A stretch of 62,514 nt of DNA, counting the filler, from Globobulimina sp. (taxonomy: Eukaryota), in NCBI GenBank assembly GCA_003354225.1. It is 31 parts of 31 records of this genome, joined end to end, with 100 filler letters (N's around TTAATTAATTAA, not from the genome) between each part and the next. Parts side by side here need not be neighbours in the genome. Positions count along the whole stretch, not along the records: positions 14,148 to 16,068 come from PIVH01010581.1; positions 16,169 to 18,089 come from PIVH01010582.1; positions 18,190 to 20,109 come from PIVH01010583.1; positions 20,210 to 22,129 come from PIVH01010584.1; positions 22,230 to 24,149 come from PIVH01010585.1; positions 24,250 to 26,169 come from PIVH01010586.1; positions 26,270 to 28,189 come from PIVH01010587.1; positions 28,290 to 30,209 come from PIVH01010588.1; 23 more parts are not named here. One strand, given 5' to 3'. Numbering within the stretch: the stretch's first letter is position 1; the number at the start of each line of letters is the position of its first letter. Under the pieces are notes generated by a model. It had not been told where the DNA came from, searched no databases, and worked only from the letters and a program-made list of their open reading frames with translations. This document shows, in pieces, positions 1-62,514 of this stretch. The translations under genes were made by a program, and so were the position numbers.

Positions 1-2
1 AT

Positions 3-1919
3 TAATGTCACAGCTCCGATTAATACAAATCCCAATGCAATCCATGAGATTATAAATGCCAAATCAATGTTAAATAAATATTTATCATCATTTGCGATCA
101 CAATGTAACCATATTGATAATCGTCGGAATTGTTTAATGCCAACGGCTGTATCAAACGCAAATCATTACCCTCCATATCCATGCTCGGTATCATATTCAC
201 ATAAACCATTTCAAATGAAAAGATGGAGACAGAATATCCTTTCTCTGCATCAAAATGCGTGAAACTCTCTTGGAATTCACCATTTATACCCAGTTGTTTT
301 ATATACTTGGCAGTGGATACCACAATTTCTTCGTTTGTTTGCTCGCCATCCTGCAGATATATATCATGCGTAGTCGATGCAATGATGTCTAATTTCGGCG
401 TGGCGATCATAATGACAGTGCCTGTTGGTATCACTATATCCTTTGACAACACAGTATCACTCAAACTATCCACTCTAATTTCGCACAGAAATATGACCAA
501 AGTACCATAAAACTCAACTGCTGCAACCAACGACATTCCAAAATAGCCTTCGGAAAATAAATAGGGTTCGGTCCATATTGCTTTATTTTTATTCTCCCTC
601 GCTAATGTATACCACGCTCGTGACATAACGTCATAATTATTGCAATCTGCTTGCAAGTTATTTATGTACTCAATGGACGCTCCATAGCCATACGCTTTGC
701 TGCAGCTGCCGTTGAAATTCCATATATCCATACTATTGTTGCCACGATATGCGATTAGTAAACTATTATCATCGCCGTTGTATAGACCCAGACTGAAAAC
801 AGATTCCGTGTATGGAATATTACTGAAAGAAACCAGAAAGTCATCGTATTTTCCCTCTGTTTGTGATGCATTGATATGCAAATCACCGCTGAATAAAGCA
901 CCAATGGCCATGGATATTATCATTTGCGGCACCCAGAACTCATCGATTATGGAATGGCACGCACGCTCTCCCAGCGGGTCTATAGTTAAATGAATGTAAT
1001 CTGTTTGCTGCGATAATCCATGCCAATAAAACCAAATAATTATAAACAACGCGCAGCATAGCAAAGGTATGACAGTTAAACATAATAAAGGAATGTATAT
1101 TGTGTCCAGCGATGATACAACAAAGCTGCAACAAAACCTCCCGGCGCAGGTTTCGCCGCATCCACTCTGTATTGCGATATGTTTCTGTTTGGTCCCAAGC
1201 AGATTCAGCTGAGACGTGATGGCTTTGATTGAATTCTTTGCTTTGATTTTGCTTTCTTGCTCTGGCAATAATATGCTTTTATTTTCTTTTTTGTTATTAC
1301 TATTCTCAGCCATTAATTGCTGAACATAGTCATTGCTGGCTTTGTCAGGAGATACTAAAAAATCAAAATAACATTTTTGATACATTTCCCTGAGCAAATC
1401 GTCAGATATCAACACTGCTAAATAGTTATCAATTTTATTAAAAAAATAAACATCCATTTTCCAATATTCTTTGCTTCCGTCCATAAGGTTTGCCCGTAAG
1501 AACCTTACCACGTCGGCAATAATGGCACAATCCTGATAAAACTGCTGGAAAATATGTTGCTCACTGTCTAAGACACCATCGATGATCTCATGCAGCACGT
1601 CAATGGACAAGTGATATTGCGATATAATGTGTGACTGTATACGCGTTTTATCCTTAAAATACACAAATTTTGCTGCATCCGCAGATAACTCCCATCTATG
1701 CTGCGCTGTGTGTGCACTTTTCAAGCGATCAAAATCAGCCTCAATAAAGTTATTATTATTCAGCATGGAACATTCAATCAATAATTCGATTTGTTTGCTG
1801 CCCATTTTACATAGTTCTGCTCCGGAAATCCTATATTGCCAAAACACAGACGCTAAATGCCGCAGTTCCTCGCACGTTTCGAAAAATGCAACAACATTCT
1901 GCCACTTCCAGGTCTGCAT
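3..1919 (-). CDS. SAM-like domain - TM - dCache_1 sensor domain - TM membrane receptor (partial at both ends; absent from the ORF track)
   Basis: Manual translation gives an uninterrupted frame across the contig. MQTWKWQNVVAFFETCEELRHLASVFWQYRISGAELCKMG is SAM-like. TM1 is IYIPLLCLTVIPLLCCALFIIIWFYW. The Cache motif is YDVMSRAWYTLARENKNKAIWTEPYLFSEGYFGMSLVAAV. TM2 is FIISWIALGFVLIGAVTL. Confidence 0.8.
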   Translation of the reverse strand, partial: MQTWKWQNVVAFFETCEELRHLASVFWQYRISGAELCKMGSKQIELLIECSMLNNNNFIEADFDRLKSAHTAQHRWELSADAAKFVYFKDKTRIQSHIISQYHLSIDVLHEIIDGVLDSEQHIFQQFYQDCAIIADVVRFLRANLMDGSKEYWKMDVYFFNKIDNYLAVLISDDLLREMYQKCYFDFLVSPDKASNDYVQQLMAENSNNKKENKSILLPEQESKIKAKNSIKAITSQLNLLGTKQKHIAIQSGCGETCAGRFCCSFVVSSLDTIYIPLLCLTVIPLLCCALFIIIWFYWHGLSQQTDYIHLTIDPLGERACHSIIDEFWVPQMIISMAIGALFSGDLHINASQTEGKYDDFLVSFSNIPYTESVFSLGLYNGDDNSLLIAYRGNNSMDIWNFNGSCSKAYGYGASIEYINNLQADCNNYDVMSRAWYTLARENKNKAIWTEPYLFSEGYFGMSLVAAVEFYGTLVIFLCEIRVDSLSDTVLSKDIVIPTGTVIMIATPKLDIIASTTHDIYLQDGEQTNEEIVVSTAKYIKQLGINGEFQESFTHFDAEKGYSVSIFSFEMVYVNMIPSMDMEGNDLRLIQPLALNNSDDYQYGYIVIANDDKYLFNIDLAFIISWIALGFVLIGAVTL

Positions 1920-2021
1920 TGNNNNNNNNNNNNNNNNNNNNNNNNNNNNNNNNNNNNNNNNNNNNTTAATTAATTAANNNNNNNNNNNNNNNNNNNNNNN
2001 NNNNNNNNNNNNNNNNNNNNN

Positions 2022-3263
2022 GACAATTGGAAAAATAAAGAAAATATTCATAACACTACCAACAAATGTAAAGTGCTGGAAATCAATGGGGAAATATTCT
2101 GTTAACGCATAAAATATGGATTTATACTGCAAAGAATTACAAATATCTGCTTTCTTTGGATTGGAACAATGTATTCTTAACTGTTTATAATGTAAATTGT
2201 CACATTGTTTGCGAACAACAGCATCCATCCACTGATTCAAAACAATATCTTTATTCAAATATTTATTTATCGCAAATATTCGATATATTTCATCTTTGTT
2301 ACTCGTCAAATTAAAGCAGTGCGAAGCATCAATAAATGATATAATTTGATTCAAAATAAGTGATTCTTGTTTCAAATAATATTTGTTGTCCGTAAATCGT
2401 TTGGTTGCTATGCGAGAATGTAAAATGAGTCCAATCCACGAAAAAGCAAATAATTCAGCGACTGTTAATGCGTATAAAATATGACTGCATAAACAGATCC
2501 AATATAATGTGAAATACGGCACATATAACAGCTTATTGTCACATTTTATTGTATCCAGAGAGTGGGTGAAGGATAAAGAAAATACAATGAATACAATCAA
2601 TGCAGAAACTGCATAATAATCATACAGCCAAATATTATACAATGCAGTATGCGATGAACATGTCATTGTAAGTAATAATCGAATATAATCTGCGACCAAA
2701 CAAAGCCACAAAAATAAAAAACTTTTGCAATGAAATTGCGGAATTATATATGAAATATATGTGAATGATTTGGTGATGAAATCGGTGGCCAATGATAGCA
2801 ACACAACATATAAAAAAGTAGTTGATATGACATCATTTTTATAATGGTTGGTGATGACAAGACAAACAATGGCGGATTGAACAAATGAATGAAGTCCAAC
2901 CATAATTCGTGGGGACATATTGCTGTGATTCAAGAAAAACTGATTGATGTTGTTGAGGTTTGGCGGGGTTTCTTTTTGTGAGAATACTGTGCTTAATATC
3001 CTTTTAACCAACGTTCTGGGGATAATACAATATTTTATTAACCATTTTATTAACCGTATGCGCATACGATCCATTCCAATAAACAACGACATTAATACTG
3101 TTACATAACATACCGATGATAGCACAATCCAAATAACTACATTTATATTTGGAAAACGATTGATAAATATTAAATAACCAATCAATGCTAATACAAGCAA
3201 CATGTTTACAATAGAAATATAGCCAATAAATGTTTGATACACTTGTTTTGCAGAGTCAGTCAT
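2022..3263 (-). CDS. Multi-pass membrane protein of unknown function (3' partial)
   Basis: Open frame over 400 aa with about 8 hydrophobic segments; runs into the linker. Confidence 0.65.
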
Positions 3264-3339
3264 TTTGAAACTACAAAAACTTTAATCCGAATCAAAAGTA
3301 TTCAAAATATTAAACTTGCAATAATATTATCTGGTTTTT

Positions 3340-3942
3340 TCAAGCAAGACAAGTTTGTTTCTCATTGTCATTCTTTCTTAAGCTCTTTTTTTGTTTATTT
3401 AATAAATAATGGAAGTTTTCTAATTCATCTAAATCAGCAATATCATTATCACTGACTCGATATTTTATACTTTTTAAATAGTGCGCAACACAGCATTCTA
3501 ATAAATGGCCGTAACAACTTCCTCCATTCAGTTCATTGCAATCATTATAAAACAACAACGCAGAAAATTGTGACTGTCGCAACAAACACGAAATAATGGC
3601 AATTGCCTGAATATCACAATGCAAATAAAACTCATCAATCACTTTTTCAATAAACTGCGCAATATAATTATTTTGATATGGTGAGGCCAATAAAATGTGC
3701 TCAGTTTTTAAAAAAATCGACAACAATTTCAATCTTTTGGATAACCGGTCCAATCCCAACAACTTACATTGATTTGAATTATATAAACACAATAAACAGA
3801 CATCATATTCTTCACTGACTGCCAATTTATGAGTTTTTACCAATTCCTTTGAAAAATTGCACTGTAAAACAAATCCAACAATTCCTGCAAAAAATATCCT
3901 GGCATTTCCCTGTCTATTTTGATGGCATATTTTATGTTTATT
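3340..3942 (-). CDS. Hypothetical protein C-terminus (5' partial)
   Basis: The frame of ORF 3340-3843 stays open to the contig edge; no recognisable motif. Confidence 0.5.
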   Translation of the reverse strand, partial: NKHKICHQNRQGNARIFFAGIVGFVLQCNFSKELVKTHKLAVSEEYDVCLLCLYNSNQCKLLGLDRLSKRLKLLSIFLKTEHILLASPYQNNYIAQFIEKVIDEFYLHCDIQAIAIISCLLRQSQFSALLFYNDCNELNGGSCYGHLLECCVAHYLKSIKYRVSDNDIADLDELENFHYLLNKQKKSLRKNDNEKQTCLA

Positions 3943-4127
3943 NNNNNNNNNNNNNNNNNNNNNNNNNNNNNNNNNNNNNNNNNNNNTTAATTAATTAANN
4001 NNNNNNNNNNNNNNNNNNNNNNNNNNNNNNNNNNNNNNNNNNTATGTTAAATAAATGTTTCATACTTTTGTATTTTTAGTGATTTCATAAATATTACTTA
4101 GTAGAGTTTTTTGCTTAAGTATCATAA

Positions 4128-5349
4128 ATGTCTTCTGGTTCAAAACGGAAGCAGTCAGTCTTGGAAGAATCAATAAGTGATTGTTCGAATTTATCACCAC
4201 CACCAAAAAAAATAAAACATAGTCAAAATGAAGAACTGTATGATGAAGAATCTAAAGAAGACAATGGCCAAATGATTACAGTTATTATTGGAAAGCAAAA
4301 AGAACAATTCTCAGCAAAAGAATTATGTATTTTGCCTTATTTTGAAGCGCTGCTATCAGACAGATGGAACAACGCAAATAATAATAATAACAATAATAAT
4401 GTCACAGATACTAATATTTCAATTTCAAATGAAGATCCATTTATATTTTCCATGAAGGATTTATGCATTTTATTATCATATTATAATAATAATAATAAGT
4501 TTGCTATTCCAATCGATTTAAATCCTCAAACCCAATTATTATCCTTCATACATTGCGTTACCTTTTGTGGCGTCGATATAAATGTTGGAATATTAACAAA
4601 TTATTATAATAACTGTCCAGTAGTAATTGATAATGATTCGTTAATCCAATGGAAATCATCCAATATACCACAAATTGTTGAATTTGCAGCAAAAATGCAT
4701 AACCAAAGACAAAACTAGGTGTTAAAAGATAACTCATTTAATTCAATCCTCACAGCCCAATGTAGTAAATATCCGTCGTGACCCAAGTGTTATCGCACAC
4801 TTTGAAAAAACAATTAATTTTTTATTGACTAATTATGATAAAAATTGCAATTTAAAACCTGTTATTGGTGCATTGCATGGAAGTGTACGATTCACGCTTT
4901 GTCGATGTCGATATGGATGCGTGGGATTCAAAAGCGACAGACGGCAAATAACCAAAATCTTGAATTTATTATTGAAAGTATTTGTGGATTTTGCAAAAAA
5001 TGGTGTGTGTTTTGACGAGATCCATAAAGATTTAATATCGTTAATGACAGTACTTTGTGGCAATTCGCTGTTTGTGTTTGATTTGGGTGTAAAGCAGTTA
5101 TGGTGCGGAATGGTGGTATATTTATTTAAAACTGCAGATGGGAAATTGATTGAAGATATAATTTGTAACACATTACATATACTTTTGGAGAATGAGGAAA
5201 TGATGAAAGAAATATTTGAAGCCGTTAATAATAAAACTGGTCAACGAGTTGCTATGGCGATTTTGAAATGGAATCTGAGTAAATCACACAAGAAAAATAA
5301 TTATACTCATTTCTGTTCTAAATATTTTAATCCTATGATTCATAAATGA
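4128..5349 (+). CDS. BTB/POZ-like protein, split into two ORFs (4128-4718 and 4825-5349; intron or disruption)
   Basis: ITVIIGKQKEQFSAKELCILPYFEALLSDRW resembles the start of a BTB domain; NLS-like PPPKKIK; join not resolved. Confidence 0.45.
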
Positions 5350-5532
5350 ACTAAAATATGTATACATCTCTTAAAGATTTTAAATACTTATTATTTTAAA
5401 TACTAAAAACATTAATAATACTAAAAAAAAACATTACTTTTTAAATCATGTCGTCAGTGTGGCTACTTTTGTTGTTAAATGTACAAATCTACTCATTTGC
5501 CATTCGCGACGAAGCAGTTCACGACGAAGCAA

Positions 5533-5963
5533 ATGTTCATCGATTACATCATTATCAGATTGGTTGAAACATTGGAATTAGGATTGCTTGGAATTGAAGG
5601 AGGGTATTTCTCTGAAACATATCGTTCACAAACAATGAACAGCCTCAACAGCAATATATTATGTGATTACACCAAATTCATTTTCTACATTACATCGAGT
5701 AAAATGGGATGAAATTTGGCATTTTTATATGGGAGATCCTGTTGAAATGTTTTTAATTTATCAAAATGGAACACATGAAATTGTCACTCTAGGAAATGAT
5801 ATTTTGAATGGGCAGAAAGTGCAATTTGTGGTATTTTCACAAGTTTGGCAAGGCACAAAAATGAGAAATAGCCATGGAAGAAGTCACAATATTTATGGAT
5901 ATTCCTTATTTGGCGCAACTGTTGCCCCATGATTTGAATATGAAGATTTTGAATCAGGAGATA
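5533..5963 (+). pseudogene. Cupin_5 (DUF985/YML079W-like) pseudogene
   Basis: LELGLLGIEGGYFSETYRS, then a frameshift near 5640, then STAIYYVITPNSFSTLHRVKWDEIWHFYMGDP...YSLFGATVAP*FEYEDFE. The TGA at 5930-5932 replaces the conserved Gly of VAPGF. Confidence 0.8.
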
Positions 5964-6293
5964 NNNNNNNNNNNNNNNNNNNNNNNNNNNNNNNNNNNNN
6001 NNNNNNNTTAATTAATTAANNNNNNNNNNNNNNNNNNNNNNNNNNNNNNNNNNNNNNNNNNNNGCTTTGATAGAAAAAATATTAAATGGTGGTTTATGAA
6101 AAGGCACATATAAGGGATAACTGAAAATAATTGTTTTTGCTGAAAATAATTGTCTTACTCAAAACACTCAAAAGACCATTCAGAATGACTGTTGAAAATT
6201 ATTCCAATATTGAATAAATGTAAAACCAAACAAACGAAAAACTTAACGTGAAGTTTTTTTCTTGCATAGAACTATTCACTCAAAAAGAAGAGA

Positions 6294-7984
6294 ATGTCGC
6301 CTGTGTTAATCATTCTAATAATCATAACATGTTTAATCACAACTAATCACAGCCAACTAATCACACTGCAACAATTTGGCTCTGCCACATCAAGTTAAAC
6401 AATCGATTTTGATCAAACGAATGCTAAATTAACACTAAATTAATTCAAACGAAAACAAAAGAATATGTTATACTAATCAGTGACGCACCATTTAATTGGT
6501 TTGATGCCAGAATCCACTGCACCAATACAGGATACGTAATGTCCCAAATTAACACCACAACGCAACACCAGGAAATTGTAGGCATCATTGCATCCATATC
6601 AATAACAACTACATCATGCTGGATGGGCGCATATGGCCTTTTTACTACGAATACGACTATTGAGTGGTACTGGGAGTATGAACCCTTTCGTCAATTATGG
6701 GATGAACAGCTTGCAGCGCAGTATATGGTTGAGCCAAAATTTGGGATCGATAAAACTTTTATGCAGGGACTACTCATCAGAACTTCAGGTAAAAACGGTA
6801 ATGAAGCTTCATGGTCTTATGGCGACGCAGACATTGCATTTCAAAATGGTCCAAATGTAAGAAGCTGTGTCGTTTGTTTAAATAACACCAACTATCCACC
6901 GATAGCAACGACAGAACCAAGTAATGAACCAACATCATCACCAACGCTACAACCTATACGCACTCCAAGTATGTAATTATGTATATCCGATACACGGTTT
7001 ATTATTATATTTGTATCAAATGTTTGCAATATACATCGTTACGGCATATAGCTGCAACACCAACTGTTTCTCAAATAATAGCTACAACGACAAATAATCC
7101 GTCAATTTACCCAACAAATAACCCGTCAATTTACCCAACATTAATTCCGTCAATTCCGCCTAGTTTAAATCCAACACGTAACCCATCAAAATCACCATCA
7201 AAATCACCATCAATCTCACCATCAATATCACCAACCATAAGGCCAACAGTTTTACCAACAAAAAATCCGACAATTCCACCTACAAAACATCCAACTGTAC
7301 AACCAAGCAAATCACCTACGTTTAATCCGTCTGTATCACCTACACACAATCCGACCAATAATCCAACGCCAAATCCTACATTTACCCCAACAATATCACC
7401 AACCACACGGAAACCAACACCATCTCCATCAACAGATCCGACACAATCTCCGACCACCGACCCCACTCAAATTCCAACACAGCACCCAACCACTGACCCC
7501 ACTCAAATACCTACAAGTTTTGAGCATAAACTGTTTTTTATACATTTTTAAGCTAGGTTACTATGAAAGTTTTTTTTTACATAATGGCAGCGTTGCCAAC
7601 GCTTGTACCATCACTTGTACCCAGCACGGCGCCACCCATACAAGATTGGAGCAATATCGACGACAACATAGCAGAATTACAATTGGATTATTGGACAAAC
7701 CAAACATGTGACTGGGAAGCACTAAAATGTGGGCATTGTCTGGAAATTCTACGTATTGAAATACAGCAACATTACGCAGGAGAACCCGTGACCGCGCACG
7801 AAACTTTATTCCCTCAATACGACGCATACGAGCAATGTGACTGTGTAGGCGGCGTTGGAGAAGAAAGCAATAATACATTAACCATATACGGTACAAACAA
7901 CACAGCGACATTAACTTTTACAGTCAGCACAGCGGACTTGGACCCCGACGATATAACTTTGAACATCTCCAACTGGGCCTATTC
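6294..7984 (+). CDS. Secreted/surface C-type lectin domain protein with a Pro/Thr (xPTxxP) mucin-like stalk (3' partial)
   Basis: Signal peptide MSPVLIILIIITCLITTNHS; CTLD-like FNWFDARIHC...SCWMGA...WYW; phase-1 GT-AG introns 6394-6461, 6969-7051 and 7517-7590 join three ORF-track ORFs in frame. Confidence 0.75.
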
Positions 7985-8084
7985 NNNNNNNNNNNNNNNN
8001 NNNNNNNNNNNNNNNNNNNNNNNNNNNNTTAATTAATTAANNNNNNNNNNNNNNNNNNNNNNNNNNNNNNNNNNNNNNNNNNNN

Positions 8085-10005
8085 TTTAGTAAAATAAGAG
8101 ATTTTTATCAAATAAAAGGATGGATTGCGATGAGTTTTGTTAATGAAGCACTTGAAATAACATTGCAATCACTTTCTTTGTTATTATATAATGGCTACAA
8201 TGTAGTCGATGCAAATAATGTGAATGCTATTTATTTAGCACACAAACCAAAATTCATTATTCTGTTTACCATATTTTTAGCAATGAATTGTTTCGGCTGT
8301 GGTATTATTTGGTTGCTATACACATTAATTCCAAATAAATGCTATGGATTACAGCTTAAATTTTCAATATTTTTTATCGATCAATTTTCAGACTTATTTT
8401 ATTCCATATTTCCAATTATTATCGTTTATTATGATGAATATAACAATTTTACAAATCTTGAAACTGCAGAAAAAACATTATATGTTTTATTAGGCCAATT
8501 AAGCATCGATTCGACGCTGGTATTTATTGCAACATTTATGCCGTTATTTCTATTGTTAAATAAATGTTTATTTGTTATACTTAAATCCATCAAGGTAGCT
8601 AGTGAAGGAATTAAATATCAGATTTATATATTTGTGTTTCTGTTATATCGCATCGCACATTCAAATAATTATAACAACAGAAACATATTAAAATATATAA
8701 ATCCGATCCATTATATAATGATTCTGTGACACGTAAAGGGAACAAGAGATAATTATTTTAATCAATGGAAATTTGTTCAAGATTTGACAAAACAAACAAA
8801 TGATAAATCTGCGGCTTATAAAGCCCAATTAAATGGATTTAAACTGAGCACAAATGCTCTCACAGTGAATAAGGGAGAAATCTATGATTCAAACGGTGAT
8901 TTAATATTAAATTATCAAACTCAGCTAACAAAATCTAAAAGAAAGTTGATGAAAAGTTGGACGCAACAAAATAATGTTAAAAAAATATCAATTACTTTTA
9001 TATCATTGACCTATATCGTTTATGGCATAACAATATTAATTTTAGTATCAAATTTCTTTAATAAATCGGCATCTCATTGCAATCTAATAAAAGAAACTAA
9101 TTTTTTTGATAATAATGGCTCGTTAAACTGGCATAATATGACATTATCAGAGGAGGAACAATATATTTTACAAACAACGCCTGAATTATTTTTGTGGGAT
9201 AACTGTTTATATAAAGTATATCCATTCCAATTCACAAAAAACATAAATTACAAATGTCAATGTCGAGTTTTAATGATTGAAAATTGGGGCGAATTGAAAT
9301 CAAATGCAATGGACAGAAACAAATATTTTAATTTAACACAGCACAAGATTTTGATGGGAATGTTAAACCATTGGTATATGCTCGAAAAGTTCCATATTAA
9401 TGGCATTGAAGACAAATCAGTTCAATATTCATTAAAATCGTCCATATTTAACGATAAATCCTCATCTGCCATGAAAGCATTTGCATGGAACGGCCCTTCA
9501 ATCGTATCAATTGAAAATGGGATATTCTCCAAATGGAAGAATTTGGAATATTTAAAATTTACAGATGTTGGAGGCATTGATAAGTTGCCAAACGACTTTA
9601 ATAATTTGAAAGAAATAAAGTATTTATCATTTAAATCAAGCGGATTAACAGAATTTGATGAATCTATTTGTCAATTAACAAAATTAAAAATATTACAAGT
9701 TGAGCGTGAAAGATTGGTGTCTTTGCCGTTTTGTATTGAACAGTTACAAAGTTTGCAACAAGCAATATTTGACCTGAATATTGCATTAATTAATGTACCG
9801 TTGGCGATATTTAGTTTACCCAATTTAATGGATTTAAGTTTGTTTCGATCGGCAATTAATTATCAACATTTATTGTCGTATAACTTAGCAAATAACAGTA
9901 TGGATATCGATATTAATGATTCGACTGCGACCAATAAATGGTTTGATGACAACTTCAAATGGAATGAAGAATTAGTTGCAGATTATTGGTTGGCACTCAC
10001 TCCCA
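8085..10005 (+). CDS. Multi-TM protein with C-terminal leucine-rich repeats (partial at both ends)
   Basis: TM region (NEALEITLQ..., FIDQFSDLFYSIFP), phase-0 intron 8595-8738, then LRRs KLPNDFNNLKEIKYLSF / SICQLTKLKILQV / SLPFCIEQLQSLQQ / AIFSLPNLMDLSL. Confidence 0.75.
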
Positions 10006-10375
10006 NNNNNNNNNNNNNNNNNNNNNNNNNNNNNNNNNNNNNNNNNNNNTTAATTAATTAANNNNNNNNNNNNNNNNNNNNNNNNNNNNNNNNNNNNNNN
10101 NNNNNGAACAAAAAAGTCCTCAGATAAATGTAGCTAGTTCACAATAATTTTGACAAAACTCCATGGAAGAGCTTATTACGTCACGCTTCTTCCCGGAGGA
10201 TAAATCACATCAATGCCAGGGTATATATATGTAGTGATATGAATAAAAGTGTTGACTGAATCTGATGAATAGTCATGGATTCATTTGGATAAACCCGAAA
10301 ACACACAAAAACACCGATCTTAAGTACACAATTAACTACGTATTAAGCTACCTTTCACTTTATATAATAGTATAT

Positions 10376-12026
10376 CTACCGGATAGGATGCTGATGCACT
10401 CCTTCTTTGCCGTCAAAATCCGGCTTAACAATTGGCGATTTCATATCATACTGCTGCTTAAACTGAGAGACAATGTCCTGATTATTTTTAACTATTTTCT
10501 CCAATGAATGTCCAATTGAACCAAAATCAACCTCAGCACCGCCACAATCACTAAATATCCCCGCATCCAACAACTGCTTTGCAGTCAGCCGTTGATGCAT
10601 TTTTGGCTGCAAACATTTGGATATTATAAACAATATTTCTTTATTCCCCACACAAACACCATTATTATGTAAACCATCCGCAATATCAACAGGCGACGCT
10701 TTCAATTTTATTATTTTATCCATAACCTCAATGGGTGCTATTTTATGCCACAACGGTTTGGCAGTTAACATTTCAACCAAAGTCATGCCAAAACTCCAAA
10801 TGTCGCTCATCCGCTCCACGGCCGCTCCATTTATTACTTGCGGCGACATCCAATGCAAAGACGAATAGTAATCTTGCTGCGTACATATGGTTTGTAAGCA
10901 CTGTGATAAGCCAACATCACTTAATTTGATTTCGTTCGCATGAGTCAGTAAAAGATTGCTCCCTTTAATGCCGCCGTGGATGATATCATTCCAATGCAAA
11001 TAACAAAGTGTTGACAATATTTGCTTTGCGAACTTCATCGTGATATCCAGCGGCAATCCGCCATGAATAGTGACCAGCCGCTGAATGGACGACTTCTTAA
11101 AAAAAGGCAAAAAAATGCTCAACTTTCTATTGTTTATGCTATAGCCCAATATCTGGACAATGCCGCCATTATTTTTTAATTTCCTCAACAACACATTGCA
11201 TAAATTCGACTTGAAGATTTCCAGCGAGTCATTGAACTGCGATTGAGAGGTCAAATGAAACTGTTTTACCACACAAATTGTCCGTTTATTCAGATCCATG
11301 GTCAAATACAATTTGCCAAATGAGCCCGATCCAATGCACGGTCCTCGCATTAAATTGCGACATTTTTCGTTTGTGTTTAACTTTTGCCGTTTAAGCCCAT
11401 CCAATGCATCGAGCGTAGCGAAACTAGTCTGGGTCAATGTGGCTGTCGTTGCTAATGAATTATGCGGAACTGTAATGTTTGCGGGGCGAAGGGTTGCTGG
11501 TTTTGGCCGTTTCCGTCGGTTTGTTTTGCTTTTTGTGCGCAATTTTAATGCGATGCAGGCAATCCACAGAGATAAAGCAACAATGACCAACAATAAGGCA
11601 ATGATTACACACTCTTCTTTTCTTAAAGCGAACCGGTTTAAATTTCTATTCCCAATGTACTGCGTTTGGATCATGCAGTTTTCGTATCGTACTGCTCTTT
11701 GTGGTGCGCGAGCGTCCATATTATACAAAGACAATGACAGAGTGTGTTCGCCGTTGAAGCCGTAATAGACCCTCCCCGGCTGAATCCGAATGCAAATAGG
11801 AACATTTCGTTGCAGTGTGATGATTTCCTGCGGTGTGGCAGTGGGACTTTTGCAGAGTATCTTTTTTACTTTGTCTTTATTACAGAAATTCGTCCAAAGG
11901 GGCGATGAGGTGGCAGTGGTCGAGATTGCATTCATTGGACAACATCGTATTTTAAAAAAGAACGTGTCGTCTGTGAATTGAATGGATGCATTGACGTATG
12001 TTTCCGCTCTGCCTTTGTCGCAGTCA
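10376..12026 (-). CDS. Single-pass receptor-like STE11/MAP3K-type pseudokinase (5' partial)
   Basis: TM CVIIALLLVIVALSLWIACIAL; GSGSFGKLY, CVVK and SDIWSFG present; HRD->HGG, DFG->DVG, APE->SPQ; frame open to the contig edge. Confidence 0.85.
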
Positions 12027-12126
12027 NNNNNNNNNNNNNNNNNNNNNNNNNNNNNNNNNNNNNNNNNNNNTTAATTAATTAANNNNNNNNNNNNNNNNNN
12101 NNNNNNNNNNNNNNNNNNNNNNNNNN

Positions 12127-12336
12127 AACACTATGTTTTATTTTTTTAATCAAACTAACGGGAAGTATGAATTTATTAAATTAAGAGATATTGATTTTGA
12201 AAAAAATAAACAGAAATGGTTGACGAAATCTGTTATGTCAATTCCATATAAAAGAAAAAAATTAGTAATGCATATGGCTAATAATGAGAGTATTTACCAT
12301 CATAATGATGAGAAATCCAATAAAAGCAATTTATAA
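12127..12336 (+). CDS. C-terminal fragment of an unknown protein
   Basis: Short open frame from the contig edge to TAA. Confidence 0.3.
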   Translation, partial: NTMFYFFNQTNGKYEFIKLRDIDFEKNKQKWLTKSVMSIPYKRKKLVMHMANNESIYHHNDEKSNKSNL

Positions 12337-12538
12337 TATCTTTTTAATGGAATCATTGACAGCTTTTTTTTTCACACATGTTTATTTTATTTTGTAGCGT
12401 GATTTTGACGAATAATAATAAATTGATGTTTTAGTATTTCGAATTGATGTTTTAGTATTTCGCTTAGCCTGAAGTTTTTAAGATCTTACATCTAGACTGT
12501 GCTTTAAATATGTCGCCGTGAAATTGACCGCTAATCTT

Positions 12539-13987
12539 ATGTTTCACAAAGTTAGAGGCATGATTATCATATCTTTAATTGCCAACCAACAAATAAACTG
12601 CATATCATATCATATCAACAACAACAACAGTTATTCAGCACATCAATACGACGCATTGGATATGTTGCCTGTGCCTCTGCAGCCTCTATAATACCGCAAT
12701 CATCTGAAACAAACGATTGCTTTTCCAAATGGGAGGACGCCTATCAATGGTCGCAATTGCAACAAAAGCAACAAAAGCAACAACAAGAAAGCCAATTGAA
12801 CCCCGACGATTCCTCTCCATTCCAACACCCACTGCAAAAAACGTCGAGTGCCTACGAATATGATCTCAAACTGTTGGCGGATATGGCTGACGACTTTGTG
12901 TTGATGCACGGCACGAATTGCATAGAATTGACCAACGAAATCGCCACTATTTTGCAAAAAGACGTCTCGGCGCTACAATTGGGTCGCTATGCCGACGGCG
13001 AAATATCTGTCCGATTAGGTACTCACTTTTAACATATTTCCGTTTTGCTTTATATTTAAAATAGCAACACCGCACAAATCAGGCGAGAACGTGCGCGGTA
13101 AATCGGTATATATCATACAGAGCACTTCGACGCCGGTCCACGAAAACCTGATGGAACTCCTATTGACCATCAGCGCAGCGCGACGCTCCTCTGCCTTGAA
13201 GATCTGTGCAATCATTCCATATTTTGGATATAGCCGAGCCGACCACAAACGCGGCAAACGGCAAACCATCGCATGCTCAGATATTGCCAAATTGTTTGAG
13301 ACCGTCGGCGTGGATCAGATTGTGACGGTTGATTTGCACCGCAAACAAATCCAAGGCTTCTTTGAAAAGCCAAACAAGGACAGTTTGGAGTCTCTGCGCG
13401 CGATTTTGCCGGTTTTGCTGGAGAAGGACTTGTTTAATCCGGTGATTTGCTGCGCGTCGGATACGGGCGTGTTTCGCGCGAAAAAATTGGCCGCATTGCT
13501 GCAGGTCGAAGGCATTTTGGCCAGCATTGCCTTCATAACAAGCCGGCGCGGCTCGGATAAAATGATTGAATTTCAAGAGATCTCGAGTCATCACAAGATA
13601 TCCAACATCAATGAGACGGAGATCATCGGCGATGTCTGTCATAAGGATGTGATCATTTTGGATGATATGATTGATACTGGAGCGAGATTGATAAATGCAG
13701 TGCATCGGTGTAAAGACGCGGGCGCGTTTCGGATATTTGCGTTCGCCACGCATGGCATTTTCAGTGGCGACGCACTTTGGAAAGTGAATAAATGCGAGCA
13801 GTTGGATGAAATCTTTGTGACGAACACGATTTATCCGCCACGGATTGCCACCATAGCGGCGACTGACGAGGACTGGTTGGACTGTGACAAGTTGTCGTAT
13901 GTGTCGATTGGGCCAATTATTGCCGAGGCCATCCGGAGAATACAAATCCGCAATTCGCTATCTTCCATGACTCACATTCCAACTTAG
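12539..13987 (+). CDS. PRPS: Ribose-phosphate pyrophosphokinase (PRPP synthetase) homologue with N-terminal extension
   Basis: YADGEISVRLGENVRGKSVYIIQST, IIPYFGYSRAD, TVDLH, LDDMIDTG, ATHGIFSG; introns 12551-12630 and 13019-13082 give one continuous frame. Confidence 0.92.
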
Positions 13988-14430
13988 TTATATACTTAGA
14001 AGACAAGTCTTGCGCTTTTAAACTTTAATTTGCACACACAAAAAAAANNNNNNNNNNNNNNNNNNNNNNNNNNNNNNNNNNNNNNNNNNNNTTAATTAAT
14101 TAANNNNNNNNNNNNNNNNNNNNNNNNNNNNNNNNNNNNNNNNNNNNCATTTATTACCATTCACAGCACCGTCAAATGAATTTCGTAAAAGCGATATGAA
14201 TTTATTTTATTACAAAACAAAGATTACAAAACCACAGCAAGTGAGGGATGGCTCAATTGGTTCACGCAAGTGATGTTTGGACAGCCCTCATCGATCTGTA
14301 ATACAATAATTAATGATATTTATATCAACAATATAAAATTAGGAATCATATCTTATCAATTAGTAAATCACTGTAACTAACCTAAATAACAATACTGTAG
14401 TAATCTACACTTGGTTTTTATATATGTCCG

Positions 14431-14568
14431 TTACACTGTAATAAACTGTGTGTAATGATTGGTTGATTTCATTACATGATTGTTACAACCAGTTCATTAC
14501 ATGATTATTTTGTAGTATCATTACAAGTAATGATCATATTTTGTATCATTGAGATCATTACAATGTAT
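14431..14568 (+). repeat. Dispersed repeat, copy 1 (TTACACTGTAAT...GTAATGATTGGTTGA...TGTTACAA...)
   Basis: Diverged direct copy at 15594-15703. Confidence 0.75.
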
Positions 14569-14742
14569 CCATTACACAGATTAACGAAGTCCACTTTACA
14601 GTCAACATCAACATTTTTAAAGTTACTTCTCAGCCAATGAAAGCATGTCTTCGTTGTGCTCGAGAAAAGCATCCGTTTAATCAACAACAGAATCAGCGAG
14701 CAATGCCATTGCAAATCGCAACAGCATATTGCTGTATTATAG

Positions 14743-14753
14743 TATCCTTGCAC
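14743..14753 (+). promoter_or_regulatory. TATCCTYGCAC motif copy
   Basis: TATCCTTGCAC; gene context unclear. Confidence 0.35.
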
Positions 14754-14795
14754 GTAATATGTACAACAACAGTTTATGACCCATCCACACATAAA

Positions 14796-15575
14796 TCAAC
14801 AACAACAATGGCTCCAACTTATGATGATCAACAAACTGAATTTCGAAATGGAATCTTTAAATACGCGGATTGAATATAATGGTCCGCATTTATGACCTTT
14901 TGCATGCAATTCATCGTTTAAAAATAATGTGTTTTTGAATTTGGTCGGTTCCCGGTACATACAATAACGATGCAATTTACATGAATTATCACACAAAACC
15001 ATTTTAGGAGCTTCATCATCGGGATACATCATCATTATTAAAGAAAACATATCATTTACTGATTCTGGATGAGCTAAAACATGATCTCCAATGATTTCTT
15101 CATGTTCTAAACATTTTACAACTATCAATCCATTTGACATCTGACCGTATGTGTTATAATATTTATTACAATCACCATGTTCCATATCTGTTTCATCCAG
15201 CTTCGTATTTTTGGATCTGGTTTTCTTTGGTTTTTCTGAATTAAAATCATATGTCGGCCTTGTTTGATGTACATTATATCCATACATACAGCCGGATGTA
15301 CTCTTGGAAAATATGGTTTGATGTTGCAATTCAGCTTTGGGTATAGATGGTGATTCAGATCTGGCATCTTCTAATCCAGCAATATAATTATTTGACAAAG
15401 TGGCAATATCTTGTATTAACTCAATCCATTCAGATGGTGGTTCCTTTCCAATTCGAATAAATCCATTTATTGAATGATAAATATATGGTGAATAATCAAC
15501 AATTAATTGCTTTACATTTGGCCAATCGGAGTGCGAATACGTTTTTAATATTGTAGTCAATGAATTTGGTTGCAA
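14796..15575 (-). mobile_element. KDZ (Kyakuja-Dileera-Zisupton)-superfamily transposase fragment
   Basis: CNKYY...NGLIVVKCLEH...PESVND...VLCDNSCKLHRYCMYREP..FKNTLFLNDELHAKGHKC matches the KDZ RNase H-fold pattern (CxH, E, D-x2-C, D-x2-H-x3-H-x-C); the final E-containing helix is missing. Confidence 0.75.
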
Positions 15576-15593
15576 GATATATCGATATTTTAA

Positions 15594-15703
15594 TTACACT
15601 GTAATGAACTGTTTGTAATGATTGGTTGAATTTTGTACATGTTTGTTACAATCAGTTGATTGCATGAAATGATCATTTTTGTATCATTTATATCATTACA
15701 ATA
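15594..15703 (+). repeat. Dispersed repeat, copy 2
   Basis: Similar to 14431-14568; abuts the 5' break of the transposase frame. Confidence 0.75.
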
Positions 15704-15722
15704 TGTTTATTACAGCAACATA

Positions 15723-16068
15723 CATCATATCAATCACATGTATCTCATCATCAATGATGAATGGAACAAAGCTTTTTTTATTTTTGAATGCAGCATCCCT
15801 TAAAACCTCTGAAAACATAAAACTAGCATTTTTTATGCAATTTAGGATCATATCATAATGGGGTTTTTTTATATCTTTGACAAGTTTATTCTGAATACAG
15901 GTTGTATTCTGTTTGCTGATTCTCAAAATGTAAATAGTTTTGTTGTTATCATTCTGAAAAAATGCCAGTTTTATGTTTTCAGAGGTTTTAAGGGATGCTG
16001 CATTCAAAAATAAAAAAAGCTTTGTTCCATTCCTCATTCATGATGAGATACATGTGATTGATATGATG
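15723..16068. mobile_element. Inverted repeat / MITE-like element (arms ~15723-15833 and ~15958-16068)
   Basis: About 110-bp arms that are reverse complements with a few substitutions; spacer ~125 bp; right arm cut by the contig end. Confidence 0.65.
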
Positions 16069-16440
16069 NNNNNNNNNNNNNNNNNNNNNNNNNNNNNNNN
16101 NNNNNNNNNNNNTTAATTAATTAANNNNNNNNNNNNNNNNNNNNNNNNNNNNNNNNNNNNNNNNNNNNTTAAATATTAAATATCCAAAAATTAAAATATC
16201 AATGCAACAAACAAGTGATTATGATGGTGACAGGCAAGATTTATTAATTTTTGACTGTGTGTGATTGTCTTTTATTAAATGGTTTGTATGTCACGTGTTA
16301 TTTCTAAATCTTCATGTTTCATTTGTATGTCTATTATTAAACAAAGTGTATGAATTAAATGGACACAGAAACACCAAAGAAATCACTTGCAGCTCCATCA
16401 TTTGGTAATATTTTCTTCATAGATTGAGCATTTACTGAGG

Positions 16441-16790
16441 ATGACGGCAGCTGTTAATATCGGAAAATATTCGAATTCGCCAGATAGCATTGAAAACAAC
16501 AAAAAATCAGCACATGTGCCAATAACAAGTAATATTTGTAAATATGGCACAAATTCAATGCATGGCATTATAATGATTTGTATTGGTACAGTGATGTATG
16601 GTGTATTAGGCACAATAGTTCGTTTATCGATGCTCGGCGGAGATCGCGTCCCTTATAATTCAAACGCCGCATTAGTAACAGCAGAATGTGGCAAATTGGG
16701 TGTACTGTAACAGCTATTTTATTATTTTATTTGCAAGGTATTGCTGGTGGTATTAAGTCAATTGTTGTAGCTGCTGTATTTTTATATAAA
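16441..16790 (+). pseudogene. Nucleotide-sugar transporter (SLC35A-like) N-terminal fragment
   Basis: TM segment followed by VPYNSNAALVTAECGKL (Y...AV...E..K motif); the rest of the gene is missing. Confidence 0.45.
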
Positions 16791-17246
16791 TCACCAAAAA
16801 AATATATGTAATTTATTACCTGTTGTCCAGTGCTTATTTTTCATCTAAACGCTATTAAAAAACTGTTTTGAATTGTCATGTCGTCCTAACTTTACATCCA
16901 TAGTCCATACATCATGCATCATAATTTGGCTTTCACCGCCATTCCATTCCATTCCATTCCATTCTTCATAATTGCAAGTTTTCACCGTTTTTATCTTTAA
17001 GCTTACTTACTCGAGTTCGATCGTCGCTTGTCAACGATTAATTTAACAATTTCATTGTGGTGATTTGTATACAAGTTTATATATTCTTATCAGATCATCA
17101 CAAGCTAGGTTTAGAAATCGACACAAACACAAAAAAGGTACATAACATCACATCATCTCTACGTGTCTTAGTGTGCAAATTATTAAAACAACTTAATTCA
17201 AACCCAAACCAAATAGCTACCAAACATTTCTTTATAACTTACAACC

Positions 17247-18089
17247 ATGAATCCAACCACACCAATACAGCCACAACAAGCTCAAAACATGCAACAAAAC
17301 GCATCAACACAACAACAACAACCACAAAACCCACAGCAATTCTCATTAAATCTATTCGAGGCACAACAATTAGCAGTCCAACAACAACAACAACAATTAA
17401 ATACAGTGAATCACATCTCTATACCACCCGCATTACAGCCATTGTCATCGCCATCCAATCCCAACTCTGATCATTCACACTATAATTTTTACCCTCCGCA
17501 TCCCACAAACAATGCGAATTTGCGCAATAATAAGAATAATAATAATAATTCCAATAATGAGCCACCGCAAGCCGCCGTCTTACAAGATTTTCCTGCCATA
17601 TCCTGCCGAAAGAATGGGTATTCCCCGCCTTCCTCAGCCAATGACAACATAGTAAACAGTCCAAACTCGTCCAGTAACAGTGGCAACAACAAACATCCCA
17701 GTTTTGATTATAAACTGTTAAGTCGCAGATTGCGCGATCAATTACCAAATAAAGAGCTGATTTGGAGCGAAAAGGCCAATCAAAATGAACGCGTCTTCGA
17801 ACAATTAGATCGGCCCTTGGTCGAAGCCTTGTTATTACCCAAACATAGACCGCAAATCTTGCAATACGAGCAACGCATTATTGACTTTCTAGTATCTGAG
17901 GAATGGTCGTATAGGTTCCCTGCCAATCTATCGTCGTTCAATAGGTTATTACTGCACCGCTTGTCTGAGACATTCAAATTAGACCATCACGTGGAATATG
18001 TCGGCAATGAGAGGTCGCAAATGGAGAAAAACCACAGAGGGCTGCGAGACGACCAAAATAAGGCGGTGACTATCTACAAAATGGAGAAG
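17247..18089 (+). CDS. R3H-domain RNA-binding protein (R3HDM/encore-like), 3' partial
   Basis: Q/N-rich N-terminus, then RPQILQYEQRIIDFL...YRFPANLSSFNRLLLHRLSETFKLDH (RxxxH). Confidence 0.85.
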
Positions 18090-18189
18090 NNNNNNNNNNN
18101 NNNNNNNNNNNNNNNNNNNNNNNNNNNNNNNNNTTAATTAATTAANNNNNNNNNNNNNNNNNNNNNNNNNNNNNNNNNNNNNNNNNNNN

Positions 18190-18635
18190 TATTGTATGGG
18201 TCCTATTATTTGCCCTCTTTCAATCTATTCCAAGAGAGCTATGCTAGTATGGATGCTGAAAAAATAAATTTAAATGGAACTGGCCATTTTACACAAAATC
18301 CGGATGACATGGAACAATTTTTTAAAAACAAAAATGATTATAAAATAAGATGGAAATCTTGCGATTTTGAAGCTGGCGATATATTAATATTTACCATGAG
18401 AACTGCGCATATGTCGTCTCTTAATCAGAGCAAAAAGAATAAAGTGAGAATTTCATGTGATACACGATGGTTAAATGCAAATGAAACTGCGGATCATAGA
18501 TTTGTTGAAAACAAACAAAAAAAATTAATGGGACCTGGAATGAAATTCGGTTTACATAATACTGATGATGATCAGATGGAGCATGATAAGAATCAAGTTA
18601 CTATCAAACAACTCAGGCAAAAATGGGGAATTTAA
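18190..18635 (+). CDS. Phytanoyl-CoA dioxygenase (PhyH)-family 2OG-Fe(II) oxygenase C-terminus
   Basis: DFEAGDILIFTMRTAHMS...RISCDTRW (distal His and 2OG-binding Arg). Confidence 0.75.
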
Positions 18636-18662
18636 ATTTTATCATCAATCATAAATTTTTTG

Positions 18663-18673
18663 TATCCTCGCAC
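18663..18673 (+). promoter_or_regulatory. TATCCTYGCAC 3' motif
   Basis: TATCCTCGCAC, 27 bp after the + strand stop at 18635. Confidence 0.55.
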
Positions 18674-18705
18674 TCAGTGTATAATTTGTTTGAAGATCCC
18701 CTTTA

Positions 18706-18717
18706 TGTGCGAGGATA
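18706..18717 (-). promoter_or_regulatory. TATCCTYGCAC 3' motif
   Basis: TATCCTCGCACA on the - strand, ~260 bp downstream of the - strand PH gene stop at 18978. Confidence 0.5.
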
Positions 18718-18977
18718 GGAAAAATAGAACCTTATGGCATATGGACAAATGATGAATATTTGTACATAGTACTTTTTTAACGCAAACTTTTTTTAATTCT
18801 CTTCGCAAAAACATTTGGGTTTATATTATCTCCTGAAGTCCTAAACCCAGCTTTGTTTCAGCAATCTGTGAGTCTTGGAATCTGACTTAGTAACTAAAGT
18901 AGCAATATGTCGCACACCCACATGATTGCTGTGACAATGAATTCGAAATTGTTGTAAAAGATGGTACAGTAACAGTA

Positions 18978-19852
18978 CTATTGATTGTCATCGTTAAAAC
19001 ATAATTCGTAAATAATTGAATACCATTCCTCTCTTTCCGTACTTGATGGACATAAAAACTTCCACTGCCTTGAATGCGTTGTTATATCTAACTGATTTTT
19101 CCCTGTTTTAATAACTTGTTTTGCCTCTTTTAAATCGACTACACCGCGATGCATTTCATTCAAACTTTTATAATAAAACATCTGTTTATTTTCATACAGT
19201 TTAAAATATCTTTTTTGAAACGATTTATTGAATAAAGCTCCTTTTTTCATCATCCAACCCTCCCTTAATATGATTGTATCATTATTTATTTTATCTATAT
19301 AAATATTACTATATTTCATTACAATTTGTATTAAACAGTACATTTATAGCGCATACCAATTGTTTCAGTTTTATGTTTTGTCTGCAATGCGTTAAATGAG
19401 TCAACTGCCTTTGCGATATTTTTAACAATCTTTGAGGTGATATCATTCTCCAATTTATCATTTAGTTTTTCTTCAATTTCTGGTGGTTTATAACTATCTT
19501 TTATATGTCCATCAATTTCGATATCATCTGGATTTTGTACTGTATATGTTGTCGCATCATGATCATTATGGTCATCATCACTCGATTCCAACATTGATAA
19601 ATTGCAGAATTCACTCAAATCAAATTGAGAATTATCATTTTTTGGAATCACAGGAATAACAACATGTACATCATCAGGATTTACATCATTTTTATTGTTG
19701 TTACTATAATTAGCAAATTGTTCATTTACATGAGTGTCTGTGTTATTCTCATCACTAGATTCCAATATTGACACATCCATAAATTGTGTTACATCAAATC
19801 CATCGTTACAATTTATTGTATTATTATTATTGTTACAATCTAGTGTTGACAT
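18978..19852 (-). CDS. PH-domain protein with acidic N-terminus
   Basis: LREGWMMKKGALFNKSFQKRYFKL...RGVVDL...EREEWYSII; intron 19295-19356 joins the two ORFs in frame. Confidence 0.88.
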
Positions 19853-19889
19853 TCGAAGAATATGTATTTTTGAAGTAAACACTCACAGC

Positions 19890-20109
19890 ATGTCACAAAA
19901 GACCTGGATCTTTCTGGATCCGTTAAAATGTCCCTGCTATGCAGCACCATGTATGTAGTTGCATAACTCAGCATAAGTATACATAAAACAGATATTTATG
20001 AATTAAATGAACATATATATATAAACGTATATAGGTTTACTAAATGATAAATATGTAGTACTTGTAGGTGACAGTGATAAAGGCAAGATTTATAGTTGTA
20101 ATTTAGAAG
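19890..20109 (+). CDS. Kelch-like repeat fragment (3' partial)
   Basis: MSQKTWIFLDPLKCPCYAAP, intron 19951-20034, then CLLNDKYVVLVGDSDKGKIYSCNLE. Confidence 0.4.
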
Positions 20110-20209
20110 NNNNNNNNNNNNNNNNNNNNNNNNNNNNNNNNNNNNNNNNNNNNTTAATTAATTAANNNNNNNNNNNNNNNNNNNNNNNNNNNNNNNNNNN
20201 NNNNNNNNN

Positions 20210-20806
20210 CGGTTTTTCCGGACCAAAGTGCCCTAAAGTGCCAAAAACTCACGAGTCAAACTTAATTCGTGTACGCCGGATCGAACGAGACATACTAGAG
20301 CTCTCGTGCTATCTTCGTTCATGAGTTATGGGGTCTCGAAGCGAAAGTGTCAAAATTGGAAATTTTCTCAAAATGGCCTGAAGATACTGTTTCTAGACTA
20401 ATTTTTGATGTAGAGTTCATTTTTCTTACCCAAAAGATCGATTTCTTGATCAAATCGTCGAAACAACGGTAATTTCGGAAAAACTTTTTTTTTGTAATTT
20501 TGTGAAAATACCATAAAAATAATTTTTTGTTAATGACCCCATTTCGACGATTTTATCAAGAAATCGAACTTTTGGGTGCGAAAAATGAACTCTACATCAA
20601 AAATTAGCCTAGAAACAGTATCTTCAGGCCATTTTGAGAAAGTTTCCAATTTTGACAATTTCGCTTCGAGACCCCATAACTCATGAACGAAGATAGCACG
20701 AGAGCTCTAGTATGTCTCATTCGATCCGGCGTACACGAATTAAGTTTGACTCGTGAGTTTTTGGCACTTTAGGGCACTTTTTAAGCAACTTGGTCCGGAA
20801 AAACCG
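20210..20806. mobile_element. Long palindromic (foldback/MITE-like) element, arms 20210-20463 and 20542-20806
   Basis: About 255-bp arms in reverse complement, with scattered substitutions and one ~11-bp indel; 78-bp loop. Confidence 0.8.
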
Positions 20807-22229
20807 TTTTTTGGGCTTTTTGACCTTTTTTGGTTCCGACCCATTTCAGAAAAATGATAATAACTCCTGAATGAATTGAGCAAAAGGATTGAAATTTTTT
20901 TTAGGATATCCCCAAGGAATATGCTATCGATTGAGTGATTTGCAGCAAAATTGGCTTGTTGGCAAAAAAAACGATTTTTCGGGATTTTTCAATCTGTATG
21001 GCAATTTTTTTGAAATTTTCGAATTTTGAAAAAATAATGCCTGATTCAGATTCGCCTCGTTCAGGGATCCTTTTTGGTATATAAATGTCTTGGGTTGCAT
21101 CACTAGCAAAACAGTTATTCTCAAGCAAAGATTTTGGCCAACCTTTTTTAGACAAACTTTAGATCACGATGGTTTGGCCGTTGAAAAAACCTTTAAATTA
21201 TTCTAATAACTTTTATGGCAAATTGTTTGCTATATTTTAAAACTTTCTGGGTAAAACAGCACCGTAGAATATTTTTAAGACCATCCCGAAGTCTCTAAAT
21301 TAAACCTTCATGGAGAAATCGGCAAAAAACTACTTTTTCGCTAAGTGTCGCTGTGATCGTTGCGTGAGGTGCTTGCGTCGACGCTGGTCTCGCGCGGAAA
21401 CCTGCTGATCTTCAAATAAACGCCTTATATTTCTTTAGCGATAAATTTAATCACTTAAAAAAAAAGTCCACGAACTAGCCGATGCTTTTCTGCGTCGATT
21501 CCAATTTATTTGGTGTCTGCCGATGTTGTAGTCTTTGTGTTATACTTCAACTACTAAGGTGCCTTTTTCGTCTTTTCCGCAAAACAAAAACTGGCGACAA
21601 CACGCACGCTCGGCGCTGATTGGTCGGTTAGCAGGTTGGCGCGAAAATCGATGCTCGTTGTCATGGCGATGGGTGGGACTTATTTGCATACGAGCGGATC
21701 GCTTTTACGGCAATAAAACAGGAGTTACTGGTGGATTTTGCAAAAAGTGTAATATGGTAAAAACATCTCCAAACTTTTAGCTTTCTATTGGGATATAAAC
21801 GAACAGTTTTCGTTAAAATTTGGCCGAATAATAGACAATTTAAGGTAAAAAACCCCGTTTTCGGCCAAACCATCGTGAACCCAAATATGCATAATAACAC
21901 CCAAAACAATGCAGTGATAATAGGAGATGTAATGTACCAACCATAATGTATACTATGACATTTTATTATAGGATGTTTTGCAAGTGATTGATCTTTAATG
22001 TACTCTGACGATACAATACATCATGTGTTTTGTGAGTGGCAATTGGGTGATAGGTCATTAGAGTACGCTGATTAAGACCAGGTTTACACAGTATATTATT
22101 ATTGATTATATTACTTATTGTGCAGCTAANNNNNNNNNNNNNNNNNNNNNNNNNNNNNNNNNNNNNNNNNNNNTTAATTAATTAANNNNNNNNNNNNNNN
22201 NNNNNNNNNNNNNNNNNNNNNNNNNNNNN

Positions 22230-23969
22230 TCCTCCGATATTTATCTTATTCCATGCAATAGGCTCACAATTTGGTAGCATAAATTCTAAATAACCATCAA
22301 AACCATTACCATTTTCAATCATTTTTAATATAAATTGTAAATATTTATGATATGGATTCCAATATGTTTTGCTCAAACATTTATGCATTGAGTCTAGATC
22401 TTCAAACGACATTGAAAAATAATATAAATTCTTGCTTTGGTTTTGCAAAAATTGGCACATATCATCAACCAAATCATTTATACTCTCTGTCATATAATAA
22501 TATCCATATCGCCAGTTGTTTGTATCATTTACTTTGTTGTTTGTGTCTAAATCAGGAATTAATATATTTATTTTTAATGTTTGTAATTGTTTATGTGCTG
22601 TTAATGTGGATAATAAATGTGTTGCATTCTTAGCTGTAAATACTGATATATTAATATGCTGCAATGATTTGAATGAAACATTCGTTAATTCAAAACCATC
22701 CATTTCCATGATATTCATATCTGGGTCGTCGAGTATCGCTGTTCGCAAATCGCACGATTCAAGAACTTTGCATTTAAACCAAGTTAAATTCGGATATAAT
22801 TTGAATATATATCTTAAAAACGTTGCATAATCAATTAAACAATATTTATTATGTTTTAATCCTCGTAGTTTCATTGCTTGGTTGCGCCAGGTCGAATCGC
22901 TTAGATTTATTTCAATATTCAATGTCTTAAAATCTTTTTGTTTCTTTGCTTTATTTATCATATTTGCTGATGATAATAAGTTATTACATTGAGATTCAAA
23001 TTGTTTTGCAATTGGTAAAGTTAACACTAATTTGCATGACTGTAATGTTGGTATGTTCCATAACCAATATATTGGATGATATTCATCCAAATCATTTAAA
23101 TAACTGTCACTGAAGTCACCCGGTAATAAGTCCAAATGCAATAAGTTTGATTTAGTAAGTAAACAACTTTTGATATTTAAATCTTGAGCACATGGATTTA
23201 TCCATAAATATCGATGATTGAGATAATACTCTCTTTCAGCACGAATAGATTTTGCTTTCAACAAAATACTTTTCGCTGTGCTTCGTAAATAAGTTCGTAT
23301 TGCTTTTACTGTTACATTGTCAGCATATTTTATATTTTTATTAATAATCTCACCATTCAAAATTGTACATTTGTTTGTATATGAGGTTAAAGGTTTTGAC
23401 GTAATTTTCAATAGATTTGCTTTGTAATTCTCTACTTTTCCACGAAGAAATGTTGTTTTGGGGCCATAATGTGTTAAATATGGATAGATTTGCAATGATC
23501 CAACATTATTATAATTAAATAAATGCGGTTCTTTGATTACTTCGCTTTGGATAAATTTATTTGTAATTTTTAAATGATATTTTGCAATGGATTGGGATGC
23601 GGATTTTAAAAAAAATAAATTGACTCTACATAATTTTGCTCTATTTTTTTGATGTAAAAATGATATGCATTGAGATAATAATAATTGAGGTAATTTATTG
23701 AAGATCGATGAATGTTTGAATAATTTAGTTTTTCTAAATTTTTTAGTGGATGCTTTAAGAATTGATAAATGGATGGAAGAGTTTGAATGATTTGCATTAA
23801 AACATTTTGATTTGTTTGAAGGCGTAAAAAAGAAATTTAAATAAATTAACAACAATTCTTTCACCATGTTTCCAGTGAATTTGCGAATTACCATTTTTCG
23901 TACTTTGGAGGGTGAAGCATTATTAATTTTGGAATGCAATGATAAAATCTCTACAAAATCAGGTTCCAT
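22230..23969 (-). CDS. F-box-like protein with degenerate LRR-like region (3' partial)
   Basis: IFNKLPQLLLSQCISFLHQKNRAKLCRVNLFF is F-box-like; LQHINISV / LQTLKINI repeats follow. Confidence 0.55.
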
Positions 23970-24249
23970 CTCTACAAAAATGAAATATTCTGGAAGGAAA
24001 ATAGGTTAAAAATATAATGTTAAAAGTGTCTCCCATCTAGTGATTTGATTGGTTTCTTAGTGAACATTTTAAGGTTTTTCATATAATGTTAAAAACGAAA
24101 ACTTTATTTAATCGCTTCGATTTATAAAAAAACATACTCGCAACCATAANNNNNNNNNNNNNNNNNNNNNNNNNNNNNNNNNNNNNNNNNNNNTTAATTA
24201 ATTAANNNNNNNNNNNNNNNNNNNNNNNNNNNNNNNNNNNNNNNNNNNN

Positions 24250-26169
24250 TTTGCCTGTTCCATTCAAACGCCACAACACCAATTTCTCGGTGATTTGATA
24301 ATGAGGAAAATAAATATTTAAATAATAACTTAACAAATGAACCCAATTTATTCTGCGCAAAATATTGCACTAATTCTTCTTTTTGCAGACTTTGTAATTG
24401 CTGTAAACATAAAACCAATGTGTTGTTTAACAAAAGAATGGTTTCATTGTCATGCGATTGGGAGCAAGCAGCAGATAATAAATTATGTGCACTATGCAAA
24501 CAGTCATACAATCGACCAATTTCTATATTACTTTTCTGTATTCTCTCATCTTTCACATTGAATATCTCCACCAATGCTTCAAATGAATCATTAAATGATG
24601 GCTTTAAAAAACTAAATGCTTTGTTATATAAAGCGGGCAAAAATATATTTGCAATATCTGTCTTACATAATTTATTTGCATCGATAAATAAATGCGCAAA
24701 TCTATGGATAAATTGATGTAATAATATAGTTAGTGATTGCAATGATGATTTAACTCCAAACACACTGAAATTTGACAATATATTTATATCTTCAGTATCT
24801 TCATCATTTTTATTGTCATCAATTAGCAACAAATTATTGTCGTCGTCGCTGGGTCTTTGTATAAATTGGGTAATATCATTTATTTCATCTCCATCATTTA
24901 CATCGGTGCTTGCCGTCGAATCTAAGTCTTCATCCTCGTCTTCGTCTCCATCCATTAATTCATTTGACACTTCAATTACTTGTAAGGCGACAGTACTATG
25001 CGAATGCGATGAACATGACTTGTCATCGTCGGATTCACCGCAAAATGTCTCAATTTCAATCGGTTTCACCACGTTAATTGAAATTGGATCATTCGTCATA
25101 TCAATCATATCATTCACCGCTTTAATAGACGATGTCGACGATGTCGATGATAACAAATGTAGTCGAAATATTTTGTCCAATGTAATTGGAAATGATTCTA
25201 AACTCTCAACATTGCAATCGAGACTTGTAAAGCAATCAGCAGGGAATGGCAATTTACTATTATTATTATTCTCTTTTATTTCTTTAATATATTCATTTGT
25301 TAGCTGCTCAATAACTGCATGGCTGCCATTTTCGTCATATTTGTTGCAATATTCCTTAATAAAACAGCGATAATAATTTATATAATATTCGCATAATGAT
25401 ATTAATTGAGGGTAAATTATATCATTTATGCGCGATGCGTTTAAATTGAACATTTGGTCAATTCCGGTGCTTTTAATTTTCAGTTTGTGGGCAATAATTG
25501 TTGGTAATTGCGGCATAATGGAGCCATCGCGTATTAGTTGATGCGATATGGTGGCAACTAACATATTTATGATACAATGGTTCCACCAATGATTTATTCT
25601 CATCAGTTTTCCATCTTTTTTATATTTCATAAAATCGCAAATAGTTTTCATAGTTTCTAATATCCAAATTAATAAATCTGACGGAATATCATCTCGCCAT
25701 TCTTCTAAATCCCTATCATTATTATTATTGTTACTGACATTTATCGGTATTTGTTTCTGTGAATAATAAAATGAGAGCGATAAAACACGGGATACCACAA
25801 TCAAATGCATTGGATTGGAGGGCTCGATTGCTTTCCATGTTAATGTATCACGGATTGCTTTAATTTTTGTATTATAATTATTATAACTATTATTGTTATC
25901 ATATTTAGACAGCGGTAAGGTGCATAATAATCGCGTTAAATCCATAAACAATGCTTTATGACAATTATTAGTATTATTATTATATTTAAAATTATGCTTT
26001 AATTGATTGGATAGTAAGGAGGCAAAATATAAAATGCTATCGATATAACAGGGTTGGATTATTTTTAATGTATTGATATTTAAGGGCTTGACACATAATT
26101 GTTGGTTAAAACAAAATCCATATTCTGAAAATATCTCATGTATATTCAATAACAATTTGTCAATGTTAT
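24250..26169 (-). CDS. Large helical hypothetical protein (internal fragment)
   Basis: Open frame of more than 630 aa across the contig, with an acidic low-complexity insert. Confidence 0.65.
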
Positions 26170-26490
26170 NNNNNNNNNNNNNNNNNNNNNNNNNNNNNNN
26201 NNNNNNNNNNNNNTTAATTAATTAANNNNNNNNNNNNNNNNNNNNNNNNNNNNNNNNNNNNNNNNNNNNTAATTTTCTGATATACACAAACAAATAAATA
26301 TAACCTAGACTTAGCACTGGGGTAAAGATTGAGAATACAAATGATATTATCCAAAATTCCATACACAGACCACACAAATACCTGTCCCATGTCATTTGCT
26401 GATGATTTATGAGTTGGAAAAGAGCATTTGTATGGGTTCAAATCATTAGTTAAACACAAAAAAAACTTTGGTCATTAATTAGTCGTAGCA

Positions 26491-27075
26491 ATGGCACAGA
26501 AATCTGAGCTTGAAGAAATGAAGAATGAATGCCGTTCATTAGATCCTTCACTATATTATCCATTATGGTGGGATATAAGTGTCAACCATCGATATTTGGT
26601 ATATTCGAATAACAAAAGAACAGTACAAAATTTAGAATCTGGACATACCGCAAGAGGACCTTTTTGGAAATCAGGAAGACATATTGTTCAAATAAAAGTG
26701 CATCAAAAAGGCCATGTTGGCGTTGGCATTGTAACTAAAGCATTCCCAATTGGCCTCAAATGGGTTGGCGAAGATAAGAATTCGTATGGTTTATGGGACA
26801 GAGCTGATGTTTATATCGTACATCAAGAGAAAAAATGGGGATATCATCAACCAAATAAAAACAATCGAATTACAACGAGGAAATTGCTCATCGCCGACGG
26901 TGCCGTTGTTACTGTGGATTTAGACTTAAATGAAAGGACTTTAAATTTGGCTGTAAACGGTCAGTTTGTATCTGATGAAGATTTGTTTGAAAATATCCCA
27001 TGTCCCGCAGCTGTTGCTGCCAGTTTATGGAGAAAAGATGATTCTGTTGAAATTATAGATTACCAGAAAATGTAA
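26491..27075 (+). CDS. SPRY/B30.2-domain protein
   Basis: WKSGRHIVQIKV...VGVGIV...WVGEDKNSYGLW...VVTVDLDLNERTLNLAVNG...PAAVAASL. Confidence 0.85.
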   Translation: MAQKSELEEMKNECRSLDPSLYYPLWWDISVNHRYLVYSNNKRTVQNLESGHTARGPFWKSGRHIVQIKVHQKGHVGVGIVTKAFPIGLKWVGEDKNSYGLWDRADVYIVHQEKKWGYHQPNKNNRITTRKLLIADGAVVTVDLDLNERTLNLAVNGQFVSDEDLFENIPCPAAVAASLWRKDDSVEIIDYQKM

Positions 27076-27115
27076 CTATTTTTCCAACTGCCGACATCTG
27101 ATCTGACGCTTTGCC

Positions 27116-27241
27116 AAATACTCACATTCAAAGCAATGTTTATCTGTGTTTAATATACGGCATTATACGCTGTGCGTTGCATTCAATATGAATGTGCACA
27201 GAATAATGAATGATAGCTGCACTATTTGAATGTGAGTATTT
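27116..27241. repeat. Perfect 17-bp inverted repeat with 92-bp spacer
   Basis: AAATACTCACATTCAAA (27116-27132) and TTTGAATGTGAGTATTT (27225-27241). Confidence 0.7.
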
Positions 27242-27518
27242 CTGTATTTATATTCACAAATCCAATATATTTGACTTCTTCAAGAATTGATATGTTTGTT
27301 GATCCAAAGCTTTAGAAAAACCTCTTTACAATGGAAACTCTAACATTTCATGGAACAAATCTAGGATATGAAGACAACACAAAAAAATCCGATCAAAAGT
27401 TATTTTGCGAAGTACAAGCCATCGTATTGGCACATTACTCCACTTACGATAAATTAAATCCGTTACAACGATAATAAGGTAAGTAATGTGCTAATAAAGA
27501 AAGTTAAGCAAAATCATA

Positions 27519-27962
27519 TTGATAATGAAGAGCGCGAGGAATGCAATGCGGGGGTTTGAAGAGAATGGTTTATTACATTTAATATTAAGCTGTAATGCGA
27601 TAAATGACTGTCGTGAACAGAATGGTTCCTCAATGATCAAAAATGGATGTATCATCTCAGCAAATTGCATGATTGGCGAAAAAACCAGAATCGATAAATG
27701 TGTGTTATCTCCGTTTGTCAATATTGGCAAAAATTGTAAGATTATAAATTGTGTGATATTTAAGCATGTTACGATCGGAGATCAGTGCAAAATCTCTAAT
27801 ACCATAATATCAACAAACACAAGCATTGGCGATAAATGTGTCATTCATAATTGTAAGATTGCGAATAATGCAAAGATAGCAAAACAATCTGCATTGAAAA
27901 ATCAAACATTGCAAATTGGAACAATTAATGATCAAAATGATGATATTCTTAACATTGATTGA
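27519..27962 (+). CDS. Left-handed beta-helix hexapeptide domain, eIF2B gamma-like C-terminus (5' part missing)
   Basis: IGEKTRIDKCVL..VNIGKNCKIINCVIFKHVTIGDQCKISNTII...IGDKCVIHNC. Confidence 0.7.
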   Translation: MIMKSARNAMRGFEENGLLHLILSCNAINDCREQNGSSMIKNGCIISANCMIGEKTRIDKCVLSPFVNIGKNCKIINCVIFKHVTIGDQCKISNTIISTNTSIGDKCVIHNCKIANNAKIAKQSALKNQTLQIGTINDQNDDILNID

Positions 27963-28289
27963 CTGACTTGTTCTGATTAATTAGTAAACTTACCTTACTC
28001 TTAAAATTAAGCAACCAATCACAAAAACAGGCAAACAAAAAATTAAATCATTGCTTAATTATCAAACAATCACAACGACCATCTTTTGATGAATTTATAT
28101 TCCATTTTTTATCATTAAATCTTTGTTTTATGGACTCATTCAAAATATCACTTAACCAGGTTTTTTTATCTTCTTTTCTCCCTGCTCTANNNNNNNNNNN
28201 NNNNNNNNNNNNNNNNNNNNNNNNNNNNNNNNNTTAATTAATTAANNNNNNNNNNNNNNNNNNNNNNNNNNNNNNNNNNNNNNNNNNNN

Positions 28290-29908
28290 TTGAAAAGAAA
28301 AAGAAAATTGATGTTTCAATCACAAAAACTACAAAACTTAAAACAAAAAACCACACAAAACAAAACAAAACAAAACATATTATTAAAAAAGTTAAAATTA
28401 TTTAAAACAACAACATTCCGCAAAATAAATTGAGAAATAACCATCACCACTCGACGGAATTCGGGAGATAACCTGTACGTAGTATCTTCATCTCCTGTCA
28501 GTACACCAACAATCAAAGAACTCGTTCCATTAAAACCGTTATTTAAACACGCAACAAATCCTAATGCTGTGGCTAAATATTGCTTTGTGCAAATTAATCC
28601 AACTGCTGGCCATAATATTGCCGAACCGATCGACATTCCAAAGCCAAAACAGACCAAACCAATAATTGGATTCATATCACTCGGCGCAAAGCCTAATATT
28701 AAATGTGATATCGTCAAGAACAAAGCAGACAAAGTTAACAATTGACATCGTTTCCCATATTTATCAGTAATAAAACCACAAATTGGAATAGCAAACGCTG
28801 ACATAAACAAAGGAATTGGTGCCAACTCATTCCCTCTTTCATATGACATATCATATCTTTGTTGAAGGAGAGATGAACCAATATTTGTAAATGATCGATA
28901 AGAGGCATAAAAGCACATTAATGCTAAGGTTAATATCCAAAATCTAGTGTCGAATGCGCCCTTCCATAAACCAGGCAAATTAAATTTAGATCCAGAGCTT
29001 CCTTCAGTTACTATCAACGGTTTATTTTCAGTTTCCATATGTGGTAAACTCCGTGTTTTAATATCATTGTTTGAGTATTTACATCTGCTGTAAACAAAAA
29101 ATAATATAAACAAAATTAATGACAACATTACTAATGTCCAACCAACAGATAATGCAGCAACAACTCCATTAATTATATATTTCTCCTCGTTACGATCTTT
29201 GTTGACTGCCTTGAATATAAACGTTGTTACATACGATTGAACTGCGGACGCACTGCGCGATGCAAATAAAGTTAGACCAGCAGCAAATGCGTATTCTTTG
29301 CCTATGAAATATTCATAATAATAATACTTTCGTGAGGTTTGAAATGATTGATTGGCGCCACCAAAAATCGCACGACCGAATATCATCAATGGATATGACG
29401 ATTGCATGCAGCCAAACACCCAAATTGTTTGCCCGATTGCAGCTATTGTATAAAATAGTAATGAGGCTGGATTGAGACCAATATAATCAATCAACAATGC
29501 AGAGATTAATGGTAAAATTACATTCACATAGCCGGAAATACCATATAATAAGTTATACTCAACTGGCGATAAATTATACGCATTCCCATCTTCTAATTTA
29601 CTTTGTAACGCAAATGGATTTTCGTAACAGTAAACAAGAGAGAATACACAAATGCAAACAATTAGTAATACAATCCATCTAAACCCGTCTTGTTTAGATT
29701 TATCGTATAATATTATGTCAATATCAGTCGATAAACTTGGTTCACATTCTTTAATTGTTGTCATGGGTAAAATTTGACTAACTTCAACTACACTTGGATC
29801 TTGTTTTGAGATTTGTGCAATAGGATTGGCTAATTTCTCATGAATTTCAGCTATACCATAACCTTGCGCTATCAACTTTATATTTGGTACATGATCGAAT
29901 AATATCAT
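28290..29908 (-). CDS. MFSD1: MFS transporter, MFSD1-like (3' partial; last part probably intronic)
   Basis: RWIVL...YCYENPFALQ...YNLLY...LIDYIG...GRAIFG...GFITDKYGKR...ILWP; donor-like CAG|GTTATC near 28472 followed by T-rich sequence. Confidence 0.85.
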
Positions 29909-30309
29909 AGGCTATTACTACGTACCTTTTTTTTTTGTTTGCCATTGTGATTTCAACTCAGTACAGAATTTTAAATTTTGAATCTTACTCAATCTTACTC
30001 AAAAATGTCAACTTATCATTAGACTAAGACTAACTAAGTTCGGAGGTTAAACATTCGAAAAAGCCTCTTTGTTTACTACCGAAGGGCTAGAGCTGCAAGC
30101 GTTCTAAAAAGTGATTCACGTCCCTTCGAAACATCTATCAAGATATACATATCCAAAAATTCATTTCAAAATTACCTCTTACATAAAATTATTATACTCA
30201 TAAACACCCNNNNNNNNNNNNNNNNNNNNNNNNNNNNNNNNNNNNNNNNNNNNTTAATTAATTAANNNNNNNNNNNNNNNNNNNNNNNNNNNNNNNNNNN
30301 NNNNNNNNN

Positions 30310-30738
30310 GTTAAAGTCGTTTTCGATGAATTTCCATGCGTTGCAGCAACATTTAAGCGGAAACATGTGAGGAAATTCCTGTTTATCATTGCTGTGTTGT
30401 AATGAAGTGCTTACCTCACGGAAACCGCCCAGCGAATTGACTAATAATTGATAAAATGAATAAACAGTGACTGCTTCGTAAAAATCGCGTATTGCGTTCA
30501 GATATACCGAGGAGCTCGGATATAATATGCCAAACCAACTTTCAATGGAGTACACTGGAACCATTAATAAAATACGAATAATATAGCGTCGAATATATTT
30601 GTGGTGATCAGAATGTAGTACATGTACATGTCTATAAATTTCATAAAATGACGTTGTTATGGCGAGAAAAGCAAAAAACCCACCGATTATCCAAGCCCAT
30701 GTATGAGAGTGAAGACCAAACAAACCCATTATGTTCAA
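30310..30738 (-). CDS. TMEM184: TMEM184/organic solute transporter alpha family (3' partial)
   Basis: RYIIRILLMVPVYSIESW...IRDFYEAVTVYSFYQLL...HMFPLKCC. Confidence 0.88.
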
Positions 30739-30846
30739 TTCAAAAAATTAAAGTTTTTCAGTTTATGCCGTGTAATTGCACCCAGTACGTTCAGATTCTC
30801 GATTTTTTTCACCAAAGGATTTTAATACATTAATTATATTACAATG

Positions 30847-31749
30847 TCAATGAGGCTCAAAATATTCAGGATTGTGCCACATATCAGGACTCGAATCACT
30901 TCGTTGAGGAGAAGGAGAGCTGTCTGAAGAAGGAGAGCTGTCTGGAGAAGGAGATCTACGGCGATAACTGTTATCATCCGCTTGTATGGTATAATTATTT
31001 CCGCTTGTTTTGCTTTTGCTTTTCTTGTATTTTGATCCACCGAATGCACCACAACAGCAAAGACAACAACATGCAGCAGCACCAAAAAGGAAATTTTGCC
31101 AATCCAATAAACTCCACGTATCCGTTGGGCACATTACCTCCCAATAACTGTCATTATTATTTCCATCTGACACAGGAACATCATAAAATGGCAACGTTAT
31201 ATTAAACTCACTCATCCATTCACAACCTCCAACAAATCTTGTTGTATTCTTTAGAGATTGGCATTCATCATAATCTCCATCATAATCTTCATACATTTTC
31301 AATACTAATGAATCTGAAGAACAATCCAATGACCATGCTGCATTAGGTACGGTTGGCGGACTCCAGCAATCCGTCACAAATGAATATTCAACAAATGAGT
31401 CAGATTCGTTTTTATGACATTTATTCTGAGCGAGCCCATTGTTTTTATGATACTGTCGAACTGTCGCATGATCACAAATATCACCGGAACACGCAAAATG
31501 TGCAGGTATTATCGTTTGAGAGTTATATGTTCCAGAACATTGAGCATTATTTGGATACCAATGTATAGTGATATACTCACCAAATATGTCACATCGATAA
31601 ATATAACTGCTGGTATTTAGACCATATGATTGATATTGCATACAAACTTCGGTTGGAACTAACCAACCAGATTCTGCTGCAAAATACCTGCAATATTTGG
31701 TGGAATATGTACATTTTGCAAAAATAAACAGGCAAACGAACAGTGACAT
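30847..31749 (-). CDS. Type I membrane protein with Cys-rich ectodomain and Ser/Pro-rich tail
   Basis: Signal peptide MSLFVCLFIFAKCTYS; TM FLFGAAACCCLCCCGAF; tail RRRSPSPDSSPSSDSSPSP. Confidence 0.65.
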   Translation of the reverse strand: MSLFVCLFIFAKCTYSTKYCRYFAAESGWLVPTEVCMQYQSYGLNTSSYIYRCDIFGEYITIHWYPNNAQCSGTYNSQTIIPAHFACSGDICDHATVRQYHKNNGLAQNKCHKNESDSFVEYSFVTDCWSPPTVPNAAWSLDCSSDSLVLKMYEDYDGDYDECQSLKNTTRFVGGCEWMSEFNITLPFYDVPVSDGNNNDSYWEVMCPTDTWSLLDWQNFLFGAAACCCLCCCGAFGGSKYKKSKSKTSGNNYTIQADDNSYRRRSPSPDSSPSSDSSPSPQRSDSSPDMWHNPEYFEPH

Positions 31750-31989
31750 TGTAACAGAATCCAAACTAAAAACTGTACAAAGGAATTGTTGAATGCTAAA
31801 AGTCCCACTAAAATGTGTCTGTGTTAAATGTGTTTGTGTGTGTATTTGGTGCAATATTTGTAGATGTTTTGTTGATTCTATTTCGTAGTTTGTCGCATTT
31901 ATTGTGAATATGCTTTTCTTTGAATTTGATGTTTTTGGTTTGTGGTGTTTGGTTCTAGAGATGGCTAAGAAAATGATGCTTTTCTTTTC

Positions 31990-32019
31990 ATACCTTCTCG
32001 GCCTTTTGGCTAAGATCAA
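31990..32019 (+). pseudogene. U2: U2 snRNA 5' fragment (30 nt, truncated before the branch-point recognition sequence)
   Basis: ATACCTTCTCGGCCTTTTGGCTAAGATCAA matches the conserved U2 5' end/stem I; the expected GTGTAGTATCTG and Sm site do not follow. Confidence 0.8.
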
Positions 32020-32396
32020 CACTGTGAATCGAATTCCTTGATTTGGAAATAGGACTGAAGCGCCATCGAAAAAGAAGTAGCAGCAAATCCAAATGAACAT
32101 TTTTATTATGGAATTCGGATTGATAAATTTACCGGACCGTATTTAGAAAATATTGAGTGGTGTTGATATGCGATATTGGCGTAAACAAAGTGTTCATTCA
32201 GTCGCGGTTGACAAATTATTAAACGATAANNNNNNNNNNNNNNNNNNNNNNNNNNNNNNNNNNNNNNNNNNNNTTAATTAATTAANNNNNNNNNNNNNNN
32301 NNNNNNNNNNNNNNNNNNNNNNNNNNNNNAACACAAACTCCCATTTTGATTAAATTAAAGTGGAAAATTGTTGCGAAAAACCTCAAATCAAACAAA

Positions 32397-34249
32397 ATGA
32401 CAACTTCCTGGAGTGTTGACACAGAGAGGCATTGTTACTCGTCAGGAACAGACACACCATATTGGTTAATCATTATTTAAATTCTTATATGATCCATGTT
32501 GTCGCATTTATAGTAAACCATCCAAAGATATTGAATATCCCTCCATTATTTACCTATCTATTTACAAAAACACTCACAATGACAACATTGACAATAATGA
32601 ATATGATTTAGACAATGATCCAGATTCAAACAGCAGCGAATATGACTTTGATGGAATCTCCACTGTAACACATAAAGCAACCATCGATGTAGCAATACAA
32701 CAAACGTTGTTAGAAGGACATGAAAATGCATCTATAATGAAAGATGATTCTGGTAACATAATAAACCATGACATATCCTTATCGACCAACGAGATATCGG
32801 GATATTATAAATTACTGAAGCCAGACTTATATGATAAATATCCAATATATGAGAGTACGCATAAAACATTATCATCTGACACTTTATTGCTTCATTACAT
32901 AGGGACGACGGGGCAGTATGATCTTGATAATAAACTCTGTAATCTCGGTTGGGCCATCTCATATAAATCATTATATGGTTTTAGAAACGAGTTATTTCAA
33001 AGAATTGCTTGTCAAAATAACGAAGATAATATAGATGAAGATAACAAAGCAAATATTAGTGATAATCGAGTATTGCCAATAAGTATCAATTCAGCAAACT
33101 ACATTGATATGAAAAATGTCAACGTATATGATAACAATGCACAACTTCGAATGGAACGAATGAGATTAAGAGGCGTTGATGAATGTATTTGGAAGCTATG
33201 TCAGTTGGACAGTTATCAGAATTTAAATAAATACGAATCAGAAATAATATGTTATGATGGCAATGGACGTATAATTGACGGAGATGATGACATAGCATTG
33301 AATGCGGTTAAATTGCAGTTGAACGATTTTTGTTTGATAACAGCTGAGCTGATGGACACTATCAATGTCAATGGCAATTATAATTTGTTGTACAATGTAA
33401 ATAAAAGAAAAAGTAGAACTCCGCACAGCAGACCACCACCGACACCAAAATCACGCGCACATCCTTCATTCAGCTCTGTTTTGTCTCATTCAGCTTGTGT
33501 GATACAACATTCTTTGATGACAAATGAGCTAATTTTGCGGTTTCAACATGAAACAGATGCGGATATTCAAATATTTGTCGTCAACAAAGCAGTGCCATTC
33601 AAATCATTACGGCATAGATCACGGCATAGATGTACCCACAAAGTAAACATTCCACGCGCTGCGATATTCCATTCTAAATTGCAGCAATTTATTGCGTACG
33701 TTCCTGCTAATTATGACGACGCAGCAATAAATATATTGGATGGCTCAGAATGGAGAATGATTGAATGGCAATGGAAAACCATAAATAATTTGAAAATATC
33801 AGTCTCATATATTGTATGTAATTATTACTTTGTGCAGTTACTAAGTATTTGGGTATTGAGCATCGGATTATATCAATGGTATGAAGATATTGCATCATTT
33901 ATCAAATATTATCAGCAATATCATGATACAGACTCATATTGGAAACAATATGAATGTTATGCTTTTATAGTAACTAATACGCCGAATATGAAACAATTGG
34001 TATTGATGATTGGTTTAATTTTTTGGGGAATGAGAACGGGATTTGGCGGATTAAACTATGCCGCTTATTTACAGAAACAAACCATTTTCCAGAAGACTTT
34101 AGTAATTAGCTACTCATTGTTATTGTTGTTGGTGATTCCTCCCATGTTTACACATTATTTACCAATGTTTATATCATTTTTTTTATTTGTTTATATTGTT
34201 TTAGTCTGCATGCGAATGGTTGGTAGATGTTTTTGTGAGGAGCATATAA
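32397..34249 (+). CDS. Hypothetical protein with C-terminal multi-TM region (3' partial)
   Basis: ATG 32397, intron 32465-32513, then in frame with the long ORF; at least 4 hydrophobic helices at the end. Confidence 0.6.
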
Positions 34250-34349
34250 NNNNNNNNNNNNNNNNNNNNNNNNNNNNNNNNNNNNNNNNNNNNTTAATTA
34301 ATTAANNNNNNNNNNNNNNNNNNNNNNNNNNNNNNNNNNNNNNNNNNNN

Positions 34350-36269
34350 ATGAGACATTGTCTGTGTCGTTAATAAATTTTTTTTTATTTTTTTTCTTTG
34401 TATCAACAATATTATCAACAATGATTAATGATGGCGTCCCAATCGACAATGCTTTGCTGATTGCGGTTTGAAATCGCCAATGTGAATGAAGCCAATAATG
34501 CGAAAATTCATCACTCCGAAAACCAAAACTAAACGAATACATTGCAGTTGCCGATTGAATGCGATATTTATACGAAAAGTAATATGTCCCACTGAATAAT
34601 ACAGATAGAATGGATGAAAAAACTGTGCCCCAAAATACAATATTTATACCACCATTCAACGATTTTAAGTCCCCCGACTCGATACTTTCGACAATAAAAT
34701 AAAATGTAATTTGTAATATTAAAAAGGGAAAATTCTCAAATAAAACATTGGTTACAAATCTTTCCGATCGAACGCGTATCAGTTCTGAATATGGCAAATG
34801 CATTGAAAATAAAATACGTGGGAAAAGTAATGAATTTGTAAATTCGAGAGCTGGGTGGACGCCACCTGTAATTAGACATATTAATAATAAAATCCATGAA
34901 TATCTTTCCAACCATTTTGAGGATACATGTGGTGCCGCATCCTGCTGCCATAACTGATTTAAAAATGAATAATAACACAGATTCATTGTATATGGAATAA
35001 CTATGAATAACGCACCGATTATAAACATAATGTAAAACTCAATTCGTTTTCCCCAATAAACTGTAAAATAATACAAATATATAACATATGCTAAATCACT
35101 GAAGAAATCCCATAATTCTAATACCATCCAAACCACTGCAAAATAGTTGATTGGATCTGATCGACTGTACCTCTTCTTACCGAAATAAAAAACTGTAAAT
35201 ATTGTTAAAATACCTAAGCAACATATAGTTATTAAAAAAATGGTGGTAAACATTGATATCTTATCATTAATGCCATGCATTATTGATACTGCATTCCTAT
35301 CCGTATCGCCTTGTACTTTTATGCTATGAACACTTGTGATATTACAAGATTGCCATAAACTAATTTGTAACGATGCAATTTCACCAGAGATATTAAAGTT
35401 TATTGTATAATATTGAACACGTGACATATTCCACCAATCTTCAATCACTAAATCTAAATCTGAATCATTATCATCCTCTCTTAGTGCCAAATATCGTTTA
35501 CTACCATCAGTATAATCTCGCACAGTAAATACAAATGCTAATAATTCATTATTACTTACAGTGACAGCTGTTTCTTCAATACAATACATGGAATTAAATA
35601 CGATGTCTGCTTCATTATTATTTACATTTAATTGTTGGGTTGTAAATAATTGAGCATTGCCTGTGTTTAATTGAGTAATATCATTGCTTCTCCACATTTT
35701 CCCTTCAATAAAAAACCAATTATTTCGAGTATCATTTGTGGCAGCAATGGTAAATGAGACTATTTCTATGCATTGGATATTGGATATATATGCAGATATT
35801 TCAGCAATTGGAACAATTGGATAATTAACAGAGGCAATGTTATTAGTAAATGTTGCAAAAATTGTTTCAGAGGGCTTATTTATATCCATTATGTCACCGA
35901 TATTATTTAATGTGATGGAAGCAAGAGCTTCTACTGCAATGGCGCTATTATTATAAAATGTGTATTGAATATTACCTCGATATTTATAATCATTAATTGG
36001 ATATATAAAACATGTTAATTGTGTTTCTATATTTGAATTTATTGCTATGTTTTGTATGTGACGATAGATAAAATTATAGTTATATTGATCATAGGTGTGA
36101 TTTAAACCTAAATATGTTGTAATTTTGTTAGTATTTGCATCTTGAATGTTCTCCAATCGAAGTAGCGTTGTACAAAAGAATGCATAGTCCTCATATGGGA
36201 TACAGGTATCACCAAATAATTTTGTAAATGAAATGGTTTGTTGTTGCGTAGGGTAGAATGTGACTAGAA
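34350..36269 (-). CDS. Large ectodomain plus multi-TM protein (partial at both ends)
   Basis: About 6-7 TM block with ELWDFFSD and LFENFPFLILQ (XK-like ExxPQxxxQ-type motif). Confidence 0.65.
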
Positions 36270-36650
36270 NNNNNNNNNNNNNNNNNNNNNNNNNNNNNNN
36301 NNNNNNNNNNNNNTTAATTAATTAANNNNNNNNNNNNNNNNNNNNNNNNNNNNNNNNNNNNNNNNNNNNATTAAATGTGTTTATAAACAATTATATTACA
36401 TTTTATTTTATTTTTTCTCTCTCTCTGTTTGTTTGGTTCATCAATTTTTTATCTCTTTCTATATCCATACATTTTTTTGTTTGATTTAATATTTTTATTG
36501 AATCATTTTAGTTTTGTTGGGTTTTTTAATAGTATTACAAGTATATTTTGCTGTTTTTATTTTTTATTCTCTGATTGAAATTATATTGTATTAGATTTAA
36601 TCCATTTGCGAGATTAATTATATCTTCAACCAAAAATAAAAGTGAATTTT

Positions 36651-36663
36651 GTGTGCAAGGATA
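36651..36663 (-). promoter_or_regulatory. TATCCTYGCAC 3' motif
   Basis: TATCCTTGCACAC on the - strand, 45 bp after the - strand stop at 36709. Confidence 0.55.
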
Positions 36664-36708
36664 GTTTTGAAAAACAAAAAGAACATAAATAATTGAGTGC
36701 GAATGATG

Positions 36709-37531
36709 TCATTTATTTTTGATATTGCTTGAAGCCAAAAAGTCAGTAGTTATCATTTCAAAATTACTGTATGATGTATCTGAGTGTGAATTGTTATTTA
36801 TACTGTGGCTATGCGATGATACTTCAACAACGTTTTTAATGACCATCGTATAATTTGTATGGTTGCCATCTGATTCATTGCTTGTTTGGTAATTTGGATG
36901 TCGATTGTTTTCAAGATTTTGTATCTGGTGTGCTATTTTATTGATATTTAGTCCATCCTCAGTGATGACTCCGTCGCAGATGGGACATAAAATGTGTTCG
37001 ATTTGTTTTCTCCAATCTTGTGTTAAATGAAAATTCATTTTAACAAAGCCATCCATCCATATATTGTAACAATTAGAGCAAATTATATGTTGCAAGGCGC
37101 AGTTTTCCTTATTTTTCTCAAATATATCATCCGATGCGGTCAATTCGACTGAACAGCCATCACATAAAGAATATCCTCGTTGTGCCTGTTGTCGCTCTAC
37201 ATCTCCAAATTCAAGCTCTTCTTCCACCATTTCATATGTCTGTAAATCATACACAGTACACATCACATGTTATGATATAGCAAACGTATTAACTGATAAC
37301 TGATTTATATTTGCCAACACGTGACAGAATGTAATGTGAAACAATAAGAAATATGATTCCAATGAAGAATGTAACAATCAGCCACATGATAGAAATTCCA
37401 TAAACTAAATTCAATACCAAACAAGTCATCGGAACGAAAAAAGTCCACAGTACAAAAATCCAGCGAATCCAGTCCCATGTGTTACAATCAAGATCCACTT
37501 CCACATACGAAGGAACAGCACCAGGCATCAT
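36709..37531 (-). CDS. Two-TM RING-finger protein
   Basis: Two TMs, putative intron 37240-37318, then CDGC...CALQHIICSNC...CPIC. Confidence 0.6.
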
Positions 37532-37608
37532 TATGTTGTACTGTTGATAGACTATGATAGTTCAACGAAAACTGTAAAAAAAGTTCAGCTCGCTTCCAAG
37601 TCCTAACC

Positions 37609-38288
37609 ATGCCTAAATGTTGGTATCTACCAGGAAGTGGCGATGATGGGCAGTTAGAAAAACCACGCGAAGCCAACCATACATCGCAAAATAATGAAAT
37701 TAATAAAATATCATGGACTTCACTAGCAAAATTAAATATAAAATATTGGAATTTAGAAGTAGAAAATTACACAAAATTCAACACTTTTGCATTGATAAAA
37801 CAGCGTGAAAATCTTACAAATGAATGTAAAATGAGCTTAAATGAGGCAGAATATAACTTTTCCGAACATATGCATGACGCCGACGAAGCACGTTTTATAT
37901 TAAATGGCGAGATATATTACGATGTCTATGACAATAATAAGCAAATTATACGTATCCATTTACTTCCTGGTGATTTTATTATTATTCCAAAGTATCATTT
38001 TCATCGTACAATTTTACCCACAAATACTAAATCTGTAACCTTCATTCATTTGACACAAAATAATACAAATGAGGAAGAAAAAAATGAGAATAACACAGAT
38101 ACAAAGACTTATTTTATGGAAGACGTGCAAATAAATCCTAAACAATTTATAAGATTAATGATGGAATCAATGACAGCAACACCACCAAAACAAGTACAAC
38201 CGGCACAGAAAACATCTGTAAATGGTATTGGATATGTAATGGGCGGCAGAGCTAAAGCATTAGCATCATATCCACATTTAAGAGAGTT
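37609..38288 (+). CDS. Acireductone dioxygenase (ARD/ADI1)-like cupin fused to the start of a Rid (YjgF/2-aminomuconate deaminase-like) domain (3' partial)
   Basis: FSEHMHDADEARFILNGEIYYDV...IRIHLLPGDFIIIPKYHFHR carries the HxH..E..H metal ligands; the frame ends ...GGRAKALASYPHLRE. Confidence 0.75.
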
Positions 38289-38388
38289 NNNNNNNNNNNN
38301 NNNNNNNNNNNNNNNNNNNNNNNNNNNNNNNNTTAATTAATTAANNNNNNNNNNNNNNNNNNNNNNNNNNNNNNNNNNNNNNNNNNNN

Positions 38389-38813
38389 GTGTAATCATAA
38401 CTCTTGCAGCAACAGGAACAGAGACTAATGGTAATAGTGTTATTAGTAATAACGAGACCAACGAGAAGAGAGCAGTAGCTTATCCTTTTTCGATTCCTCA
38501 ATTTGCAATAATAGATCCTGAAAACATTCCTATAAACAAAGAAATTGCTTGCGTAATATATGATATTGATCAAATATTAAAAGAGTTGGAATCTTTACTG
38601 GATATTTTTGATACTAAATGGGTGAATATCAATACATGTAAACAATTTAAAAATATATTAAAATCATACAATCTGTTATCCATTGCCGATGATGATAATG
38701 ATATAGAAATGGAAAATAAAGATAATAACAATAATATACAACAGGATGATAATTCCGATGATATTTCTGATATAAAATGGATTGAAGATATTTGTGGATT
38801 CCATCATGACTAA
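38389..38813 (+). CDS. Iron-containing alcohol (butanol) dehydrogenase-like segment joined in frame to an unrelated acidic/Asn-rich tail
   Basis: VIITLAATGTETNGNSVISNNETNEKRAVAYPFSIPQFAIIDPE (38391-38522) matches the Fe-ADH TxAxTGSE...P..aiiDP motif; the metal-binding half is absent. Confidence 0.55.
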
Positions 38814-38925
38814 TGAGGTTTATTGCAATTATGTAACTTTTTGATTTGTTGACCTGTAGTACGTTTTACAGACCTTCTGAGAGTTTTTTTTTATAGATTT
38901 AATTTGCTGTTATCCTAAACTAACA

Positions 38926-38937
38926 ATCCTTGCACAC
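38926..38937 (+). promoter_or_regulatory. TATCCTYGCAC 3' motif (first base differs)
   Basis: ATCCTTGCACAC, 112 bp after the + strand stop at 38813. Confidence 0.5.
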
Positions 38938-39053
38938 AGAATTATACAAATAACGATGTTCTTTGCTCACTATAACCATTTTTACGATAAAGCAAAACCA
39001 CAATTTAACTCAATTATGTAAATCTAAATTATACAGTCTCTGCTATTTCACTA

Positions 39054-40307
39054 TCATAGGACAAACGCAGGTTGAATTGTCGAGACAAATGCTTTTTGAA
39101 ACTGTGAGCAACTAAATTTACGCGCACAATAGTTCCTCGCAGTTTGTCGCAACTTTAACCATCCATTTCCATTATCATAGTGATCAAACACTTTTTCAAA
39201 GCATTTGGCATATTGATCAACAGTCGTACATAAAAATCCTCTCTCACCCGACCACATTTTCCCTTCCACATCATTTTTATTGTTAATATTTGCAATAATA
39301 TCAGATAATGGACCGCCGGAACAATGACCAATTGTAACTAAACCAGCAATCATATATTCAACTAAACAAATGCCAAAATGTTCATCTTCCATGGTATGTA
39401 AACCAATAAACGATTCTTGAAATAAGGACAATAATTTATTCCATTCCAAATCCTCTTTAATCAATACATATTCTCGCAAGTTATATTTGCCAATCAATGT
39501 TCTCAATTTTGTCACCCTTTTCCGATCGGAGATATCTCGAACACCGCCAACCATAATTAACTTTACATCATTATATTTGGGCTTACATTTCTTTCGAAAT
39601 TGATAAAATGCCTCAATCTGCAATTTATGATTCTTTTCTGGTCGAAATTGTCCAACGGATAAAATTATTTTCTTCCTTTGTTCAAACTTAAATTTTTCTA
39701 AATATTCACTGTTACCACATGGCGGATATACTGTGCATAAAACGCTATTTCTCGAACGGTAAAATATAGATTGGATATGGTTATGTGTCCAGGTTGAATT
39801 TACCATGACAATGTTGGCAAAATATCCACAAAATCCATATAAAAACGCAAATAATTTATAATAATATAATTTCAATTGTTTCCCATAGCTATTTTGCGCA
39901 AATGTTGCGTTGTTATTATACATTATTTTGCCCTGAGTTACACGTTGGAACATATCATTTGATATCGTTGGGTAATGAGTATAACTAATCACTGTACATC
40001 CAAATACAATCCATGCCACTGGATAAGTAAATGCATATCCTTGCAAATTACACACATGATGACACATCATAATAATTGATATTATAAATTTAAAATATTT
40101 GAATCATACCTGTTGTATCGATGAAAATGTGAGCTGGGAATTTAAATAATCCTTCGCATGCAAGCAATATTGCTGACAATGACTGGAGTAATAATGTTGC
40201 AAATGGATGATATTTTGGCTGAATTATAAAGTGGGATTTGAGTGGGATGAGTTTCAAATATTTTTCATTTTCTTTCGATATTTTAATATTAAATCTTGAA
40301 TCTATTT
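39054..40307 (-). CDS. ALG11: GDP-Man:Man3GlcNAc2-PP-Dol alpha-1,2-mannosyltransferase (5' partial)
   Basis: TLLLQSL, IFIDTTG|YAFTYP across intron 40040-40109, YTHYPTISNDM, VNSTWT, VYPPC, GQFRPEKNH, EHFGI, HCSGGP. Confidence 0.95.
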
Positions 40308-40478
40308 NNNNNNNNNNNNNNNNNNNNNNNNNNNNNNNNNNNNNNNNNNNNTTAATTAATTAANNNNNNNNNNNNNNNNNNNNNNNNNNNNNNNNNNNNN
40401 NNNNNNNCCCCCCAAACTCCCCCCGTTGGCAGGTATGTACAGTATGGTAGGTAGTATGCACTGCACACACTGGCATAC

Positions 40479-40577
40479 CATATGACATACATTACAGTAG
40501 TATGCGCATGTGTGCATATACTGACACACCATATGACATGCAGTACAGTAGTATGCACATGTGTATGTGTACTGACT
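40479..40577. repeat. ~51-bp tandem repeat (about 2 copies), followed by a (AAATACCC/AAAACCC)n tract at ~40597-40672
   Basis: CATATGACATRCAKTACAGTAGTATGCRCATGTGT repeated. Confidence 0.6.
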
Positions 40578-40823
40578 AGAGTGGAAACAAATAGTAAAAA
40601 CCCAAATACCCAAAACCCAAACCCAAATATTTACCCCCCAAATACCCAAATACCCAAACCCAAAACCCAAATAGTGAAATTTCGTGGAAAAATGATGTTT
40701 TTCCAAAAAGTTTTGCCTATATCTCCATATAGCATTGTTTTGTAATGAAATATAATGCTATTTAACAGCCAGATATCCATTTCTGATTACACAGAGCTTC
40801 AAAAAAGTCAACTTAGGAAAACT

Positions 40824-41092
40824 CTAAGACTCATTCAATTGACCAATGGTCTAACTATAATTCCTTTTAGAATCATCCAATTGACCAATGGTCGAAGTAG
40901 GAAACCTCTAAGAACATTCAATTGACCATTGGTCTAAGTATAATTCCTCTAAGACTCATTCAATTGACCAATGGTCTAAGTATAATTCCTCTTAGACTCA
41001 TTCAATTGACCAATGGTCGAAGTAGGAAACCTCTAAGACTCATTCAATTGACCAAAGGTCTAAGTATAACTCATTCAATTGACCAATGGTCA
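40824..41092. repeat. ~42-bp minisatellite, ~7 copies, two unit variants
   Basis: ACTCATTCAATTGACCAATGGTC plus either TAAGTATAATTCCTCTAAG or GAAGTAGGAAACCTCTAAG. Confidence 0.9.
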
Positions 41093-42559
41093 ATGGTCCA
41101 AGTTCATTATCAAAACTTCATTGTTATTATTTAGATTCTCGAGTTTCCAAATGAACAAGGTTTCTTTCCATACCTTTACAAGGAACCAGGAGTCGGGAAA
41201 AAATATGACTTTGCAGAGAACCAGAAAAACAGAATAAAAATCATATAAAACCTTTGCAACCAGAAAAACAACAGAAGAAAGGCTAAGTTAAGTTGTCGAT
41301 ATATCTTAGTTAAACTATTTAATTACTTTTTTGGTATTGTATTCCACTTGAATTCTCTTTGTAAAGCTGTTAGACATAGAATTTTATTTTTAATTCAAGT
41401 TCGTTTTTGCGATCTGAGACTAAAATACAAATATTTTTATTTTGAGTTGTTTTATGCAATTTAGATAAGTTCATTTAATCAATCTAGAACTGCAATTCAT
41501 AGAATTTCATTGTTTTATGGTTTGCACAAAAGTCAAAAATACATATTAATAACTGTACATAGCTATTTTGTATGATTTTGTACTATAGCACTTCCTTAAA
41601 AACGTTTGTCAGAATGTAACATTAGCAGTTTTTAGCTGTTTTTGTACCATAACCTTTTTGTACCATAACATAAAAAGGAGTGTTTGAATGGGACATTAGC
41701 ATATTTTGTACGTTTAAGCCATTTACTCTACTGTGTTCTTTGTTGTAGAGATGCACATATCTCATTTTATATGATTGTATCTTTTTGTACTGTGTAAAAT
41801 GTACTGTTCAAACGACGCACATGCTGTTTTTCAACCTCTAAGCCCATTGAACGGTCATTGCACGAAAATACAACGTTCAATGCACTCTGTAGGGACGTGC
41901 AATGAAAACCCAAGTTCAAAGTAAGAGCTTAGTGCTTTTTGGATGATCGAAAAATCATCTTAAATTTTCTTAGAGGTTGAAAACTGGCCTATCGCTCATA
42001 TAAAACAAGTGTTTTTGGCAGTGGTGCAATGGTGCGATTGAAGAATTATTGAACGGTTTTCGTCATGTCACGAAATGTTAATAAAATTATATTCCTCTCA
42101 AAAAAACACACCAAAAAATGCGCAAAAATCCCCTTAAAAGGCCTTTTTCTGCCTTTTTTTATCTGTCATTGAAAAAAACACCGATATTTCACGTTTTTTG
42201 GTACCCATTGCACTGGGTGCCTGGGTGCCATTTAACTTCTCAGTCTGATTTGTGCACAGTGTTCCTTCCTGGGTGTATTGTTAGGATTTTCCCTCAACTG
42301 ACTAGCTATGCTATATCACTTTTGGANNNNNNNNNNNNNNNNNNNNNNNNNNNNNNNNNNNNNNNNNNNNTTAATTAATTAANNNNNNNNNNNNNNNNNN
42401 NNNNNNNNNNNNNNNNNNNNNNNNNNTGGCGCACCAGAGACTCGCCAATAACATGTTCGTTCTAAATAGAGATTGTATAATCGGGAGTTGCGCTTTTTCT
42501 TTGAATTGTTTGTGATAAGGTTTTTACACAGTTTACTAGTAAACCGGCTGTAACTGACC

Positions 42560-44215
42560 ATGTCACGTTTGGTGCGGTCACTTGTTGGTAAATCAAAGTC
42601 ATTTAATTATAATAACCATATTTTTAATCGATGGACATTAGATCAACCCTTGTTATCAATAACGGCTCTTCGAGCAAAATTTAATTCATTGTCACTTCAC
42701 TTACCTCTCATTGAGTTGCCATCAATTCAATTGCCATCAATTCAATTACCATTAATTAAACATGAAACAAAGCGCAAACAATATCAGGATAAAAACGAGT
42801 ATGAACACAAGAAAAACAAAGAAAACAAACAATGGTCATATATGAATATGGCGTATATGACATTGGGAGCTTACATAAGTATAGAAATATTATTTTATTT
42901 TCGATGTAAATATTTAGAATATTATGCAAATAATATATCAGTGGATATTGTACAACCAAATATATCACAGGAAAGATGTGTAAAATTATTGGATTTTGCG
43001 TTAAAATATGCTGGTTTATATGATGGCGGATATGAGGGATGGCTCAAATTATGGTTTAATGACTGCGATGTATTTAAAGATTTAAAATCTGAAAACATTT
43101 TAGAGTTATTTCATTGGGGGTTTTTTGTGGAAAATTATAAAAAATATGATGAGGCTGTCAATGATAATGAATTAAAATGGAGGGAAGAATTTGTAAGAAA
43201 TGGTTTACTCAAATTGCAAAATGAAATGAATTATACGTTTCCAGATGGATATAATGATCAAATCAATGATAAATTTGCCAATAAAAGACAAATTAACAGT
43301 GATTATCATTCATTTTTATTATATTTTACGATCACAATGGCTCAGATTTGGGGTGATTTATTATTAAAATATTATTTTGGATTTAAATATGAATGGAAAA
43401 ATGATATGAAAATTTGGTATAAAAACACTGAAAATAATAATGCGAATTCGTCCGAGCCTAAAAACGCTTTGTTGTTTTTGCATGGAATTGGTATCGGATT
43501 AGGTCCATATTTTTATTTCTTAAAAGAATTATTAAATAATAATAATAATAATAACATGAATACGTTTTATATGATTGAGATACCAGAAATTACAATGAAT
43601 ATATTACATTTATTACCGTGGCCATTGTCAAATTCATCCTATATTACAAATAAATTACCGTCACAGATTAGTGATTATGTTGACACATTTCATGAATTGG
43701 ATGCTAATAATAATTATAATTGGACAATAATGGGTCATTCATATGGTTCTATGATAGCGTCGAGTATGTATTTACAAATGGAAAATGAGGCAGAAACAAT
43801 TGAACCAAGATTAATATTAATAGATCCGGCATGTTTTTGCTTATCGCACCCATCCACAGTGAGCGCCTTTGTGACAAATATTGATGATATTATCTATAAC
43901 GATGAGTTTATGAATGGAAAAATAAATGCACGGAAACTATTTGCCAAAGAATTAATGATTTCATGCAATTTGCGTAAATATTTTCATTGGTATGATTTAG
44001 TTTTATATCCGGAACAATTAATTAATGATAATAATAATAAACATATTGTTATTACTTCTGAAAAGGACAACGTTCTTCCTTTGCAATTAATTAATAAAGG
44101 TATTAAAATTGTAAATAATAATGATTTGGAAATTATACATCACACAATTGATACTGGGCATGGCGAATGGATTTGGAATGAGAAATATATTAAAAAAATC
44201 ATCAGCACGTTGTAA
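42560..44215 (+). CDS. Membrane-associated alpha/beta hydrolase
   Basis: LFLHGIGIG, nucleophile motif GHSYG, LIDP, KDNVLP (Asp), TGHG (His). Confidence 0.85.
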   Translation: MSRLVRSLVGKSKSFNYNNHIFNRWTLDQPLLSITALRAKFNSLSLHLPLIELPSIQLPSIQLPLIKHETKRKQYQDKNEYEHKKNKENKQWSYMNMAYMTLGAYISIEILFYFRCKYLEYYANNISVDIVQPNISQERCVKLLDFALKYAGLYDGGYEGWLKLWFNDCDVFKDLKSENILELFHWGFFVENYKKYDEAVNDNELKWREEFVRNGLLKLQNEMNYTFPDGYNDQINDKFANKRQINSDYHSFLLYFTITMAQIWGDLLLKYYFGFKYEWKNDMKIWYKNTENNNANSSEPKNALLFLHGIGIGLGPYFYFLKELLNNNNNNNMNTFYMIEIPEITMNILHLLPWPLSNSSYITNKLPSQISDYVDTFHELDANNNYNWTIMGHSYGSMIASSMYLQMENEAETIEPRLILIDPACFCLSHPSTVSAFVTNIDDIIYNDEFMNGKINARKLFAKELMISCNLRKYFHWYDLVLYPEQLINDNNNKHIVITSEKDNVLPLQLINKGIKIVNNNDLEIIHHTIDTGHGEWIWNEKYIKKIISTL

Positions 44216-44266
44216 ATATATGTTTACTGTCTTTGTTGAATAATTGTATAGATTTTACTTTTAGAT

Positions 44267-44279
44267 TATCCTCGCACAC
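44267..44279 (+). promoter_or_regulatory. TATCCTYGCAC 3' motif
   Basis: TATCCTCGCACAC, 51 bp after the + strand stop at 44215. Confidence 0.55.
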
Positions 44280-44445
44280 CAAGGAGATGGTGATAACAAT
44301 ACATAGGATGTAAAAAGTCTAAAAAGTAATCCCTCCAAACCAAAGNNNNNNNNNNNNNNNNNNNNNNNNNNNNNNNNNNNNNNNNNNNNTTAATTAATTA
44401 ANNNNNNNNNNNNNNNNNNNNNNNNNNNNNNNNNNNNNNNNNNNN

Positions 44446-46364
44446 CGAATCACCACCAAATCACCCACACCATCACCAACCTATAAACCAACATATTCAC
44501 CAACATTTGCGACAACATCACCCACCAACACACCAACAAAGTCACCATCGACCTCGCCAAGCTATGGTGTGACCACTTTAATGCCGTCCACCTCTCCAAC
44601 AGTACCCACTGTAAACCCATCTGCAAATCCTTCCATATCACCAACACAAAGACCAACATATCCGGTTCCAATGGATGACACTTCATATCGCTGTATAAAT
44701 GATGGGGATATGCTAACTTGTGATGTGGACACATTTATTGATTCAGATGGTGAGGTTACAAGTTTACGACAAACCAAAGTCGCATTTGTATTTGAAGGCG
44801 GCGGCTTGTATCACAATGATAGCATTGTTAACTGTCCATATTCTAATAATATCTCTGTATATTATGATAAAAATGCGTATATTTCAGAGCATGAACCCGG
44901 ATATGATGTAAAATGGTGTTTCATTCAGAAATCACCCAAACCAGTTTCAAGCGTAAAATTCGAGATTGAAGCTCCATTTTCGTCGTTGATGACTACAGAT
45001 TGGTATCGGATCTCTTTGTGGCTGTATTATAATAATAAATGGAATCAGATATTAAATAAAAAAAATGAGGCATGGTATAATTATTCAATTTATGGATATG
45101 AAGGAAGTCAGAACAGAAATCATAACAAATCGTTAAATGTGGAAGAATCTGTGACCATTTATTTGTTATTTGGCACTGAAAAAGTGACACAATTCAAGAC
45201 CGATTGCGACGGCAAAGTGACATCCGGCGAACTGATATTTGATTCAAATTTTGATATTTATTCAGAGTCGGCGCAGAAACGATGGCTTCAACTCTGCCAC
45301 CAATTAAATGCTATAAATGATAATGTTATGTATCGCAAAGATGCAGATCAAGCCTTATGTTTTGCCTTTGCATTCAATGAATATTTAAGAAATTCGTCGT
45401 ATGGACCAAAAGCAAACATGCCTTCCAATTATTCGTTAAATCGTCAATTGTTTAATAAATATTTGGCGCAATTTACGTCGCAGCCGACCTCGCTCTCCTT
45501 TTCTGACCAAATGCCTTCATTCGATCCACGAACATTGCAATCTTGGTTTGGTACCGCCACAAATCGCAAATGGAGCAATAATGCGAGCATTGCCTGGCTG
45601 CAACAAAGCATTCACACACAAATCAATAAAGAATGGAGCGGTCCGCGGCTCTACGAATATTATCTGAAATGGGATGGATTTGTGGCTCGTTTCAATGCGC
45701 AGTCTCCAGCACAATTTAAGTGCATTCAGACGTCGTCGAGTTACATTCGAATGGAGGTAGAGGTGGCATTTATTGATGGATTCATAAAATCTGTGGCGTA
45801 TACAATGATATTATGTGCCTTTGTGATGGTATTTTTTACGCAGAATTTGTGCTTAGTTTTGTTGGTTTGTTTATATATTTTAATTATTTGTATTTGGGTA
45901 ATTGGGGTTTTTGCGACATTTTCGTGGTCATTTGGCATAATTGAAATTATTTCGGTGCCGACCATTGTTGGTTTAGCCATCGATTTTGCTTTGCATATAA
46001 CGCACGCATTCATCCATTCCCCTTTTCCGGATCGACTGAGACGATCTCAGTCTGCCGTCAATGACTTAGGTTCGTCCGTATTCGCTGCGGCCATCACCAC
46101 CATCTCTGCCATGTTTATACTATATTTCGCCACAATTATTATTTTCAGCGATTTGGGCTTCGTCGTCGCCTCAACCACCACTTTTGCCCTTTTTTTAGCA
46201 TTATTCATATGTCCATCATGTTTAATGTACGTCGGACCGCAATACGACCAATGTCACATTGTGTGGTTTCTGCATCTTTGCTGCGCAAAATATGAAAATA
46301 TAAATGGATTTACATGCGGCGGACACACTTTTTGCGGCAATCGGTGGAACAAAAAAAAGAAAAA
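44446..46364 (+). CDS. Dispatched/Patched-like RND (sterol-sensing family) transporter, C-terminal half with P/T stalk (partial)
   Basis: TM8-12 block with IVGLAIDFALHI (GxxxD), GSSVFAAAITT, IFSDLG; frame open from the contig edge through PTxxP repeats. Confidence 0.85.
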
Positions 46365-46468
46365 NNNNNNNNNNNNNNNNNNNNNNNNNNNNNNNNNNNN
46401 NNNNNNNNTTAATTAATTAANNNNNNNNNNNNNNNNNNNNNNNNNNNNNNNNNNNNNNNNNNNNGCAA

Positions 46469-47359
46469 CTATAGGGTTGACCTGTCAACAGTGTTTGATA
46501 AGAACGATCTTACGCGTTGTAGCGCGTCGACGGACTCGGGACCACCTATCTTGGCAAATCCGTGAAAGCCGTGAATCATCGCAGATACGATGTCCAGTTC
46601 AACGTTCACGCCCTGTCTTAGTGCCTTGGAGGCGATGACCTTCGCGTGCGCGGATGTGGGATCAATTTCACCCGCTTGAAGAAGCAGTGGAGGTAGACCA
46701 GTAAAATCACCATAGACGGGTGATACTAGAGGGTTTTGCAAACGGTCTTTTCCGGCGTAATCAATGCCTCGCTGATGACTGTATGCTTGATGATACAATG
46801 GATCTTTCGCTTCGTTTTTTTCAGACAAATCAAACCAACCGCACAGACTAACACCGCAACCAGGTAAGTCAACATTATCATCGCGAAGCTTTAACAATGA
46901 AGCAATCACAAGACCACCACCGCAGGAGTCACCAATAAAGCCGATTGACTTTGCCGAATAACCTTCAGCAAGTAAGCCTATATAAGCATTGCAACAATCC
47001 TCCAGCGCCGCTGGAAAACGATGCTCGGGTAACAGCCGGTAGTCGACCATAATGACCCGTGCATCCAACAATTGCGACAACATTTCCCCATAAAATAAAA
47101 AGCCGTCGCCACCGGCGGCGATAAAGGCGCCGCCACGAAAGTACAATAGTGTTCGCGTTGTATCTTCTGCTATGTTAGCAGCCCGCAGTACAGCACAGCG
47201 TACGCCATTAAAAGGCTGCCAACTTAGTTCAGTGTCGTCCTTGATAGGATGGCCGTGTACGGCCTCCATTTTGTCCGTCGCCGTCTCAAGATCATCCTCT
47301 GGCAGCGTCAGTTGGCCGTCCAACAACGAGACAATATCCTGATAGAGTTGACTGGGCAT
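46469..47359 (-). CDS. Bacterial-type HSL-family esterase/lipase (Abhydrolase_3)
   Basis: YFRGGAF, VDYRLLPEHRFPAALED, GDSCGG, SPVYGDFTGLPPLLLQAG, MIHGF; no introns, visibly higher GC; probable start MPSQ at 47359 (alternative 47404). Confidence 0.88.
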   Translation of the reverse strand: MPSQLYQDIVSLLDGQLTLPEDDLETATDKMEAVHGHPIKDDTELSWQPFNGVRCAVLRAANIAEDTTRTLLYFRGGAFIAAGGDGFLFYGEMLSQLLDARVIMVDYRLLPEHRFPAALEDCCNAYIGLLAEGYSAKSIGFIGDSCGGGLVIASLLKLRDDNVDLPGCGVSLCGWFDLSEKNEAKDPLYHQAYSHQRGIDYAGKDRLQNPLVSPVYGDFTGLPPLLLQAGEIDPTSAHAKVIASKALRQGVNVELDIVSAMIHGFHGFAKIGGPESVDALQRVRSFLSNTVDRSTL

Positions 47360-47700
47360 TGGCTTCTCTGCGTGACGGTTTAATGATTTACAGTTCGTCG
47401 GCATAGGTGTTTTGAAGCCTTAAAAGGCCATTTTCAGGGGCAAAATTGACCCTGTAAGAAACAGCTGGCTCAGGAAACTCGTAGCTTTTGTTGCTTCCAA
47501 TAATCTTCCGGCCTTTCGCCTTAATCTCGAGCCTTTTATTGTAGCCTCAATAAATGATTTGTTCAAAACTGTGGCACCTATGCTTGACTTAACAATATTA
47601 ATCTGTGTCATGTAACTCATGGAAATAAAAACAAAATGATTGCTAATAAAATATTTTCCAAATAATCAACAATTTATTAGCGAATTATCAATTACCATAA

Positions 47701-47961
47701 GTGTCACAATATCCCTTATTTGGCAATAAATATCAGGAAAAATATAACCTTGGCAGCATTATAAAATTTCTGGCCAGAGAAAAATCTGACTTGGAAAAGC
47801 AGATTAAATATTTTCTTTTATGGATTAACAAGCTTCTGTCTTATTATCAAAAAGACCTTAAATCAGTCAATTATAAAAACATAAAAGACTTTCTGGCACT
47901 CTTGAATATGAAAATAATGAGGGATAGCAGCTTCGGTAAGCTTTTTTTCCACATCAGTTAA
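47701..47961 (+). pseudogene. Possible integrase N-terminal (SAM-like) remnant
   Basis: KFLAREK..LEKQIKYFLLWINKLLSY...IKDFLALL resembles the Y..W...F.......I..FL..L pattern of tyrosine recombinase N-domains; no catalytic domain. Confidence 0.3.
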
Positions 47962-48659
47962 ACATATCACAAACTGTTAATTAAAAACCTGATTTTAATA
48001 TTTCAGCTGATCTGTATCGACGTACTTCGATATCCACTTGCAGGTATTATGTTATAATCTTGAATATTCAGGTAGTTAAAAAGCCTGAGATACGGTTATC
48101 TGATCTGAGGTTTTGTCCAACCTGTACTATATTAAAGTAATCTGGTGGCGAGTCGTTCAGTGTGCCATCTGTGATTAAACGATCAATCCCAAGGCCGCTT
48201 TTTTTAATTTTTTTGCGGGTGGTATTCGCAAATACTACCACAGTGCCATCGCTACCAGTATAAAAATTAGAAACAATGCTATTACAGGATAAAGAAAAAT
48301 ACTGATAATTAATAAAGAAAAGCCGGCCAACAGAAAAAACATTCCTATGCTCATCGAACGTGTTCTCGCATTGAGCCGATCTTNNNNNNNNNNNNNNNNN
48401 NNNNNNNNNNNNNNNNNNNNNNNNNNNTTAATTAATTAANNNNNNNNNNNNNNNNNNNNNNNNNNNNNNNNNNNNNNNNNNNNTTTCATGCATGGTTTCA
48501 ACTTTTTTTATTGTTTTCTTTCTGTTTTCAACTTACTTTTAATGTTTTTTTCTTGTATATATATATATATATATATATATTCATAGCGCGTGATTCATTG
48601 AATTTAGAGTATACAAAAACTTTAAGTCGGAACTTTCATAAACTTTCGAAGCAAAGATC

Positions 48660-50105
48660 ATGTGTACTAGGTACTGCAGTATAATCAGGCAAACAAGTTC
48701 AAACCATTCAATGCTGCACCAAATCAGAGGAGTCAGGTCAGTGGTTACTAATAAAATTGATGAAATTAAATATGATTATGACACAGTCATTGTAGGTGGA
48801 GGTATCGTCGGTTTATCAACAGCGAGAATATTGCAATCTAGATATCCTTCAATGAAAATTGCTTTATTGGAGAAAGAATCATTATTATCCCAACACCAAA
48901 GTGGAAATAACAGCGGAGTAATACATTGTGGTATATACTATAAATCAGATTCCCTAAAAGCAAGATTTTGTGTGAAAGGTAATCAACAAATTTATGATTA
49001 TTGCAATGCTAAAAACATCAAATATAAAAGAAGTGGAAAATTAATCGTCGCAGTCAAACCCTCTGAAATATCACGTTTACATAAATTATATGAAAACGGT
49101 TTAGAAAACAAAGTCCCGCAGCTAACATTACTCGAAAATACATCGGAAATACATGAAATCGAGCCATTATGTGATGGATTGCAGGCAATTTGGTGCGAAA
49201 CAACCGGAATTGTAAACTTTGCACAGATTGCAAATTCATACGGCAATGATTTTGTTGGTAATGGCGGTAATATTCATACAAATTACGAGGTTACAAATTT
49301 CAGCTCAATCAATAGAATTTTGAGCAAAGATTTTATAAACGGAATATTGGTACATATTAAAAATGGAGGAAATAGGAATTTTTTGTCATGTAGACACGTT
49401 ATAACATGTTGTGGCGTTTACAGTGACCGAGTCAGTCAATTCAGCGGTTCCTCAGAGTATCCGTGTATTGTTCCTATCCGTGGCGATTACTTGAAAATAA
49501 AAAACAAAGAATTAAATAATAAATTGAGTGGGGTTAATATATACCCAGTGCCGGACCCATCTGTTCCATTTTTAGGCGTCCATTTTACGCCAATGCTTAA
49601 CGCGGATACTGACGAAATTGAATATATTTTAGGGCCCGGAGCAGTGCTTGCATTCGGAAGAGAGAATTATTGCTTTACAAAGAATATTAATATTGGTGAT
49701 ACATTTGAAACTATTTCACGTATTGGATTTTGGAAAATGGTTGGCAAGCATTGGAAATTTGCATTTAATGAATTTTATAAAGATATTGTATATAAAAAAC
49801 AGATTGATGAATTGCGGAGATATGTTAATGAATTGGATTATGACGATGTTGAAAGATCGATGAGTGGAATAAGGGGACAAGCAATGGATGAATATGGCAA
49901 TTTAACAGATGATTTTTGTATTGAAACAGAGTGTAAACATGCACACAATTCGAAAGGAAGGTTTTTAAATGTTCGCAATGCGCCAAGTCCGGCATGTACA
50001 TCTTCAATGGCTATCGGGGAAACTATTGTTGATACTGCAACAAAGGAATTTAAATATTACAATAGATTTAAAATTAGTAAAATTAGTAAAAATAGTTTAA
50101 ATTAA
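48660..50105 (+). CDS. L2HGDH: L-2-hydroxyglutarate dehydrogenase, mitochondrial
   Basis: Presequence-like N-terminus; IVGGGIVG, HQSGNNSGVIHCGIYY, IYPVPDPSVPFLGVHFT, GIRGQAM, VRNAPSPACTSS. Confidence 0.95.
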   Translation: MCTRYCSIIRQTSSNHSMLHQIRGVRSVVTNKIDEIKYDYDTVIVGGGIVGLSTARILQSRYPSMKIALLEKESLLSQHQSGNNSGVIHCGIYYKSDSLKARFCVKGNQQIYDYCNAKNIKYKRSGKLIVAVKPSEISRLHKLYENGLENKVPQLTLLENTSEIHEIEPLCDGLQAIWCETTGIVNFAQIANSYGNDFVGNGGNIHTNYEVTNFSSINRILSKDFINGILVHIKNGGNRNFLSCRHVITCCGVYSDRVSQFSGSSEYPCIVPIRGDYLKIKNKELNNKLSGVNIYPVPDPSVPFLGVHFTPMLNADTDEIEYILGPGAVLAFGRENYCFTKNINIGDTFETISRIGFWKMVGKHWKFAFNEFYKDIVYKKQIDELRRYVNELDYDDVERSMSGIRGQAMDEYGNLTDDFCIETECKHAHNSKGRFLNVRNAPSPACTSSMAIGETIVDTATKEFKYYNRFKISKISKNSLN

Positions 50106-50125
50106 AAATACAGGACAATTCTATG

Positions 50126-50402
50126 TCAAATTGTCAACAAAGGTGTTGTTTCTTGACTTTCTTCAGAAACATGAATACATTTCAATATTCTTAAATAATT
50201 GTTTCTGTTGATTGTAACGTAGCCAATCAAGCCTAAAATAGCCACAAATGAAACTGCTATTAACCAAATGGATGGATTTGTATTGTACGTATCCACATTA
50301 TCATCATTCCAAATATAACAATTATTACATTGTCCAATCTGTTCATCATCACCGCATAAATCATAGCCGATTTTGGTATCACCAATGATTTTATCATTCA
50401 CA
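50126..50402 (-). CDS. C-terminus of a single-pass membrane protein
   Basis: TM IWLIAVSFVAILGLIGYV; ETTPLL dileucine-type sorting motif. Confidence 0.55.
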
Positions 50403-50622
50403 NNNNNNNNNNNNNNNNNNNNNNNNNNNNNNNNNNNNNNNNNNNNTTAATTAATTAANNNNNNNNNNNNNNNNNNNNNNNNNNNNNNNNNNNNNNNNNN
50501 NNCGAAAATTGGGAATAATACACAAAAAATCACTGTTGCGCGGTGGAATCTGGCCGAAGGCCAGAATTTTCGAGATATTTGGTGCTTTGGACAGTGAAAT
50601 TGCCATTGGCTAGAAAGGCGAA

Positions 50623-50714
50623 ATTCCCTGACTTTTACCAAAAATTACTGAATTCCCTGACTTTTCCCTGACACCTAATCAAATTCCCTGACTCCCTGAC
50701 CGTGACGAACCCTG
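50623..50714 (-). mobile_element. Possible DNA transposon terminus (CAGGGTT... with subterminal TCCCTGAC repeats)
   Basis: Five TCCCTGAC copies end at ...GAACCCTG; partner terminus not seen. Confidence 0.4.
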
Positions 50715-52832
50715 GGTTAGGACTTACGTACGACAGACACCACTGCCCCTTTTAACAGTTGCCAGTTTTAGAAAATAAGGCTGGGCTATATTAATACCTA
50801 TATACTAATTCTGTAAGCTAATTCTAATTCTAAAGCTAATGTAATACTAATTATGTATGTAAGCTATTTTCGTTTTAACTTAAAAAACTTTATGATTAAT
50901 TTCTAAAAAAAATTTAAAAAATTAAATTAAATATATACCTATATATTAAAATACCTCAAGGATTTTCGTCGTTTGTAGCATCCATTCTGTTTCTTCCTCC
51001 ACGCCCTTCACTTGTTATTATGCCACTCATCCCAAAAACATAATAATAAATTATTTGAATTGAATGAATAATAAAATAAAATGGCCATGGCATTCCCTGA
51101 AACGACAAGAACAAACAGAAAACACAGCAAAACTGCCTAATAATAAAAATAATCTTTTGTTACCGCAGTGCTTGTATCTTCTTCCTTCTTTCTTCTATTT
51201 ATATATATTTAATAATTAATTATTTAAAGTCCGCGGATCGGAGAGGAGAAGAGGTAAAAAAAATCGATAATCATTGGCGCAGTTGAAAACAACGCCCAAA
51301 GTTACGGTAGGTACAATCGACGCACACAAACATTAAAATATTAGAATACGGATAATTCAAACAAATATAGACTAAATTACGTTAATATAGAATTCATTTT
51401 AATTATTTTAGTTCTCTAACATGTCATGAAAGATCTCATATGTTAAATAGCACACTAAGATATTAAAAAATCAGCCGGCGCAGTTTAAATGGAGACATTC
51501 TAATCTCAGTACCGTATCGCCGTACCGTACCGTATGATGCATTCTAATCTCAGGATCGCTCCGTATCGCCGTATCGCTCTTTATTTTTTTAACGGTTATT
51601 AGAGCAGTAGTATTTAGGCTCATTAGACAGCTTATTTTTTAACGCGCTGCGACCTAAAATAAAATAATTATAATGTTAATTAGTTTACTTTGTAAATATT
51701 TGAAAAGTTATATTATGTAATTGCAGACTAGGTAGGTATGAGTAAATATGGTAATCGTCAACAATGCAAGAAAATCTAGCGGTTTTCGACTGCTTCACTT
51801 TCGCACTACCACTGTTGCATTATCAGTCGATCCTGCACTTTTTGATGACCGACTACCTCCTCCTCCAGAATGAAGCTATGTAGGAGGCTGGAGAGAGCAC
51901 TTTCCCCCAATAAGTTAGCGTGCCAAAATAAGTCTCTCGGCATCACTAAAGGGTTAGATTAGATTATATTTCAAGCCCAGAATGAGTAGTCTAAATTTTA
52001 TGCAGTCAGTAACGATAAACCGTTTAAATGTTACCAACTCTAAAATTGTTTTGTAAATGCGAAAACGCCCAGAGCAAGGCGTCAAATTTAACTAATCGAA
52101 TAACATTTGCTTGTCAATACATATTTGTACACTTTGCTTTTGATAATCGTGGCTGCCTCATGATCAGATCCGAATTGAATGTCAATAATATGTCATAGTC
52201 TGTAGGTTTCATTCCAATGACGAAACCGCGAAAAACCCCACATAATGCAAATGCAATGTAGTTCAACCTCAAATATTATTATAGCTAAAAAATGGCGACC
52301 TCGACTGACTTGAGTAATAGACATTGTGTTACGCTCCATGCTCACGAATTGTCAGGTCAGACAAATAACATATAGCTCCTCGTAGGGTGGGTGGGCGGGA
52401 ACGTAATACCAAATCTGGGTANNNNNNNNNNNNNNNNNNNNNNNNNNNNNNNNNNNNNNNNNNNNTTAATTAATTAANNNNNNNNNNNNNNNNNNNNNNN
52501 NNNNNNNNNNNNNNNNNNNNNACTGATCCAAGCTCATTGCAACACCAATAAACAACAAAATAATTAATGTTATGCTTTTTTTCATTGCTAATTATTTAAT
52601 TTGTTTATTATTCTTAACTGTGGGATTTAATGAATTTTTTCTTGAATTAGAAATGTGGGATTTAGTGTATTTTTTTTCGTGTAATTAATGCGGAGTTTAT
52701 ATAATTATTCCTATTTATACTTCTGTTCTGTGCATAATCTGTTTTGCCGATAATTTAATATTACAGCTGCTATTAAAGTGAATGATGAATTCGAGGATGC
52801 AGATCGATATCAGGCAACCATCAATGTTCTTA

Positions 52833-53063
52833 TTATCCAAATAAATCCATGCCATAATTCGTTATGATAATGATAGCGGTGAGATGATTGTAAAAGGAGA
52901 CATGAGCTTGATGTAAATTCAAAACCTTTCTTTTTGATGTAAAAAGTCGACAATCCTCATTTTGTTCCCACTCACAAGCCACTCTTTCCATCAAATAATA
53001 GAGTTTCAAATAAAATTCTTGCGCGTCTTCCTGTGTTGTTTGATAAAATGGCGGATCCCACAC
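52833..53063 (-). pseudogene. Ubiquitin-specific protease (C19) fragment
   Basis: QTTQEDAQEFYLKL (QxDAxEF box); surrounding frames interrupted. Confidence 0.4.
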
Positions 53064-53320
53064 TATCTAGTCATGTATATGCAATTTATATTTCATTTGA
53101 AAAATATCTCTTGCATAAAATTATGGTACTTATAAAAACCTATAAGAAGCATAAGAAATGTTATAGAATCCATGAAATACATATCTCTTTGTGTTTTGCA
53201 ATTTTTTTATTTCTTTTTTAATGGAAAATGTGTGTTTATCTGAGAAAATATTGTATACACAAACATAGACAACAGAAACACAAACACAAAATAGTTTTTT
53301 GGTTGTGAAAAATAAAAAAT

Positions 53321-53379
53321 GTGCTGATAGGGATTTGAACCCAAATTTTCTTTAATTAGATTCTTTTCTAAACCAACAC
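53321..53379 (-). pseudogene. Degenerate tRNA-like relic
   Basis: Acceptor-like stem GTGTTGG/TCAGCAC and T-arm GGGTTCAAATCCC; D and anticodon arms absent. Confidence 0.35.
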
Positions 53380-53854
53380 CAAAATGCAAAATTGCTTTTA
53401 TCAGATAATAAAGTGCCAACCTTTGGGAAAAATTCAAGCTGATCATCGAAAAATATAACACCATATCTATCATAACCGATTCTTAGTTGTTTTAATGCTG
53501 TAATTGTGGCAGAAATAGTTTATCCCATTTGTTACCAACATAGAGCCCGATTTATCCACAATAAATATAACACTGCGTGGTATCATCGCCATCTCTTTGT
53601 TGTCAGTGTCGCCCTCCGCAGCTGCAATATTCTGAGCAGCCATTCCATTGAATTACTATTTCCAATTCGTTGTTTGCTGGTAATTGAATGTCATAAATGC
53701 CTCTTTTATCCGTAACCTCTAAGTCAAATAGGGCTCTCCGATATGTACTGCAAATTTCCCGCTGTTTGAAAAGTTTTTTCTTTTTTTCATGATCTTATCG
53801 AACACCTCGGCAAAGTTTATTTTTGTTTTTTATGCGTTTATGCCATCGTTGCAT

Positions 53855-53866
53855 TGTGCAAGGATA
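53855..53866 (-). promoter_or_regulatory. TATCCTYGCAC motif
   Basis: TATCCTTGCACA on the - strand; upstream gene not resolved. Confidence 0.45.
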
Positions 53867-54395
53867 GTGAGTAATATCTGACTGTTAACTGTCAGATCAA
53901 TAATAAAAACACATAAAAAACAAACAAAAATATACTATCATCAAAATTTGTTAATTTATAATGATGACCATGCATTTGTTTGTGTTGGCATGCAAAAGGC
54001 CATCAAATTTATGTTATTCCCCCCAGAATTCCATTTATTTCCTGATGTCTTACCACCATACATTTCCCGCATACCTGATGTTTTACCAGCCAAATAACCC
54101 AAAAGTGAGTGCTGTATTTTCTGTGCAATTCCATGAATGTGCCAATGCCATCAATGTGCCTCAGTTTAAGGCATTTTCGTAAGCGTATTTTTTGATAAAT
54201 ATCACATTGGCTCTTATCCCAATCAATGTTTTGTAGATTATAATCTCACTGATTTGGATTATCTCTAAAATCCAGACTGAAAATTCAAACAATCCAATAA
54301 AAAACATTGTGATATATGCAATTTTAATTGCTGTGTTTTGTTGTCCGCATTTTCGCATCTAAATAATATTAAAGTGTTTTGTTGCCGTATATATA

Positions 54396-54435
54396 TATCC
54401 TTGCACACTATCTGTATATATATATCCTTGCACAC
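54396..54435 (+). promoter_or_regulatory. Tandem pair of TATCCTYGCAC motifs
   Basis: TATCCTTGCACAC at 54396-54408 and 54423-54435, each preceded by (TA)n. Confidence 0.45.
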
Positions 54436-54878
54436 ATAATNNNNNNNNNNNNNNNNNNNNNNNNNNNNNNNNNNNNNNNNNNNNTTAATTAATTAANNNN
54501 NNNNNNNNNNNNNNNNNNNNNNNNNNNNNNNNNNNNNNNNTATAATGGTTTGACGTACGCATATTATATGCATCCATTATAACGGATTATTATAGATTAA
54601 GGATCAGATGTTTCTGGATATGATTGATCCGACCGATGACTAGTGACTGAGAGAAACGTTGGCTTACTTTCCTTTAATTAAGAAAGGGGTGATGTGGATT
54701 ACTACCACCTTCTTTAGACTTAGGCTATTTTGCCATTGACTTTATGTGTGTGACTAAGATTGTTTTCTAACTTAAAGTTTTATTTAGTTTACATCTACGC
54801 ATCTTTGAATTACTGTGTCCTCTTCCTAACTAACCTCAAAATAAATAGGCAAGTCTCTACAGATCTTCATCCAAAACC

Positions 54879-56215
54879 ATGGCAGATACCAGCGTCAGAT
54901 CAGTATCAACTCTGGTTTGTCTTTTAACTCTTTTTATTTCTTTCTGTTTCTGAATTAAATATATTGTCTGGATATTATTTGAACGACAGGACGATCGCGA
55001 AACCATTCAAAATATTGAGTATGAGATATACAATGATTTAAAAGAGAAACATGAAGCTCTTGCGCAGCAATTCATGACTATTCAACTGGAAAAAGAAGAA
55101 CTTGTCGAAGAGGTTTGTCCATCAAATCCAGATAGAAGAAAATTATGAAAGTTGTTATATAAATAATATAATATATATATTATATATATTCATAGATGAA
55201 AAGAATGCAGCAACAAAATGCAGAGTTAAAGGAGCTGGAAAAGTACGAACACGAAGAAATAGAGCAATTTGAACAATTTACACAGCCACTTTTCCAGGGA
55301 TCTATAGCAACAATGTCAGCAGCTTTGGATAATGCAGATTTAGCAAAAAAAAGCATCAGTGCACAAAAAGATGAATATAAGGATTTAAACAACAAATTAA
55401 AGCAAGAAATCGATAGTTTAAAAGCAGAGAATAAAAAATATCAATCAGCATTACAAGATATGACAATCAATCAACGGAAAAAAGAAAAAGAATACCAACA
55501 TAAACTTGAATTGTCACAAGCAGAAATCCAAGAAAGTAACATTGAACAGGAAGGCATTTATGAGAAATATAGACAATTGGAAAATGAATATAATATATTG
55601 AAACAAGAGACATCTCAGCAATTACAAAGCCAAATGGAAGCAACCACACCCAACGCGGATGTCGGTGCAATAATATCTGACCAAAAAACGATGCGATTTG
55701 CAGCGCCGCGAACAATGCGATCATCCAATATTGCTTCTGGTTCATTTGCAAATATTTTTGATGAACCACAACATAGCGAACGTTGGCAACGATTGGGTTT
55801 ACTTAATACGCAAAGTGAGAAAAATCCTCAATATGTTGAATATGATGATTCAGAGCGTTCTGTATTGTCAGGTGATGATGAAAACGCGGTGCGTAATGAT
55901 GACACGAAGGAAGCAAAAGATTATGGATACGACAATGTTGTAAAGGAAATGGAACAACAATTACAAAGTGAATATGATGAAATGTTGGGTAAAGAGAGAG
56001 GGAAATTAATGGAACAACATAGGTTCGAAATAAATGAATTGAATCAACAAATTAGTAAATTTAAGAAAATAGCGATGGAAAAAAATATGGAAATAAATCG
56101 ATTAAAAAGTGATAATTTAAATGGTGGTAAAAACGAAAGGAATCAGTTTAAGCAAAGACCAAATAATGAACCGGATTTAGCCAAATGTAAAGTGTTTGGA
56201 TGGACTGCTTGGTGA
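54879..56215 (+). CDS. Coiled-coil protein
   Basis: Phase-0 introns 54915-54989 and 55113-55195 join exons in frame; E/K/Q heptad-rich. Confidence 0.75.
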
Positions 56216-56559
56216 TTGGTGATTTTTTTTTTACGTTTGTCAGTCACCAGAAACCATTTGCTCATGCAATAATGTATAGGTTTTGCATTTTTGTTTTTTG
56301 TTGTTTAATATTATAAATAACGCGTTTTTTGTTGAGCAAAATATGTCCGATTTACACGCATGAGAAAGAAATTGAGGAATTAACATCACATAATGCATAT
56401 GCACTAAAAGTGACCATACGACACATTGCAAAAACAAGCTGATGTTTTGATTGGATATTNNNNNNNNNNNNNNNNNNNNNNNNNNNNNNNNNNNNNNNNN
56501 NNNTTAATTAATTAANNNNNNNNNNNNNNNNNNNNNNNNNNNNNNNNNNNNNNNNNNNN

Positions 56560-56653
56560 AGGTGTTGTTGACGGCAAAGTTGTTGATGATGATGGTCTTC
56601 TGTTTACTACGCAATCTGGTTCATATACATTTATATTATCTGTTGCAGCATAA
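56560..56653 (+). CDS. C-terminal fragment, possibly glycoside hydrolase GH78-like
   Basis: ...LLFTTQSGSYTFILSVAA* (xSGxYxF terminal strand). Confidence 0.25.
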
Positions 56654-56760
56654 GATTGATATATTTGTATTAATATTTCGTATGTAATAGTTTATTATAA
56701 TAAATAATTGAGGATCTTCGCATCGTACTTTCCGGTTTTAATTAACAAGATTTTTGAAGA

Positions 56761-57842
56761 TTATAATTTCGATGGTACAGTTACAAAATGTTGCAAGATC
56801 CAGTCACACGCTCTAACAATGGCTGCGTTTGATTCTGGGATATGCGCAAATATGGGCCAAGCATGGCACATAAACGGAGCAAGATCCACTTTCACTTCAA
56901 CCCCTGCATCATTTGCATATTTGGCAGCATACACTGTGTCATCCAATAATGTTTCCGTACATCCGCACATAAAATATATTGGACATAAACCATTCCAATT
57001 CCCAAACAATGGTGAAAATGTCTCACTTTTCAAATCATAATTGTTCCCCGTTAACTTTCCAAAATAATCCAAATTACCAACAGCAAAATTTTGTCCTATC
57101 TTTCTTTTATCATAACTGCCAAACAGATATTTACCTTTGTCTTGAAAATATAAACTTACCTTAACATAGCATCAAAGTCAGAATTCCTCTGTTTTGATGG
57201 CAACGAATCCGATAAATCCGTCCATGCGGAATTGAGCCACACACAGCATGGCAAATCCAGATGTAACTCATGTTTCATTTTCTGTAAAACCAACACTATG
57301 GCTCCGCCCCCAGCACTTTCCCCTTCCATTGCGATTTTTGTTGGTGAGATATTCATTGTATTTATCAAATAATCATACACAGAAATTATTTCATCCACAC
57401 ATTTTGGAACAGGGTGTTCCGGCGCCAATGAATAATTTATTAATAAGCAAACACATCCGGTCAGCTTTGATATTAATTCACTTTCCCGATGTTTATGTGC
57501 TGCCGAACCGAGAATATATGCGCCGCCATGAATTATTAATATTACACCATTTTCAATTGAACTGCCTTTATATTTCAACCATTCACAGGCAACTCCCTTA
57601 ATTTTACATTTTTCAATCAAGCATAAATTCGGATTTTGAACGGACAAAAACTTTATTTGTTGATTTTGTTGTTGTCTTAGAAATTTTATATAATCGAATC
57701 TTTTGGTTTGATTTTTATTTTGCTTTCTTGATTTCGCAAATTGTTTTAAAATTAATTTTTGTTTATAAAAAAATGCATCCAATTTACGAGCTCGTTTGGA
57801 TGGATATGTGGTTGGTAATATGCGAAGAGTTGGGTATGAGAT
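56761..57842 (-). CDS. Eukaryotic HSL-family esterase (Abhydrolase_3); start unresolved
   Basis: IHGGAY, NYSLAPEHP, GESAGG, intron 57116-57159, SPLFG..GLCP, ETLLDD, MCHAW. Confidence 0.88.
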
Positions 57843-58257
57843 TCAAATTCAATTGATTTTGTATGCTACTTTCCAACGAACCATATGTTTCATCTTGATT
57901 TAACGTTTCACAGAGAATGAGCCTAACACGTGATAAAGCATCAGAAAGGCACTGTGAAGGAATCGAGAGTGAGGGTATGGCTTTGAACTAGGTAAGGGGT
58001 GATTTTCAAGTATTTTTCTCTTAGTCTATTTCCACATTTTCAAGTTTATTTACACATTTTTACACTGGCGCTTTGCCATTAATTAGTCAACAGATTTTAT
58101 CTGGATTTAGATTACCTGATCAAAGCCAAAAAAACAACAAGAAAAGACCGCAACAATCAACAATCCAATAAATAACAAATATCGATTTCAATCCATAGAT
58201 TACGACTATCCGACATCGACAATACAAACAACAACAACACAAACATAAAAACACGAT

Positions 58258-58478
58258 ATGGATTTCGATATATTTTTAGAAGAAGAGTTCAATGATAACT
58301 GTAGCTCAGTGAGTGACTGCAAAGCCATCCGACGATTAGTGACCGCCTTGTTATATTATGGAGAATTAAGCAAAAGAGAGCGCGGCGAAGCTTATGGCTT
58401 ATCGATATTCAGTGAGTTTTTGCTTGAGACGTATCCGAATTATTTAAATGATAATATCCATTTAACAACGTCGCATGA
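58258..58478 (+). CDS. Hypothetical protein N-terminus (3' partial)
   Basis: ATG after an AAC-rich leader; CSSVSDCKAIRRLVTALLYY; frame open to the contig end. Confidence 0.5.
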
Positions 58479-58605
58479 NNNNNNNNNNNNNNNNNNNNNN
58501 NNNNNNNNNNNNNNNNNNNNNNTTAATTAATTAANNNNNNNNNNNNNNNNNNNNNNNNNNNNNNNNNNNNNNNNNNNNCACTGTTTTGTAGAATAAAAAG
58601 AAACA

Positions 58606-59122
58606 ATGTCTGCAGCTGCAAGACTGAGTGATAGCAAAGAAGGAGAAGCAGCTCGTCAGAAAAGAAGAGCTCCTGAGAAAAACAAAAGATCACAAGCAAG
58701 TAAGGAAAGCGAAACCGCTCAATCGATCCCTCGTAATTTTATGAATAACAATAACATTGGTTTGTTACTATTAAAACGAGTGTTTTTAATTCATTAAATT
58801 CGTATTGATATAATTATAATACACGCATTCATTTTATATAGCCGCGGCCGGCGATCACCAGCAACTATTTACCCTCGCAATTATCGTACTTGCTGTAATT
58901 GTTATAATTGTCGCAATTGTATCATCCGGCGGAGGAGTTCATATAAACACAAACTCCCCAATAACATCAAATGGATCACAAACCATTGGAACACATATAG
59001 GCACTACGACGATATATGGATCCGGATTATCATTGGCAATAATTGCAATAACATTTTTTTTTTTTATTGCCGTAATGTTATTAATTGTAAAATTTGTAAT
59101 TCCAAAGCTGACATCGACATAA
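58606..59122 (+). CDS. Small two-TM protein
   Basis: Charged exon 1, intron 58733-58841, then LFTLAIIVLAVIVIIVAIV and LSLAIIAITFFFFIAVMLLIV, stop TAA 59120-59122. Confidence 0.55.
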
Positions 59123-59378
59123 TCAAATATTATATACAAAGAATTGAATTGATCTCCGAATTAAGAAAATCTTTTATAGCTTATATTTTCGCCCAAATAA
59201 CTTGTTATATTAAGATGACTGCCACAATTTGCGGTGGTCACAGTTTATTTGATGTATTTATAATTAAATAATAATTAAAATATTAATATTGATACTCTTC
59301 TTATCAAACAAAATTTAATTGTTTTTCCAATTTTTATTTGCGGTTTGAGGTTTTTAGAAAATTAAAAGTGTGAAAAGA

Positions 59379-60395
59379 ATGAGCGTAGTTCTCTCCTCAA
59401 GTCGTAGTGATAGACGACTGTCACTGTCCGGATTATCTTTCAGTACCAGTCAGAGTCAGAGCACACAGCAGGAACAAGAACAAAGTGAGAGTTCATTGAA
59501 CAAAAATTATGGTTTTATAGAATCCCTAGAAATCAGTAATTTTAAGTCATACTTTGGTTCAACAATAATCGGTCCATTTTCATCATTTACATGTATAATT
59601 GGTCCAAATGGCTCTGGCAAATCAAATCTAATGGATGCCATCTCATTTGTTCTTGGCGTCAAAACGCAACAATTACGAGGCAAAAAATTAACTGATTTGA
59701 TACATCGAATGAATTTCAATAACAACAATAATGACAAAAATAAAAATAATAAACAAAAACAGCCAACAAAGGCATTTGTTGAATTGATTTATATTTCTCG
59801 CAAATTAAAAACCGATAACACTGAAAATGAAACCGATGAGCCACGATTCGAAGAGGAAAGAATGGCATTTCGACGGAGCATCACCAAGAATGGTTCGACC
59901 ATCAATGAATATAACAATGAAAAACTAGATTTTAAGCAATATGAGCAAATATTATCAACCATCGGTGTTATTGTCCGCGCCCGAAACTTCCTGGTATTCC
60001 AAGGCGATGTTACTAACATTGCCCAAAAAACTGGCAAACAGCTCACAAAATGGGTATATTTCTTTATTTCTTATTATATTCATCACGTACTCACTCACTC
60101 ACAGTTTGAGCAAATATCTGGTTCTGATGGTTACAAACAAGAATACGATGTTGCCAGAAAAGAGCAAGAAATAGTTTTGTAATTTTTTTTTTGTTTATTT
60201 ATTCGTAATCGGCTTTATTTTTTTTAATTATAATCAGATTCAAAATGAATACGAAGCGGTCAACGAAACAAATCGTAACTTAGCTCGCGAGAAAAAGCAA
60301 ATGCGGCAACAAAAAGATGAGGCGAATTCATTCAAAAGTATGCAAACCGAACTATTAGATTTAAAGAGTGAATATTACCGATTTCAACTATATCA
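59379..60395 (+). CDS. SMC1: Cohesin subunit SMC1, N-terminal part
   Basis: NFKSY...IGPFSSFTCIIGPNGSGKSNLMDAISFVLG, ARNFLVFQGDV, FEQISGS; introns 60054-60104 and 60174-60237. Confidence 0.95.
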
Positions 60396-60496
60396 CATCA
60401 TCACTGATGTGGGCGCCGCGGGGCAGGATATCGGGCACGTCAGCGTGAATGGCACGAAGGTGTCCGAGACCCTGGTGCGCCGCGCAGTGCAGCGGC
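60396..60496. other. GC-rich foreign tail, probable chimeric join
   Basis: Abrupt switch from AT-rich SMC1 codons to ~70% GC sequence, with loss of SMC1 coiled-coil character. Confidence 0.7.
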
Positions 60497-60596
60497 NNNN
60501 NNNNNNNNNNNNNNNNNNNNNNNNNNNNNNNNNNNNNNNNTTAATTAATTAANNNNNNNNNNNNNNNNNNNNNNNNNNNNNNNNNNNNNNNNNNNN

Positions 60597-61315
60597 CAAC
60601 AAACATGGGTTTTACGTCTAAATGATGTCTCGATAAAGTGTTTGAATTTTGTAAAGTAATAAAACATAAATAATACATCAATAATGCATGGTAAAAATAT
60701 ACATAATGTAAGATGAATAAGCATTGATTGGTCTTGCAATGCATCTTCAATCAGTTCTAAATCCCATTCACTATGCATCTCTATATTGAGTGTGGTCAAA
60801 ATAAGCTCAATTCCGCAAAATAAAATTGTAAGCATTGGTGTCCATAATGATAAACATATATATAAATCTATTAACGATTTATATTTTATAACACAAAGTC
60901 TTAACTGCAATAACAATATAAATCCAATGATTGCAACACCAAATCGTATCAATGCAGGCAGTATCAAATAGGTTAATAATCGCCTATAAATATTTGATAA
61001 TGCAGTGTATATATAATCAAATGCGTAATGGTCGACAGTATTTGTTGTAACTGGACTCAATTCCAATAATATCATTGAAACAGCAAGGTTCCAACATGAT
61101 GTTAAGAATATACCAAAATAAATGCTGCAGATTCCACAACAAAAAGAAGTCATTGGTCTAGCAGTAGTATTAACATTGTCATCTCTTGTTTTCAATGGCC
61201 TATAAGCATATCCTTTATGGCGTTGTTGCAATTGTGATGAAGACATTGACGTATTAGACAAAACTTTTAGTAGTACAGTAGTTTCTTTCATTTTATTTTT
61301 TAGGAAAGTACCCAT
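60597..61315 (-). CDS. Four-TM protein with CCGxC motif (LAPTM/tetraspanner-like), paralogue A
   Basis: FCCGICSIYFGIFLTSCWNL followed by four hydrophobic segments. Confidence 0.6.
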
Positions 61316-61374
61316 TCTACAAAAAACTTTCCAAAAAATACAAAAACTTCGTTCTTCAACATTTGCTTAATCTA

Positions 61375-61788
61375 ATGACAATCAAAATAATTGTATCATT
61401 ATTAAACGTGTCCCAACCTGTTTCTAGCAATAAGGCATTGGACACAATCAGTACTTGCAATATAGAGAAAAGTTTAGAAGGAGGAATATCAATACAAACC
61501 AAACCAAAACCAATAAAACATAGTTGTCTTAAATCCGATACTAATCCATTCACAATTGCTCGAGAGACAAAATTACAAAAAGGTTCGCCATTAACGGTAA
61601 CTTTTGATGAAAGAGTGGTTGTTCAAACTATTCCGCGTAGTCGATGTGACGGAACATTTAAATGTTACCAGTCATTGAAATCCAAAGCAAATAAAAGACG
61701 TTTTCGCTTTGCTAAAATAAAAAGCAAAGGTTTAGAGAAAGTAATGTTCATTCTTGTAATTGGTGTTATTTTGTTAATATGTGTTTAA
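61375..61788 (+). CDS. Tail-anchored small protein
   Basis: SCLK...VTFDE motif; C-terminal TM VMFILVIGVILLICV. Confidence 0.4.
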   Translation: MTIKIIVSLLNVSQPVSSNKALDTISTCNIEKSLEGGISIQTKPKPIKHSCLKSDTNPFTIARETKLQKGSPLTVTFDERVVVQTIPRSRCDGTFKCYQSLKSKANKRRFRFAKIKSKGLEKVMFILVIGVILLICV

Positions 61789-62162
61789 TATGTCATATTC
61801 TCCAATATTTTAATGTGTTTTTTACAGATTACACTTGTTTTTTTTGTGTTTAGTAACTGGTGTTTTCTTTATGTTTTTCATCTCTTTTATTCGTTAATTT
61901 TTACATAGTGTTTAATAAATACTGTATCTCTATTTTTTTATTTGTATTTTTTTGCGTTTTTGTGCATGCTTTGATCGCATTATTACTGATTATAATTAAT
62001 TTTTTTACTCCTCCTCCTCCTCTATAGAGACTTTATATCGATCTAGAAATTTCTGGAAATTCTCCTTCGGTGAAATATTTTTCCGAATTAAAAAACATTC
62101 AAAGTAAAAATCGTTTTGTGACAATGACTGCAGTATGCTTTATACCACTTTATTGAATTAAA

Positions 62163-62514
62163 ATGACTACACACCAACTAACAACACAGTTCGGTGACGA
62201 CGTGATTGAGTTCAAAACTATTCAAGTTAATAAAAGTCTATGCTGTGGATGTTGTGATATATTTGTTGGTGTTATTTTTATTTCTGGATGGAATTTATTA
62301 ATGTCAGTGCCGTTTATTGTATTTGGTATCATTGGAGCATATGGCTTAAATATGCCGGATGATGCGGACAAGACAACATATCAAATACTCTTTGGCTTAT
62401 TATTAATCCCTGGCGTTATGCGTGTTGTTGCCGGTGGTATCGGCATATGGTTATCACCAAAATTACGGTTCAATATTATATATTTTTTATGTATTTAAAA
62501 AACAACACTCCAAT
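62163..62514 (+). CDS. CCGxC membrane protein, paralogue B (3' partial)
   Basis: LCCGCCDIFVGVIFISGWNL...IPGVMRVVAGGIG..KLR aligns with paralogue A. Confidence 0.6.

Follow-up and report, generated by a model that had tools for sequence, protein, structure and literature searches.

Contig G000:C10574 appears to carry the front half of a giant foraminiferan membrane protein in which a receptor of the bacterial TM-dCache-TM type is joined to a TPC-like pore, and which seems to represent a type of ion channel under chemical control that has not been described before. Judged by its alignment with relatives, the encoded fragment P0001 is an internal piece of a ~2600-aa SAM / double-dCache / two-repeat channel protein. 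The complete architecture is seen in one chain in the relatives; in C10574 itself the SAM and dCache folds are present as models and the pocket residues can be read directly. Each known family that was tested has some defining feature which the combination does not show. The novelty lies in this architecture, from which we infer function and gating.

The open frame and its domains

The analysed window of 62,514 nucleotides consists of 31 contigs of ~1.92 kb each with N spacers in between, and neighbouring segments are separate contigs without gene context. Positions 1-1921 are the entire first contig, C10574 of the assembly G000 (70 Mb, 48,370 contigs). The minus strand had been noticed to be open across the whole contig, and this is indeed the case: the frame 1919..3 runs for 639 codons without a stop, and in 1000 shuffles of the contig the longest open frame was at most 163 codons. 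All 639 aa of P0001 could be aligned to residues 406-1043 of the Nonionella stella protein P0005 (52% identity). Upstream, contig C25884 overlaps C10574 by 38 nt (97% identity) and its open frame of 336 codons runs into C10574. Therefore the Met at 1919 is internal and the SAM domain lies ~400 aa inside the protein, so that of the SAM-like N-terminal segment proposed from the sequence alone the fold is retained and the N-terminal placement is not. In the other direction a public contig of 5.4 kb, known by its extent alone, extends 4358 nt past position 1, where ~4660 nt are expected from the orthologue. The features are as follows:

3..1919, minus strand: open frame P0001, 639 aa, internal fragment, open at both contig ends
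1629..1919, minus strand: SAM domain, aa 1-97 (predicted model, fold search; cytosolic by topology)
1350..1628, minus strand: conserved region of helices following the SAM domain, aa 98-190 (consensus of the family alignment; helices in the model)
1089..1349, minus strand: variable cytosolic linker, aa 191-277, with a Cys-rich stretch just before TM1
1032..1088, minus strand: TM1, aa 278-296 (hydropathy 2.84)
63..1031, minus strand: dCache domain "Cache1", aa 297-619, predicted extracytoplasmic (predicted model, fold searches, family profile)
609..635, minus strand: Y429, R434, W436 and Y437, first half of the pocket motif, aligned to PctA YDPRSRPWY
555..563, minus strand: Y453 (PctA Y144 column) and the family-specific F455 (Asp in PctA), from the profile alignment
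480..482, minus strand: Glu480 in the PctA D173 column, from the profile alignment; Asp484 at 468-470 lies in a variable column
6..62, minus strand: TM2, aa 620-638 (hydropathy 2.40), cut by the contig end and continued in P0005 and P0018

The eukaryotic origin of the contig is well supported. Of 21 relatives looked up, 13 carry a species name and 8 carry none, and all 13 are EukProt entries from the benthic foraminifera Nonionella stella or Bolivina argentea. In two paralogues the motif that follows the SAM domain is interrupted by a GT-AG intron (62 and 76 nt). The C10574 stretch is covered colinearly and without joints in four public runs, which come from three studies; no RNA is listed among the public runs with this stretch. 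Among the 38 differences listed for the most divergent run, 27 fall on third codon positions, 9 change an amino acid and none creates a stop. A bacterial contaminant or an amplification chimera, for which the fragmentation of the assembly and apparent chimeric ends at the start of C4243 and the end of C200 could be invoked, is effectively refuted by the foraminiferan relatives, the introns and the agreement of the four runs.

The AF2 model of aa 1-195 has a pLDDT of 78.5, and aa 1-97 are predicted to form the five-helix SAM fold. The best match found by VIA is the SAM domain of PHC3 (Z 9.1, rmsd 1.3 A, 67 of 70 residues aligned), and the matches listed are mostly SAM/PNT domains. With Foldseek the model gave 0 matches at E<=0.001; SAMs were nonetheless at the top of its list. 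About 28 residues do not align to solved SAMs, and there is an extra helix at ~aa 60-72. In the ESM Atlas SAM clusters came up at 0.76, which we take as a lead only, and a distant full-length family member had no usable match. Among the family members having long N-termini the SAM domain is present in 26 of 29. The region that follows includes the family motif WKMDxxFFNKIDNYL and is barely covered by the fold search.

A Cache domain between two TMs had likewise been proposed, and the hydropathy of aa 278-296 and 620-638 as well as structure prediction, one of the suggested checks, agree with this. The AF2 model of aa 297-619, built from an alignment of 21 rows, has a pLDDT of 80.2 and a pTM of 0.81, and is predicted to show the long N-terminal helix and the two PDC modules of a dCache domain. 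Foldseek found 125 PDB matches to it at E<=0.001. The closest structural matches, TlpQ (VIA Z 19.8, rmsd 3.3 A, 244 residues aligned), PctD, MkcA and McpX, are amine or quaternary-amine sensors and lie within ~3 Z of the amino-acid receptor PctA (Z 17.2). On the sequence level the family Cache1 profile matches the Aeromonas dCache 7k5n (E 2.2e-8) and PctA (E 0.0016). The suggested profile searches with single models gave less: Pfam did not match dCache_1 (PF02743, cut-off 45 bits) in P0001, and MCP-like_PDC_1 (E 3.7e-4) and SAM_PNT (E 0.15) stayed below their cut-offs. The distant family members P0126, P0134 and P0095 do exceed the dCache_1 cut-off. Cys406 and Cys426 are near-invariant and Cache1 carries four N-glycosylation sequons, features which fit an extracytoplasmic or luminal location. 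A vWA domain beside the Cache had not been seen in the sequence and was not found, W436 and Y453 being only 17 aa apart with no vWA insert in Cache1, and Pfam did not match vWA in the full-length relatives.

A variant amino-acid-type pocket

The dCache_1AA motif of amino-acid-sensing Cache domains is defined with Asp by Gumerov et al. (PMC8915833). Its carboxylate half YxxxxRxW is present in P0001 (Y429, R434, W436), as had been seen from the sequence. For the amino half, Y[x27-34]D, Y453 is kept and the terminal Asp is replaced by Glu480, so that the proposed fit to the canonical motif holds for the first half only. The stretch YDVMSRAW, previously assigned to 600-635, in fact occupies 612-635, with Y437 at 609-611; the coordinates of WTEPY (561-575) were right. 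Glu at +27 or Asp at +31 had been considered as the acidic position. In the profile alignment the family sequence "iflvei" stands opposite PctA "VVGGDL", which puts Glu480 (+27) in the D173 column. Asp484 (+31) was rejected as the motif acid; it is out of register with D173 and its column is variable, with Asp in only 11 of 58 sequences.

These and the following counts refer to those 58 of the 65 Cache1 rows which cover all positions, with near-identical isoforms kept in. The R434 column holds Arg in 50/58 and the W436 column Trp in 57/58; Tyr in the Y453 column and Phe in the F455 column are each found in 54/58, and the D173 column contains Glu in 42/58 and Asp in 7/58. We therefore consider the Cache1 pocket to be conserved but variant. 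Conservation is much higher at its residues than elsewhere in the domain. One public run, X6, differs by Y437H.

By sequence the exchange of Asp for Glu480 is a conservative change. According to PMC8915833, D173N weakens PctA binding ~600-fold; the string "WY Y E", which would denote the Glu variant, has 0 occurrences in the supplements of that paper, the string format being used in only 2 of the 6 files. Since the acidic position is a family-wide Glu variant, amino-acid binding by Cache1 appears plausible and non-canonical. In the N. stella orthologue the motif is gone from Cache1 (R->Q, E->H) and kept in Cache2. As the motif ends in Glu and is lost in the Cache1 of the orthologue, we put forward amino-acid binding as a working proposal. 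Within Cache2 the motif is complete in 17 of the 24 rows that cover it (26 rows in total) and its Asp is invariant. Several family members have lost the motif from one Cache or the other. The likely Cache2 of the gene to which C10574 belongs has lost the Arg and the second Tyr, and because of this the working pocket in the C10574 paralogue would probably be that of Cache1.

It is quite unlikely, in our estimate, that the protein is a ligand-regulated channel whose Cache1 does not serve standard alpha-amino acids and instead recognizes another small acid, an amine or a betaine-like cue, or forms a structural half only. Such a role would agree with the Glu for Asp, with the Phe at +2, with the amine sensors among the top structural matches and with the motif missing from the Cache1 of the orthologue; the intact carboxylate-binding half (Y-R-W) argues against it. 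The amine motif dCache_1AM is described in PMC10589655 by an Arg that is not conserved, by hydrophobic M215, S217 positions and by an R103/D133 insert. Cache1, compared by way of the PctA alignment, keeps the Arg and has Gly where M215 would fall.

Probable continuation into a second Cache and a two-repeat pore

That the output lies beyond the contig had been foreseen, and the relatives do run on. Among the full-length relatives P0005 (EukProt, N. stella; 2597 aa) is the closest; it continues with a second TM-dCache-TM module and then a 6TM-EF-hand-6TM TPC-like pore, and Pfam Ion_trans matches two stretches of P0005 (E 1.1e-17). Family membership was assigned by family-derived profiles, which accept 62 of 88 sequences. 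Cache2 and channel repeat I follow in 18 of 18 members whose sequence runs on for 750 aa or more beyond Cache1, and in ten members a single chain combines the SAM, the two Caches and the two repeats. Ion_trans exceeds the Pfam cut-off in P0003, P0005, P0008, P0011, P0017, P0022, P0033, P0039, P0052 and P0057. The sequence-only reading had described a protist chemosensory receptor on a SAM scaffold. Its eukaryotic nature, its SAM domain and its amino-acid-type pocket stand, whereas the stand-alone receptor built on the SAM is replaced by the front half of a fusion that joins two dCache domains to a two-pore channel.

A paralogue count, also among the checks proposed, yielded eight contigs of the same genome with distinct Cache1 sequences, and the paralogues on C373 and C200 are single-contig fusions. 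For the gene of C10574 itself, the part of P0005 further on is covered piece by piece by C14510, C14521 and C24657 at 49-62%, with an exact overlap of 119 nt between C24657 and C14521. C14510 and C14521 pair with P0005 in separate domain trees with a FastTree support of 1.0, and C10574 and P0018 likewise group with P0005 (support 1.0). The gap is bridged by P0018, which is 65% identical to C10574 and 66% identical to the start of C14510. Neither DNA searches nor a protein search with P0018 found a G000 contig overlapping the 3' end of C10574; it is joined to the channel contigs by orthology, without physical overlap. By this sequence comparison we hold it to be very probable that C10574 continues into Cache2 and the channel as its relatives do.

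The absence of a channel from C10574 itself and its unbridged 3' end would fit a truncated decoy, or a SAM-TM-dCache-TM receptor that stands alone and signals through a kinase, a cyclase or some output other than a channel, and Cache kinases and cyclases do occur in eukaryotes (PMC4822843). We regard this as very improbable: HAMP, MCP, kinase and cyclase Pfam domains were not found in the close family, an output other than the channel is seen in 0 of the 18 long relatives, P0005 and P0018 run on into Cache2, and the same assembly holds the orthologous channel contigs.

The two 6TM repeats and the EF-hand linker are found in relatives and paralogues, outside C10574. P0126 is colinear with AtTPC1 (1427-1752 against 156-494 for repeat I and the EF-hands, plus repeat II). 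Repeat II has a better score with Cav channels than with TPCs, and the pore sequence matches are mixed Cav/TPC. The filters read S[TS][SGAQ]EN and [VIF]GEGW, with a Glu in both, and the pore is probably Ca2+-permeable to judge from its residues. TPCs are dimeric cation channels of endolysosomes or vacuoles and have an Arg-rich S4 voltage sensor. In C14521/C24657 and P0005 the S4 windows contain one Arg each, and across the paralogues (13 and 12 rows scored) they contain 1-3 basic residues, some paralogues retaining 2-3 in the S4-II window; the voltage charges thus seem largely lost in the C10574 family. The EF-hands are retained in family members.

Proposed gating and comparison with known families

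The four TMs before S1 give a consistent topology, by which the Caches would be outside or luminal and the SAM, the linkers and the EF-hands cytosolic. A complex model of Cache1 with the likely Cache2 of the gene scored 0.72, the best of 3 controls reaching 0.35; the runs agree in at least 61% of contacts, the pLDDT of the partners is at least 72, and the interface runs mostly along the N-terminal stalk helices. Among microbial pairs, 51 of 78 solved ones and 2 of 108 mismatched ones pass this score mark; among eukaryotic pairs the figures are 39 of 65 and 2 of 126. The model supports a Cache1-Cache2 pseudo-dimer within one chain; its chains come from unlinked contigs, and which family member pairs with which is beyond its resolution. 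Because bacterial dCache homodimers have already been solved, the pass may reflect likeness to them.

We propose the following mechanism. The chain would begin with a cytosolic N-terminus bearing the SAM, followed by TM1-dCache1-TM2, a cytosolic linker, TM3-dCache2-TM4, a helical linker and the TPC-like 6TM-EF-hands-6TM unit. Cache1 and Cache2 would pair through their stalk helices, reproducing within one chain the dimer of bacterial chemoreceptors, and from this stalk pairing it would follow that TM1-4 assemble into a bundle like that of a receptor. The ligand would be a small molecule, with an amino acid or a close analogue as the most likely candidate; met outside the cell or in the lumen of a food vacuole, it would bind the distal pocket and move TM2/TM4. 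Through the conserved linker before S1 this movement would open or tune the dimeric pore, and the Glu-bearing filters would pass Ca2+ or other cations. Given the largely lost voltage charges, ligand and EF-hand Ca2+ feedback would replace voltage, and the SAM may cluster channels or bind partners.

A Cache-regulated, probably Ca2+-permeable channel is the reading that we favour and consider rather probable. The stricter proposal of a new ligand-gated channel class has, in our view, slightly less than an even chance. Here the four-helix TM bundle of the pseudo-dimer would directly gate a voltage-insensitive, Ca2+-permeable two-pore channel, and the working pocket would shift between Cache1 (Glu) and Cache2 (Asp) among paralogues and orthologues. 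If true, this would give protists an expanded ionotropic "taste" repertoire and provide a single-chain parallel to the alpha2delta-Cav partnership.

The Caches could also act as a built-in alpha2delta, serving folding, trafficking, adhesion or slow modulation, with the pore opened otherwise (cytosolic Ca2+ and EF-hands, lipids, tension). The dCache_1AA pocket of animal alpha2delta acts on channel trafficking, as stated in PMC8915833 and PMC12303104. In the published links of Caches with channels the Caches are accessory, through alpha2delta trafficking or as extra domains in pLGICs. Several members in which one of the Caches lacks the motif, and the retained EF-hands, point the same way. On the other side, the Caches are flanked by TMs as in signalling receptors, they do not have the vWA which PMC12303104 considers key to alpha2delta action, and the pocket residues are conserved far above the remainder of the domain. 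Moreover, the genome already has separate, ordinary vWA-type alpha2delta-like genes; a PF02743 search of it missed the C10574 family and found four other loci, of which the two examined are alpha2delta-like in appearance. We therefore think a built-in alpha2delta unlikely, and compare the favoured Cache-regulated channel with known systems below.

Like the TPCs (Arabidopsis TPC1, PDB 5e1j/5dqq/7tde; animal TPC1-3), the relatives have two 6TM repeats with EF-hands in between. Unlike them, they add ~1800 N-terminal residues with the SAM and two TM-dCache-TM modules, have largely lost the S4 arginine series, carry Glu in both filters and have a repeat II nearer to Cav by score. With the bacterial dCache_1AA receptors (PctA/B/C, Mlp24/37, Tlp3 and 7k5n, the sensor of an Aeromonas diguanylate cyclase) they share the dCache between TMs and Y-R-W-Y..Y in register, but they differ in the Glu at the D173 position, the Cys pair and glycosylation sequons, the absence of a HAMP, MCP, kinase or cyclase output, and in having two sensors per chain instead of a homodimer. 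The likeness to alpha2delta/CACHD1 consists in two dCache domains with a calcium-channel-type pore and in a motif that resides in one or the other Cache by lineage (PMC8915833), whereas in the relatives there is no vWA and no nested dCache, and each Cache is TM-flanked and covalent to the pore chain. Cache2 has an insert of 63-89 aa at the alpha2delta vWA site; a scan for the DxSxS pattern was negative in 8 of 8 rows printed, and gave no support to the idea that the insert is a vWA remnant.

Fusions of a Cache with a channel are known from prokaryotic pentameric channels with an N-terminal MCP-N/Cache, for which a chemotactic role was proposed (Tasneem et al. 2004, PMC549065). Their pore belongs to a different family, and the Cache is an extra one ahead of the channel's own ligand-binding domain; in our relatives we found no ligand-binding domain besides the Caches, each of which comes with its own TM pair. 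By analogy, ionotropic glutamate receptors also combine a bacterial-type ligand-binding module with a P-loop pore, but their sensor fold and topology are different and homology is not claimed. Eukaryotic Caches without vWA are in themselves not new, since they occur in histidine kinases of plants and fungi and in a cyclase of Naegleria (PMC4822843); the channel fusion is the new part. We did not find a Cache-TPC fusion in the literature searched, outside of which were most subscription papers and bioRxiv supplements, and the term "cache" has 0 occurrences in PMC12749960 and PMC4795631.

The C10574 family contradicts the statement, made in PMC8915833 and repeated in PMC12303104, that a vWA insert is present in all dCache_1 proteins of eukaryotes. 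Dataset S3 of PMC8915833 names nine foraminiferan dCache proteins by their ids only. The fusion would also put the voltage-gated-like pore family among the pores gated by a fused bacterial sensor. What C10574 contributes is the SAM-bearing front end, the family-wide Glu variant of the motif, the pocket swap with the orthologue and the pseudo-dimer model.

To our knowledge, the route from a chemical cue to a calcium signal is largely unexplained in amoeboid protists, foraminifera included, and neither of the two papers that a literature search brought up treats it, going by title and abstract. The family is a testable candidate for it, offering soluble sensors for standard bacterial Cache assays and a recordable pore. 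More distant proteins also have the double-Cache / two-repeat layout.

Pocket residues in the two Cache domains

The Cache1 domain of C10574, the contig under study, retains the amino-acid-type pocket motif Y-R-W..Y..E, and in the likely partner Cache2 domain, located on contig C14510 (locus L050) of the same Globobulimina assembly (G000), the arginine is replaced by glutamate and the second tyrosine by histidine. In the Nonionella stella orthologue P0005, by contrast, Cache1 carries glutamine in place of the arginine and histidine in place of the acidic glutamate, whereas Cache2 is canonical. Judged from the aligned motif residues, the intact pocket is swapped between Cache1 and Cache2 across the orthologues (C10574/C14510 versus P0005).

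Distant relatives and additional domains

In six distant proteins (P0126, P0134, P0106, P0095, P0154, and P0015) two TM-Cache-TM modules are likewise combined with a two-repeat channel, the Cache domains of P0015 being assigned by eye only. Three of the six pass the Pfam cut-offs for both dCache_1 and Ion_trans. A SAM domain was not detected in any of these six proteins; a stretch like the FFNKIDNYL motif that follows the SAM domain is retained, as judged by eye, in P0126 and P0134. The comparison suggests that the double-Cache, two-repeat layout ranges beyond the foraminifera.

Among family members, a DEP domain lies between the SAM region and TM1 in P0037, P0035, P0055, P0050, P0059, and P0012, with matches under or near the cut-off except in P0037. 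Furthermore, a short beta-rich segment giving weak CAP-Gly matches (E 0.01-0.14) is found in P0006, P0007, P0009, P0010, P0011, and P0016, at the position of the cytosolic TM2-TM3 linker and in the clade that includes the orthologue. This segment could possibly provide a link to the cytoskeleton.

Assembly joins, window composition and other genes

The window (1-62514) consists of 31 separate contigs of 1918-1921 bases each with N spacers and the linker TTAATTAATTAA in between, and adjoining segments are therefore without value as genomic context. At window position 1883 all four public runs compared have C (change F13V), and the letter in the window could represent either an allelic difference or a mistake in the assembly. 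An alpha/beta-hydrolase-like ORF of 42% GC at 46465-48383 looks bacterial by eye.

Elsewhere in the assembly, the end of contig C200 (locus L020, 6510-7094) overlaps contig C24812 (L034) in inverted orientation, and the stop at 6537 of C200 is therefore probably an assembly artefact. On contig C4243 (L023) an unrelated enzyme-like stretch (98-350), resembling HMG-CoA lyase, opens the Cache1 frame; the start of this contig is probably a chimeric join.

Read by eye, the Globobulimina genome also contains ordinary alpha2delta/CACHD1-like genes on C6296 (L060) and C15056 (L061); the start of the C6296 frame looks like a signal peptide, and its sequence includes YDPRFRPWY as well as a DxSxS stretch resembling that of vWA domains. 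Three more loci, L046 (C1501), L048 (C2264) and L047 (C1335), between them hold multi-repeat Cav-like fragments with arginine-rich S4 segments and an additional TPC-like channel, likewise recognized by eye.

Follow-up and report, generated by a model that had tools for sequence, protein, structure and literature searches.

An exact 11-nt word, TATCCTYGCAC, recurs in non-coding DNA past ORF ends in a foraminifer-type genome

Introduction

Why should the same short word recur behind genes carried by separate contigs of a foraminifer, and what could it do there? To our knowledge, nothing is established on the starts and ends of foraminiferal genes. The sole foraminiferal 3' region examined in print has no recognisable poly(A) signal, according to the available part of that article (PMC3079666).

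We analysed a stretch of 62,514 nt from Globobulimina sp. (assembly GCA_003354225.1), hereafter the window, which is made of 31 contigs of 1918-1921 nt separated by N spacers and samples 59.5 kb. An earlier examination of the window (the sequence-only reading) had pointed out a recurrent motif, often just 3' of genes and co-oriented with them, and had suggested a 3'-end signal, a 3' UTR binding site or a DNA-processing signal.

Results

TATCCTYGCAC is a genuine and all-or-none word

Searching both strands of the whole window, we found eight exact copies of TATCCTYGCAC and one copy with one mismatch at a likely real site. These nine copies are confined to six of the 31 contigs (8, 10, 19, 20, 22 and 27; Table 1), in agreement with the nine copies on six contigs listed previously; the earlier coordinates were correct to 1-2 nt, the offsets coming from the counting of the optional AC. 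A second one-mismatch sequence, 40036(+), was absent from that list and is probably the single chance near-match (~1) that is expected.

When at most one mismatch was allowed, 10 sites were observed for 1.17 expected, a level matched in none of 100 shuffles. The 9-mer TCCTYGCAC occurs 10 times (0.31 expected), and TATCCTTGCAC by itself occurs five times for 0.02-0.03 expected under Markov backgrounds. To correct for the post hoc choice of the motif, we scanned every wildcard 11-mer with at least five G/C in an unbiased way, counting places more than 100 nt apart. TATCCTNGCAC ranked first with six independent places; in 100 windows simulated with a Markov-3 model, the top 11-mer reached at most four places in 75, five in 25 and six in none. 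Taken as the sole measure, the number of distinct contigs (five) is not significant, as 9 of 40 simulations attain it too. Chance or an artefact (assembly, adapter) could draw on this last count and on the post hoc choice of the motif, but such an explanation is highly improbable: no simulated window reached six places, extra paired copies are present, variation is limited to C/T at one position, the non-coding and 3'-end bias described below is not predicted by artefacts and, in the article excerpts available, the motif strings turn up only within unrelated primers and oligonucleotides. TATCCTYGCAC, often extended as TATCCTYGCAC-ACA, is a genuine, sharply defined cis-element in a foraminifer-type genome, the enrichment behind the claim of a recurrent motif having held in the unbiased scan.

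The element is an all-or-none word. Copies with two mismatches are at background (17 observed, ~20 expected). The half-word YGCACAC has 14 matches, five of them within full copies, for 9.7 expected, and TATCCTY has 22, nine of them within full or near-full copies, for 12.6 expected; both are at background once those copies are removed. Exact copies differ from each other at a single position only, C or T. In-register matches between copies stop within ~22 nt and none longer was found within +/-250 nt, which supports the earlier view that the flanks are unrelated and that the word does not belong to a longer repeat. The copies coincide with a change from T-rich to A-rich sequence (mean difference 0.29, p = 0.006), a strand-symmetric measure which therefore informs on location and not on orientation. 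We did not see any RNA structure at the copies.

The core of the U12-type intron 5' splice site is RTATCCTT, and the T variant has the seven letters TATCCTT in common with it. This assignment found little or no support, as a purine precedes the word in only four of the nine copies, the branch-site word TCCTTRAC has no match across the window, and the exact copies are non-coding and lie past ORFs, not within genes.

Table 1. Copies of the word and related features, in window coordinates.
Feature	Position	Strand	Context
Exact, T variant	14743..14753	+	Antisense, 42 nt past the stop of KDZ-transposase-like ORF 14799-15593 (-)
Exact, C variant	18663..18673	+	Sense, 27 nt past the stop of PhyH-like ORF 18192-18632
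Exact, C variant	18707..18717	-	Inverted partner of 18663, 33-nt spacer
Exact, T variant, then ACA	36653..36663	-	Sense, 45 nt past the stop of ORF 36712-37269
One mismatch, AATCCTTGCAC, then ACA	38925..38935	+	Antisense to ALG11, 118 nt past the ALG11 stop
Exact, C variant	44267..44277	+	Sense, 51 nt past the stop of ORF 42554-44212
Exact, T variant	53856..53866	-	Contig without clear gene model
Two exact copies in tandem	54396-54406, 54423-54433	+	27-nt duplication, TATATATA before each
One mismatch, TATCCTTGCAA	40036..40046	+	Over the 3' splice site of a 70-nt ALG11 intron, opposite strand
ALG11 stop and 3' end	38970..39056	-	Stop at 39054-39056; 3' end from RNA-like contigs

The copies are non-coding and concentrated past ORF ends

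All eight exact copies lie outside the scored ORFs, non-coding DNA representing 36.6% of the bases (p = 3e-4). Using position categories that were defined after the sites had been seen, ORFs as proxies for gene models and a small sample (six independent places in 59.5 kb), we observed that five of the eight copies are at most 150 nt past an ORF-end stop on either strand (p = 0.001), as are four of the six independent places (p = 0.003), this zone covering 12.5% of the non-coding bases. For three copies, all on contig 27, the gene context is not interpretable. Seen from the ORFs, 6 of 22 ends are accompanied by a copy at a distance of up to 150 nt, and 7 of 22 when the limit is set at 300 nt; for four of the 15 ends devoid of a copy up to that limit, the contig stops less than 100 nt downstream. 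The location just 3' of genes proposed previously is supported. The distances past stops (27, 260, 45, 111 and 51 nt) were confirmed, as was the pair of facing copies, one per strand, at 18663(+) and 18707(-) in the spacer of the convergent PhyH-like/PH ORF pair.

Co-orientation with genes, the other part of that proposal, is not established: the pairings of ORF ends with copies comprise five sense and three antisense cases, and unannotated transcripts are possible. Two of the five 'gene-strand' cases lie between convergent ORFs with the opposite stop as near or nearer. The copy 18707(-) is 260 nt past the PH-domain ORF stop in sense and 71 nt past the PhyH-like stop in antisense; 38925(+) is 118 nt from the opposite stop, that of ALG11, and 111 nt past the stop of an Fe-ADH-like ORF ending at 38813. 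The latter ORF is doubtful, its homology being lost after about residue 47, so that this is not a validated gene end. The copy 14743 is antisense to the sole homology-supported gene beside it. This KDZ-transposase-like ORF has homologs at 59% identity, the homology ending at 14829, ~50 aa before the C-termini of the homologs; the KDZ assignment is a tentative lead. A foraminiferan affinity of the organism is supported. The earlier gene labels 'RING' and 'a/b hydrolase' correspond to sub-threshold Pfam matches only; ORF 36712-37269 has only sub-threshold zinc-ribbon/RING matches, and the end of ORF 42554-44212 was validated end-to-end against a homolog. On contig 27, an imperfect inverted partner lies 1 nt past the 3' end of 53856(-), and the second tandem copy stops 7 nt short of the contig end.

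The 3' end of ALG11 is mapped

RNA-like contigs of ALG11 from two studies both terminate at 39002, one of them with a non-templated A-run behind an 11-nt strain-specific insert, and a third contig extends to 38970. The corresponding 3' UTR of ~64 nt is the sole one measured here. ALG11 has no sense copy of the word, yet its mRNA is polyadenylated. The 38925 copy, being antisense and ~66 nt past the poly(A) site, is absent from the ALG11 mRNA; at the single mapped 3' end, the copy is in the spacer past the poly(A) site.

Discussion

We tentatively propose that TATCCTYGCAC serves a minority of genes as a terminator or boundary site recognised by a factor. The word would be the recognition site of a putative sequence-specific factor, protein or guide RNA, which would mark or enforce the end of the transcription unit. 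Placed at or just past the poly(A) site, it would act on transcription arriving from either side, and its users would represent about one quarter to one third of the gene ends sampled. Because the sole mapped transcript end, that of ALG11, has no sense copy, we infer termination from position only. The mixed orientation of the copies (five sense, three antisense) agrees with a site in DNA that can be read in both directions. The ALG11 copy, past the poly(A) site and absent from the mRNA, and the contig 10 pair with one copy on each strand also speak for this proposal. Roadblock terminators and boundary sites are bound by sequence-specific DNA-binding proteins, for example at yeast Reb1/Rap1-type sites and at the rDNA TTF-I site; they lie past poly(A) sites, at a subset of genes, and are able to stop the polymerase. 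The word resembles them in being exact and in occupying the intergenic spacers of a gene subset, but its sequence is unrelated to Reb1, Rap1 and TTF-I sites and its roadblock role is putative. The copies 27, 45 and 51 nt past stops are closer than the length of the ~64-nt ALG11 3' UTR and so may lie within the mRNA, which at those three genes may favour an RNA-level role. Likewise, in the inverted pair of contig 10, each strand could need its own copy, that is, the action could be strand-specific.

A sense-strand RNA signal for cleavage/polyadenylation, or for another step of 3'-end processing, in a subset of genes would account for those three sense copies, one of them behind a homolog-validated gene end, and for the convergent ORFs carrying one copy on each strand; C/T variation at one position would also keep the pairing with G in an RNA duplex. 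One foraminiferal 3' region lacks a canonical poly(A) signal (available part of PMC3079666), and lineage-specific 3' motifs are known. In the protist Blastocystis, without canonical upstream signal, the downstream polyadenylation element TGTTTGTT is present in ~96% of 2,419 genes, at a distance of exactly 4 nt downstream of the poly(A) site; this GU-rich element tolerates at most two substitutions and is always in sense (PMC4159000, portion available). Both are lineage-specific short words at gene 3' ends, as far as that portion describes the Blastocystis element, but the word analysed here is found at only 6-7 of 22 ORF ends, has no degenerate copies, contrary to known poly(A) elements, and has a mixed orientation, and the sole mapped poly(A) site is ~66 nt from a copy instead of 4 nt. 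Moreover, 14743 is antisense to its only supported neighbour gene and 38925 to ALG11. With 15 of 22 ORF ends devoid of a copy within 300 nt and ALG11 polyadenylated without a sense copy, a general 3'-processing signal is not supported, and we regard a signal for a gene subset, the first idea of the sequence-only reading, as rather unlikely. A post-transcriptional 3' UTR element, bound by an RNA-binding protein or targeted by a small RNA and acting on the stability, translation or localisation of some mRNAs, would agree with a minority of genes, a position near stops and an exact word without half-sites, and would not need the RNA structure that we did not see. We nevertheless consider it improbable, given the mixed orientation, the copy falling past the ALG11 poly(A) site and the absence of any obvious function in common among the genes with the word.

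At the DNA level, the word could be the trace of a mobile element. It would then be the terminal inverted repeat of a DNA transposon family, of KDZ type or a miniature derivative, or else a short sequence that spread together with such a family. DNA transposons and miniature elements have terminal inverted repeats, and En/Spm-like elements have subterminal binding words; the word resembles these as a short exact sequence with some inverted pairs. Exact copies without decayed relatives look like recent copying, contig 10 has a 55-nt unit with 11-nt inverted ends, 14743 is beside the truncated KDZ-transposase-like ORF with the polarity of a right-hand end, and the metagenome contig L009 has two inverted pairs made of the word only, their spacers being 32 and 33 nt long. 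Such an origin has a low probability in our opinion, since no subterminal sequence is shared inward beyond ~22 nt, the contig 10 pair has no target-site duplication, inverted partners within 80 nt of single copies do not exceed what chance would give, host genes fill the supposed interior within 27-70 nt, in either polarity, at at least three places, and a gene-end bias is unexpected for random insertions. An inverted partner is present at one of six places (33-nt spacer), the 1.9-kb contigs being too short for distant partners. Similarly doubtful is a different function of the DNA in 3' spacers, unrelated to transcription ends (replication origin, replication fork barrier, recombination hotspot, chromatin-organising site): an exact asymmetric word in either orientation, in non-coding spacers and sometimes between convergent genes, would suit it, while one copy per ~10 kb is a high density for origins. 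A role as core promoter or start-site element for the gene next downstream is very unlikely. It could be suspected on contig 27, with 53856(-) located 64 nt upstream of a same-strand ATG and the tandem copies coming after TATATATA at the contig end, but no exact copy (0/8) is within 150 nt upstream of the 20 putative start codons, the divergent spacer 37270-37560 has no copy, the contig 10 copies are 33 nt apart between convergent ORFs, and 38925 is turned towards the 3' end of ALG11. The chromosome-breakage sequences of ciliates, Tetrahymena Cbs and Euplotes E-Cbs, are also exact non-coding words in the 10-15 nt range, and one contig of the window terminates 7 nt past a copy. The processing signal of this type suggested by the sequence-only reading appears extremely unlikely: none of the 62 contig ends has telomeric repeats and only one has a copy near it, so that neither telomere addition nor a link with contig ends was found here, and no discontinuity of the DNA either, the contigs running through the copies and a DNA-run fragment, 38913-39295, spanning the 38925 copy.

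Coming back to the terminator or boundary site, it is possible, if somewhat doubtful, that in foraminifera, or in this lineage, an exact 'gene-end word' of 11-14 nt is read along its full length by a dedicated factor and serves as terminator or boundary for one quarter to one third of the genes. Candidates for its reader are a DNA- or RNA-binding protein with several modules and a small guide RNA; at the only variable position, both C and T would keep pairing with G. If true, such gene ends would be signalled in a discrete, all-or-none manner, in contrast to other eukaryotes, whose poly(A) and terminator elements are degenerate. If the word is instead the trace of a transposon, it would mark a family inserting preferentially behind genes. 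A crisp gene-end word would mark gene boundaries in the very fragmented foraminiferal assemblies, would serve as a bait for the isolation of the factor that reads it, and would be a test case for sequence-exact, discrete termination or boundary signals in a eukaryote.

Sequence basis and origin of the window

The 31 contigs of the window (62,514 bases in all), 1918-1921 nt each, are arranged in size order with spacers N44-TTAATTAATTAA-N44 between them, and have a GC content of ~27-42%. The sequence basis of all the results is 59.5 kb, together with public runs compared over contig 20. Judging by its sequence, the source organism has affinity to foraminiferans. Only two database relatives were found for the orphan ORF 42560-44212, and one cluster includes proteins listed in EukProt under Bolivina argentea and Nonionella stella. 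For a conserved enzyme, L-2-hydroxyglutarate dehydrogenase, the named relatives are all at most 49% identical. Neither Rfam families nor tRNAs were found in the window. Two contigs, 46465-48383 (among the most GC-rich, 0.42) and 56560-58478, each carry an Abhydrolase_3 esterase/lipase ORF. Contig 21 contains tandem repeats of 51-nt (40462-40576) and 42-nt units (40822-41069) and, at 40596-40673, a degenerate telomere-like array of AAAACCC / AAATACCC units (~10 copies, 69% matches), near which we found no copy of the word studied here.

The word TATCCTYGCAC is enriched

By a pattern search of the window, we recovered all nine copies of the word that the sequence-only reading had reported, within 1-2 nt of where it had placed them. 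A tenth match coincides in part with the 3' splice site of an opposite-strand intron and is consistent with the roughly one chance near-match expected.

Matches to the word in the window, with the distance (nt) after the stop codon of the paired ORF
Start	Strand	Match	Sense pairing	Antisense pairing
14743	+	exact		42
18663	+	exact	27	
18707	-	exact	260	71
36653	-	exact	45	
38925	+	near-copy, AATCCTTGCAC	111	118
40036	+	tenth match, TATCCTTGCAA		
44267	+	exact	51	
53856	-	exact		
54396	+	exact		
54423	+	exact		

With up to one mismatch allowed, the word was observed 10 times against 1.17 expected, a count reached in 0/100 shuffles, and its 9-mer core 10 times against 0.31. Since the motif had been chosen after the fact, we scanned all one-wildcard 11-mers with at least five G/C, counting places more than 100 nt apart. 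In such conditions TATCCTNGCAC was the top-ranked 11-mer of the window, with 6 places, and the maximum in 100 Markov-3 simulated windows was at most 4 places in 75, 5 in 25 and 6 in none. The other top words, TCANTCGATCC and CAAANCCATCC, were discarded with 5 places each, which is the noise ceiling of the simulations. The count of distinct contigs (5) is not significant alone, being reached in 9/40 simulations, and the case for the word therefore leans also on the extra paired copies, on a wildcard that is only C or T, on the 38925 near-copy and on the location bias. Separately, the palindrome TTTTGCAAAA is present in five copies on five contigs (4989, 12950, 21736, 22441 and 31714; 1.18 expected), a count reached by 1/100 shuffles, this value being uncorrected for multiple testing.

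The word is all-or-none. Indeed, its two-mismatch copies number 17 (~20 expected) and both half-words are at background after removal of the full copies. Three positions 3' of the word are partly fixed (A 7/9, C 6/9, A 6/9), which gives TATCCTYGCAC-ACA. Beyond them the flanks are unrelated, as had been claimed: over the ±250 nt compared, in-register similarity between copies is gone within ~22 nt. Copies 18663 and 18707, on contig 10, form a pair, inverted relative to each other across a spacer of 33 nt, and 54396/54423 is a tandem pair derived from a 27-nt duplication; no inverted partner beyond chance was found within 80 nt of the single copies. We did not find any RNA fold common to the copies, and folding was better than in shuffles only at the contig 10 pair (z = -2.4) and at the 53856 hairpins (z = -4.3). 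A U12-type splice site, weighed for the common TATCCTT, was rejected.

Copies are concentrated beyond gene ends, in both orientations

Genes were approximated by ORFs that reach 100 aa or more and score positively for codon usage. All the exact copies (8/8) are non-coding, for a non-coding share of 36.6% of bases (p = 3e-4). On either strand, five of the eight (p = 0.001), or four of six independent places (p = 0.003), lie no more than 150 nt past the stop of an ORF, a zone of 12.5% of non-coding bases; these location categories were defined after the sites were seen and the numbers are small. None of the eight is within 150 nt upstream of a start codon (20 putative starts). The copies sit at a switch of composition from T-rich to A-rich (p = 0.006), a strand-symmetric statistic that is informative on place and not on orientation. 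Seen from the ORF ends, a copy is present within 150 nt of 6/22 stops and within 300 nt of 7/22; the remaining 15 have none, four of them with less than 100 nt of downstream sequence on the contig.

The sequence-only reading had proposed that the word is often co-oriented with genes. This fails as stated, with five sense and three antisense pairings. The sense case of 44267 is sound, because the ORF ending at 44212 aligns to its homolog through the final residue. The ORF that stops at 38813 is Fe-ADH-like only as far as ~residue 47, and one DNA run, identical to the window elsewhere, diverges from it upstream of 38558; 38813 does not count as a validated gene end. In contig 20, the left end (38389-38557), which holds the Fe-ADH-like piece, may reflect either a chimeric assembly or a structural variant.

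The minus-strand ORF 14799-15593 is genuinely gene-related (59% identity, E = 6e-95) and belongs with a small family of unnamed proteins, 52-59% identical. Homology ends at 14829, ~50 residues before the C-termini of the relatives, and this copy looks truncated. The ORF has no Pfam match; by a very high-scoring language-model lead, the family looks like KDZ (Kyakuja-Dileera-Zisupton) transposases. On contig 27, which has three copies of the word, a Pfam search of 8 small ORFs gave no match, and ORF 53606-53794, searched exhaustively, had three weak, repeat-like matches. The small minus-strand ORFs 53473-53652 and 53355-53519, also without Pfam match, resemble in different frames the beginning of a von Willebrand A domain, with a DKSGSM piece similar to a metal site and then one similar to a beta strand, suggesting a frameshift or a short intron.

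The word lies outside the ALG11 mRNA

Contigs of three public runs from two studies (X1-X3), 95-99% alike to the window, i.e. from a related strain, cover on contig 20 only ALG11; they have no cover over 38389-38969, which includes the 38925 copy, and are uninformative there either way. In all three, 40038 is joined to 40109, skipping 70 nt (GT..AG, minus strand) that the DNA run X4 retains, so that X1-X3 behave as spliced RNA. This intron, 40039-40108, is the sole one verified in the window. X1 and X3 end at 39002. In X1, 11 nt of insert are followed by six T on the plus strand, i.e. six A in the ALG11 sense; in X2, which extends to 38970, the insert is genomic and is followed by other letters. 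The A-run of X1 is thus non-templated, and the poly(A) site of ALG11 is therefore ~64 nt after the stop. At 39001-39002, within the ALG11 3' UTR, the RNA-like contigs of the related strain are longer by an insertion of 14 nt. Since this 3' UTR has no sense copy and the 38925 copy is antisense to ALG11, ~66 nt past its poly(A) site, the word is unnecessary for ALG11 polyadenylation and is outside the mRNA there.

Occurrence elsewhere and described systems

A metagenome scan for the inverted pair returned 9 loci. In L001-L008 the word is embedded in longer hairpins (L001 and L007 match each other, as do L005 and L008), and L009 is the sole locus with word-only pairs. It is 1.85 kb long with 23% GC, carries neither ORFs nor genes, and has no likeness to the window besides the word pairs. 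These (261-314 and 572-626, exact word) have non-palindromic spacers of 32 and 33 nt, compared with 33 for the window pair, and lie within two diverged copies of a ~310-nt repeat. The same scan gave one locus in prokaryote genomes, a long bacterial palindrome, and none in viruses.

The word was also compared with roadblock terminators, ciliate breakage sequences and transposon end-words. Four motif strings are present in 56 papers, and the 20 of these listed gave only unrelated primer or oligo contexts. No described motif was found among the papers searched on polyadenylation in Reticulomyxa or foraminifers (PMC3079666 among them). The nearest described analogue found is the Blastocystis TGTTTGTT element (PMC4159000). 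Unlike the word, that element is near-universal and degenerate, occurs only in sense and keeps a constant distance of 4 nt from the cleavage site.

Discussion

A trace of a transposon would fit the KDZ-like neighbour, the 55-nt inverted unit and the two word-only inverted pairs of the metagenome contig L009, at 32- and 33-nt spacing. However, subterminal sequence is unrelated between copies, target-site duplication is absent and host genes are 27-70 nt away on whichever side is taken as the interior, so that we hold a transposon origin to be unlikely, just as we do a regulatory word of the 3' UTR or other roles at the DNA level. The tests speak against a promoter, which is very improbable, against chance or artefact, more improbable still, and against a breakage signal, the least probable of all.

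We tentatively favour a terminator or boundary site that is bound by a factor and can be read from either side. A sense-strand processing signal comes next, with a rather low probability; the terminator or boundary site is preferred to it because orientation is mixed and because of the ALG11 result. Against this preference, three sense copies (27-51 nt from stops) are nearer than the sole measured UTR length, and contig 10 carries one copy per strand. The word is real, unusual, undescribed in the literature searched and tied to gene ends, and the best fit is a gene-end element serving a minority of genes.
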